Numbered from the stretch's first letter, positions 1-64,000 are shown. The stretch is DNA of 64,000 nucleotides from Macrostomum hystrix (GCA_950097015.1 CATNEN010000031.1:3162001-3226000); one strand, 5' to 3'. Numbers and translations: made by a program. The notes: generated by a model not told the origin, from the sequence alone.

Positions 1-826
1 AAGTATATATACATATATATACGCTAGCAACTAGAAAGACAATCCACACCTAGGCCTGATGCACTTAGTCCAATATTTGCCCGCCTGGTTCTGAAGCTGC
101 AATTTGAGACAGGAAAAGGGAAATAAACGAAGAAGTTGGATTAGATTAGAAAAAAATCTGGAGAAATAAAAGTGCGCCAGATGCGGAGAGGGGAACACGC
201 GAGCGCGCCACACATTCGGACAAACTAATAAATAAGTCCTTGGGATCCTATTCCGCTGCGTATGGTGATCAGCTGGTCGGGGCAGCGGTGAGTCCTCTCT
301 ATACGGGGCGCGCAGATGGAGTGTGACATCAAATAGATAAAACTGGACACCCTTCCGATTGGGGTAAGTGAAGAGGAAAGAGAGAGAGGGGCGAGGAGAA
401 GGGGAAGTGTCAGCTCCCAGGGATTGGACCTCTGCACGCTCGCTCTTTCCCACCCACCCCCGCCCCTGCGGTGCAGCAGCGCAAGTTGAGGCGGCCGCGG
501 GAGGAAAGCCAAGCAAAGCCACTCGCGCCAGGGTCTTTTGTGGGGGCCCGGGCTTTGGACAGACAGGAAAAGGCCCCCGGCCGGAGAGGAAATATGAGAG
601 AAAGAGTGAGAGAGGAACGGAGGGTGGGGGAGAGAGCTGCGACTGGGAGGTGGCAGCGTTGGAGGATCATAATTTAAGTCCCAACATCGCTCCCAAACAC
701 CTAGGAAGGATCGTTCGACTTTTTACTTCTACCCAAACCCGGAAAATTTCTGCTTCCACATTTTTTGCCCGGGAGAAAAAAATCCCTTTCGAAAAAAGCG
801 CCGGTGGCCACCTGGTAGGTCGGCGA

Positions 827-986
827 ATGAAAACTGCAGCCGCAGCGGTGGCCGCAGCCGCAGCCGCAGCCGCCACCTCGGCGGCAGTAGGCGGGGATTC
901 AGCAACAACTGGCGGCGGCAACAGCGACGGAGACCACAACCGGCACAGAAAGTACTCGGTGGTTGATCCTCAGACTGATCTCATCA
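827..986 (+). CDS. Candidate alternative first coding exon of the stomatin gene (MKTAAAAVAAAAAAAATS...RHRKYSVVDPQTDLI)
   Basis: ATG at 827, open for 53 codons plus 1 nt, then donor A|GTGAGT at 987. Phase 1 matches the acceptor at 24053. Splicing is inferred. Confidence 0.4.
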
Positions 987-1588
987 GTGAGTACAGCTCG
1001 ATTCCGCTGTGAGGCCACAACCCCCAACTTCCAATTGAGAGTGTGGTCAGGAGTCAGCGGAATGGGCAGAGTCGCCTACTCTCTATGGTCTTTTGAAATG
1101 GTTAAAATGGTCTTTTAGCAATGTCAATCAATTAACAGAGGTTTGAGGCTTCAAGAGCAGCGGAAAACGATAGATTTTTTTAATCCTTAATCCCTATGAG
1201 TCGCTGTGTGCCTGAGCAGTGTGCCGAGGCGGGGGCCCGCGTTTGCTGAGTCCAACTTCTCCATCCTCTGTTCTCTCACTCCCCGCTCCGGACTGCTTTG
1301 CATAATAGATGCCTCCCAGAACCCCATATATAGTGGCCAATTCGTGTTCGCTCAGTTCGTTTGGTGTAGACTGAGGCAGTTGTTTTGGGGTAGAGAGGGG
1401 GTAGAAAATTCGGGATCTACCCCTTCTGCCCCCGTACCTCTAATCTCTGGGGAATGTCTAGTGTCGGGCTGGTGTGGATTAAAAGCCGTGCATTATTCAG
1501 CGGTTCTAAAGCTCTGGGTGTGTCGGGGGCTCGAATCTGTAGCAGCCCAAGCAAAATATTGACGACCGAAATATATATATATAATAAT

Positions 1589-2566
1589 ATGGATTGCTAA
1601 TCTATCTAGTTAGATTTACATGAAGGAATAGAATGGATTGCTAATCTATCTAGTTAGATTTACATGAAGGAATAGAATGGATTGCTAATCTATCTAGTTA
1701 GATTCACATGAAGGAATAGAATGGATTGCTATTCTATCTAGTTAGATTCACATGAAGGAATAGAATGGATTGCTAATCTATCTAGTTAGATTTACATGAA
1801 GGAATAGAATGGATTGCTAGAATGGATTGCTAATCTATCTAGTTAGATTTACATGAAGGAATAGAATGGATTGCTAATCTATCTAGTTAGATTTACATGA
1901 AGGAATAGAATGGATAGCTAATCTATCTAGTTAGATTTACATGAAGGAATAGAATGGATTGCTAATCTATCTAGTTAGATTTACATGAAGGAATAGAATG
2001 GATTGCTAATCTATCTAGTTAGATTTACATGAAGGAATAGAATGGATTGCTAATCTATCTAGTTAGATTTACATGAAGGAATAGAATGGATTGCTATTCT
2101 ATCTAGTTAGATTTACATGAAGGAATAGAATGGATTGCTATTCTATCTAGTTAGATTTACATGAAGGAATAGAATGGATTGCTATTCTATCTAGTTAGAT
2201 TCACATGAAGGAATAGAATGGATTGCTAATCTATCTAGTTAGATTTAGATGAAGGAATAGAATGGATTGCTAGAATGGATTGCTAATCTATCTAGTTAGA
2301 TTTACATGAAGGAATAGAATGGATTGCTAATCTATCTAGTTAGACTTACATGAAGGAATAGAATGGATTGCTAATCTATCTAGTTAGATTTAGATGAAGG
2401 AATAGAATGGATTGCTAGAATGGATTGCTAATCTATCTAGTTAGATTTACATGAAGGAATAGAATGGATTGCTAATCTATCTAGTTAGACTTACATGAAG
2501 GAATAGAATGGATTGCTAATCTATCTAGTTAGACTTACATGAAGGAATAGAATGGATTGCTAATCT
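1589..2566. repeat. 44-bp minisatellite (ATGGATTGCTAATCTATCTAGTTAGATTTACATGAAGGAATAGA), about 22 copies
   Basis: Direct inspection. Confidence 0.97.
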
Positions 2567-3124
2567 AGTCTGTTTCATAAACAATGTGTTTTGCTAAAAG
2601 TGCATTCCCAATGAATCTAAAAGTTCCACCCAAATTGCAAAGTGACAACTGGCGTGCACAACTGTCGGCTATGGGGAATTATTGACAACGGATTATTCCC
2701 TAATTTTTTCCCGTCAGCAGTAGCGGTGATGGTAGAGGCTATAAGCCTCCGGTCCTTATTGTCACGTCGAGTTCTCAACGGGCACTCGGACCTGTCACAA
2801 AGCACCTGCTTTTCATCAATTGAGTCACTCTCAGGCCCTGCTCACTGGAGTGGCCAATGCCTAATGCCTGCCTGCGTGAGACCATGGAAGGACAGGATAT
2901 GCTTGTGTGGTTGTGAGGGAGTTTTTAAACTAGCCGAACAATAGTAGGAGTGCGTGCTGCTGCTGCTGTTGCTGTTTCTTCAGTAGGTTGTAGAAAAATC
3001 TATCAAAAACTTTGCCTTTTCAATCTTATCAGTTATTCTTAACTTCTTCTAAAGAGTGATTTAGCATGTGATTTAAAGGTAGCAAGACAACATTGAGGAG
3101 TTGAAAAAAGGAATTGAAAATTGA

Positions 3125-3900
3125 AAAGGGGATCAAAGTCAAGGAACTGAAGATCAAAGTCAAGGAAAAGGGGATCAAAGTCAAGGAAGGGGATCTAAGT
3201 CAAGGAACTGAAGATCAAAGACAAGGAACTGAGGATAAAAGTCAAGGAACTGAGGACCAAAGTCAAGGAACTGAGGACCAAAGTCAAGGAACTGAGGATC
3301 AAAGTCAAGGAACTGAGGATCAAAGTCAAGGAAAAGGGGATCAAAGTCAAGGAGCTGAGGATCAAAGTCAAAGAACTGAGGATCAAAGTCAAAGAACTGA
3401 GGACCAAAGTCAAGGAGCTGAGGATCAAAGTCAAAGAACTGAGGATCAAAGTCAAGGAACTGAGGATCAAAGTCAAGGAAAAGGGGATCAAAGTCAAGGA
3501 GCTGAGGATCAAAGTCAAAGAACTGAGGATCAAAGTCAAGGAACTGAGGATCAAAGTCAAGGAAAAGGGGATCAAAGTCAAGGAGCTGAGGATCAAAGTC
3601 AAAGAACTGAGGATCAAAGTCAAAGAACTGAGGACCAAAGTCAAGGAGCTGAGGATCAAAGTCAAAGAACTGAGGATCAAAGTCAAGGAACTGAGGATCA
3701 AAGTCAAGGAAAAGGGGATCAAAGTCAAGGAGCTGAGGATCAAAGTCAAAGAACTGAGGATCAAAGTCAAAGAACTGAGGATCAAGATAAGGGACAAGGG
3801 ACAAGGGATCGTGGATTAGGGACAAGTAAATCAAAGATTAGAGATAATGGATCAAGGATTAGAGATAAGGGATCAAGGATTAGGGACAGGGGATCTGGGA
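3125..3900. repeat. 21-bp minisatellite (GAGGATCAAAGTCAAGGAACT) with a higher-order variant pattern and degenerate right edge
   Basis: Direct inspection. Confidence 0.95.
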
Positions 3901-4227
3901 TCAATCATATGGAACAAAGTTTTAAGTGCTTCAGCTATCACTCTCCACGCCATGTATTTTAACAATGAATACTGCGCGACCATTGAACAATTTTCCTTCG
4001 AAACGAAATGTTGGATATTTCCTTCGTTAAGACGGCCCGATTCCCTTTATTTTCTCTCTCCCTAACTGGAAGCAGCAGAAAGTGTATCACTTCTTCTCTG
4101 AGGCGAAGCGAAGGCGTCTGATATGCCACCAGTTAGGCCGCGCAAGTTTTTGGCACAAGTCTGCAAGGATAGAAAGGAAAGCTTTTCTACCTCGCAAGCA
4201 ACAGCAGCAGCAGCAGCAGCCTCTCAG

Positions 4228-4267
4228 ATGCCCAGAAAATCCTCCAGACCAGTGGATACGGGCGCCA
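4228..4267 (+). CDS. Weak candidate alternative first exon of the stomatin gene (MPRKSSRPVDTGA)
   Basis: ATG at 4228, 13 codons plus 1 nt, donor A|GTAAAT. Short and could be chance. Confidence 0.2.
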
Positions 4268-5448
4268 GTAAATCAGATTGTGGGGGTTGATAAACGAAAA
4301 AAAACAGTTTAAGCAGAGAAGGATGGGGAGCGAGTCTAGCAGCATGACGAGCGGGTTTTGCTTGAACAGATTTCGGTATAAGCTAGGCGGCGTTGTGTTT
4401 ATACAATTTTCTTCAGATTTGATCTCGCCTATGCATCAGCCAGCATATAATGCTAGTCAGGTGGTCACTATGCAATATTTTTCTCATTCTCATATCTCTT
4501 CTACTCTATAATGGCTTCTGTTTATTGTCCGCCAGCCACGCGGAGCACAGCTCAAACCGTTGCGACTTCTCCTTCCATTTCCTAACCTCTCCGAAGCCTT
4601 GCTCGATCTGGGGATGGGGTGGGGCCACGACACACGCGCCGTTCTCGCATAATTTTGATCGATTCCCGACTCTCCGCGTCCTTTTCCCCGTCTCTCTCTC
4701 TCTCTCTCTCTCTCTCTAAAGAATTGATTTTTCCTTCTAAGGAGAAGCAGAGTATTGCGGGGTAACAATTAGTCCATCTCTGCTTCCTCTAGTCATTGGC
4801 CAAGGCGGCTTGCTAACGGCTTTGATAAGTTCGCCGACACAGCCATAGCCGAGCTATATTGATTTGCACTTGATCAGATCATCGGCGACAGCAGCAGCAG
4901 CAGGTGCCGAAAGCTGCACATTAAGTGACATGAAGAGCTTGAGAAGTGCTCGCAGCACTGTGTCAAGCTGTGAGGCGCTATGAGCAGGGCTTACTCATTT
5001 CGAGAACTGGCTCTAAAGTGGAATACTGACAAATCGGATGCCGATTCGGCTTCTCCATGTTAATCCGAGGAAATGGACTCGAAAACTCTAGATGCAATGT
5101 AGGGAAAAGTTGAAATGAAGAGGAGAATGAATATTAATGATATTTAAGAGAGATGAGAGAGATCAGAGATGAGAGAGACGAGATGGGGTATTGCTTATCA
5201 CAAGAAAAATAAGTGAATAGTAATATAATTAAGAGTCGGGCGTATGGGCTACTAGGGTGGGATGGGAATTGGAAATTTAAGTCTGAAAGAACGCAGAAAA
5301 ATGATTTAACAGTGCTGAGATAACAGAACTGCTGCGAGTTGAGAAATTTGTGAGTTGGAATATTTCTAGAGGCCCGGGATCTGGATTATCAGATGCCGAT
5401 AAGTTCCCAGCCAAATACTTATTCATTTATTATATCTCTTAGGGATAA

Positions 5449-5602
5449 ATGCTAGCGGATTATTCTAGGGATAAAGCCGAACGCTGGCAGTTGGCAGTCG
5501 GCGATTGTTTTGAAACGATGGCGAGCACTAACGGGTGGATGCCGCTACCAGGAATACTTTTCCGCGAAAAGTGTCCAGTTACACTGAAGCCGGACTACCA
5601 GA
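5449..5602 (+). CDS. Candidate alternative first exon of the stomatin gene (...MASTNGWMPLPGILFREKCPVTLKPDYQ)
   Basis: ATG at 5449 (a second in-frame ATG follows), 51 codons plus 1 nt, strong donor A|GTAAGG at 5603, phase 1. Confidence 0.33.
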
Positions 5603-5954
5603 GTAAGGGAGATACGAGTCAGCCGAAATATCCTCTCTGCCGCCTCTTGGGAAAAGCAAACTTGGCTCAACCCAATGCCAAGCGCAAAACAGAGGCTTTG
5701 GCGGTAAGCTAGAGTTGGTATTTGAGCAATAATTACGGCCGATCTAAGTGTAAGTTGGACGAAGTCGGGCGAAATACAAATTGTTGCATTTATAATTTTT
5801 TTTTAATCCCAGACTTGAAACTGCTCAAATAGGAAATATTTTCGATAGAAATCAATAGGTTCTGAAATCCCAAGATGGGAATTCCTTGGATTGGGAATTC
5901 CTTAGATTTTAAAGTCCTTTATATTTAAAAAGGACCTCGATAGATGTCCGGCTT

Positions 5955-6255
5955 GGTAAATCCCAAGGTCTGTAAATCCGAAGGTCGGTAAATCCCAAGG
6001 TCGGTAAATCTCAAGGTCGGTAAATCCCAAGGTCGGTAAATCTCAAGGTCGGTAAATCTCAAGGTCGGAAAATCCCAAGGTCGGTGAATCCCAAGGTCGG
6101 TAAATCCCAAGGTCGGTATATCTCAAGGTCGGTAAATCTCAAGGTCGGTAAATCCCAAGGTCGGTAAATCCCAAGGTCGGTAAATCCCAACGTCGGTAAA
6201 TCCCAAGGTCGGTAAATCCCAAGGTCGGTAAATCTCAAGGTTGGTAAATCCCAAT
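5955..6255. repeat. 16-bp minisatellite (AAATCCCAAGGTCGGT)
   Basis: Direct inspection. Confidence 0.95.
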
Positions 6256-7164
6256 CTCGTGAAATCTAAATTTCGGGATTTTTTAGCATCAAGCTTGAGA
6301 AATTCCTAAATTGGGAAATGCTTAGGATAGGGCAGTCCTAAGGTAGGAATTCCCGTGATTTTCAAATTCCTGGATCCACATTTTTCGCCCATTAATCGTT
6401 GAATATCTCGACGATGCTGATGTTTTGTGATTCTGCAATTGTTATTTCATAATCTAAAGTACAAAAGCGAGGTGGAGCTGGTAGTTGGACATTTTGCGAT
6501 ATCCGGTCGCAATGGGTTCTAGCCAAAGGAAGGCGGGGAGATCCATTCGCGGAAAATCCCAGCAGAATTTCACATTCCTTATATCCAGTGTTCTATTTTC
6601 TCTGCTTTTACTGGCAAGCAATCGCGGCGGAGTCCCGTGGGTCCGGGTCCCCCCTACCCCAGCCTCTCTATCTTTATCCCTTTTCTCTTGCTTAACTGCG
6701 TCTCTCGAGCTTGGCGCAGGGGGAATAAAATAAGATTTTTCTAGAGGAATGAGCAGTCAGTCACGAGAAATTGGCTTAGAGAGATGAGAGAGACTTAAGC
6801 ACAGGCAGGCGGGGTGGAATTTGGATGCAGAAGGGACATGGAAATAGGGAGGCCGAGACCCCCCGCTGGGCCCAAGCTTGACAGGTCCCGGACCGGCAGC
6901 ACAAACCCTCAGTCTGCGGCAATCCGTGCGGGGGGAGGGTAACAACTGCCGCTTCTGTAATTGAGCTTCGACCGGCGAGTGCATTAGCGGAGTAGCCGAG
7001 AGTGATCAGGTCCTCATAAACATCGAGCACTCCCTAGAGTACCGAGGAGTCTTTGTTATAGCCGAGGAGTTTTATTATCGGCGAATAAGAGCTACAAGTA
7101 ATGTTAACCTACTAAATCATGTGGGATGTTTAGAAAATCGATGATTCCCCAGGGTAGGAAGTCC

Positions 7165-7320
7165 CAAGGGTTCCCTACTTGGGGAAATCCCTACTTGGAG
7201 AATCCCTACTTGGGGAATCCCTACTTGGGGAAATCCCTACTTGGAAAATCCCTACTTGGAGAATACCTACTTGGGGAATCCCTACTTGGGGAAATACCTA
7301 ATTGGGGAAATCCCTACTAG
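7165..7320. repeat. 15-bp minisatellite (AATCCCTACTTGGGG)
   Basis: Direct inspection. Confidence 0.93.
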
Positions 7321-8172
7321 GGTAAATTCCCTTTTTGGTAAATTTACTTCTTGAGGAAAATTTATTCAGAAAATCACTTTTCGGAGATTTCTATTGGTCG
7401 AAAAATCTATAAAATAAGGAATCCTGAGAAGAGTAAATTTTAGGAAAATTCCGAGCTGGGGAAATTCCCATCCAGGTCTGAAGTCTCCTATGCAGGAAAT
7501 ATTTTTCCTATAAAGCTCATTCGAAACTGGGTGAGGATAATCCAAAGTTTAGGAAATTCCTAGTGTGGGAAGTCGTGTGGTTGGGAAAAAAGCCATTGTG
7601 AAAAATGCCTACTTTTTGTTCTTTTTATTCTTCAGTAAGAATCAGTTCATTCATCAATTTTGAACTAATTTCTACGAAGATTCCCATCCAATATTCAGCA
7701 GCAAAATTAGATCTTACAATTATGTCCTTTTCAAATACACGAGTACTTCATAGATAGATAGTCAATATAAAAATTGCATCAATCAGTTTAATGATCAGTG
7801 CATCGGAGTAAGGAGATGGAAGTCACTGGCTAAATCTCAGCCTTTTTCATTAATAAGTTTTATCTATTTTATATTGTAAAGTTTACCGAGCTTATTTATA
7901 GATTATATAGGAGAGACAGCTAATCCAATACAGCAGGTCCTGAGTTCGAATCTGTAGCGAGTTCCTTCTAGATTCCCGATAAACTTCTAGTACGAGTAGC
8001 TTTGCTAGCACTTGGAAATTTCCAAATGACCGAAAAATGCACTTATTGCATAGTTTTATACCTAAATTGGGGAACGAAGAGAGGAGGTGGGTGGCTAGGG
8101 AAGTTCATAACGGACACTCTATAAGTCTCCGTTTGTGATCCCATCGCGGTTGCCCCTGGAACAGCACCCACC

Positions 8173-8275
8173 ATGGATCTGCTAAACACAATAAGCAAGG
8201 CTGATGCTGCTGCTGCTGCTGCTGCTGCTTGGCCCTCTTACCCCTGTCCGTCATTTAGTTTTGAGCGCCGGGCAG
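8173..8275 (+). CDS. Weak candidate alternative first exon with GC donor (MDLLNTISKADAAAAAAAAWPSYPCPSFSFERRA)
   Basis: ATG at 8173, 34 codons plus 1 nt, then AG|GCAAGT, the consensus GC-AG donor, in phase 1. Confidence 0.2.
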
Positions 8276-11110
8276 GCAAGTGTCAGCTGCTTCTGGGCCA
8301 TCTTTCGCATTGTCTAATTTCTGTCTATGTGTCTATCGTCTCTCATGAACTGCAAGACACTTAGGCTGGAATCAAACTTGACCAAAACCAACAGTCGCAA
8401 ATGTGGAGTTCTAGAGGACAGTAACATGAAAGATTTTCAAGTGGAGAGAAGATTGTACAGTGGCTACGGTGTTTAAAGAAGCAAGCCCAAATAATCCTTT
8501 GAAAGATGTCTCGAAATATACGACTAACCAATATTTAAGAACAAACTTCAGTAGTATCACATGGTCAGTGATTTCTAAATATAAGAAAATATGTTTGAAA
8601 AGTTTTCTCGCGACATTACTACTAGCTATGTTGAAGAGCAAATCTTAAGTAGTATAGACATGTTGATTGTCTGCTAAAAAATAGAAGCATGCGTTCGTGA
8701 CATACTACTAGCTGCGCTGAGAGCAAATCTGAGTAGTAACACCAGGTTGATTGTCAGCAAAATTATATATATTGACTTTTGTTCGTGACATACTACTAGC
8801 TATGCTGAAAGCAAATCTTAATAGTATCGTCTGGTTAATGACATATAAGTTTAGGAAATAGAAAATTAGCCATGTAAAGAGGTCTCAGAGCGAGTGAAGA
8901 CGACTAGGATAGAGAGGGAAGCAGAGAGGAAAAGCAGGAAGAATTCACAGTTCACCGGGTCCGGTTTCCTTGAGTTCAGGTCCATTGGGGGGCGAAAACT
9001 AGACAACCTGACCAAACCCATAAGAGCGGGGGTTCGTGTGAGCAGCTATGCGTGAGCAGTTACAGCAAAAGTTGGGAAGCAAAAGAGGAAGCTGCATATT
9101 TCCTCTATGTAGCACTGACCAGACCAAAGACTGAAGTGGAAGCGAGAGAATATAAGGCTTGAAGTGAGTGCAGAGGAGATTTCCCCTTCTTAAAAAAGAG
9201 AGAAGAAGAGGGACAGGCAGAGGAGAGAAGAGAAAGAGAAGTTTTTGGCCGCAGCGTGAGCATGAAGTGGATCTTTTCTTATTTCTGTTGCACAATTTTC
9301 CGCTTAACGGAGGGACTTGTAACTCTCTTTTCTCTCCCACTGCCTAGCGGCCCTTCTGTTTGTGAGTGTCCCTCTTAGCGGCTTGCACCCGGTCTATTCC
9401 TCTGGGGGTTGTGGGGGCCTGCCTTCAGCAGTGCGTCTCGTTGATGTAGTCCTTGCTTCGCTCATTCGTTTAGTCCTGCTGGACCTTCCAGCTTCCGTCC
9501 TCATCTGCATGTGGTTGTTCTTTTTCTATCCCTTCCCATATGAGCTAATACTAGCGTATATCCCCAGAACTTATCCCATTTCGCCGTTCGCTTTGAAGCT
9601 CTGCATGGAGCTTTATCTTGGGGCGGCGGATAAAGCCTGCGACACCCAGCATTGGACATTGGGCGCCAAGGGACGCAATCTCTGCTAATCCTTCTTCCTT
9701 TCCTCTCTCTCTTTCACTCGCTTCATTCCGCCTCTTTGAAGAAAAAAAATTGTGGCTACCCCCCAAGTCCCAGTCTCGCCCTCGCCGTCTAGCGCAGGAC
9801 TGGGGCCGGGGCGGGTTGCAATTAAAGATGGCTTGGTTCTGAGCTGTCGCCAGCTGCACCCCCCTCCTGAGCACGCAAGATACATCTGAATGTGAATCGA
9901 TAAATTACTGGCAGGGCTCCTCGCATCTTTGAGCTAGAAAACACCTGAATATTATTTTACAGAACGCAAAAAGGCATCTGGGAATTTTTTCTGTGATTTC
10001 TGATCAACAATCCTCTTATTCAGATTTTCTCCGTGGTATTCTTGACCTAGCAGCGCCTATGGCTCTTCATATCCCCCTATAGATAGTCCCAACCTCCATG
10101 TGCTCCTGATAGGGAAGAAAGTGATTTTATCCTCTCGTTTCCCCTATACCGTCGTCGACCCATCTTCGGGCGAGGATAGCAGCAAGCGATAACGGGGGGA
10201 GAATTCGAAAGCCCCTCAGGGCTTAATATCCTGCCGAGCTGGTCGGCTTAATAATCCCGGCCTGGGGTTGGGGATTAACACAGCAGCCCAGAGACATAGG
10301 ATAAAAGAGATCTAACCTGAGTCTTAGCCTACCTAGCCTCTCCAAGGCCGAGTACACGCCACAGGAACTCTTCTTCTCTATGGGCCAGTTGGCATTGGCA
10401 ACTGCGGCCAACAATGAGCTGCTTTCACTCCGGCCTCGCCGAGGCATGCAATCATTTCCCTTGCACGCCAAGACCGTGTCTCCAAGCTGCGGGGATGTGT
10501 CTCCCTCTGCCCCTTCCTCCCCCAAGGCACTGACAGAACACGGGGGGCGGCCAGCGGGTGTGTGACAGACAGGGGGTCTCGGCTGGATGATGATTTTGGA
10601 AGCGGCGGAGATAGTGGACAGGCTGATGATGGAAGGGATGAAGATGAGCTGCTGGGACATGCTCTGGGCTGGGAGACGATGAGCCTGGGAGAGCGGGGGC
10701 GGAGGTAGCATACAATTATTTCTCCTCTTTGCACTGGGTGCCCCAAAACCCTCCTTGGCCCCGCTGCCAGTCCCGGAGTGCCAGCACCAGCCGCTCCCTT
10801 CACTAAATCAGTCGCTGGCTCAGCTCTGCCGGGTGAGATGGATAGTACTCAGTCCACCGCCACCTCAATGCAGCCACCCCCAACCCCCGACTCTCTTCCT
10901 TTCAGCGCCAACACTCTTGCTTCTCGTCCCCAATTCCCGGTTCCCACAAAAAAAAGATTTCCCCCAGAGTCCAGGTGGAGGGGAGGGCTAGGCAGGCGAG
11001 TTGCCAGCGAATGAGGCCAAGAAGGGAAAGAAAATAGTCGGGTTGGGGGGGTTGGCAGGCGAAAGCTATAGATAGGGGCTGCCGTGTTAGCCAGCACAGG
11101 GCAGGCCGTG

Positions 11111-11249
11111 ATGAGCGGTGGCAGCAACATCAACAAGGTGACACCAGAGGTAGCCATTGAGCACTACTCAGGCGAGGGACCATCGGCAGGCATGGCCGAA
11201 AGCTTGGGCGCGGCATCTGCGACCCCAATGAAGCCAGGATACCATGTCG
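11111..11249 (+). CDS. Candidate alternative first exon of the stomatin gene (MSGGSNINKVTPEVAIEHYSGEGPSAGMAESLGAASATPMKPGYHV)
   Basis: ATG at 11111, 46 codons plus 1 nt, strong donor G|GTAAGA at 11250, phase 1. The sequence has a coding-like composition and a minisatellite starts about 43 nt after the donor. Confidence 0.5.
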
Positions 11250-11292
11250 GTAAGACAAGCTTTCCGTCGGAGCACTTCAATACAACATATTG

Positions 11293-12080
11293 CAGATCCC
11301 CGATATTCCAGATCCCCAATATTCCAGATACCCAGTATTCCAGATCCCCATTATTCCAGATCCCCGATATTCCAGATCCCCAATATTCCAGATCCCCATT
11401 ATTCCAGATCCCCATTATTCCAGATCCCCATTATTCCAGATCCCGATTATTCCAGATCCCCGATATTCCAGATCCCCAATATTCCAGATCCCCGATACTC
11501 CAGATCCCCAATATTCCAGATCCCCATTATTCCAGATCCCCATTATTCCAGATCCCCGATATTCCAGATCCCCGATATTCCAGATCCCCAATATTCCAGA
11601 TCCCCAATATTCCAGATCCCCAATATTCCAGATCCCCAATATTCCAGATCCCGATTATTCCAGATCCCCAATATTCCAGATCCCCATTATTCCAGATCCC
11701 CGATATCCAGATCCCCAATATTCTAGATCCCCATTATTCCAGATCCCGATTATTCCAGATCCCCGATATTCCAGATCCCCAATATTCCAGATCCCCAATA
11801 TTCCAGATCCCCAATATTCCAGATCCCCAATATTCCAGATCCCCAATATTCCAGATCCCCAGTATTCCAGATCCCCATTATTCCAGATCCAGATTATTCC
11901 AGATCCCCAATATTCCAGATCCCCAATATTCCAGATCCCCAATATTCCAAGTCCCCAATCTGCCAGATCCCCAATATTCTAAACCTGCAATATTCCAAGT
12001 CCTCAATGTTCCAAGTCCCCATTATTCCAGATCCCCAATATTCTAAACCTGCAATATTCCAAGTCCCCAATCTTCCAATA
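11293..12080 (+). repeat. 16-bp minisatellite (CCAGATCCCCAATATT), left arm of an inverted pair
   Basis: Direct inspection; reverse complement of the array at 12972-14070. Confidence 0.97.
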
Positions 12081-12361
12081 TGAAAATATTCCAATATTTA
12101 AATATCCCACTTTACTAATCTACCCGACTCCGCATGGGCCAGGCTGTGAAGCACCAGCTCCCCCACTCCCCAATGGCCTGGTGTTTGCATCATAAACTGA
12201 CGGCCCACCAGTCGTGGCATGCATTAATTTAGCTTCTCACTGCATCGGTACCAGGAGTATGAAAAATATGTAAAATAAATTTTAATTACCAATTCAGGAG
12301 AAAAACATTATAGCCCCGATACGCCGCCGCGCTTGAGCAAAGCGCAATAGGAACTCACCGC

Positions 12362-12375
12362 ATTGCCATGGCAAC
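12362..12375. promoter_or_regulatory. Candidate RFX X-box (ATTGCCATGGCAAC)
   Basis: 13/14 match to the palindromic X-box consensus GTTGCCATGGCAAC. Function not shown. Confidence 0.4.
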
Positions 12376-12433
12376 CAATGGTGGGCGTTTGCGAAGATGC
12401 GGGGCCCGCTGGATGGGAACATTGTGTTCAGTC

Positions 12434-12709
12434 TTCCCCTCTCGTGAAGCAGCAGACCCTCACTGGGCGGTGTTAACGGTAGTTAACAGGAGAGGCGTTT
12501 TCCCCTCTCGTGAAGCAGCAGACCCTCACTGGGCGGTGTTAACGGTAGTTAACAGGAGAGGCGTTTTCCCCTCTCGTGAAGCAGCAGACCCTCACTGGGC
12601 GGTGTTAACGGTAGTTAACAGGAGAGGCGTTTTCCCCTCTCGTGAAGCAGCAGACCCTCACTGGGCGGTGTTAACGGTAGTTAACAGGAGTGGCGTTTTT
12701 CCTCACGAA
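12434..12709. repeat. 66-bp tandem repeat, about 4.2 near-identical copies
   Basis: Units start at 12434, 12500, 12566 and 12632. Confidence 0.97.
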
Positions 12710-12971
12710 ATCGATGCTAGTTAGTTAAAAAAGCCACGTGTGTGTTGAGAAATTGATTGCCTATGCTCAGCCTATGCTCAGCTCAGCCGATGCTTCTGTT
12801 ATTCTTGGATGCAAGTTTTCATTTTTCCTTACCATTTTATGACTCCTTGGGGAAAACTGGCTAACTAAATGAGCTCGCTTACTGCCCGGCCCATTTTTTT
12901 CGACGGCACTTGTTACATTTTGCACCGCGATCTAAGACGAGATAATTAGCTAGGTGATCTTGCAGCTCTTG

Positions 12972-14070
12972 GATTTTAGGGATCTGGATTATTGGGGATC
13001 TGGATTATTGGGGATCTGGAATATTGCAGGTTTAGAATATTGGGGATCTGGCAGATTGGGGACTTGGAATATTGGGGATCTGGAATATTGGGGATCTGGA
13101 ATATTGGGGATCTGGAATATTGGGGATCTGGAATATTGGGGATCTGGAATATTGGGGATCTGGAATATCGGGGATCTGGAATATCGGGGATCTGGAATAA
13201 TGGGGATCTGGAATAATGGGGATCTGGAATATTGGGGATCTGGAGTATCGGGGATCTGGAATATTGGGGATCTGGAATATCGGGGATCTGGAATATTGGG
13301 GATCTGGAATATTGGGGATCTGGAATATTGGGGATCTGGATTATTGGGGATCTGGATTATTGGGGATCTGGATTATTGGGGATCTGGATTATTGGGGATC
13401 TGGAATATTGCAGGTTTAGAATATTGGGGATCTGGCAGATTGGGGACTTGGAATATTGGGGATCTGGAATATTGGGGATCTGGAATATTGGGGATCTAGA
13501 ATATTGGGATCTGGAATATTGGGGACTTAAAATATTGGGGATCTGGAATATTGGGGATCTGGAATATTGGGGATCTGGAATATTAGGGATCTGGAATATT
13601 GGGGATCTGGAATATTGGGGATCTGGAAATTTGGGGACTTAAAATATTGGGGATCTGGAATATTGGGATCTGGAATATTGGGGATCTGGAATATCGGGGA
13701 TCTGGAATATTGGGGATCTGGAATATTAGGGATCTGGAATATTGGGGATCTGGAATATTGGGGATCTGGAAATTTGGGGACTTAAAATATTGGGGATCTG
13801 GAATATTGGGGATCTGGAATATTGGGGATCTGGAATATTGCAGGTTTAGAATATTGGGGATCTGGAATATTGGGGATCTGGAATATTGGGGATCTGGAAT
13901 ATTGGGGATCTGGAATATTGGGGATCTGGAATATTGGGGATCTGGAATATTGGGGATCTGGAATATTGGGGATCTGGAATATTGGGGATCTGGAATTCCG
14001 GGGATCTGGAATATTGGGGATATGGGGATCTGAGATCTGGGGATCTGAGATCTGGGGATCTGGGGATCTG
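12972..14070 (-). repeat. 16-bp minisatellite (GGGGATCTGGAATATT), right arm of the inverted pair
   Basis: Direct inspection. Confidence 0.97.
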
Positions 14071-14531
14071 AGCAGTTAGAAATCGACCTCACTACTCAAA
14101 GTAACCGTGTCGAGTGTGTAGAGATTGTCTTATTTATAATTCGACTAGCTTTTTTTGCCCGTTGTTTTTGGGGCAGAAATTTAAAGCAAAGCAGTAAGCA
14201 ATTCACGTCTCTGTATTAACTTTATAGTGAAGGTCACCATTTATTTATTTACTGCATTAATGAAAAGTGACGAGTTTGTTTAAGGGCGTTTTAAGTAAAA
14301 AATAAGTGAAAAGTTTGTCCAAACAGCCCCCTCTTAATTACTTCTTTAGAAACATGTCTCTTAGCCTCTATACAGTCAGTGGCAGATCCAGGAATTTTGT
14401 TTTGGGGCGGTCTGTCAGGGGAGCGCCATGAGAATCACAGAGGGGGTGCCAGCGGCCGAAAAAGGGCGCCAGGAGCCAAGAAAGGGCGCCAGCGGCTGAA
14501 AAACGGGAGCCAGCGGCTGAAAAAGGGGCGC

Positions 14532-16621
14532 CCTAAGAAAATAAGCGGATACTGCAATGTATCATAGGCTTTGTGCAGCTCAGAAATCCTTTGCAACTGA
14601 TTGCTTCGCAGCTGCAGAACAATGTCTCGCTTCTCAAATTCCTGCCCAACAATTTGAATTGCGACATCGTTAACAACTGGTGCGTTATATCTCCTCTCAT
14701 GCTGGCCTGCAGGCCGTTTATCAGCACGAATGACTACTCTGTGCTCCTCTGTGTCCCGTGGCAGCCTCTCCATGGCAGTTTTAAATTGACGAACATAATT
14801 ATTTTTCTCGTGCAGGACTTCCTGTAACTCAAATACAATGTTGGCACGCACTCCTGGAGCGATTCTACATCGGCGCTCAACCTGCTCTTGATGATCTCCC
14901 ATGAAGTAGATCTGCAGGAACTTTGGCTCCTCTCCAGGCAGTGGTAGCAATGATCCTATGTCATGGTACACCTGACCTTGGACTTTGAATGCAGGCATGA
15001 ACCCTGGCTCACGGACAATACTTTTAGCTCCAAAAGAAGTCATTTGAAAGCAGCTGTTGTAGCACCGGATATTAGACAGAAAGTGCTCAGATTCTTCTGT
15101 CTCACCCAGCAACAGATGCCGAAGGCATGGTGGCAGGTTCTCGTTCAAAGGTTCAAGTCTGACCTTTCCGTTGGAACAGCACATGCCTGGAGTTTCGTTG
15201 GCCCATCTTAATGCATTGCAGCGTGCGCATTTGACCGACATTCTCGCCATCGCAAGTTTAGGATGGACATCATAGACAACAGTGGGATCATAACTCAGAG
15301 CCGCATTCAGTGCCCAAGGACGTGGGCCAGCTGGCTGATCAGGTTCGTCAACGTTGGGGTTTGTTGGGGCCGGGGTTGGTCCAACAAATTGGAAGGTCTC
15401 AGCGCGTTCCCTATGCCGCTCTCGATCATCCTGCCGACGCACTTCAGCCTGGTTGGCTGTTTCATTGCGACGGGCCTCGGCAGTCCGGTCTCTGTCCAGT
15501 TCTTGGCGCTGCTGTGTCTGGACTGCAGTCTCATTGCGACGGGCCTCGGCAGTCCGGTCTCTGTTCTGTTCTTGGCGCTGCTGTGTCTGGACTGCAGTCT
15601 CATTGCGACGGGCCTCGGCAGTCCGGTCTCTGTTCTGTTCTTGGCGCTGCTGTGTCTGGACTGCAGTCTCATTGCGACGGGCCTCGGCAGTCCGGTCTCT
15701 GTTCTGTTCTTGGCGCTGCTGTGTCTGGACTGCAGTCTCATTGCGACGGGCCTCGGCAGTCCGGTCTCTGTCCAGTTCTTGGCGCTGCTGTGTCTGGACT
15801 GCAGTCTCATTGCGACGGGCCTCGGCAGTCCGGTCTCTGTCCAGTTCTTGGCGCTGCTGTGTCTGGACTGCAGTCTCATTGCGACGGGCCTCGGCAGTCC
15901 GGTCTCTGTTCTGTTCTTGGCGCTGCTGTGTCTGGACTGCAGTCTCATTGCGACGGGCCTCGGCAGTCCGGTCTCTGTTCTGTTCTTGGCGCTGCTGTGT
16001 CTGGACTGCAGTCTCATTGCGACGGGCCTCGGCAGTCCGGTCTCTGTTCTGTTCTTGGCGCTGCTGTGTCTGGACTGCAGTCTCATTGCGACGGGCCTCG
16101 GCAGTCCGGTCTCTGTTCTGTTCTTGGCGCTGCTGTGTCTGGACTGCAGTCTCATTGCGACGGGCCTCGGCAGTCCGGTCTCTGTTCTGTTCTTGGCGCT
16201 GCTGTGTCTGGACTGCAGTCTCATTGCGACGGGCCTCGGCAGTCCGGTCTCTGTTCTGTTCTTGGCGCTGCTGTGTCTGGACTGCAGTCTCATTGCGACG
16301 GGCCTCGGCAGTTCGCTCTCTGTTAAGCTCTCGTCGCCTATCTACGTCTCTGCCGTGACTGGCTGTAGAACTTATTGCAGCTCCAGCACTGCTTCCACTG
16401 GTGCCTGATGTCTGTGCTCTTGTCCGAGGTCGAAGGTTATAAGGCTGGACTGGCTCAGCTTCATTTTCACTTGAAGCTGCTCGTGGCTGTGCTGAGGTGC
16501 TTGGTCTTGGTGCTGCTGTTGTTGCGCCGTCTTCTACTGCATCGTTTGGCCTTGCTGTTGCTCGACTTGCTGTTGCTGTTGCTTTAGTCAAGCGACTTAA
16601 AAAACTTTTCTTAGGTGGCAT
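14532..16621 (-). pseudogene. Truncated Helitron RepHel N-terminal region with 23-aa repeats and a Zn-finger-like motif
   Basis: ORF from ATG 16621 contains CARCNALRWANETPGMCCSNGKV, FLSNIRCYNSCFQMTSFG, FKVQGQVYHDIGSLLP, PKFLQIYF and YDTLQYPLIF, all Helitron-specific motifs. It breaks at about 14532, before the Rep catalytic motifs, and runs into the MITE sequence. Confidence 0.88.
15461..16325 (-). repeat. Coding 69-bp tandem repeat (23 aa), about 12.5 copies, inside the Helitron ORF
   Basis: Unit encodes EARRNETAVQTQQRQEQNRDRTA in the RepHel frame. Confidence 0.97.
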
Positions 16622-17611
16622 CTGAAAATTAGAAGTAGTCCGATTGACAGGGGACCTGTGTTAAAAAATCTTTCTCTTCTCTTCAGTGGGAGAGGCTAAG
16701 CCTCTGTATATTTTAGCAAAGCACTACGCCAGCCTCTCTCTTTCTTCTATCCCAGGCTGGCTGGAGAGAAATATCGACCGGAGAGCCCTGCGCACTGGGA
16801 CGCCACCGCACTCACCGCACTCAGTCTCAGTGCTGCTTGGGGGCCAGTAGACAGTCTAGGACTCTAGGGGTTTGGGCTGTGTACATTCACCGCTTGAAAT
16901 ACAATGTACAGTCTGGGGCTTCGGCGCCCGGGGAAGGGAGGGGGTGGCTGTAATAAAATTTGGCCCGCAGAGTGGCGGAGGGGAGTTGGGGTGGCTGTCC
17001 TCGGAAAACAAAAAGTGACTCACTTTGAGATGATGCAGCTTTGCTCTGGATTGAGTAGAGATGTTCAAAATTGACAGCATTGTTGGAAAACATGTAAAGT
17101 GTAAGTGGATCAAATTTGGAGAAAATCTGACAAAGTGGGGCGACGATATGTCGAATTGAGTGATTTTTTGACGATTTTTGAGCAGTTTTTTGCACTTTTG
17201 AGCAGGAAGGAAATGATTTTTCGGGAATTTGAGTAGCCTATTGCACTCAGCGTAGGTGGTTTTAGGTATGTGCAAAGTTTGGTGCGATTTGGTTGAGCGG
17301 TTTCGGCGTCTATAAAGACAAAAGGTTGCACACACACAGACAGACAGACAGAGTTTTCACTTTTATATAGATTACTAGCTTTTTTTGCCCGTTGTTTTTG
17401 GGGCAGAAATTTAAAGCAAAGCAGTAAGCAATTCACGTCTCTGTATTAACTTTATAGTGAAGGTCACCATTTATTTATTTACTGCATTAATGAAAAGTGA
17501 AGAGTTTGTTTAAGGGCGTTTTAAGTAAAAAATAAGTGAAAAGTTTGTCCAAACAGCCCCCTCTTGATTACTTCTTTAGAAACATGTCTCTTAGCCACTC
17601 CTCTATACAGT

Positions 17612-17885
17612 CAGTGGCAGATCCAGGAATTTTGTTTTGGGGCGGTCTGTCAGGGGAGCGCCATGAGAATCACAGAGGGGGTGCCAGCGGCCGAAAAAGG
17701 GCGCCAGGAGCCAAGAAAGGGCGCCAGCGGCTGAAAAACGGGAGCCAGCGGCTGAAAAAGGGGCGCCAGCGGCCGAAAAGGGGCACCAGTGCTGCGACTG
17801 GCACCCCTGGTGGGGGCATCTTATTCCCATGATTAAAATTTAGGGGGGCGACTGCCCCCCCCCACCCCCCCTAAATCTGCCTCTG
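17612..17885. mobile_element. hAT-type MITE nested in the Helitron 3' region
   Basis: Imperfect TIRs CAGTGGCAGATCCAG and CTAAATCTGCCTCTG, with a perfect 8-bp TSD TATACAGT at 17604-17611 and 17886-17893. A truncated twin lies at 14377-14532. Confidence 0.85.
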
Positions 17886-18037
17886 TATACAGTATGCATG
17901 TACACGCGTATACATAAGGAAAATAGCCATGGCATAACAATAACAATGTCAAAGAAACAAAATTAAACTATTTCAGAGTTCAGAGTTAGACAGGTCAAGG
18001 TCAATTCGTGACTACTTTTCTATTAATTGCTTGCGAG

Positions 18038-19010
18038 TCACCTCAAAGCCTGGGGATACACCACATTCTTCGTTCTTCCCCTTGGTGCGAAAATGAATAG
18101 GCCAGCTGGAGTTCCAACACGGGAGCAGGCGACATAAAGCTGCCCATGCGAGAAGCAAGGAGTCTCCAGGTTGATGCCAGCCACCTTCAGCGACTGTCCC
18201 TGAGCCTTGTTAATAGTCATCGCAAAGCACACTCTCACAGGGAACTGCAGTCGCTTGAACTGAAATGGCAGGTCCGTGGGGATAATTGGAATCCGGGGAA
18301 CGAACACAGACTCTCCTCTGCCAGATCCAGTCATTATCGTGGCCTCAATCACGTGTGGGAAGAGCCGCCTGACTATCAGTCTGGTGCCGTTACACAGCCT
18401 TGGCGCATTCAGGTTGCGGAGGAGCATAATTGGTGCCCCAACTTTCAGCTGCAAGTTGTGCGATGGAGTTCCAGGAGGATCTAGAGAGTTCAGAAACTCA
18501 ACAGGATACTCCACAGCGGTGTCATCAGTCAACGTTGTATCAATTGACTTGTAGGTGAAAACTGCACCTGGCAACTCCTGAAGCAGTTGGTAGTTAATTT
18601 CGTTGGCGGCATGCCGGCATCATTTCTAGGACACAGAATTGCCCTCTCTGACAGCCAGTCAACGTCAGCATATCGAACCATCAGGTTCGGGTAAACTTTT
18701 GCCTTGAGCTCCTGCACTGACTGCACAATGTTTCCGATTGTAGCGATCGATGACTGCCCATCCTCGGTGCTAATCTCCAGCAGACCATTGCCGATTCGCA
18801 ATAGATTGGCAGAGAACTCATGAGCTGTTTCGTCTCCTTGAATTGTAGCTCTCATGTTTGTTCGTAGGTGCAACTTCACAACCGATGGCCACAGGTGAGA
18901 TGATTTTAGGCAAGCATTAATCTCATCAGCAGGAGTGCCACGCGGAATCACAGGCAGCGTCTGTCTAAAGTCTCCAGACAGCAGCAGAGTGACACCACCC
19001 ATCAGTTGAT
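18038..19010 (-). pseudogene. Helitron PIF1-like helicase C-terminal fragment, frameshifted
   Basis: Motifs LLLSGDFRQTLPVIPRG, LRTNMR, ILCPRN, KVGAPIMLLRNL-LCNGTRL, QFPVRVCFAMTINKAQGQSL and FSHGQLYVACSRV. Frame change at about 18608-18615; stop at 18038. Confidence 0.9.
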
Positions 19011-20338
19011 CGCCAGCCTCTCTCTTTCTTCTATCCCAGGCTGGCTGGAGAGAAATATAGACCGGAGAGCCCTGCGCACTGGGACGCCACCGCACTCACC
19101 GCACTCAGTCTCAGTGCTGCTTGGGGGCCAGTAGACAGTCTAGGGGTTTGGGCTGTGTACATTCACGGCTTGAAATACAATGTACAGTCTAGGGCTTCGG
19201 CGCCCGGGAAAGGGAGGGGGTGGCTGTAATAAAATTTGGCCCGCAGAGTGGCGGAGGGGAGTTGGGGTGGCTGTCCTCGGAAAACAAAAAGTGACTCACT
19301 TTGAGATGATGCAGCTTTGCTCTGGATTGAGTAGAGATGTTCAAAATTGACAGCATTGTTGGAAAACATGTAAAGTGTAAGTGGATCAAATTTGGAGAAA
19401 ATCTGACAAAGTGGGGCGACGATATGTCGAATTGAGTGATTTTTTGACGATTTTTGAGCAGTTTTTTGCACTTTTGAGCAGGAAGGAAATGATTTTTCGG
19501 GAATTTGAGTAGCCTATTGCACTCAGCGTAGGTGGTTTTAGGTATGTGCAAAGTTTGGTGCGATTTGGTTGAGCGGTTTCGGCGTCTATAAAGACAAAAG
19601 GTTGCACACACACAGACAGACACACACACACACAGACAGAGTTTTCACTTTTATATATATAGATTCGAATAATTAGTATGTACATGAGCGTCAATATTTC
19701 TCAGTAAAATTTCCTTCAGTATTCCATTTCCACCCGGAGTCAGTAACCCGACCTATCCAACATGCCCCAGGACAAAGTTTCGTCAAGTCGAAGGCGATTC
19801 TGTTCAATGCGGTGGTTTAATCCTCCGAGACTGTGCTATGCTAGCCTCCCCAGGCCGCGCAGATCAGGGAAAGTACTGCTAGTATGGCCCGCCTCCTGTC
19901 TATCACTGGTGTATTCGATGGATTAAAGAGATTGGTATTTCTGCGCGCTTCGGATTAAATTAGGACCCCGGGATTAGGGATTATTGGCGGGCCAGCAAAA
20001 AGCCGCCCCAGTCGCCTAAGCCCACCGCCCACCCCATCACGCTGAAGTGGCTGCTGGATTGGGGAATTTAATTCTGGCCTCTTCTAGTCTACTCCCTGCT
20101 GTTTGCGAGCCGGGGTGCTGATAGCTGAGGGAGGAGTCATAAAATAGGACAGACAGGCGAGGCAGCTGCGTGATTGGCTACATGAAATTCTGCTGCTTCT
20201 AGTATTGAAGAGACCTTCATCTGAAGTGAAGCCGCATTGCTTAGTACTCAATTAGGCCGGCTGTTACTTGCGAATGCGGCAGAACAAAATTTCTGCTGTT
20301 CTGCTATCTCATCGAGGCGCAAAATAGTCAAACAGGCA

Positions 20339-20483
20339 ATGAGGGCCAATCGTGACGAGATTAGAGGACTAGGTCATCAGCATCCAGTTGTTCATCATCA
20401 ACCTGCAGGGCCGCAAGTCATGGGGCCAATAAGAGTTGGTAGTTTGATGAGGGACGGCTTCTTTACCGAGTCACCGTGCATCG
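20339..20483 (+). CDS. Candidate alternative first exon of the stomatin gene (MRANRDEIRGLGHQHPVVHHQPAGPQVMGPIRVGSLMRDGFFTESPCI)
   Basis: ATG at 20339, 48 codons plus 1 nt, donor G|GTGAGA at 20484, phase 1. A minisatellite starts about 47 nt after the donor. Confidence 0.45.
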
Positions 20484-20530
20484 GTGAGAACAGTTCTAGC
20501 TGGCAGTTGCCAGGGGGTTTTCGGATTGTA

Positions 20531-21385
20531 GAGACTCAGGTTTGAGTAGCTGATGGAGACTCAGGTTGGAGTAGTTGATACAGACTCAGGTTTGAGTAGT
20601 TGATACAGACTCAGGTTTGAGTAGCTGATACAGACTCAGGTTTGAGTAGCTGATACAGACTCAGGTTTGAGTAGTTGATACAGACTCAGGTTTGAGTAGC
20701 TGATACAGACTCAGGTTTGAGTAGTTGATACAGACTCAGGTTTGAGTAGTTGATACAGACTCAGGTTTGAGTAGCTGATACAGACTCAGGTTTGAGTAGC
20801 TGATACAGACTCAGGTTTGAGTAGTTGATACAGACTCAGGTTTGAGTAGTTGATACAGACTCAGGTTTGAGTAGCTGATACAGACTCAGGTTTGAGTAGC
20901 TGATACAGACTCAGGTTTGAGTAGTTGATACAGACTCAGGTTTGAGTAGCTGATACAGACTCAGGTTTGAGTAGTTGATACAGACTCAGGTTTGAGTAGT
21001 TGATACAGACTCAGGTTTGAGTAGCTGATACAGACTCAGGTTTGAGTAGTTGATACAGACTCAGGTTTGAGTAGTTGATACAGACTCAGGTTTGAGTAGC
21101 TGATACTGACTCAGGTTTGAGTAGTTGATACAGACTCAGGTTTGAGTAGTTGATACAGACTCAGGTTTGAGTAGCTGATACAGACTCAGGTTTGAGTAGC
21201 TGATACAGACTCAGGTTTGAGTAGCTGATAGAGACTTAGGTTTGAGTAGCTGATAGAGACTCAGGTTTGAGTAGCTGATGGAGACTCAGGTTTGAGTAGT
21301 TGATACAGACTCAGGTTTGAGTAGCTGATAGAGACTCAGGTTTGAGTAGCTGATAGAGACTTAGGCTTGAGTAGCTGATGCAGAT
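20531..21385. repeat. 25-bp minisatellite (GATACAGACTCAGGTTTGAGTAGCT)
   Basis: Direct inspection. Confidence 0.97.
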
Positions 21386-22979
21386 TCAGCTTAGAGTTCA
21401 TAGTATAAAATCCATATTTTTTCAATTGCCTTAATTTTAACATGAGGCTGGGGCGTGAGGCTGTCAAATTGAGTGACAGAATCTTAACCTATCACACAGT
21501 CCCACCATGAGTAACCGGGTAGCACCGCTGGAGCACAATAAATTTTGCAGGCCTTGTTTCACAATCTCCATGCTCTGATAGAGTCCTTGGAATTTTTTTT
21601 TCGTTGGGCTCCCATACTTCAGGGCCATGAGTTAGTTTGGATTCCCAATAGCCCTAATATTTCCCCTTAGTAAAATGCAACTCAAGTTTCTTAGGGAGCA
21701 ACTCACGCGTGTAATCTCTAATGGATGCCGTCATTGTGTATCTAAATGTTGTTTCTCAGAAACCATTTGATTGAATAATTCGATTTATTTCTGCTTAAAC
21801 TCTTACGATTAAGACATATTTTCCGCTTTTTTCAACAAGGTCAAGTGCACGGTTTATTTAAAAATAATTTGAGTTGCTAGGGATTAAGGTATAGGGAACT
21901 TATAGCTATAGATTTGAAATCCTGAGAGAGAGGTCGAGAGTTCGAATTTTAATTAAAAAGTAAAGCGCTCGTGTCCTCGAGAGAAACACCTGATTCACGG
22001 TCAACCAGCTGTAAAATCGCATTCCTGTTGAAATAAAAATTATTTTCATATACGAGAAGTACATGCAGCAGTAGTTCTACTCATAGTATGCAGCAGTAGT
22101 TCTACTCATAGTAGAGTTATTTGCGCCTGAACAAAAAAGTGGAACTATTTTTATCGCGCTTGTTAAATAAGAATAAAATTTATAATTAACAGTAACGTGA
22201 GTGTATTTTCAAGACATCATAGGAAAAATATTTTATTAATAGATTTTTCACAAGTATTTTTCTGGTCTAAAACAGAGTCCTTGGTAGTTTAGTAAAGTGA
22301 AAAATAATTGGGTTTTTTAACTTCAGGGCTGTATAATGCAGGCAATCCTTGGACCCGACTTTTTCGAGGATCAATTCAACGAAAATTGCGCAGCTCCTCA
22401 TTGGCCTTAAGAAGTGAGGCCTTTATGGCCAAGTCCTTCAGCTTGGAAACTCCCCTGAGAGCAGCCGGGGGGTTGGCGTCTGGGGATCAGGGGAAGCACG
22501 CCGAGTGACTGCTTTCCAGTCACTTCGCACTTTCATCATCGGCTCCAGTTGAGAGCTCGGCAGAGGAGAATTGAGTGAAAGAAACTAGCTAAGGGATTTT
22601 TGTTATACCAGGGCAGGCAAAATCAATGTGGCCACGAGCCGAAACTGGGTTCATTGTTGACGTCCCCTTCTACTTCCTCTCCTCTCCTCTCCTCTCTTTC
22701 TATGAAACTCTTTCATTTTTCCTTTCTTAAATCTATCTGCTTCTAGGCGCAGTTCTTCAAAGCCAATTTCCCAAAAGCCCTACTCAGCCAATCAGAGTGC
22801 GAGAAGAGGCGATGCAGTCGGACAGTTGCCCATTTTATCCTTCCTCCAGCCGGGATCCACAATAATCCCGAGTGTCTCGGCCTCAGTTCTGTTCTATGTC
22901 GGACGCAAGTTTTCATTTCCTATTTTCAAACCGGGCCAAGGCTGACTAGTCCTTGAGTAGGACTCAAAAGTCTATTGGC

Positions 22980-23031
22980 ATGTTTGCCGACCGAGATAAA
23001 CGGCCGACCAGCGGGCCGCTCAGCGAGCCGG
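22980..23031 (+). CDS. Candidate proximal first exon of the stomatin gene (MFADRDKRPTSGPLSEP)
   Basis: ATG at 22980, 17 codons plus 1 nt, strong donor G|GTAAGC at 23032, phase 1. A CCAAT motif (gccaatcag, about 22787) and a CT-rich tract lie upstream. Confidence 0.45.
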
Positions 23032-23196
23032 GTAAGCCGCCGCAGATGGATGACCTTCCAGGCCGGACTCCGATAAGGAGGGGCGGGGGGAGAGCCGGAG
23101 TAGGATAAATGGCTTCCGTGTCTGCTGTCTGACGGGCAGAAGTCTGTGCTAGCACAGTGCAGAGACAGAGCATAGGCAGACCCTCTCCAGTGACGA

Positions 23197-23323
23197 ATGC
23201 TGCTGTCACCGCCGCACGTCAGTCAGCTGCTGTTCCTATCGTCGGCTCCTCGACTTGTTAATAAGCGAATTGGCGGCGTTGGCACAGTTGAAAGTCATTC
23301 CAGCGACAAGGACAAAGAAGCCG
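23197..23323 (+). CDS. Candidate alternative first exon, or a 36-nt cassette exon 23288-23323, of the stomatin gene (...VESHSSDKDKEA)
   Basis: ATG at 23197, 42 codons plus 1 nt, donor G|GTGAAT at 23324, phase 1. An internal CAG at 23285-23287 would give a phase 1-1 cassette. Confidence 0.3.
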
Positions 23324-23437
23324 GTGAATTAGTCGGTCCCGACGGTGCTGGCAGCGGATTCGGCGCCGACGCCGGCTGCTGTGCCAGATGCTGCACAGCG
23401 GTGCTCATCAGCTGCGGGCCCGTCGGTAAAAGAAGGC

Positions 23438-23942
23438 CCGCTGAAAGCCCGCTGAAAGCCCACTGAAAGCCCACTGAAAGCCCACTGAAAGCCCACTGAA
23501 AGCCCGCTGAAAGCCCGCTGAAAGCCCGCTGAAAGCCCGCTGAAAGCCCGCTGAAAGCCCGCTGAAAGCCCGCTGAAAGCCCGCTGAAAGCCCGCTGAAA
23601 GCCCGCTGAAAGCCCGCTGAAAGCCCGCTGAAAGCCCGCTGAAAGCCCGCTGAAAGCCCGCTGAAGAGCCACTGAAGGCCGCTGAAAGCCCGCTGAAAAG
23701 CCACTGAAGGCCGCTGAAAGCCGCTGAAAGCCCGCTGAAGAGCCACTGAAGGCCGCTGAAAGCCCGCTGAAAAGCCACTGAAGGCCGCTGAAAGCCGCTG
23801 AAAGCCCGCTGAAGAGCCACTGAAGGCCGCTGAAAGCCCGCTGAAGAGCCACTGAAGGCCGCTGAAAGCCCGCTGAAGAGCCACTGAAGGCCGCTGAAAG
23901 CCCGCTGAAGAGCCACTGAAGGCCGCTGAAAGCCCGCTGAAA
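23438..23942. repeat. 11-12-bp minisatellite (GCTGAAAGCCC) grading into a 32-bp higher-order unit
   Basis: Direct inspection. Confidence 0.95.
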
Positions 23943-24052
23943 CTCAACGAAAATTACGCATTAGAAAATTTGTTCACAAAAAAATATTTCCCGATGTTTC
24001 TGTTGCACTCTGAGCCATTTTTCTCCAACCTCTCGCTTCCATTTTAATTTAG

Positions 24053-27000
24053 GTGCTCAGCGCGACGGTAAGGGCATCGGGATATGCGGAACTGTGCTGC
24101 TGTTTCTGTCCTACGGACTCATCTTCCTCACATTGCCCTTCTCTCTCTGCCTCAGCATCAAGGTGAGTTGGCTCATACTATGCGTTAAACTGTTGAAAGA
24201 CCAGGGTTATAATATAATCATTATTGATTATATTTTTGAAACAATATGGATTCGCCAAAGAGGTTTACACAGAGTAATGTTAGTTGTCCTTGTCAACAGG
24301 ATCTTCGACAAGAATCCCTGAATGTCTCGACGATGCTGACTCGGACGGCTTTGAAAGTCAGAAAGGCGGAAAAATGTTGATCCAGATGGTGGACTTTCAC
24401 AAAAATCGGTCATTTAGTTTGGGAGCTGTCGTGAAGTGGGCATTGGGTATTTGAAATGCCCCGTGGTCCTTCCCCAGGGGAAGATAGCCTGGTCTTTCTA
24501 CTGTAAACAGTTTGTAAAAAGAGTCGAGAGTCCACGGCTCGAATTTCATCCACCAGGTTGTGGCCGAGTACGAGCGAGCCGTCATCTTCCGCTTGGGTCG
24601 CATTCTGGAAGGCGGCGCCAAGGGTCCCGGCCTGTTCTTCGTGGTGCCCTGCATGGACATGATCCGCAAGGTCGACCTCAGAACTGTCACATTCGACGTG
24701 CCGCCCCAGGAGGTGCGTCACGGGTGGAGGGGGGAGGTTTGTTAGATGACTGCAGATGGTGTGATGTCTGTGAATTCCTGTAGATTGCATCCTGTCTGTG
24801 AATGCCTGTAGATTGCATCCTGTCTGTGAATGCCTGTAGATTGCATCCTGTCTGTAAATGCCTGTAGATTACATCCTGTCTGTAAATGCCTGTAGATTGC
24901 ATCCTGTCTGTGAATGCCTGTAGATTGCATCCTGTCTGTAAATGCCTGTAGATTGCATCCTGTCTGTGAATGCCTGTAGATTGCATCCTGTCTGTAAATG
25001 CCTGTAGATTGCATCCTGTCTGTAAATGCCTGTAGATTGCATCCTGTCTGTGAATGCCTGTAGATTGCATCCTGTCTGTAAATGCCTGTAGATTGCATCC
25101 TGTCTGTGAATGCCTGTAGATTGCATCCTGTCTGTGAATGCCTGTAGATTGCATCCTGTCTGTGAATGCCTGTAGATTGCATCCTGTCTGTGAATGCCTG
25201 TAGATTGCATCCTGTCTGTGAATGCCTGTAGATTGCATCCTGTCTGTAAATGCCTGTAGATTGCATCCTGTCTGTAAATGCCTGTAGATTGCATCCTGTC
25301 TGTGAATGCCTGTAGATTGCATCCTGTCTGTAAATGCCTGTAGATTGCATCCTGTCTGTGAATGCCTGTAGATTGCATCCTGTCTGTAAATGCCTGTAGA
25401 TTGCATCCTGTCTGTGAATGCCTTTAGATTGCATCCTGTCTGTGAATGCCTGTAGATTGCATCCTGTCTGTGAATGCCTGTAGATTGCATCCTGTCTGTA
25501 AATGCCTGTAGATTGCATCCTGTCTGTGAATGCCTGTAGATTGCATCCTGTCTGTGAATGCCTGTAGATTGCATCCTGTCTGTAAATGCCTGTAGATTGC
25601 ATCCTGTCTGTAAATGCCTGTAGATTGCGTCCTGTCTGTAAATGCCTGTAGATTGCGTCCTGTCTGTAAATGCCTGTAGATAGCGTCCTGTCTGTAAATG
25701 CCTGTAGATTGTTTCCATGTCTGTAAATGCCTGTAGATTGTTTCCATGTCTGTAAATGCCTGTAGATTGTTTCCGTCTGTAAATGCCTGTAGATTTTATC
25801 CTGCCTGTAGATGCCTGTAGATTGTTTCCATGTCTGTAAATGCCTGTAGATTTTATCCTGCCTGTAGATGCCTGTAGATTGTTTCCATGTCTGTAAATGC
25901 CTGTAGATTTTATCCTGCCTGTAGATGCCTGTAGATTGCGCCCTGTCTGTAAATGTCAGGGGAGCAGTGCAGAGATTAAAAAAAACTGGCGTCAGGTGCT
26001 TGACTTGTTGGCCATGAGAAAGTGCTCACACAGCCTTCATTAGATCTGGCAGCAAGTGTTTCCTGGTCAAGTGTTTGTTAAATTAGGCTTAGTATAGTCC
26101 GCTAAGCCAATCCTTGAGGCAGTCTGGGTGAGTCAAGAATTTCTGTGCCAGTTAAGCTGGCAATGGTGAGGACAGCTTTATCAGGCTGGTGGTCAGAGGA
26201 TTTTCCGCTGCTGCTGCTGTTGCTAATCCGATTTGTCTGATTGGAATGCCGGTTGTTTAACAAGGCTCCGAATCTTTGGTATTAACTTTCCAGTGTTATA
26301 TCTGCTCTTTCAAGGAATTCATAAATATTCAAGGAATAAAATCACCAAAAAATAACTTTAAATTCGTGCGTTAAAGAAGTGCGGCATAACAAAAGTGTAC
26401 AATTCTATTAAAAAATGGTGAGTTGGGATAAACAGATAAGGAACGGAAGTATGGATAGTATATACTTTCTTCTTTCTTTCTCCTCATAACAATATTCTTT
26501 TTAGCGCATTCTCAGTTCATTTGAAAGGCCCGCTGCAGTCTTATTAGAATGAAATTGTGGCCTATATATATTGTCTATTTACGAGTCTATATTCGTTCAT
26601 TAAGAGGCTAGAAGTTCCAGAGGAGGCTGAAATATTTCTATATAAATAAATACCGACTTCCTTTAAATAAAGTCACGTTTAATTTATTGCTTACGATTAT
26701 CTGAGCCCATTGATACGCTTGCCAACTAAATGCTAATTTATGGACAATTTTAGCTGGACTGGAAATAAATTGAGATGGCGAAATTTCGCGGTGTAATTGC
26801 ATCCAGGAATAGAATTTTAGCGGGGAAAGAACTGAGCAGTGATAAAAGAGCAAATGTGGCAGCCCTGATGATCAAGGAGTGGAATGAGGAGAGGTGAGCG
26901 ACATGAGTGAGTGATGAATGAAGGATAAGTGACAGATGAGTGACAGACGAGTGACAGATCTAACTGCCTCTCGACCGCGGGTTTCCATATCCGTGAATTG

Positions 27001-30000
27001 CAGGTGTTGACCAAGGACTCCGTCACAGTGGCAGTGGACGCTGTGGTGTACTATCGCATCTACAATCCGGTCATCGCCGTCACCAACGTTGAAGACGCCG
27101 ATCGGTCCACCCGCCTGCTGGCCGCCACCACCCTCCGAAACGTCCTGGGCACCAAGAACCTGTCCGAGATCCTGTCCGAGCGGGAGAGCATCAGCAGCAT
27201 GATGCAGGTACGGAATGCCTGCCTGCCTGTCTCTCCCTGCCTGTCTCTCCCTGCCTGTCTCTCCCTGCCTGTCTCTCCCTGCCTGTCTCTCCCTGCCTGT
27301 CTCTCCCTGCCTGTTTCTCCCTGCCTGTCTCTACCTGCCTGTCTCTCCCTGCCTGTCTCTCCCTGCCTGTCTCTCCCTGCCTGTCTCTCCCTGCCTGTCT
27401 CTCCCTGCCTGTCTCTCCCTGCCTGTCTCTCCCTGCCTGTCTCTCCCTGCCTGTCTCTCCCTGCCTGTCTCTCCCTGCCTGTCTCTCCCTGCCTGTCTCT
27501 CCCTGCCTGTCTCTCCCTGCCTGTCTGTTCCTGACCCACAATTCTGCTCCAAACAGTTCAGAGTTCATTTAGCTTTGAGAGACCGGAAAAGTGCATCTAA
27601 CCCAATCAGTCTCATCTGGGAGCGAGACTCTACAAAAGCAGATCTGTAGGATCCCTTTCTCGCCAGCCCTGATTTGGGACTCAACTCAACTCAAGTCCAA
27701 GGCTTGGAATTTTAATTGAACTTCAGACACACTCACATTTCACTGGCTGTGTTGCTAGGGGCTCTAACTGCAAAGGAAGGCAACAAAAAGCTGATTTACT
27801 TCAACTAATTATCCAGCTGCATTGCATTGGTCTGTTCAAATGACGAACAAACTAATTTCAATCGTCATTAAAGTTTTTGTATTCCGACCGAAATAACCCT
27901 CGATTGATAAAGTGTTTGAAGTGGCAGTTAAAAATTTATACTTTCGAATAGTCTTTCTTATTGGAATAACGATAAGGAGCTGTTAAAAAATTGTTACATT
28001 TTTTTCCTGGATATTTTTCTTTTTATACGTGACAATAATAATAATAATAATAATTGATTACACCTGCCCCAATTGGGTCAGATGTGCAGCCGACAGCACA
28101 GCCGCAGCTAATGCGCGGCGCATCTGAAGGCTGCGTACGGCTGTTCAGTCCATGGACTGGGGGGACGCCACACCCACCTTCAATTATCCCAGCTAATGCT
28201 GGTACCCATTTAACAGCTGGGTGAACTGAAGCAATGCAGAGTCAAGTGTCTTGCTAAAGGACACAAATTGTTTAAGTGGAGTCGGGAATCGAACCCCCGA
28301 CCTTCAAATCGTGAGTCCGACGCTCTAACCACTAGGCTACAACCTCTAGGGGAGGTCACCTATGCGTGAACAAAGTTTCGAAGCCAAATATTTTAAACCA
28401 AAAAATGAGAAACAAAAAATTGAATTTTAAATAATTTAAAAAATTAAATTTCATATACATTGGCAGCAATTGATGGAAATCAAAGTTATTAGGGAATTTC
28501 GAAGAAAAAGGTACAAATAAAAGCAATCGCTATTTGCCCCTTAGGCAAACACCACTGGGGGTATTTCAAATTCCAACAGCCAACTTCACGCCAGCTCCCA
28601 ATCTCTAGCTATCTATTTGCAGGGGGGCAGTTGTCGCACAAGCAACGGAGCGGCACGCCCCCAGACCGGAGAACTAGGCGCTTTAGCGCCCATCGCGCCG
28701 CCTCCCCTGAGCAGGCACACACAGCAGCACAGACCAGCCGGGGAGGGCAGGAGGCACCCAGAATAGGCAGCAGTGCCCCCCACCCCAGCCCCACACGCAC
28801 AGAGCAGACCAAGCCGGGGGGGCGGAAGGCTGATAAGAGATCAGTCCTCAGGGGGGGGCCGGGTGATGAGTGTACACTTATCCAATCGCGCTGACGGAAA
28901 TCCAGAAAGCGCGCGGCGGTGTACACCCGCCCCCCAGCCACCCCCACTGCAAGGCCTCACGCCCCAGCGCCAACGCACACAACTCACACAACGCAGAACA
29001 GGCACACAGAAGGTAGGAGCGAAGCTATTATTTCAAGCTTTGATTGCACGAAATATGGTGCACCTCCGCCGGTCGCTACTGTCCAAACCCTCCAACAGGT
29101 CCCGAAATTAATCGTGACTTGAAGGGGGATTCGAACTAGCGTCCACTGGAGTGCGAGGCAGCGACGCTAGCCGCTGACCCACTCGCCCACCGACAGCTCC
29201 CAAACCGAATGACCGATTTTCTTGAAAGTCTACGGATGGATCAACATTTTCAGCCCTTTTTGATGGACTAACATTCTAAGCCGTCCCAGTAAGCATCGTC
29301 GAGATTCTTGTCGGTGACCCTGATGACAAGGATTCTACCTGTTAATAATATTTTTGAAAGAGTTAAACAAAACTATTTCTAAGAAATATTTTTTAAATTC
29401 GAACATGTGACTAAAATATTGCTATCAAAAAGCATCAAGTTGTCAAAGTTATAACACGTCTGGAATTGGTAAAATTTTGAATACTTTATTGGTTTAGAAA
29501 AAAACTCACCACTATCATCTATAATAATTAAGGAATTTATTTGTATATATATATTACGATCACATTATTTACCAGAATTAAAGAAACGAGCTATTTTTGA
29601 AATGTTATTGCTAAACTCTCTGCGTCTGTTAGATGCAACCAGGCTTCGAAATTTCGAAATCTCTCGTTTTTTTTCTTGCCAAAGCAAAAGGCTTGCTTGA
29701 AAAAAGCCGGACTGACACAGCCCACCCATACAGACTCATGATTCCCGGAAACTAGTTTAAACATCGAGCACAAATTACTTGTCCAATAGGACATCCGTTG
29801 GAAAATGTGAACAAATTTCTGGCTGGGAGGCAATTTTTTGTGATACCAAATACTCGGCATCTGCTCAAAGCTGTCAAAATTTTGCTACTAGATAAAATTG
29901 ACTGGATAGAAATTATGGGATTCCGGAATCCACTGCCCGTTTGTAGCGCAGCAAGTTTTTATTTCAAACAATTTTTTTTAAATTTTGCTACGAGTACTTA

Positions 30001-32655
30001 TTTTATGCTCTTACGGGCCTTCTATTTAGAGCTAGAGGTTGGGAGTTCGAATCTCAGCCCTAAGCGAGCAAATTGTGGCGTTGAGTAATAAAGGCCCTTT
30101 ATTTCGTACTTCCCTTATTTCCTGCGCCAGTTCAGCTGGCAATAAACTTGGGTGGGTCTAGCTACCACCCCAGTCCACGGACTGAAATCACAGCCTCCGG
30201 AAGGCACTCGCTGTACTTGTGGCCCAGTGGGAAATCAGATTTTTCTGGAATTCAGGGTAGTGAAATCTCAGGGAAATGAAATTTCTTGGAAAATGAAATA
30301 TCTGGGAAATGAAATTCCGAGGAAATGAATTTTTATGGAAACAAACTTTTTAGGGAAATGAAGTTTTTGAAAATTCAATTTAGTCCAAGTACTGCAAAAA
30401 CGGTGTTTTGTTTCGCGATGAAAATATTCCATCAAAATCGCTGTGCCAGCAGTAGCTCAAAATCCAGTGCAAGCTGTAAATTTTGCGATTTTTTATTTCA
30501 GGAGTCGCTGGACGAGGCAACGCATCCGTGGGGCGTGAAGGTCGAGAGGGTTGAAGTGTGAGTACTTTTTTTCGTTGAGTATAGTATGGTAGGAGGCATT
30601 GCATAGCACTGATTGCAGGAACATTGTTAGCTTCTTGACCGCGCTTAACCGTGAGAATCTGCAGTAAGGCCTCTTTAAAACCCGATGTGGCATTGCAGCA
30701 AGGATGTCCGACTGCCAGTGCAGCTGCAGAGAGCCATGGCCGCCGAGGCTGAGGCAGCCAGAGAGGCCCGAGCCAAGGTCAGTGCGTGCGATTCACGAAC
30801 TCGCAGTTTGACTCGCTACTGTCAATATATGGGGTGGGGTGTTAGCAGCTTGACAAGATAAGAGGTTGGATTACGTAACAGGGGGTAAGAGAATAAGGCC
30901 AGAATGCGAGAGGCGCACCAATCAGAAGCTGACGAGAGGAAAGAGATAAAATAACTGCGTCACAGACAGACAGAATGTGACTGGAGTGAGAGACAGACAG
31001 AATGTGACTGGAGTGACAGACAGACAGAATGTGACTGGAGTGAGAGACAGACAGAATGTGACTGGAGTGACAGACAGACAGAATGTGACTGGAGTGAGAG
31101 ACAGACAGAATGTGACCGGAGTGACAGACAGACAGAATGTGAATGGAGTGAGAGACAGAATGTGAATGGAGTGAGAGACAGACAGAATGTGAATGGAGTG
31201 AGAGACAGAATGTGAATGGAGTGAGAGACAGACAGAATGTGACCGGAGTGACAGACAGACAGAATGTGAATGGAGTGAGAGACAGACAGAATGTGACTGG
31301 AGTGACAGACAGACAGAATGTGACTGGAGTGACAGACAGACAGAATGTGACTGGAGTGAGAGACAGACAGAATGTGACCGGAGTGACAGACAGACAGAAT
31401 GTGAATGGAGTGAGAGACAGAATGTGAATGGAGTGAGAGACAGACAGAATGTGAATGGAGTGAGAGACAGAATGTGAATGGAGTGAGAGACAGACAGAAT
31501 GTGACCGGAGTGACAGACAGACAGAATGTGAATGGAGTGAGAGACAGACAGAATGTGACTGGAGTGAGAGACAGACAGAATGTGAATGGAGTGAGAGACA
31601 GACAGAATGTGAATGGAGTGAGAGACAGACAGAATGTGACCGGAGTGACAGACAGACAGAATGTGAATGGAGTGAGAGACAGACAGAATGTGACTGGAGT
31701 GACAGACAGACAGAATGTGACTGGAGTGAGAGACAGACAGAATGTGACTGGAGTGAGACAGAATGTGACCGGAGTGACAGACAGACAGAATGTGAATGGA
31801 GTGAGAGACAGACAGAAAGCCTCACTTGTAACTGGGGTAATTTGAACACAAACATGGAAGATGGAGAGACTTTATAGAAGAAAAAACACAGCAAAGAAGG
31901 AGTAACCGCGGCAGGGAGCCGATGGGACCCAGGTTCTCAACTCAGGCAATTTTTGGAATTGACAAGCTTCACCCAAGCAAGCGCTTTCTTTGCCCTGATC
32001 GATTCCTGTCTGATGCGGCCCTTGGCAATTCTTGAAGAGGGAAAAGAGACAATTCTTCTTCCGCTGTCAGGCGTGGCAAAGGGCTTATAGCTGAGGGCAA
32101 GCTACCCAGGTGTTTAATTCAGCCTTCCAAAGAGGCTGTAACAACAATGTAGTGAAGTGAATGAGGTGCAGATGTGGAGAACCATCTTGTCTGCCTTCAC
32201 CCATTCTGTGTGACTTGACTCAATAATTCAAAGGGCGTTAGCTGACAGGATACATTGATGGATGTACTCAGTGTTTGAGCTGCTTGAGTAGCTTAATTCA
32301 GTAAATAGAGACAAAGCCCCCGTCTGTAAATTTGCGTAAAGTTGCACTATATTTATGATAATTTATTCATTATAAAGTACTTTTCCTTCACAAATGAAGA
32401 CTTTCAGCCCCCACAAGCCAAGTTGGTGCATCATGCAATTCCTCTGATTGCCCGCAGGTGATCGCAGCCGAGGGAGAGCAGAAGGCCTCCCGGGCCCTGA
32501 AGGAGGCCGCCGACGTCATCAACGAGTCGCCGTTCGCCCTCCAGCTGCGCTACCTGCAGACTCTGAACACCATCTCGGCTGAGAAGAACTCCACCATCAT
32601 ATTTCCGCTGCCGCTGGAGATTCTCACGCATTTCATGCACAAGCCGCCGCTGTGA
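24053..32655 (+). CDS. Stomatin/mec-2-like SPFH (band 7) protein, constant exons
   Basis: Exons 24053-24162, 24557-24712, 27004-27207, 30502-30557, 30699-30777 and 32458-32655 all have AG/GT boundaries and compatible phases. Translation gives the hairpin membrane anchor GICGTVLLFLSYGLIFLTLPFSLCLSIK, then VVAEYERAVIFRLGR, GPGLFFVVPC, DLRTVTFDVPPQE, VLTKDSVTVAVDAVVYYRI, ATTLRNVLG, PWGVKVERVEVKDVRLP, LQRAMAAEAEAAREARAK, and VIAAEGE...LQLRYLQTL...EKNSTIIFPLP*. These are hallmark stomatin motifs. The exon at 24053 begins in phase 1 with no ATG, so an upstream exon is required. Confidence 0.95.
24190..24505. mobile_element. Partial copy of the same TIR family in a stomatin intron
   Basis: Matches the right half of 32838-33385 and ends CCTGGTCTTTCTACTG. 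Confidence 0.65.
24765..25953. repeat. 28-bp intronic minisatellite (CCTGTAGATTGCATCCTGTCTGTGAATG)
   Basis: Direct inspection. Confidence 0.97.
27217..27528. repeat. 14-bp intronic minisatellite (CCTGTCTCTCCCTG)
   Basis: Direct inspection. Confidence 0.97.
28035..28346 (-). mobile_element. tRNA-derived SINE with CORE-like domain and (ATT)n tail
   Basis: The minus strand reads A box TAGCCTAGTGG, B box GGTTCGATTCC, then TGTGTCCTTTAGCAAGACACTT...CTTCAGTTCACCCAGCTGTTAAATGGGTACC (CORE-like), ending in ATT repeats at about 28035-28055. Confidence 0.8.
28610..29190 (-). mobile_element. Second SINE-like element with a tRNA-like head and a GC-rich structured body, splitting a TIR element
   Basis: Minus-strand head AGTGGGTCAGCGGCTAGCG...CTAGTTCGAATCCCCC (A/B boxes) at about 29185-29125. 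It is flanked by the two halves of the TTAA-family element at 28525-28610 and 29193-29340. Confidence 0.5.
30962..31817. repeat. 27-bp intronic minisatellite (GACAGAATGTGACTGGAGTGAGAGACA)
   Basis: Direct inspection. Confidence 0.97.
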
Positions 32656-32837
32656 GGCAAGACGGAGACTCGAGAAACAGAGGACTGTGTTTTCTGCTTG
32701 TTCACACTCTGCTTGTCATTGGCTACACATTGGGCAAAACTGGGACTGGGGAGCAGAAATTGAGCACAGCTGACTGTGCCAAAGAGCACGAGGACACAAA
32801 TTTGTATTCCTTAGGCTGAGATTCGAACTCCCGACCT

Positions 32838-33385
32838 TTCAGTAGAGATACCACGGGGGTATTTCAAATGCTTTTTTTCTGCATCTCCCAAAATATTCAA
32901 ACAATCGCAAGATGAAAATCCAGAACATAAGGTAGGTACACTTTTCCGCTCTATCCGATGAAAACACTTCCAGAAGCAACGAAACATCGTCGTCGTCGAG
33001 TTATTCAATGATTCTCGTTGGGGTGTCTGGTGGCAAAAATATCAATATCGGCATAATTTTTCTACTAACAAAATTTAATCATGCGACTTTTTGGCTTGTG
33101 CAGTATATTATTATATTATTGAACCAATATGGGTTCGCCATAGATGGTTATACAGAGAAATTTTAGTTGTCCTTGTCACCAGGGTCTTCGACAAGAATAG
33201 CTGAATATCCCGACGGTAATGACGTCGGACGGCTTTGAAAGTCAGTTCATTGTAAAGGGCGGAAAATGTTGATCCATATGGTGGACTTTCACGAAAATCT
33301 GTCATTCGGTTTGGGAGCTGGCGTGAAGTGGGCAGAGGGTATTTGAATTATCCCCATGGGGGAAATATCCTGGTCTATCTACTGT
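32838..33385. mobile_element. Non-autonomous TIR element, same family as 41553-42010
   Basis: CAGTAGAGATACCACGGGGGTATTTCAAAT...GGTATTTGAATTATCCCC...CCTGGTCTATCTACTG. Shares the internal GTTGATCC...GGTGGACTTTCACGAAAATC...GGGAGCTG block. Confidence 0.7.
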
Positions 33386-33888
33386 TGACCTATAGAGAAC
33401 AGGAGATTTACAATAGGACCGTTGTGTGAACTCTCAGCTCTTTAGTTTTCGGCACTAAGCGCTAAAATAATCCGATTGATCTTGGCTTGATTGCTTTGCA
33501 CTTTAAATATGCACTTTAGTCAAGATCAAATCAAATCTAATCCCGCTAGAGTCTTGTATAGCATTGCAGTCCCATTCATGCGAACCGCAAAACAGTCATT
33601 TGTTTCTCTTCTCGTTGTTAAATGACAAAGAAACTTTTTTATTTTCTGTAAATCATGTCGCGAAACCACCAGCCCTTCACACTAGCGCCATTCTTCGGCC
33701 TGTCAGAAAGTTTCATGCGGTTGACACAAACTGAGATTGTGCTGCCGCTGCTGTTTCTGCGCCTTCTCATTGGCGCTCGCGATGCTGCGAACCTCGCTGG
33801 CTTACTGACCCTCTGACGAGATTGTAGAGTCCTCCTGTTTGTTATTCTGTTCCTTCCTCGTTGCGATTAATTAATTAGAGGCGCGATG

Positions 33889-34731
33889 AACCACTGAACC
33901 TTCAGAGCTACTGGAACCACTGAACCTTCAGAGCTACTGGAACCACTGAACCTTCAGAGCCACTGGAACCACTGAACCCTCAGAGCCACTGGAACCACTG
34001 AACCCTCAGAGCCACTGGAACCAATAAAACCTTCAGAGCCACTGGAACCACTGAACCTTCAGAGCTACTGGAACCACTGAACCTTCAGAGCCACTGGAAC
34101 CACTGAACCTTCAGAGCCACTGGAACCACTGAACCTTCAGAGCCACTGGAACCACTGAACCCTCAGAGCCACTGGAACCACTGAACCCTCAGAGCCACTG
34201 GAACCACTGAACCTTCAGAGCCACTGGAACCACTGAACCTTCAGAGGTACTGGAACCACTGAACCTTCAGAGCTACTGGAACCACTGAACCTTCAGAGCT
34301 ACTGGAACCACTGAACCTTCAGAGCCACTGGAACCACTGAACCTTCAGAGCCACTGGAACCACTGAACCCTCAGAGCCACTGGAACCACTGAACCCTCAG
34401 AGCCACTGGAACCACTGAACCTTCAGAGCTACTGGAACCACTGAACCCTCAGAGCCACTGGAACCACTGAACCTTCAGAGCTACTGGAACCACTGAACCC
34501 TCAGAGCCACTGGAACCACTGAACCTTCAGAGCCACTGGAACCACTAAACCCTCAGAGCCACTGGAACCACTGAACCTTCAGAGCTACTGGAACCACTGA
34601 ACCCTCAGAGCCACTGGAACCACTGAACCTTCAGAGCTACTGGAACCACTGAACCCTCAGAGCCACTGGAACCACTGAACCCTCAGAGCCACTGGAACCA
34701 CTGAACCCTCAGAGCCACTGGAACCACTGAG
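33889..34731. repeat. 26-bp minisatellite (GAACCACTGAACCTTCAGAGCCACTG)
   Basis: Direct inspection. Confidence 0.97.
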
Positions 34732-35251
34732 CTCTAAAAGAACGTTGGCTCTCGTGCCATGCAACTGCGCCAGGAAAAATTCTTTTCAATTCATGGCGAG
34801 CCTGATGCACACACTGAGCAGAGTCTGAACTCAGACTCATATAGCTTCTATGCAGTTTTGTAACCAAATTAAGCACAGTTATATTCACTGTTTTATAATG
34901 ATTTAAAAAACCAAAAATGACCCACACTTATATGACACACATATGCATATATAAAAATGTTATATACTGCCGTTTGATTAGCAATTCGCTACATTGCCTA
35001 TCAAATTACGCATTACAAATTAAATTGAATGTAATCTCGATGTGAATACCAATTTTGCTGGCTTATGCACACTTTCGTTTTTCTACACTTGACAGAGAGA
35101 TGTCACTCGATATTCGTCTGATTGTACTCGTATAACTTTTCTTCAGCAAAAGCAACTTATAATACCTTTGTTTTGTAAACAATGTGATGAGATATTTTGT
35201 CGACAATGTACAATAAAATAATAGGCGTTTTCTGACGTTGGTTATTAATAT

Positions 35252-37596
35252 CGATAAGATCTCTGTACCACCAAACCATAAAACTGATAAGATCTCTGTA
35301 CCACCAAACCATAATACTGATAAGATCTCTGTACCACCAACCGATAGAACTGATAAGATTTCTGTACCACCGAACTATAAAACTGATAAGATCTCTGAAC
35401 CACCAACCGATAGAACTAAAAAGATCTCTGTACCACCGAACCATAAAACTGATAAGATCTCTGTACCACCAAACCATAAAACTGAAAAGATCTCTGTACC
35501 ACCAACCGATAGAACTAAAAAGATCTCTGTACCACCGAACCATAAAACAGATTAGATCTATGTACCACCAACCCATAGAACTGATAAGATTTCTGTACCT
35601 CCAACCGATAGAACTAAAAAGATCTATGTACCACCAACCCATAGAACTGATAAGATTTCTGTACCACCAACCGATAGAACTGATAAGATTTCTGTACCTC
35701 CAACCGATAGAACTAACAAGATCTCTGTACCACCAACCCATAGAACTGATAAGATCTCTGTACCGCCAACCAATAGAACTGATAAGATCTCTGTACCGCC
35801 AACCAATAGAACTGATAAGATCTCTGTACCTCCAACCGATAGAACTGATAAGATTTCTGTACCTCCAACCGATAGAACTAACAAGAACTCTGTACCACCA
35901 ACCCATAGAACTGATAAGATCTCTGTACCGCCAACCCGTAGAACTGATAAGATCTCTGTACCACCAACCGATAGAACTGATAAGATTTCTGTACCTCCAA
36001 CCGATAGAACTGATAAGATTTCTGTACCTCCAACCGATAGAACTAAAAAGATCTCTGTACCACCGAACCATAAAACAGATAAGATCTCTGAACCACCAAC
36101 CGATAGAACTGATAAGATCTATGTACCAACAACCCATAGAACTGAAAAGATCTCTGGACCACCAACACATAGAACTGAAAAGATCTCTGTACCACCAACC
36201 CGTAGAACTGATAAGATCTCTGTACCACCAACCCATAGAACTGATAAGATCTCTGTACCACCAACCCATAGAACTGATAAGATCTCTGTACCACCAACCC
36301 ATAGAACTGAAAAGATCTCTGTACCACCAACCCATAAAACAGATTAGATCTATGTACCACCAACCCATAGAACTGATAAGATTTCTGTACCTCCAACCGA
36401 TAGAACTAAAAAGATCTATGTACCACCAACCCATAGAACTGATAAGATTTCTGTACCACCAACCGATAGAACTGATAAGATTTCTGTACCTCCAACCGAT
36501 AGAACTAACAAGATCTCTGTACCACCAACCCATAGAACTGATAAGATCTCTGTACCGCCAACCAATAGAACTGATAAGATCTCTGTACCACCAACCGATA
36601 GAACTGATAAGATTTCTGTACCTCCAACCGATAGAACTAACAAGATCTCTGTACCACCAACCCATAGAACTGATAAGATCTCTGTACCGCCAACCCGTAG
36701 AACTGATAAGATCTCTGTACCACCAACCGATAGAACTGATAAGATTTCTGTACCTCCAACCGATAGAACTGATAAGATTTCTGTACCTCCAACCGATAGA
36801 ACTAAAAAGATCTCTGTACCACCGAACCATAAAACAGATAAGATCTCTGAACCACCAACCGATAGAACTGATAAGATCTATGTACCAACAACCCATAGAA
36901 CTGAAAAGATCTCTGGACCACCAACACATAGAACTGAAAAGATCTCTGTACCACCAACCCGTAGAACTGATAAGATCTCTGTACCACCAACCCATAGAAC
37001 TGATAAGATCTCTGTACCACCAACCCATAGAACTGATAAGATCTCTGTACCACCAACCCATAGAACTGATAAGATCTCTGTACCATTAACCCATAGAACT
37101 GATAAGATCTCTGTACCACCAACCCATAGAACTGATAAGATCTCTGTACCACCAACCCATAGAACTGATAAGATCTCTGTACCACCAACCCATAGAACTG
37201 ATAAGATCTCTGTACCACCAACCCGTAGAACTGATAAGATCTCTGTACCACCAACACATAGAACTGAAAAGATCTCTGTACCACCAACCCGTAGAACTGA
37301 TAAGATCTCTGTACCACCAACCCATATAGAACTGATAAGATCTCTGTACCACCAACCCATAGAACTGATAAGATCTCTGTACCACCAACCCATAGAACTG
37401 ATAAGATCTCTGTACCACCAACCCATAGAACTGATAAGATCTCTGTACCACCAACCCATTGAACTGATAAGATCTCTGTACCACCAACCCATAGAACTGA
37501 TAAGATCTCTGTACCACCAACCCATAGAACTGATAAGATCTCTGTACCACCAACCCATAGAACTGATAAGATCTCTGTACCACCAACCGATAGAAC
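35252..37596. repeat. 33-bp minisatellite (GATAAGATCTCTGTACCACCAACCCATAGAACT), about 70 copies
   Basis: Direct inspection; lies between the converging 3' ends of the stomatin and carboxypeptidase genes. Confidence 0.97.
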
Positions 37597-37847
37597 AAGT
37601 GAGCACAAATATCTGTTAGCGGCTATAAATGATCATGCCTTGAAGTCGCTGTTAATCTAGATAAAAAATTGACTTTTTTAAATTGCTTTTTTTATACATT
37701 TTGTCAATCAACAATTTAATTCAAGCTACAGTCGTTTAGTCCATTTAGTTTACTGTAGTTAACACACAGGCCATCGTCAGAAATTCTTGAAAACCCGATA
37801 GTCAAAGCTTGCAACAATGCTTCGCAGCCTAGCCTAGCAACAAGTGA

Positions 37848-40800
37848 CTACTCCACCGATTGTCTGGGACAGTTCGTGCGGTAGAAATTGGTGTTGGTCT
37901 CCAGGTCGTGAATGGTGCGCAGCATGGCTAGAACGCCGTGGACGGCCTCGACTCCGACATTGCGGATGTAGGCGGGCGGCAGAAGGAAGCCATAGGCGCC
38001 GTCATCTGGTAGCTCGATTGTCAGCGAGTAGGGAATGCCCAGCTGGCCGTGAGCCCAGTCATCCGAGCCACCGCTTGCTTCGTCTGGTAGGTCGCACCGT
38101 GTATTTTTTAATTCAATTTACTTAAGAAAATGCGGAATTAAATTTTCTAGAAACAGGTCATAGACTCACACAGCACGTCCGCACTGGTTCCGTGAATGTA
38201 GTAGCGATGGTTCTTTGAGAACATCTCGTGGCTACCATAGAATGCAACGCAACGCTGTGGGTTTAGAAATGCCATCAGGGAGAGAGAATGCTTGGGAAGC
38301 TACTCAATATGTAGTTTAGAGCAGAGGTCGGCAAACTCCGGCCCGCGGGCCAGATGCGGCCCTCGAAGCTCCCAAATCCGGCCCGTTCCCCTCTCTCGTT
38401 TCGTCTCTCCTGTGTCTCATCTCTCCCGTGTCTCATCTCTCCTCTGTCTCATCTCTCCCATGTCTCATCTCTCCCGTGTCTCATCTCTCCGGTGTCTCAT
38501 CTCTCCAGTGTCTCATCTCTCCCGTGTCTCATCTCTCCGTGTCTCATCTCTCCCGTGTCTCATCTCTCCCGTGTCTCATCTCTCCAGTGTCTCATATCTC
38601 CAGTGTCTCATCTCTCCCGTTTCTCATCTCTCCTGTGTCTCATCTCTCCCATGTCTCATCTCTCCCGTGTCTCATCTCTCCAGTGTCTCATCTCTCCCTA
38701 TCTCTGATATATTTCTCTTATATTTCTACAGTCAATGCGGCCTGCTGTCATCTTTTAGGTTCTCTTTTTGGCCCGCTAGCTAATAAGTTTGCCGACCCCT
38801 GGACTAGAGCAAGCAGTAGATCTGCATGGATCCTTGTTGCGCTAAAGCTGCTTTGAAAATCAATACACCAGGCATTTTTATCTTGGCTTCAGCCTGGAAG
38901 TAACTATCTTGTCATACGAGCGATTTGAAATTTAATCACCGACAGTATCCAAGTGTTAGCCTGCGAATTATATAACCATTGAAGGTGGAACTCGCTGAAG
39001 CGAGCATGGATAAACAAATATTTATGAACAAATTGAAGTGTTTCACAGAATTCGCATACACAGAAAATTGCTTTTCTAATACACGATTCAAGAACGAGAA
39101 TGCACTTTTCAAAAAATGGTCGCGTTTGTCAACTGATAAGATATACTATCACAATATCATATCATAATATCACTAAAATATTCGGGAATATATAAATTTT
39201 TTAAACTAGTGATTGATATCTGAGAAAATCGTTCAAGATTAATTACTGCTCACCATTTTGTTTGAGCTCTGTCTAGGCTTTGGGTAGACGCCGCGCTCAT
39301 AGCCAAACGGCATAAGCACGTACTGGCCGTAGGAATGATAGGACAGGAAGAGTAGGAATTTCGGACCGGCATTCTCCTGCTCAACGAATCGTTTGACTGC
39401 GGCGGTCTCCATGGCCGAGAACGGCCCAGCGCCGCGGTAGTTATCCTGGCAGGGGTCGCTTGAACTGCCGGCACCCCCCCACCTGCAATTTTTTACAGTT
39501 AAGTGACTGGAGACATTGTTCTACTAATGGCTTTGGTAGGAAAGTGTTAATATCTGTCCCCATTCGCTGGTCCTGATTGGCTGACCGCGGTGGGGTGGGT
39601 GTCCGCAGAGGAAAGAGGAATATCGCTCACCCCAGTTCTTCGCCCAAAGCCAGCACCCCCATGAGACACCCACCCCACCCCGGCCAGCCAATCATTGAAG
39701 TGGCGCACACCATATCCTTAGTTCTCCTTGTTATTACCATATTCTAAACATTTTCCCATATTCAGTTTCAAGTTGTCGACACAGTCTACATCATGCATTT
39801 GAAATGACAATTAGACTAAAATGGTTATGAATCTACAAAAGTTAGTTTACAAATAGACCATTAGAGTAAAATACAGTCGTTCGCCCACCTGTAGCCGTAG
39901 TTTCGATTTAGGTCTACACCTTTGCATACTCGAGACTGCGACGGAGGACCACCATTTGTCTGACGATTTTTACGCCAGAAACGGTACTGGAAAAGTAAAA
40001 GCAAAATCACGAGCTTCCAAGTTAAAAGTAGAAATTATTAAACTATATTTCCCCTGGGGAAAGACCATTCGGGTGAATCCATTCGGGTTCAAAATTGTAT
40101 AAAAATACTATATATTCTATGCAATATAATACACAATAGTAGCCGACATGTAATGCTTGTCTACATTTGTGCCTTTTTGCCACCAGACACCCCGTATAGA
40201 ATCGTTGAATATCTCGACGATGACGATGTGTTTTTATTCTGGAAGTTGTTTCATCGGATAGAGCGGAAAATGTTCTGCATTTTCATAGCGATTGGTTGGA
40301 TATTTTAGGAGATACAGAAAAGAGAAAAATGTAGGCATTTAAAATACCCCCTGTAGTCTTACTACTGTTAAAAGTGCACGTTTAAATATAAAGGTACGCA
40401 TCTTCTTTATTACGAAGTGTATACATCACTTATCACTTTGTGATAATGTCTTGTGCTTTTCTAACAACTCTGGATTAATACTTCGAGTTCACAATGCAAG
40501 TGTTTTTTCGCATAATTCTATCATTGGCCAAACTCGTCAATGCCAATAAGTCAATAAAGTGCTCACATGCGAATGAGAATACTCATAGCCATCCGGATTG
40601 TACAGTGGCAGTACCAGAAAATCGTAGTAGTTCAACAGGGAGACAATCTCGGGCGAGCGGACCCTGGACGAAGGATTCAGGCCCTTAGAGATGAGCTATT
40701 TGAATGGTGAGTGTGTGCGGAGTACATGAGTGAGCTGATCCCTGAGTTTATGTGAGTTGTACTCGTAACCCTCGCAGCTCAGTAGCTCACCACATCAGCC

Positions 40801-43723
40801 AGATACAGCACGGTTGCCGGGCTGATCCACTCCCTGGCGTGGATGCCGCCGTCAATCCAGACTTTGCGCTTCTGCTTGTCCGTCTGACTCTTCTCAATCT
40901 GCCGTCGCGGTTGAGCAACAGAAATATTATTTCCATTGACATACTCAAATAGTCAAATGAGAGTGTGAAGGACAACTACAATCTGTACAAACTGACTCAC
41001 TCTGAGCACAACCAGTTTCCTTCCTTCGTAGGCGCTGCCAATCTCCTGTAGTCGGCAGGTGTTTCTTCGCAGAGCGTTGCACCTCTGCTCCAGTATGCTC
41101 ATGGCTTGAAGAATCTGCATTTATATTTATAGGCTTAGAACACAAATAAAAGATAAGCAGTCTCACAGCAAGGACCTTTATTAGGCCCCACTAACCTGGT
41201 CATATCTGAGGTAGTGCGTATGGCTCAGAATGAGGCCGCTCGGTGGGTCACCGATCGATCTTCGACGCCGTCGGAGCGGCAGTCGCGCCAGCCGGCGGTT
41301 TTCCAACTCCGCCTCGGCAGCCAGCGTGCCGTAGTTGGTCCGCATGAGCTCCAGCTGAACATCCGGCTTGTCCTGGAGGGCTTCTAGAAACTTCGGCAGC
41401 ATGCCCGGAGGCACCAGAATGTCAACTTTGACGTTGCGATGGCTCGGATACTTAAAGAAGGTCAGGCCGAGCTGTTGGGGGGCATTTTTTAAGTGGGAAA
41501 AGGGCGCTTTGCACTCTTGTTTATTCTCCAACATTATTCAATGCTCATTTAACAGTAGCAAGACCACGATGGTATTTCAAATACCCAAATTTGTATCTGT
41601 CCTGTATCTCCTAAACTGTTCAACCAATCATTGAATCGTCGAATATTCAACGATTCTTGTCGGTGGGGGTGTCTGGTGGCAAAAGCCACTAATTTAGGCA
41701 TACATTTTCTGCTCACAAAATTTCATCATGAGACCTTCTCGGCTGTCATTGTTGATTGTGTTGTTAATTATTATATTATCGAAACAATATGGATTGAACA
41801 TGAGCAATGTTCGACAAGAATCGCAGAATTATCTCGGACGGCTTTGAAAGTCAGTTAGTTCATCGTACAGGGCGGAAAATGTTGATCCACATGGTGGACT
41901 TTCACGAAAATCGGTCATTTAGTTTAGGAGCTGTCGTGAAGTAGGCAGCGGGTAGTTGAAATTCTTGTGGTCTATTCCTAGGGAGGGAAAATAGATTGGC
42001 CTCTCTATTGTTAAATACTCGAATTCTGCTTCACATCCAGAGATGATCTGCATTTATTTTAATCCGCAGAGAGTTCAACATCGGAATTCCGGATTCCCTT
42101 ACGCTGGGCTCCGGGTCGCTGGGATAAGTGTCGTGCAACTGACGTAGCAACTCCACGGCCTCCACAGTGAACGGATCCGCCCTGTACAGTCGATAGCTTG
42201 ATTCAATGGAAAACGATTGTTCCGTTAGTGAGACTACTCATAGTAAGATTTAGGTGATTTATTCAATTTAAATGAAATTTTTTAAAGACGAAAGCGGATT
42301 TTTTCTCAAAAGCATAAGAAAAAATCCAAATTAAAAAACCAGGCAAGATTGTAGTTACAGAAACATAAGACTGCGGAGACACGAACAGTAAAGATTTAGG
42401 ACAGGAAAGATTATACAGGGCAGGGATCAGACGGAGGAAGGAATAAAGATGAGGCAGGGGAGAGATGGGGCAGGGGAGAGATGAGGCAGAGGAGAGATGA
42501 GGTATGGGAGAGATGGGGCAGGGGAGAGATGAGGCAGAGGAGAGATGAGGCAGGGGAGAGATGAGGAAGAGGAGAGATGAGATATGGGAGAGATGAGGCA
42601 GAGGAGAGATGAGGTATGGGAGAGATGAGGCAGAGGAGAGATGAGGCAGGGGAGAGATGAGATATGGGAGAGATGAGGCAGAGGAGAGATGAGGCAGGGG
42701 AGAGATGAGATATGGGAGAGATAAGGCAGAGGAGAGATGAGGTATGGGAGAGATCAGGCAGGGGAGAGATGAGAAATGGGAGAGATGAGGCAGAGGAGAG
42801 ATGAGGCAGGGGAGAGATGAGATATAGGAGAGATGAGATATGGGAGAGATAAGGCAGGGAAGAGATGAGATATGGGAGAGATGAGGCAGGGAAGAGATGA
42901 GATATGGGAGAGATGAGGCAGAGGAGAGATGAGGCAGGGGAGAGATGAGATATAGGAGAGATGAGATATGGGAGAGATGAGGCAGGGGAGAGATGAGGTA
43001 TGGGAGAGAGAAGGCAGGGGAGAGATGAGATATGGGAGAGATGAGGCAGGGGAGAGGTGAGATATGGGAGAGATGAGGCAGAGGAGAGATGAGGCAGGGG
43101 AGAGATGAGGCAGGGGAGAGATTAGGCAGAGGAGAGATGAGGCAGGGGAGAGATGAGATATGGGAGAGATGAGGCAGGGGAGAGATGAGGTATGGGAGAG
43201 ATGAGGCAGGGGAGAGATGAGATATGGGAGAGATGAGGCAGAGGAGAGATGAGGCAGGGGAGAGATGAGGCACGGGAGAGATGAGGCACGGGAGAGATGA
43301 GGCAGGGGAGAGATGAGGCAGGGGAGAGATGAGGCAGGGGAGACATGAGGCAGGGGAGAGATGAGGCAAGGGAGAGATGAGGCAGGGGAGAGATGAGGCA
43401 GGGGAGAGATGAGGCAGGGGAGAGATGAGGCAGGGGAGAGATGAGGCAGGGGAGAGATGAGGCAGGGGAGAGATGAGGCAGGGGAGAGATGAGGCAGGGG
43501 AGAGATGAGGCAGAGGAGAGATGAGGCAGGGGAGAGATGAGGCAGGGAGAGATAAGAGGGATAAGAAAGGTGATAGGTAAGGTAGGTCGGCTAATCATCG
43601 AGCATTTCCTCACCCAGTCAGCGAGTTTGAAGTCTCGGCGAGCGGCACAGTCAGGGCAATGAGCAGCAGTGGCAACGTCAGCCGGATTGTGGCACAGGTT
43701 TTGGCAGTAAAACCTTGCGCCAT
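37848..43723 (-). CDS. Zinc metallocarboxypeptidase, M14A family, carboxypeptidase B-like (about 487 aa preproprotein)
   Basis: Ten exons: 43723-43614, 42181-42103, 41471-41196, 41114-41001, 40898-40791, 40695-40567, 39986-39889, 39482-39254, 38254-38170, 38083-37848. They total 1464 nt in frame with GT-AG junctions. Features: signal peptide ([14 protein letters not shown]), prodomain ending [28 protein letters not shown] (Zn His69/Glu72), [37 protein letters not shown] (Zn His196), [10 protein letters not shown] (Tyr248, Asp255) and TIEL (Glu270). Confidence 0.93.
38322..38801. mobile_element. hAT/Charlie-like MITE carrying an internal 16-bp minisatellite
   Basis: TIRs CAGAGGTCGGCAAAC and GTTTGCCGACCCCTG, GGCCCG subterminal motifs, and a degraded 8-bp TSD (GTTTAGAG vs GACTAGAG). 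It sits in a carboxypeptidase intron. Confidence 0.8.
40170..40366 (-). mobile_element. Partial inverted copy of the same TIR family in a carboxypeptidase intron
   Basis: Reverse complement of the left half of 32838-33385, ending CTTACTACTG|TTAA. Confidence 0.6.
41553..42010. mobile_element. Non-autonomous TIR element with TTAA target, family member
   Basis: TTAA|CAGTAGCAAGACCA...TGGCCTCTCTATTG|TTAA, with inner IR GGTATTTCAAATACCC / GGGTAGTTGAAAT. The body matches 24190-24505 and 32840-33385. Confidence 0.7.
42437..43555. repeat. 16-bp purine-rich minisatellite (GAGAGATGAGGCAGGG) in carboxypeptidase intron 1
   Basis: Direct inspection. Confidence 0.97.
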
Positions 43724-45071
43724 TAGTTGCATCTGGCTTGACAAAAATAATTTTTTTCAAAGCAGTAATGTTAAATTTGTTGCTGATTTGAAAGCAGATA
43801 GTGGTATCATTTTATTGAAGCTTCAAGTATTTGCTGGCCTTTTTAATTAGTTCCACAGCAACCAATAGCCTGGAAACAAAAAAGCGGGTGCCTCATTTCT
43901 ACTGGTTCTTCTGCGCAAGCAAGCAATGCGCCGTGACTGACTACCAATGCCCGCTTCTTATTTAGCAACAGTCGTAAAAGAAGAAATCTGGTTCCAACCA
44001 GTGACTCATAATTAGCATGGAATATTCGAATTCCCTTACGACGCACGCGTTTGCACCGAAACCGAAAGACAGATGCGCAAAATGAATTGATAGTCCATTT
44101 GGGTGGTACAGCCGCGACCATTAAAATATGTTTCCATAGCGTTTAGCGTTTTAGCGCGGGTTTTGGATTTTCATGGTGATTGCTTGAATATTTTAGGAGA
44201 TACAGAAAAGAGAAAACGTAGGTATTAGAAATACCGTCTATTTACACGGGCAAGGCCAGAATTATGGTTAACTGAAAACTCGTTAGAAACTGCAGTTGCT
44301 ATGGGACTTGGCTGAACCGAACCAGAAGATCCTTATCTCTGTTGCATTAGGCTATGCCTCCTAGCGATCGGAATCCTGGCTACCAAGAAAAACACACGAT
44401 TCGCTGGGCAGGTCTCTGCACGTAGTAATTAAAAAAATGCTTTAGTTGAATCTTTCTCCTGTGCGCTATAGGATCCCTGCAACCAACTATGCCTGTAATT
44501 TCTCACAAATCAGCTTCAGTGAAGGGCAAGACAGATAGGGTGGATCCTCGGTCAGCTGATGCTGTTTAGAAGAAATGATAGACACGTGGAGAATTGCTAC
44601 GGCATTACGCTTTGAACTTTTGAAGTTGTTAGATGTAAGTTCAGGTTCATGGCCAAGTGCATTATACGATGTCCTAATAATTATAATAATAATTGATTAT
44701 TCATATTGCTTTTTTATTCACTTATGAGATATAGCGGTCGGGAGTTCGAATAGTGGAAACTGTTTGTGTCCTTAAGCAAAGCATTCACGAAGTGCCTTTG
44801 AATACGAGTAGCTGGCAAAGTGCAAATGTCTAAAAACCCAATTCAATGTTAACAAATAACTTTGCATCAAAAATATGTCTATGGTATTGACGGTGGCCCC
44901 GAAGGATTTTTGGACAGATTATGTGTAGATTGTCTATGGTACAAACGGGTCCCGCTCACGACACGGAGCGTGTAGATTGAATCTGCTTTCTGATGAAACT
45001 GAAAACTAACAAGCAATTATCCAACCCCTGATACTTTTTACTTACTTATTTATAGAGTTAGCTACTAAAAT

Positions 45072-46038
45072 ATGGTTTCTAGCCTAGGCATTCTTCACAC
45101 AGTAATCTATTTCATTAACTTCGCCGCTGGCTTGACCTTCATTGTCACCTTCGCTGTTGAGATTGGCAACACATACGATGGCAACTGTCCACTCTACATG
45201 AAGCTGAACATTGTCGACTCCGGAGTCAGCGAGGACAAACTGCCAATCTGCAACTTGCTCATAATATTCTACACCCTCTTCCAGACTTTTTGGCCCCTGC
45301 TGATTGGCTGGCTGTACGCTGTAGCGTCTGGAATCTGCAACACCCTCTGCGACAACAGGTACTTTTTTAGCCAATGGGAAATTCGCACCATGTTCAAGAA
45401 GCTCTACTATTAGTATGTGATCGGGTACAGGTACCGCTCCGCCACTTAAAAATCCCACCAACAGGTGCTGCTGTCCCACAACTAGCAACGAGGCTGCTGC
45501 AGCTGCCGTCACTGCCGAATCTGTGGATCAGCCAGCAGGCTCCGACAACAAAGCTAAGACTGCCGACGATTCCAATGCAGCCCCGGAAGCCGCAGTTGAA
45601 CCACTTCAGCGCTCCGGCGTCTGTCATCGCTGCTGCTTTTGCGTCTTCCTGATAGACTTTCGAAGATCCCGAATGCGCAGCTTTCGCAGCGCCGAGTGGC
45701 ATGTGTTCGCCTTCCTAGCCAGCATTCAATTTGCCATCACAGCCTATTTCGGCGTCTTTCTGGTGTCACTCTTCCTTGGCTACTCGGCCCGCTGCAGCAT
45801 CACTGACGTTGGGCATAATCAGGTTCGACTGTACTTTAAAGATCAGTTTGGAAGCCTGCGAAATTCTGACTCGGACATAATGGACATATTTCCGTACAAA
45901 CTGCTGGAAAGAGAAGATTTGTGCTTTGGCAATCTATACACTATAATTATTGTTGCATCTTCCAGTTCTGCATTCGTGTGCAATCTTGTTAACCTGTTTT
46001 TGTATATTTGGCGTCGGCTAAAAGGATTGTCACTGTAG
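45072..46038 (+). CDS. Four-transmembrane protein, TMEM179-like
   Basis: Exons 45072-45358 and 45465-46038 join in frame across a 106-nt GT-AG intron. There are four hydrophobic segments. The post-TM1 motif GNTYDGNCPLY, a Cys before TM2 and G-x3-C after TM3 resemble the TMEM179 pattern as I recall it. The family call is from memory, not a search. Confidence 0.62.
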
Positions 46039-46116
46039 ATATTTAGGCATGTAGTAGTGTATTTTAAGTATGCTTAATGATATTGTTCATTACCCAACCT
46101 GTACCTGTATACTCCT

Positions 46117-46367
46117 TGTAGTGTTTGCTTCGAACTCTTTGTGTGCGCTCCGAACCCTTGTCTGCCCGTACCCAGAGTACAGTACGCTATCTTTCTCTCC
46201 CCACCCCCAAACAGGCGGAGGCATGTTGGGAAGTCTCCCCTCCCGGGAGCAAGGTAAATATAGTGGCCGCATGGCCGCGGTGAATCACGGCAAGCGAAGC
46301 TTAGCCACTACGAGGCTTCTCACGGACACACACTGTTCAGCTTTCTTATTTGGAGTCCGACTCCACA
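46117..46367 (+). repeat. 5' LTR (251 bp)
   Basis: Direct repeat of 50361-50611, with TG...CA ends. Confidence 0.97.
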
Positions 46368-46368
46368 G

Positions 46369-46382
46369 TGGCGACGAGGATG
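46369..46382 (+). promoter_or_regulatory. Primer binding site complementary to the tRNA-Ser(GCU) 3' end
   Basis: TGGCGACGAGGATG is the reverse complement of CAUCCUCGUCG-CCA, the metazoan tRNA-Ser(GCT) acceptor end as I recall it. It lies 1 nt after the 5' LTR. Confidence 0.8.
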
Positions 46383-49300
46383 TCTAGCATCGGCACAGTC
46401 GAGCCTTTCGAGGAGGGAAAAGACTGGTGCGCCTACGAGGAGCGCGTCGCCCTGTACATGACCGCCAACAGGATCAAGGGGGAGGACCAGAAGAAGGCTG
46501 TTTTTCTCACTCTGATCGGCCGCCAATGCTACGCCATTCTCCGGAATCTGTGCTCGCCTGCAAAGCCTACGGACCTGGACTACGAGGAGCTGGTCAAGCG
46601 ACTCAAGGAGCACTTCCAGCCAAAGAAGCCGGTCATCGCCGAGCGGTTTCGCTTCTACAAGCGGACCCAGAGGGACGGAGAGTCCGCAGCTCAGTTCCTG
46701 GCCGCCCTCAGGAACCTGGCGGAGACCTGCGACTTCGCCACCTTCCTGGAGGATGCCCTGCGCGACTGCTTCGTCTGCGGACTCCGGGAGCCGCAAGTGC
46801 AGAAGCGGCTGCTGACCGTCAGCACTCTGACGCTCGACAAGGCGAAGGAGATCGCTCAGGCGGCAGAGATGGCAGAGGCGGAGGCCAACAGCTGGCGGGC
46901 CAGGCCGGAGGTCAACCAGGTAGGAGAGGCCCCGCCACCGCGGCGGCCCTGCATGCGCTGCGGCTCCAGGCAGCACCTATCCTCCGAGTGCCCGCACAGG
47001 AACACCAAGTGCCACGCCTGCGGCAAGCTGGGACACCTGAAGGCCGTCTGTCTGTCCAGCCAGAAGGCCAGCGCCGGGGCAGCTTCGAGCAGTCAGAGGG
47101 GTGGCTCGAAATTCAGCGGCTCCAAGAGCCGGAAGTCCATCCGGGCTGTCAACAGAGGTGGGAGCGAGGTGCACAGCAGCAGCGACAGCGAGGACTTCGA
47201 GGTGACGTGGGTCTCCCAGGTCCGCAGCAGTGAGGAGAGCCACATCAGCGTCCAGCTGAACATCAATGGACGGCCACTAAAAATGCAGGTGGACACCGGA
47301 GCCTGCGTCAGCCTCGTGTCCAAGCGGCACTGGGAGCAGCTGGGCCGGCCGAAGCTGCAGAAGACGGAGGTGAAGCTGCGCACCTGGACAGGCGAGAGCA
47401 TTCCTGTCATGGGCTCGGCGGAGGTGGTGGTGGAGTACGGCAGCCAGGCCTGCCAGCTGCCCCTGATCGTCACCAGCCTGGAGAAGGCGAGCCCACTGAT
47501 GGGCCGGAACTGGCTCAGGGGCATCCGGCTGGACTGGAAGGAGATTTTCGCGATCAGCAGCCCAACGGTGCCGGCCACGACCTCCAGCCCCGCCACGCCG
47601 CCAGAACTGGACGGCCTGCTGCAGGAGTTCGCAGATGTGTTCCAGCCGGGCTTGGGTAACTTCACACGGCACAGCGTGAAGCTACGGCTGCAGGAGGACG
47701 CTCAGCCGAGGTTCTGCAAGGCCCGGCCTGTCCCGTACGCTCTGAAGTCCAAGATCGAGGCAGAGCTGCAACGGATGCAGGAGGCGGGAGTTGTCGAGCC
47801 GGTGCTGCACAGCGACTGGGCGACACCGGTGGGGCCCGTCAGCAAGCCAAACGGGGCCCTTAGGCTGTGCGGTGACTACAAGGTCACGCTGAACCCACAG
47901 CTGAAGACCGACCACTACCCAATGCCGACGCCAGAAGAACTCTACGACGCGGTCGGCGGCGGCAGGATCTTCTCCAAGCTGGACCTGTCTGAGTGCTACC
48001 TGCAGTTTCCGCTGGACCAGGCCAGCCAGGACCTGACCACCATCAACACCCACAAGGGCTTGTTCCGGTTCAAGCGACTGCCGTACGGGGTCAGCTCAGC
48101 GCCAGCGCTCTGCCAGCAGATCATGGAATCCGTGCTGCAGGGCACCAGCTCGACGTGTTGCAGGATCGACGACATCCTGGTGGCCGGCAAGGGCACGGCC
48201 GATCACCTCAACAACCTGCGGGAGGTGCTGAGCCGCCTGCGCAGCGCGGGCCTCCGACTCAAAGTGGAGAAGTGCCGGTTCTTCGAGAGCGAGGTGGAGT
48301 ACCTTGGCTCACTCATTAGCGGTGAGGGGGTCCGGAAGAGCCCCAAGAAGGTCGAGGCCATCAGGGCCAGCCCGAAGCCAGCCACCGTGTCCGAGCTGCG
48401 GTCGTTCCTCGGCCTGGCCAACTATTACGCCAAGCACGTCGCCAACTTCTCTACGAAAGCGGCCCCGCTGTACGAACTCCTCCGAAAGGACACCGCGTGG
48501 GACTGGACCGCGCGCCAGCAGTCAGCCTGGGAGGCACTGAAAGAGGCCCTCTCGTCGGACACCGTTCTGACCTGCTACAACCCCGACTGGCCGCTGGTGC
48601 TGGCCGCGGACGCCTCCTCTGTTGGCATCGGAGCCGTTATCTCCCACGTGGCGCCCGACGGAACTGAGAAACCGATCGCCTTCGCCTCCAGGAGCCTGAA
48701 TGCTGCGGAGAAGAACTACGCCCAGATCGAGAAGGAGGCGCTGGCGATCATCTTCGGCGTCAAGAAATTTCACAATTACATTTACGGCCAGAAGATCACT
48801 ATCATCACCGACCACCAGCCTCTGACGAGCATCTTCGGCCCAAAAACCGGCGTCTCGGCGACGGCGGCAGCGCGCCTGCAGCGGTGGGCACTCACCCTGG
48901 CCGCTTACGACTACGACATCAGCTACAGGAACACAAGCCAGCACGGCAACGCGGACTTTCTGTCGAGGCTACCCCTAGCGATCAAGGCGGAGTCAGCGGA
49001 CCCAAGCGGCGTGTGCTGGACCGACGAAGAGCGGCCAGGTAGCGAGGACTGGCCGCTGCTGGCCAGGGACATCGCCAGAGCCAGCCGCCGCGACGTCGAC
49101 CTGCAGGAGGTTCGGCGGTTCACACAGGATGGCTGGCCGGGCACCTGGCGCGCCTCCCAGGAGCCGTACCACCGACGGCGGCACGAGCTCAGCCTGGAGG
49201 ACGGCTGCCTGCTGTGGGGTTCGCGGGTTGTCATCCCCGCAGCCCTGCGGCCTCGAGTGCTGCAGGAGTTGCACACCGATCACACTGGAGTCGTCAGAAT

Positions 49301-50326
49301 GAAGTCGGTGGCGCGCAGCTTCGTGTGGTGGCCCGGCCTGGACCAGGACATCGAGCGGACGGCCAGCGCCTGCAGCCAGTGCCAGCAGACGCGACCGGAG
49401 ATGAAAGCGCCGCTACACCCCTGGATCTGGCCGGACCAGCCGTGGGAGCGGATCCACGTGGATTTCGCGGGTCCCATGGAAGGCCAGATTTACCTCCTGG
49501 TGGTGGACGCGCATTCCAAGTGGCCGCACGTGGAGCGAGTCGGTGGCCAGACGAGCGCCGAAGTCGTCAAGCGGCTTCGGCGACTGTTTGCGCAGTGGGG
49601 GCTGCCACGCCAGATCGTGTCCGACAACGGACCGGCATTTGCTAGTGCGGAGTTCCACGACTTCTGCAAGAGCAACGGCATCCAGCATATCCGCAGCAGC
49701 CCGTACCACCCGAAGACCAACGGCTTGGTGGAGCGCCTGGTAGGCAGCTTCAAGCGGGCCATGAAGTCCAGCCGGGAGGACGCGGGGATGCCGACAGACG
49801 GCTGCAGAACTGGCTGCTCGGCTACCGCGCTACGGAACACCCGACCACTGGCCGGGCCCCGGCACAGCTCCTGCTCGGCCGCGGTCTGCGCACCCGCATG
49901 GACCTGATGCGGCCATCGACTCGAGACCGAGTGCTGCGGGCCCAGGCCACGCAGAAGCAGCTCCACGACCGCACAGCTCGCCACGCCGACTACCTACCGG
50001 ACCAGGTGTGGGCCCGAGACTACCGCCGCGGCGCCGAACGGTGGGCGGAGGGCCGGGTTGCAGAGCAGACCGGGCCGCTCAGCTACCGAGTGGAGACCAA
50101 CGACGGCGTCATCGAGCGGCGGCACGCCGATCAGCTGCGTCCGCGAATTCCACAGGAGCAGCCTGCAGGCGACGCCGATGTGACAGCTGACAGAACCGGC
50201 GAAATGGAGGCCGCCGACAGTGGTGCGGAGGCCGGCGGGTTGCTGCCGGCGCGTCAGTCACTGCGGACGCGGCAAGAGCCGGACCGGTTGCTGTACACTG
50301 AGCTGGGGACTCCGAGAATGAACTAA
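46380..50326 (+). CDS. Gag-Pol polyprotein (gag, protease, RT, RNase H, integrase) with one frameshift near 49784-49787
   Basis: Motifs: CMRCGSRQHLSSEC and CHACGKLGHLKAVC zinc knuckles; protease VDTGA; RT LCGDYK, KLDLSECYLQ, LPYGVSSAP, RIDDIL; RNase H ADASSVGIG, EKEALA, TDHQPL, NADFLSR; integrase H-x3-H...C-x2-C, HVDFAGP, SDNGPAF, NGLVER. The integrase tail RLQNWLLGYRATEHPTTGRAPAQLLLGRGLRTRMDL lies in the next frame and ends at the stop at 50326. Confidence 0.93.
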
Positions 50327-50360
50327 AAAACTGCGGCCATTCTTGCGGGAGGGGAAAAAC

Positions 50361-50611
50361 TGTAGTGTTTGCTTCGAACTCTTTGTGTGCGCTCCGAACC
50401 CTTGTCTGCCCGTACCCAGAGTACAGTACGCTATCTTTCTCTCCCCACCCCCAAACAGGCGGAGGCATGTTGGGAAGTCTCCCCTCCCGGGAGCAAGGTA
50501 AATATAGTGGCCGCATGGCCGCGGTGAATCACGGCAAGCGAAGCTTAGCCACTACGAGGCTTCTCACGGACACACACTGTTCAGCTTTCTTATTTGGAGT
50601 CCGACTCCACA
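50361..50611 (+). repeat. 3' LTR (251 bp)
   Basis: Direct repeat of 46117-46367, preceded by the polypurine tract. Confidence 0.97.
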
Positions 50612-51402
50612 CTCCTTTTTACATAGTTCCATGATCCAGAGACTAGTTTGGTACGCACATCAACAAAAATATGTGCGTAGCTTTTTATAGCCTCTAAAAG
50701 TTGCAAAACGCAACTAATCTCGTTGATTTTTACTTTGCATTTTGATCCCCATGATTTACCAACTAGAAAAGAAACTAGCAAACGAGAATAGGCTTTGCAA
50801 AAAAAAATAGCTAATGTTGGAAAATGCAGCTGATAAATAAAAAACTTCTTTGGAATTAGTAACCGTTTTTGTCGTATTAAAAGCCACCAGTACAGATGTC
50901 CTATCATATCTGTACTTTTGCGTAAACTTGTGCATAAAAACGTTTATAACAACGCTTCAGAATAATAATCATAGCGACCAGAGACCAGGCTTTCAAAATT
51001 TTTTTATAAATTAAGTATAATTTTTTTTTATATCTAGCTTCCACCATATAGGCAAATATGAGTACTTAAAGTTCCTTATGGCAATATTTCAAAGTTAAGA
51101 TTACATAGAAATGTTCGGGAAATTTCCAAAAAATGTGTGCTTTAAATCATTGAAAAGGTTATAGACTGTGCAAATTATTTAAAGAAACATTCTGATTAAC
51201 TGAAAGTTAGTGAAAAAATAACGCCTGTAGACACTTTCCTTCTAACTTCTTAGTTCTAATGCATTACAAAGGCTTCTATGACTTGACCTTGACAGTGTGA
51301 TTAAAAATCCTTTAGAAAAATATTAAACGTCATAAATTCTGTTTTATAGCTTTGACCCTTGACTTATTTATCTTTTTAAAATTGTATTTCGTTAAGATAA
51401 AA

Positions 51403-54400
51403 ATGTCGGCAGTATCTTCATGGGATAACAGATTATGGGTAAGAGCAACCAAATATCAATTATTTATTCAATTAAAATTACTTATCTATTTTACGTTTAT
51501 TGTTAGACAAACATTTAATCGTGCTGTTTATTAGAAAAAGTTGTATAAAATTTATTTTCGGTAGTGACAATCCCATTTTTAGCAATAAAATGCATGTAAC
51601 AAATATTTGGCTATAAATAATGTTATATATTTACAGGACTAAGGCAGAGAGACTGCGACTTGGAGTTGACTAAGTTTTATAGCGATTTATTTGTTGATTC
51701 ACGAGTTAAATAGCAATCAGTGCCAAGGTGTAAAAGTGAAAGAGAAAGGCATGCACGCGGTTGATGTATATTAGACACCAAGAGAAGTGAACACATATGT
51801 ATATAAGAAAGAATCTTAGCAATGTTAGGCCTAGCCTGGCCGGCCTCCATCTAAAAACTATGGTTTTGTTTCTATCCAGTGCATCCAAAAAAAAGCAATT
51901 AATTCATTTCTTTCAAAGAAACTGAATGCCAAAAAAATTGAGACATCAAATTTTGTGGGTATTGGCCAATACACCAATACCCCCCTCGCTACGCCACTGG
52001 GTTTGACCAAACTTAAGAACACATTTCTAGCTACTTACTAGTGATGTTCCAGAATTTAGATTTAGATTTCTATTTTAAGAATTTTTTCAATTTTGGAAGT
52101 AAGAATTTTTAACCCTATAATTCCACAATATCCCAGTAATCAGGTCTTAATAAATTAACATAAATTCACTGGTGTTCAGAATCAGATTTCAAAAGTGTGA
52201 ATTTTTTATTTCAAGTTTCTAAATTTCTTCTCTACTGGTCTTTAACAGCTCACATAAGGTGTGGCTTAAATACAAAATTAGCTACTTTTAGCAAAAGTAA
52301 ATGTTTAAGGAGTACAAAGTAGATCTGCATCTCTAAGAGAATCATAGTCTTGTTATGATACTTTGTTAAAATCTAAACTTTGATTTCCATTTAGATTCAA
52401 AAATCACTTTCTAAACATCACTACTACTCTCAGCATTGCCAAATCTTATACTAAGCACACAACTTTTTAAATCAGCGCCAAGGATAAAAGCAGAAAATAA
52501 CTAGTAGATTGTACTCTATTATTACATGCCCATGTTTCTTTTAAAAATATGTTAATTAAGAAGGAAGTAGGCCTATTAGTTATTGTAGTCTAAAACTTAA
52601 AGTGCATCATTGCTAAAGACAAAAGTATATCTCTAATAGAGCAGGAAAGCCCAATATATAAAGGTGAATATATTTATGTTAAAGAAATTTTAAGTTAAAT
52701 AAATGGCAGTGATTTGGTAGAAATCAGAATTTTGATAATGCTTGCTATATTTTTGGCTACTCATAGCTAACCCTTAGTTGTTTCAACCCAAAATTTTCTA
52801 TCTAAATTTCTAATGCTTAATAATAGCATCATTAACTTTTAAGTTACTTTTTAGAAACAATTCTAAGGTGTATTTTTTCAATAGCTTAAAATCTTAAAAA
52901 CCAAAAGATGATAATAGTAATGGCAGTTTCTAGATAGTTTTGCTGAATCTATAAATGCCATTGATAATTACCCCTATGATGATTTTAATGCTTAAATAAT
53001 GCAGAGCCATTAACTTTTGTTTAATTTTTAGGATACATACAATCCCCAGCTGTATAACTTCACCAAATATAATGCGGAATTTCTCAAGCACTGTTCAGAT
53101 TTTCTGGAGCGACGCTGCAAAGTTGAAGAGAAATATGCCAAGGATATCAAGTGAGCGATTCGTCTAGTTAATCTGGCCTACTGACAATTTGGGCAGTTAC
53201 AAATGGAATATAATATTTGTGAAAGCATCATAAAACTTTTAGAAAACTTTGCAAGGAATTCAAACCAAAGGAATTCGACAAAAAGGAAAAGTTTAAGTAA
53301 GTGACATCTGTTGTTCATTTCTATCTTGCAGCATTTTGTTGAATCAGTGTGGTTTAAAATTCTGACTGTCCAAGTATGCGATGTCTTGCATTCGCACAAG
53401 AGCAACATTTGCATGCGTGCTTTGCAACAGGCCCCCAGTGCTAACACTATTGATTACACAGGAAATGTCCAGTTTGCAAATTCTTAATAATATACTACAT
53501 CGAAAGCCTCAGTAAGAGTGCTGAATGTTTGCGTGAATGAACTCGTGTGAGAAAAACATCGGGCTACATGCATAAACGAAAACGTACATTTGATTTTAAT
53601 TCATTTACATTCTCTGTGGTCGGCATATTTAATTTCTATCTTAATACTGTCATTAAAATTTATACAATCAGATAATTATGAATTGTTTACCTTAAGAAAT
53701 AATAAATGAAATGTGCCCCCAATCGGGCCAGATTTTCCTCCTACAGCACAGGCACAGCCGAATGGCTATGTGGCGCATCTAAACCTACTTACGGCTGTTC
53801 AGTCCGCGGACTGGGAGGGAACGCCACACCCACCCACCTTTTTTATACAATTTTAACAGCTGGGTAAACTGAAGCAATGCAGGGATAAGTGTGTTGTTTA
53901 AGGTTTCAAATCGTTCCGGTGGAGTCAAGAATCAAGATCAATGTCCGACCTTCCAATCGAAAAGTATTCACGGATAAAAGACCAAAAAAGTTTGCGGACA
54001 TGAAGCAGACTGCCCACTGAGGAGTGCGCGGCGATAATGGTGCGGCCAGCACAGGGAGTTTTCCATAATAGGAAAATTAAATAATACCTTAATTAAATTC
54101 TGGAAAAACCTTCACATATAACCCGGAAAATCTACGCAAACCCGGAAAAATCTACGCAAACCTAGAAGAAAAATGTACGCAAACCCGGAAAACGTACGAA
54201 AACCCGAAAAATTAACGTTAATGCAAACTTTTTATTGCGGGAGCATACTTTTGATCCTTTGCAATTCCACTCGCAGATTCACTGCCCAGACGGCATTCGA
54301 AGCGTCCCTTTTAGAGCTGACCGCGCTGGCTAATCAGCACGAGAATCTGCGCGATCAGCTGTTGCAATCATCGCGGGATCTGCGCGAATATCTGCGCGAC

Positions 54401-57400
54401 ATGCTCCGTCAGGAGCAGCTGGCCGAGCGGCGGCTGGCGACCACCGTTAAGGAGGTGGAGCGCAGCCGGTCGCAGCTGGAGCAGGCCAGGGCTCAGTATT
54501 ACAAGGCGCACAGCGAAATGCGTCGCGCCTCGGAGGAGTACGCGGCCGCCAGGGAGAGCCGTGACGTCACCAGAGCCGAGGAGGAGCGCCTCCAGCTGGC
54601 CTATCAGACCAAGTCGGCACAGTGCGAGGAGCGGCGAAACAGCTACGCCAAGGAGATTACCGATTTCAACGCTGCGCAGGTCGGTCGCTGTTTTCTTAGA
54701 AACATTCTACTCAAGGATATTTTTAGATTCTGCGTTTTTTATTCTTTACCTACAACTATGAACACCATTGTATATTCCTATTTTCGACCATTTCTTGTCT
54801 CCGTCTCTTTATCTCTTCACACCACCTGATCCTCAGTTCTCGTAATCACCAGAGCCCCAATCTCCCCACCTGCCCACAGGCTGAGTTCATGCAGCGCGGC
54901 CTCCCTGAGCAGCTAGCAGGTCTGGAGCGGCTTCACCGGGACTTCTGCGCCACCTGCTGTCGTGAATTCAGCGCCTGGGCAGTCGCGCAGCTTGAAAGGC
55001 TTGCCGTGCAGACCAGCTGCGCCAACGCCTTGCAGCAGCACGCCCAGACTGTCTGCGCCGATGCGGATGTCACGGAATTCCTCCGCGTTACAGCGTCAGG
55101 CAATCCGCTGCCAGTGGATGTCCCCTTCGAAGATCTTCAGGGAGGTGACTCCGGCAGCGGCTCCACTATCGGCGCGGCTCATTCTTCGCCGGCTTCGGAT
55201 TCGGCGACTGTCGGCGGCAGCTCCGGCGGCCTGGACGCGGCGACACCTCCACAGAAGAGTCACCGGGCTGCTAGACTGTTCAGCACACTGCGGTCTAGCA
55301 GGGCTGTAAGTGTTCTGTTTCTGATCCTTGACCCGCTGACCATTCTCCCAATAGCTAATCTCCCTATAGCTTTCATAGCTTATTCTTGACCCAGGCGTTA
55401 AGTTTTAAATCCTAAATATGCTATTGACAGCTCGGACCAGCTCAGCAGAAGCGTCGGCTAGAAGAGCAGCTCAAAGAAAAGGAGGCTGAACTGCAGAAGG
55501 CCATGAAGGAGATGTGAGTGCAGAAATTGTGCTTCTTTAAATCAATGCATGAACAGCTACCATTATATTAACTGACTTTATCTGCACAAAACTGCAACCA
55601 ATCACAGTGAGGGCCTGAACAAGCTGCGCCAGACTTATCAGCACCACCCGGAGACCGCTGACTCCACTTCGCTAGCTCAGGTGGACGCCACGCTGCAGCA
55701 GCTGGTTAAGCGGGCTACAAGACTGCGCGATGAATACTCGGAGCTTCTGGTGCGCCAACCTGACTTGACTGTCTGATTGTTGAATGCAAATGAACGACTC
55801 AAACGCTTCTCTAGACCACTCAAAAACGCTTCTTTAACTGCTTCTCAAACGACTCGAACGCATCTCTAAGGACTCAAATACTTCTCTGTGGACTCAAACG
55901 CATCTTTAAATGCTCAAATACTTCTCTATAGACTCAAACGCTTGTCTATGGACTCAAACGCTTCTCTATGGACTCAAACGCTTCTCTAAAGACTCAAATA
56001 CTTCTCTATGGACTCAAACGCTTCACTATAGACTCAAACGTATCTCTATGGACTCAAGCGCATCTCTATGGACTCAAACGCTTCTCTATGGACTCAAACG
56101 CTTCTCTAAAGACTCAAATACTTCTCTATGGACTCAAACGCATCTCTATGGACTCAAACGCATCTCTATGGACTCAAACGCTTCTCTAAAGACTCAAATA
56201 CTTCTCTATGGACTCAAACGCTTCTCTAAAGACTAAAATACTTCTCTAAAGACTCAAATACTTCTCTATGGACTCAAACGTTTCTCTATCGACTCAAACG
56301 CTTCTCCATGGACTCTAACGATTCTCAAACGGCGCAATTGCTTCTCAAAATATGCTGGGCGACAAAACGATGTCCCTCAGGATCTAAGCAGCTGCAACGG
56401 CGGAAGTGGCGGCGCCGGTGACAGCCAGACAACGACGTCGGCCTCTCAATCGGCCAAGCCGATGCGAAAGTCTCGTTCGATTTCGTCCTTAGCCAGTGGC
56501 AGCGAAAAGAAGCGCCGATTTCGGTTAGACCTGGTGACCCGACACTTTAGCCCCAGTAGCAACAGCAACAGCACTGCTTGCTCTCTGGTTAGTGTTGATC
56601 TTGTTTTCTTGTTTCCCCAGGTTACCAATTCACACCACTTGGTTCCCAGATCCCCATTTCACACCACTTGGTTCCCAGATCCCATTTCACACCACTTGGT
56701 TCCCAGATCCCCATTTCACACCACTTGGTTCCCAGATCCCATTTCACACCACTTGGTTCCCAGATCCCCATTTCACACCACTTGGTTCGCAGATCCCCAA
56801 TTCACACCACTTGGTTCCCAGATCCCCAATTCACACCACTTAGTTCCCAGATCCCCATTTCACACCACTTGGTTCGCAGATCCCCAATTCACACCACTTG
56901 GTTCCCAGATCCCCAATTCACACCACTTGGTTCCCAGATCCCATTTCACACCACTTGGTTCCCAGATCCCCATTTCACACCACTTGGTTCCCAGATCCCC
57001 ATTTCACACCATTTGGTTCCCAGATCCCCAATTCACACCACTTGGTTCCCAGATCCCCAATTCACACCACTTGGTTCCCAGATCCCCATTTCACACCACT
57101 TGGTTCCCAGATCCTCAAGTCACACCACTTGGTTCCTAGATCCCCATTTCACACCACTTGGTTCCCAGATCCTCAAGTCACACCACTTGGTTCCCAGATC
57201 CCCAATTCACGCCACTTGGTTCCCAGATCCCCAATTCACACCACTTGGTTCCCAGATCCCCATTTCACACCACTTGGTTCCCAGATCCCCAATTCACACA
57301 ACTTGGTTCCCAGATCCCCAATTCACACCACTTGGTTCCCAGATCCCCATTTCACACCACTTGGTTCCCAGATCCCCAATTCACACCACTTGGTTCCCAG

Positions 57401-58693
57401 ATCCCCATTTCACAACACTTGGTTCCCAGATCCCCATTTCACACCACCTGCTCCCCAGATCCCAGCTCTGCGCATTCTTGCTCTCTGGTATTAAACTCAT
57501 TTCGTATAAAATGACAATCACCTAAATTTTCACTGCTACTGTTCTTTTCAGAAGGATCTGGAAGGCAAGAGTTTCGGCAGCAACGCAGGAGACAGCAGCG
57601 TTGTGTAAGTGGCCTAAATTTTTAAATAGAATCCAGATTGCCTATGCGTCACATTTTCTCGCCAAGTGGGCAAAATATTTTCGCTAAGTGCCCATAGGTT
57701 GGTTAATATCCCTGAGGTTGGTTACTATCCCCCAGATTATTGGTTATTATCCTTGACGTTGGTTATTATCCCCTCAGGTTGGTTGTTATCCCCTCAGGTT
57801 GGTTATTATCCCCTCAGGTTGGTTATTATCCCCTCAGGTTGGTTATTATCCCCCAGGTTGGCTATTATCCCCAGGTTGGCTATTATCCCCAGGTTGGCTA
57901 TTATCCCCAGGTTGGCTATTATCCCCAGGTTGGCTATTATCCCCAGGTTGGTTATTATCCCCAGGTTGGTTATTATCCCCTCGGTTTGGTTATTATCCCG
58001 TCAGGTTGGTTATTATCCCCTCAGATTGGTTATTATCCCCTCAGATTGGTTAGTATCCCCTCAGATTGGTTAGTATCCCCTCAGGTTGGTTATTATCCCT
58101 CGGCTTGATTATTATCCCCTCAGGTTGGTTATTATCCCCTCAGGTTGGTTATTATCCCCAGGTTGGTTATTATCCCCAGGTTGGTTATTATCCCCACAGG
58201 TAGATTATTATCCCCTCTGATTGGTTTTGGCCCATCATGACCGAATGGTCTTCAAAACTTTGTCTTCAGTTTCCGAAAATGTCGCACTTGTCAACTCGCC
58301 CTCGCCCTTTCATCGCCCATCGCCGCAACTAAATTTAGCGCGGCGACAGCGTTTGCCGACGAATTTGCCGACGAGTCGCCTCAGCATCCGGACGAGCCGC
58401 AGACTCCGCAGACTCCGCAGGCTCCTCAGCACCAGCAGCCCGATACGAGCTCCTCTGAAAGCGCGTTCGCTTCAGCAGCCGCCGCCTCCGCCGCCCCGTC
58501 CATCACAGCGGAGATGCTCTACGACTTCGCCGACACCAGCCAGCCGGACAATCTGACTGTGTCGGCCGGCGAACAAGTCGAAGTGCTTCAACGCGACCCG
58601 GATTGGTCGCTGGTTCGACGGCTACACGGCAAAGCCGCTGGTGAACAAGGCTACGTGCCCACCGCCTACTATGAGTACCTGTCCACTGCCTAG
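51403..58693 (+). CDS. F-BAR/HR1/SH3 protein of the FNBP1/CIP4/Toca family
   Basis: Exons 51403-51438, 53032-53150, 53243-53296, 54277-54679, 54880-55305, 55431-55513, 55608-55749, 56381-56587 (boundary least certain), 57552-57604 and 58339-58693, with consistent phases. MSAVSSWDNRLW|DTYN parallels the family start SWGTELW|DQFD. Further matches: FCH FLERRCKVEEKYAK, HR1 LGPAQQKRRLEEQL...TYQHHPETAD, acidic FADEFADE, and SH3 AEMLYDF...DW...GYVPTAY*. Confidence 0.88.
53705..53965 (-). mobile_element. Diverged copy of the same CORE-like SINE
   Basis: Shares GGCTGTTCAGTCC..GGACTGGG..GG.ACGCCACACCCAC and TTAACAGCTGGGT.AACTGAAGCAATGCAG with 28035-28346. Confidence 0.7.
54120..54205. repeat. Short 20-bp tandem repeat (TCTACGCAAACCCGGAAAAA), about 4 degenerate copies
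   Basis: Direct inspection. Confidence 0.8.
55793..56330. repeat. 20-bp intronic minisatellite (CTCTATGGACTCAAACGCTT)
   Basis: Direct inspection. Confidence 0.96.
56625..57462. repeat. 29-30-bp intronic minisatellite (CCCAGATCCCCATTTCACACCACTTGGTT)
   Basis: Direct inspection. Confidence 0.97.
57712..58220. repeat. 18-20-bp intronic minisatellite (TTATTATCCCC(TC)AGGTTGG)
   Basis: Direct inspection. Confidence 0.96.
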
Positions 58694-58857
58694 TTTGCCA
58701 GAGCTCACTCCAATTAGTCAGGATAACCCAGGTGTCCTCTGTCTTGTACACACTCCTGAACCAAATGTTCGTTTCTTCTGGTTTGCGTCAATTTCGTATC
58801 GAATGGAGTGTCTTACAGTCGTAATCGAAATATGCTTTAGTTATGCAAAACAAGGGT

Positions 58858-59565
58858 ATGGGATCTATTAATTATGGGATATGTTAATTATGGGATCTAT
58901 TGAGTATGGGATCTATTGAGTGTAGGATCCATTAAGTATGGGATCCAGTAAGTATGGGATCTATTGAGTGTAGGTGTAGGATCCATTAAGTATGGGATCC
59001 ATTAATTATGGGATCTATTGAGTATGGGATCTATTGAGTGTAGGATCCATTAAGTATGGGATCCATTAATTATGGGATCTATTGAGTATGGGATCTATTG
59101 AGTGTAGGATCCATTAAGTATGGGATCTATTGAGTATGGGATCCATTAATTATGGGATCTATTGAGTATGGGATCTATTGAGTGTAGGATCCATTAAGTA
59201 TGGGATCCATTAATTATGGGATCTATTGAGTATGGGATCTATTGAGTGTAGGATCCATTAAGTATGGGATCCATTAATTATGGGATCTATTGAGTATGGG
59301 ATCTATTGAGTGTAGGATCCATTAAGTATGGGATCCATTAATTATGGGATCTATTGAGTATGGGATCTATTGAGTGTAGGATCCATTAAGTATGGGATCT
59401 ATTGAGTATGGGATCCATTAAGTATGGGATCTTTGAGTGTAGGATACATTAAGTATGGGATCTATTTCGAATTGGATATATTAAGTATAAAATGGATCTA
59501 TTGGGTATGGGATCTATTGAATGTGGGATCTGTTAAGTGTGGGATCTATTGGGTATGTGATCTAT
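58858..59565. repeat. 16-bp minisatellite (ATGGGATC(C/T)ATT(G/A)AGT) downstream of the F-BAR gene stop
   Basis: Direct inspection. Confidence 0.96.
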
Positions 59566-61039
59566 AGTGTGTCTACTTTACGTGCGTTTGAATAACGTTT
59601 TTTTATTTACATTTTTGCTGTGATTAAATTTTTATCAAAGATTGCTTTTTGTCGTACATTTTTAACCACTATTTATATAACAACGGAATTAGTTTTTATA
59701 TTTATCATTTCGTTGTGGGATTCACTAGATTTGTCAGCTACTTGCAGTAGCATTCTAAGCAAGTTACAAGCGTAGAGTTTATTCGCAAGAAAAAGTCAAA
59801 ATAATACTCGTAATTAGAACTGGATTTGGATCTACATGTGCAATTTTGTGAAAACTTGCCCTCTACTGACTTTTTGTATTCTTTGTTTAAATCGTTTTTT
59901 TAAATTGTGTATCTATACACCGCACATTCCAACGCTTGTGCCTATTGTTTTTAGCGAGTTTATTTGACGTTCAACGCAACAATAACTCGGCCTTGGCTAG
60001 TACAAACCTGACCAATCAATTGCTGTTTTTAGTGTTTGTCCAAACTTTATTGTCCTTCTGTAATGCAGTTCAATTTTATCATTGTGTTTGAAAATTATTG
60101 TTAGGCAATTTTTTCAATTACTTTTTTGTCTTGACTGCGGATTCGAACTCACGCCCTCAGTGCAAGAGTCGGACTCTTAAAAATCAAGTGTGCTTAATTA
60201 CTGTGAAAAACGCTAATAAATACCCTCGTAGTTTAGACTAGTCGACTTGTCTAGTTCCCCATTTAGTGAATCGAAAGCTCATTCCGTTCCGTCAATTATT
60301 TTTACTCAATTCCGACGCACATGTGCTAACTAACTTTTTGCTGTTGTCATTTTTTGATGAAACTTTTTTACTACTTAATTCTACAGCTATTTCTACTAAT
60401 AAGTAGTTAAGTTTGCACATTTTGGCTGTGCCGCAAATCATTTGATCCAATTTGCTTATATACTCGTATTTTACTATTTACTACTAGCTTATTATGTAAT
60501 TTTTTTAAATGATCTTATCGCTGAAAATGAAGACTTGTAGAAGTTAAAGACCTATTAGTGCTTGATCTATGCTTGTATTCTTTGTACATTAACCTAACGA
60601 GAGTCATAGCTAATAACATTTGTTATTAGGGCAACCTATATCGGACCTGCATCAATGCCTGCCTAGTCCCAAAATTATGCTGTCGGCGCCTCCTTGTATG
60701 CTTGTTGCATGCTTTCGTTGTCTCGTGTGTGTCTCCTTTTGTAAAAGAGATTTCAGATTCGTAAAATTTTCCTTCGTTCTTTTTTTGCTTTGACTTTGTT
60801 CAAATTTCGATCTTTTTGGGGTTTTAATTTTAATTTTCCCTAATTGGGTTTTCCGTTGAAGCTTTTTGAAATTAAATATAAAACTAACTTTTTGCTTGCT
60901 TACACTCCAAACCGAGCAAGTGTTGTTCGACAATTTCAGAGAAGCTGAACTTCAGAAGCTTAATTATTTGTTTATTATTGATTTTCGCATTCATCCAGCC
61001 ATTTAACTCTCACATCGGAAGCCTGTTAATATATCATTT

Positions 61040-61555
61040 CTGAAATCCATCATTTCAAAATCATTTAATCCATCATTTCAGAACCATTTATTCCATGAAT
61101 TCAAAATCATTTAATCAATTTTCTAAATCATTTAATCCATCATTTCAAAATCATTTAATCCATAATTTCAAAATCATTTAGTCCATCATTTCAGAATCAT
61201 TTATTCCATCAATTCAGAATCATTTAATCCATCATTTCAGAACCATTTATTCCATGAATTCAAAATCATTTAATCAATTTTCAAAATCATTTAATCCATC
61301 ATTTCAAAATCATTTGTCCATCATTTCAGAACCATTTATTCCATCGATTCAAAATAATTTAATCCATCATTTCAGAACCATTTATTCCATCAATTCAGAA
61401 TCATTGAATCCATGAATTCAAAATTATTTAATCCATCATTTCAGAACAATTTAATCCATCATTTCAGCATCATTTAGTTCATCACTTTAGAATCCTCTAA
61501 TCCATCATTTCAGAATCATATGATCCAGCAATTTAGAATCATTTAATCCATCATT
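61040..61555. repeat. Degenerate 23-bp AT-rich minisatellite (AATCATTTAATCCATCATTTCAG)
   Basis: Direct inspection. Confidence 0.92.
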
Positions 61556-61982
61556 ACATATTCGTTAAATAAAAATGTACCCACCCACCTGCTGTGCAAT
61601 TTAAAGACAACAATGCTGACCTCTGTCTCCTGGCGTACTTGTTTATTTCTGTTCCCTTAACTATGCAATGCATGATCTGAGAAGTTGCTGCAGTGACATT
61701 ACCAGGACGAGATTCTGCCGTCAATGGCAATCAGTCTTGGGGCAGGGTGGCGTGATCTAGCCCTCAGATTCGTGTTCAATAGTCAAAGTCCATCCACTAT
61801 GTTCGTCTGTCTTAGTCTCACAACTGGCTTCTTATCGGGTGTTCTTAGTAATCAGTTAAACGAAATCAGACCTGTACAACCAGTCATCAAGAGCTGTTTT
61901 ACAGCACAGTAAAATTGTGCCTTCTTACATAATTAGTTGCTCGACTGACTTGCTGCATTGCAGAGCATTTCGTGTCAATAAG

Positions 61983-62392
61983 TAGGCAGCCAAGAACTTT
62001 GGCACCCTTCTCACGCCTTTGAAACCCCCAATAATTAGGCAGCCTAGAACTTTGGCACCCTTCCTCACGCCTTTGAAACCCCCAATAATTAGGCAGCCTA
62101 GAACTTTGGCACTCTTCCTCACGCCTTTGAAACCCCCAATAATTAGGCAGCCTAGAACTTTGGCACCCTTCCTCACGCCTTTGAAACCCTCAATAATTAG
62201 GCAGCCTAGAAGTTTGCCACCCTTCCTCACGCCTTTGAAACCCCCAATAATTAGGCAGCCTAGAACTTTGGCACTCTTCCTCACGCCTTTGAAACCCCCA
62301 ATAATTAGGCAGCCTAGAACTTTGGCACCCTTCCTCACGCCTTTGAAACCCCCAATAAGTAGGCAGCCTAGAAGTTTGCCACCCTTCCTAAC
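61983..62392. repeat. 54-bp tandem repeat, about 7.5 copies
   Basis: Unit GGCAGCCTAGAACTTTGGCACCCTTCCTCACGCCTTTGAAACCCCCAATAATTA. Confidence 0.96.
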
Positions 62393-62698
62393 TACTTCGA
62401 AGCGCCAATAAATTCACTCGACCCTTGCATAGACCGTGTCCATTACATGATTTTACTTATTCGGCAGCACATCGCACAGAAATTCTAGCCTCGCCGCAGT
62501 TTAATAATTATTTTATCTTAAAAATGTGCAACACGTACATTTACAGCGTACATGTACATATAAATGCACAAGGCCGCCGCCTAACGGCAATTTCCTTATC
62601 AGCACACGCTGGAAGACAAGTCTCTGGACAAACTCAGCTCAGACTAATAACTGCAGTTTAAGAGTTGTAATTAGCTAACGTAGAAGAGTTTAGCCGAC

Positions 62699-63324
62699 AT
62701 GGACCTGGCATCGGTGCTGATTGCCCTGGCAGCCGCCTGGGGCCTAGTTACTCTACTGGTTCGCCGACCTTCGGCCCGCCCGCTGTTCGGCGTCTACGCC
62801 CAGCCGGGCCGTTGGTTCAGCCTGAAGTACGCCGCCTTCCTTCTGCTGCTGCGCCTGCGGCGGCTGCGCAAGTCGAAGCCGGCCGGCGACAAATCCGCCG
62901 CCGGTTTGGGGGTGGCTTCGCGAAACTCGCCAGCAGAGATGGAGCGGCCGCAGCAGATGCCGGATGAGCGAAAGTATCCGAATGTGAGCCTGGGAGGATA
63001 TTTCACACTAAATTAGTTACAAACCGCTTTAGTGGTAACACCAGAGGTCCCTGAGCTCGAATCCGCAACCCTTAAACCAACTCGCAGGCCGTTGACGCGG
63101 TGTATTTCAACGGAGCTGACCAGCTAGGCAACAATCTGATCATGGCGGCCTCGCGCAGGCAGAGCAGCCTGCTGCAGTGCATCTCCATTTTCCGGTTGGC
63201 CGGAATCGGCCTGCTGGAGCAGCCCAAGCAGCCGGACACCAACTTCACCAAGGAGGAGGGCGCCGACTGCGCGGCCGGCTTCATCAAGTCCGACATGCGA
63301 ATTGAGTGCCTGGAGCCAATGCAG
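62699..63324 (+). CDS. First two exons of an uncharacterised membrane-anchored protein (gene continues beyond the window)
   Basis: Exon 62699-62983 (donor AAT|GTGAGC) joins exon 63088-63324 (CAG acceptor, donor CAG|GTGGGT) in phase 0. It has an N-terminal hydrophobic anchor, GVYAQPGRWFSLK, EMERPQ, AVDAVYFNG, ASRR, PDT and IECLEPM. From memory this resembles the N-terminal region of invertebrate proteins annotated as putative PEP-synthase-like; not verified. Confidence 0.7.
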
Positions 63325-63344
63325 GTGGGTTTGAGCATGGGATG

Positions 63345-64000
63345 GCTTGAGCATGCTTTTAGTATGGATCTATTGAGTATGGGATCTATTGAGCATGGGA
63401 AGCATTGAGTATGGGAAGCGTTGTATGGAATCCATTGAGTATGGGATCCATTGAGTATGGGATCCATTGAGTATGGGATCCATTGAGTATGGGATTTATT
63501 GAGTATGGGATCCATTGAGTATGGGAAGCATTGATTATGGGAAGCATTGAGTATGGGATCCATTGAGTATGGGATCCGTTGAGTATGGGAAGCATTGAGT
63601 ATGGGATTTATTGAGTATGGGAAGCATTGAGTATTGGAAGCATTGAGTATGGGAAGCATTGAGTATGGGAAGCATTGAGTATGGGAAGCATTGAGTATGG
63701 GAAACATTGAGTATGGGATTTATTGAGTATGGGATCCATTGAGTATGGGAAGCATTGATTATGGGAAGCATTGAGTATGGGATCCATTGAGTATGGGATC
63801 CGTTGAGTATGGGAAGCATTGAGTATGGGATTTATTGAGTATAGGAATCATTGAGTATGGGAAGCATTGAGTATGGGATTTATTGAGTATAGGAATCATT
63901 GAGTATGGGAAGCATTAAGTATGGGAAGCATTGAGTATGGGAAGCATTGAGTATGGGAAGCATTGAGTATGTCATCCATTGAGTATGGGAAGCATTGAGT
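63345..64000. repeat. 16-bp intronic minisatellite (ATGGGA(TC/AG)CATTGAGT), same family as 58858-59565, runs off the window
   Basis: Direct inspection. Confidence 0.96.

Follow-up and report, generated by a model that had tools for sequence, protein, structure and literature searches.

A stomatin gene of Macrostomum hystrix likely possesses three conserved alternative first exons (types A, B and C), probably together with a fourth, Cys-rich one, upstream of a single constant body, and the remaining upstream candidates are best read as chance. This model was derived by comparing sequences across the window, that is, the whole 64,000-nt stretch of DNA analysed. An earlier note on this DNA had envisaged up to eight first exons feeding one stomatin body; the architecture is real but ordinary, and smaller than proposed (about half the size). 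Under our model, transcription of the gene would begin at three or more alternative start regions. Each of these would contribute a separate first exon that opens with an ATG and encodes a short cytoplasmic peptide with no relation to the other heads. All first exons would end 1 nt into a codon and splice to the single acceptor at 24053, and the predicted isoforms would share the palmitoyl-Cys/hairpin/SPFH body and differ solely in their N-terminal head. We infer separate promoters, and that each transcript uses a single first exon exclusively.

The stomatin body (24053-32655, + strand) is real and contains the following exons:

24053-24162, + strand: constant exon 2; phase-1 acceptor preceded by AG, no ATG; Cys and hydrophobic hairpin
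24557-24712, + strand: constant exon 3; start of the SPFH domain (Pfam Band_7, 1e-6); 96-100% identity in paralogs
27004-27207, + strand: constant exon 4; within the SPFH domain (Pfam Band_7, 1.4e-11)
30502-30557, + strand: constant exon 5; splice sites and frame read directly, homologues match
30699-30777, + strand: constant exon 6; splice sites and frame read directly, homologues match
32458-32655, + strand: last coding exon, containing the stop codon; 98-100% identity in paralogs

As the earlier note had read, the first conserved exon at 24053 lacks a start codon and begins in phase 1. The next exon, 24557-24712, is plainly stomatin. Exons were searched one by one, not as a joined protein; both 24557-24712 and 27004-27207 scored above the PF01145 cut-off, and PF01145 was also found in the homologues. 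The library search with 27004-27207 returned 3860 matches at E ≤ 0.001, largely fragments and useful solely as a path to full-length relatives. Exon 24053-24162, just N-terminal of the SPFH domain, codes for ..GIGICG and then some 25 hydrophobic residues around a central Pro; this hairpin segment aligns with its counterpart in annotated stomatins. This exon shows 71-74% identity to its equivalent in the paralogs and can be aligned with M. lignano proteins. M. hystrix has four close stomatin (MEC-2-like SPFH) paralogs, of which this gene is one. Intronless paralogs (L005-L007) carry unrelated N-termini and have no bearing on the first-exon question.

Three of the upstream ORFs singled out in the earlier note proved to be conserved:

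827-986, + strand: distal alternative first exon, type A; donor GTGAGT, phase 1; junction codon AGT (Ser)
20339-20483, + strand: middle alternative first exon, type B; donor GTGAGA, phase 1; junction codon GGT (Gly)
22980-23031, + strand: proximal alternative first exon, type C; 17 codons; donor GTAAGC, phase 1; junction codon GGT (Gly)

We compared the window with the M. hystrix paralogs C1, C3 and C24 and with three M. lignano loci (L025, L026 and L027). Including the window, homologues were found at five loci for type A and at seven each for types B and C, and wherever found they kept their order, ATG, frame and phase-1 GTRAG donor, in agreement with the published cis-donor motif of M. lignano, GT[G/A]AG. 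At all loci examined, each of the three exons thus supplies an ATG of its own together with a donor whose phase fits the shared acceptor. The type A head is Ala-rich and ends in the C-terminal motif RKYSVVDPQTDLI, with the core RKYSVVDP; its homologues, with ATG and a phase-1 GTGAGT or GTAAGT donor, lie upstream of C1, C3 and C24 and in L027. RKYSVVDP is also retained in trematodes, in long stomatin/MEC-2-like proteins from Schistosoma, Trichobilharzia, Clonorchis and Cryptocotyle, which speaks for the model. The type B head, with core motif VMGP(I/M)RVGS, is kept with ATG and phase-1 GTRAG donor in C1, C3, C24, L025, L026 and L027. The type C head ends in TSGPLSEP in the window (GPLS(D/E)P across loci) and retains ATG and phase-1 donor at 6/6 other loci, 0.4-3.7 kb upstream of the constant exon.

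Otherwise, the introns do not align, either between paralogs or between species. Unmasked tblastx was swamped by minisatellites and was repeated on TRF-masked DNA; across the whole 24-kb upstream region, the masked search revealed colinear non-repeat conservation at the A, B and C blocks and one Cys-rich block only. Among the loci compared, the window has the most diverged copies of B and C, and E-values for single exons are modest (0.003-0.03); the strength of the case therefore lies in the joint pattern. None of the three or four heads resembles another; each is instead orthologous across loci. Taken together, the comparisons provide good support for 827-986, 20339-20483 and 22980-23031 as alternative first exons of the stomatin gene. 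The earlier note had also stated that the upstream region holds no other recognisable gene, which is not fully accurate: minus-strand ORFs at 18041-19095 match PIF1 helicase domains (PF21530, 1.3e-19; PF05970, 1e-17), a similarity that would fit a transposon remnant.

Gene models of M. lignano (GCA_002269645.1) contain the same three N-terminal exon types. Model P0155 (BOX15_Mlig015086g3) has a type A head on the stomatin body, P0156 (BOX15_Mlig019436g1) joins a type B head to a body that does not differ from P0155's, and P0157 (BOX15_Mlig018945g1), P0158 and P0160 have a type C head. Direct joins of variable to constant exon are therefore present for all three types in the models of this other species, with the downstream first exons skipped in types A and B. 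As in the window, the junction falls before (Q/A)QRD..G.G.CG; the junction residues (Ser, Gly and Gly) are those predicted for the window, and contig L027 carries A, B, C and the constant exon in that order. The models differ from the window in being orthologues of paralogs C24 and C1, not of the window copy, and in being annotated as separate genes on duplicated contigs rather than as alternative first exons of one gene; the Cys-rich exon is in none of them. Their identifiers fit the genome-guided transcriptome naming given in PMC8629364. On the basis of conservation and of these models, each exon is presumably used in the window paralog as well.

The Cys-rich block points to a further exon that overlaps one of the weaker candidates of the earlier note:

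23197-23425, + strand: probable fourth 5′ coding exon; Cys-rich, CC-x-RCCTA-x-L-x-x-CG; likely donor GTAAAA at 23426, phase 1

The earlier candidate, 23197-23323, had the correct ATG and frame and probably does mark a coding exon, but its donor (GTGAAT at 23324) appears to be misplaced, as the conserved part lies beyond 23324. The exon is colinear with homologous blocks in C1 and L025, between which 23/31 differences fall at third codon positions (P = 4e-6), with 22 synonymous versus 5 non-synonymous codon changes. A chance origin was considered for the match of 23386-23430 to C1, since a search of this size should yield roughly one exact match of 15 nt, and was dropped because the M. lignano copy shows coding-type substitutions. 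Phase-1 donors occur at 3/3 loci (window, C1 and L025), the window donor GTAAAA being weak, and TATA-like boxes were noted, by eye only, upstream of the exon in C1 and L025. An in-frame ATG is present in the window only and absent in C1 and L025, and no gene model carries the exon. We consider 23197-23425 probably a fourth 5′ coding exon, probably spliced to 24053 as types A-C would be.

In C1 and M. lignano, the Cys-rich exon has an in-frame (C/T)TGCAG acceptor (about C1:2663750-2663770, and about 10410-10425 of L025, NIVC01000556) in agreement with the motif published for trans-splicing. AUG forms the end of the 35-nt Macrostomum spliced leader, which occurs unaltered in the M. hystrix genome, and the window has a genomic ATG-CTG-CTG at the position of M. 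lignano CAG|CTG-CTG. A broader reading, which we regard as rather unlikely, is that the battery is an ancient flatworm feature in which the start codon of this exon has been swapped, the spliced-leader AUG serving as initiator in C1 and M. lignano, with the heads acting as regulatory modules. The antiquity would follow from the type A motif being common to schistosomes and flukes. Were this reading true, the modules could include a putative basophilic-kinase-like RKYS site (type A) and a putative palmitoylatable Cys cluster (fourth exon).

Four further candidates from the earlier note lack support:

5449-5602, + strand: donor GTAAGG; ORF stays open past the proposed donor as far as 5703, probably an intron 1 ORF arising by chance
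11111-11249, + strand: donor GTAAGA; adjoins an inverted-minisatellite element
4228-4267, + strand (weak candidate): donor GTAAAT, off consensus
8173-8275, + strand (weak candidate): GC donor (GCAAGT)

The full battery of up to eight promoter-specific first exons spliced into 24053, including these four and 23197-23323, is very improbable. All eight ORFs do have the coordinates reported, an ATG start, an end 1 nt into a codon and the reported donor immediately after. Moreover, on the + strand of 1-24052, ATG ORFs of at least 13 codons ending at GTRAG number 2, 10 and 3 for phases 0, 1 and 2, exceeding the ~3.7-4.0 per phase of second-order Markov simulations (P of at least 10 in phase 1 = 0.018). 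However, this excess is no longer significant when the three conserved exons are removed (7 phase-1 ORFs, P = 0.12), and similar counts come from the minus strand (5, 8 and 0) and from elsewhere in the window (3-7 per phase); the excess is thus largely the real exons themselves. Unlike the real exons, the four candidates (5449, 11111, 4228 and 8173) could be traced in none of the three paralogs or three M. lignano loci, and their number is close to chance (~4 per phase in 24 kb), so that the proposed array of up to eight is unsupported. Pfam gave no match for 5449, 11111 or 8173. All four candidates lie in DNA that is unique in the genome, and a copy-number search over 3900-11290 found minisatellites and one short interspersed repeat only, indicating that the unsupported candidates are not transposon ORFs.

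A minisatellite directly after the donor, as at 11249, had been offered as partial independent support. Such repeats are indeed enriched roughly 2.7-fold behind real donors relative to background, but the signal is weak: a tandem repeat lies within 60 nt of 16% of 44 approximately placed donors from seven loci, versus 5.8% of background (P = 0.013), and 4/7 of the repeat-adjoining donors are in the window, 2 of those being first-exon donors in question. With the two real long exons removed, there are still three phase-1 ORFs that reach 45 codons or more, versus ~0.8 expected; given that lineage-specific exons are invisible to conservation tests, 5449 and 11111 keep a small probability of being first exons. 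Most likely, though, 5449, 11111, 4228, 8173 and the 23324 donor represent chance ORFs in a 23-kb minisatellite-rich first intron.

At the other extreme, only 22980-23031 might be used in the window paralog, with its A and B exons as unexpressed inherited relics. The window B exon being the most diverged copy and the window A exon bearing a poly-Ala expansion would fit such decay. Nevertheless, ATG, open frame, core motif and consensus phase-1 donor are intact in both exons despite an unalignable surrounding intron, and the Ala-rich start of A is common to the sister paralog C1, which argues for constraint; we consider relics improbable. It is extremely improbable that the conserved ORFs are part of another gene, a syntenic neighbour, or that they serve as cassette exons and not as first exons. 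Synteny among paralogs could conserve a neighbour gene, and the 827 ORF stays open for 153 codons upstream of its ATG, but the M. lignano models join A and B straight to the stomatin body, a conserved ATG starts each exon, and Pfam finds nothing else in the upstream conserved exons. For the Cys-rich exon, a cassette role was rejected on phase, the in-frame CAG acceptors being in phase 0 versus phase 1 for the upstream donors. The evidence as a whole favours alternative first exons A, B and C with a probable fourth.

Stomatin N-termini face the cytoplasm, which makes the heads natural candidates for cell-type-specific tuning; they may have cell-type- or channel-specific roles. In clustered protocadherins and UGT1A, each variable 5′ exon likewise has its own start and donor, with one shared acceptor and constant region; those arrays consist of many mutually homologous, tandemly duplicated exons encoding large domains. 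The window instead holds three to four mutually unrelated exons encoding peptides of 17-76 residues, and its variable exons are not homologous tandem duplicates. Caenorhabditis elegans mec-2 is also a stomatin gene, with isoforms that are neuron-type specific and functionally distinct, but the isoforms studied (A, B and E) have different C-termini, produced by alternative 3′ splicing under MEC-8 (PMC8934639).

The architecture is already in public annotation. Gastropod RefSeq isoform sets of stomatin genes, named 'band 7 protein AGAP004871-like' or 'mechanosensory protein 2-like' (Haliotis rufescens, H. cracherodii, Gigantopelta aegis, Biomphalaria glabrata and Physella acuta), each comprise 4-6 unrelated short N-termini on a byte-identical remainder, with the join in the corresponding position immediately ahead of the Cys/hairpin exon. 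These sets are automatic annotations, and their N-termini are not homologous to the flatworm heads, save for a possible GPLSD match in Physella X4. The searchable literature yielded no discussion of them, and nothing specific on a stomatin with alternative first exons or promoters. The idea put forward in the earlier note is right in kind and not new, the same layout being widespread yet undiscussed in mollusc annotations. Beside these sets, the present analysis offers a curated, evidence-graded 5′ structure for a family of MEC-2-like stomatins from a flatworm model genus, in which one scaffold carries three conserved N-terminal modules and a probable fourth, an arrangement that recurs in four paralogs and is preserved in two species.

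The stomatin gene in the window appears to carry real, conserved alternative 5′ coding exons, three to four in number. The earlier note had proposed up to eight ATG-started phase-1 first exons feeding one stomatin body; comparative evidence supports the arrangement itself, at three to four exons and not at eight. All searches were run exon by exon, the genome searched being the M. hystrix assembly (220,453,370 bases, 42 contigs). The body comprises the following features:

24053-24162, plus strand, stomatin constant exon
24557-24712, plus strand, stomatin constant exon
27004-27207, plus strand, stomatin constant exon
30502-30557, plus strand, stomatin constant exon
30699-30777, plus strand, stomatin constant exon
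32458-32655, plus strand, stomatin constant exon

Two of these exons match Pfam Band_7 above cut-off, and the exon at 24053 is preceded by AG and, as previously claimed, is devoid of an ATG and starts one base into a codon.

Exon 27004-27207 has 18 further matches in the genome, three of which (on contigs C1, C3 and C24) are 97% identical, and 40-60 kb around each of these paralogs was compared with the window. Their DNA could be aligned with it only in exons and repeats; peptide-level conservation outside the body is therefore informative. Upstream of the constant exon, tblastn and masked tblastx revealed four conserved blocks, and no more, that are colinear and free of repeats:

~935-994, conserved block, type A exon (827-986)
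~20417-20458, conserved block, type B exon (20339-20483)
~22959-23036, conserved block, type C exon (22980-23031)
~23386-23430, conserved block, Cys-rich exon (23197-23425)

In every paralog the first three retain their order from 5′ to 3′, each with an ATG in frame and a GTRAG donor in phase 1. An Ala-rich beginning is common to the 827 exon and its counterpart in the sister paralog on C1, which supports 827 as the true ATG of type A. Three other stomatin paralogs (L005, L006 and L007, on contigs C7, C39 and C11) encode the complete protein (331-372 codons) in a single open frame and so seem to lack introns; the long N-termini of these three bear no relation to the heads of types A-C or the Cys-rich exon.

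Full-length relatives were reached by way of a library search with one exon, the closest being M. lignano proteins. P0155 bears a type A head (..RKYSVVDPQIDLL-S) on a stomatin body, P0156 a type B head (..VMGPMRVGSMRK..DY-G) on exactly the same body as P0155, and P0157, P0158 and P0160 a type C head (..ATGPLSDP-G). The residues at the junctions agree with the prediction from the final exon base in the window plus GT. In the M. lignano locus L027 (contig NIVC01003832) the order is A (3001), B (14297), C (18993) and constant exon (19533), and two further loci, L025 and L026, hold the B and C exons. The stomatin locus tags match the genome-guided transcriptome id pattern described for M. lignano (PMC8629364); the head-body joins are therefore most probably based on RNA, albeit from another species than the window's, and for the window's paralog we infer the use of each exon. 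The type A motif RKYSVVDP also immediately precedes the hairpin in long stomatin/MEC-2-like proteins from the trematodes Schistosoma, Trichobilharzia, Clonorchis and Cryptocotyle, so this head is old within flatworms.

The block at 23386-23430 shares the open frame of a weak ORF noted earlier at 23197 and lies downstream of the donor then proposed; this frame extends from its ATG at 23197 as far as a GTAAAA in phase 1 at 23426. C1 and L025 each have a homologous block between their type C and constant exons. Over 40 codons these two show 31 base differences, of which 23 are at third positions (P = 4e-6), the changed codons being 22 synonymous and 5 non-synonymous, a substitution pattern that matches that of a body exon. 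Both have consensus phase-1 donors further on, both lack an in-frame ATG, and both place an in-frame (C/T)TGCAG, which fits the [T/C]TNCAG motif published for trans-splice acceptors, directly before a conserved Pro-Pro-(Pro)-His. The spliced leader of M. lignano, 35 nt long, has ATG as its last three bases and occurs in 18 exact copies in the M. hystrix genome, followed by GTAAG, so that a leader-donated start codon in C1 and L025 is possible, if speculative. At the place of L025's CAG/CTG-CTG the window has a genomic ATG-CTG-CTG. On these sequence comparisons, 23197-23425 is rather likely to be a fourth 5′ coding exon.

Many exact leader copies lie at ~11.7 kb spacing on C15, C17 and C42, and a variant with 3 mismatches, still ending GCATG/GTAAG, forms a long tandem array of period ~927 nt (C39:12667884-12753120). 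By eye, C1 (L014, ~700-900) and L025 (~10230-10290) share a conserved CCGACTTGGTGACAG element with a TATA-like box after it, ~150 nt ahead of the Cys-rich exon; this may be a promoter.

All eight candidate ORFs are present as described. In 1-24052 there are 2 ATG-started ORFs of at least 13 codons ending at GTRAG in phase 0, 10 in phase 1 and 3 in phase 2, against ~4 per phase in simulated sequence and 0-8 on control strands. The phase-1 excess holds for the full set (P = 0.018) but is no longer significant without the three conserved exons (7 ORFs, P = 0.12). Minisatellites after donors, previously offered as independent support, prove a real but weak signal (likelihood ratio ~2.7): tandem repeat, which makes up ~30% of the region upstream of the constant exon, occurs within 60 nt past 16% of 44 approximately placed donors versus 5.8% of background (seven donors, four of them in this window). 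Peptide conservation, the check suggested earlier, favors types A, B and C and the 23386-23430 block and not 5449, 11111, 4228 and 8173, which have no match in any M. hystrix paralog or M. lignano locus compared, no Pfam match, and DNA unique in the genome. Because conservation tests are blind to lineage-specific exons, each of these four keeps some chance, a slim one, of being a real first exon.

Two 16-nt minisatellite arrays (11287-12077 and 12979-14025) are inverted around a ~0.9 kb spacer in a foldback-like arrangement, the first beginning 37 nt past the unsupported 11249 donor. A ~55-nt repeat at 6394-6450 has >30 copies genome-wide at 90-96% identity. The upstream region had been described as holding no other recognizable gene, a statement that one feature qualifies:

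18041-19095, minus strand, two adjoining ORFs with PIF1 helicase domains (PF21530 at 1.3e-19, PF05970 at 1e-17)

The two ORFs probably represent a decayed Helitron-type transposon within the stomatin first intron. An interspersed repeat at 24220-24414 has a copy in an intron of the C1 paralog (76% identity across 206 nt), and similar translated stretches recur at ~33079-33201 and ~41700-41940, in later introns and intergenic DNA. Long open frames at 45069-45999 (plus strand), downstream of the stomatin gene, with hydrophobic, membrane-protein-like sequence are probably another gene.

The window's heads are mutually unrelated, so a protocadherin-type duplicated array is ruled out. In RefSeq, the stomatin-like isoform sets of five gastropod species combine an identical remainder with 4-6 N-termini unrelated to one another, and the join falls at the equivalent position; the variable-head, constant-stomatin-body layout is therefore already known from public annotation, and we found no paper discussing it in the searchable literature. 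In C. elegans mec-2, by contrast, the well-studied isoforms differ at the C-terminus (PMC8934639), not at N-terminal heads as here.
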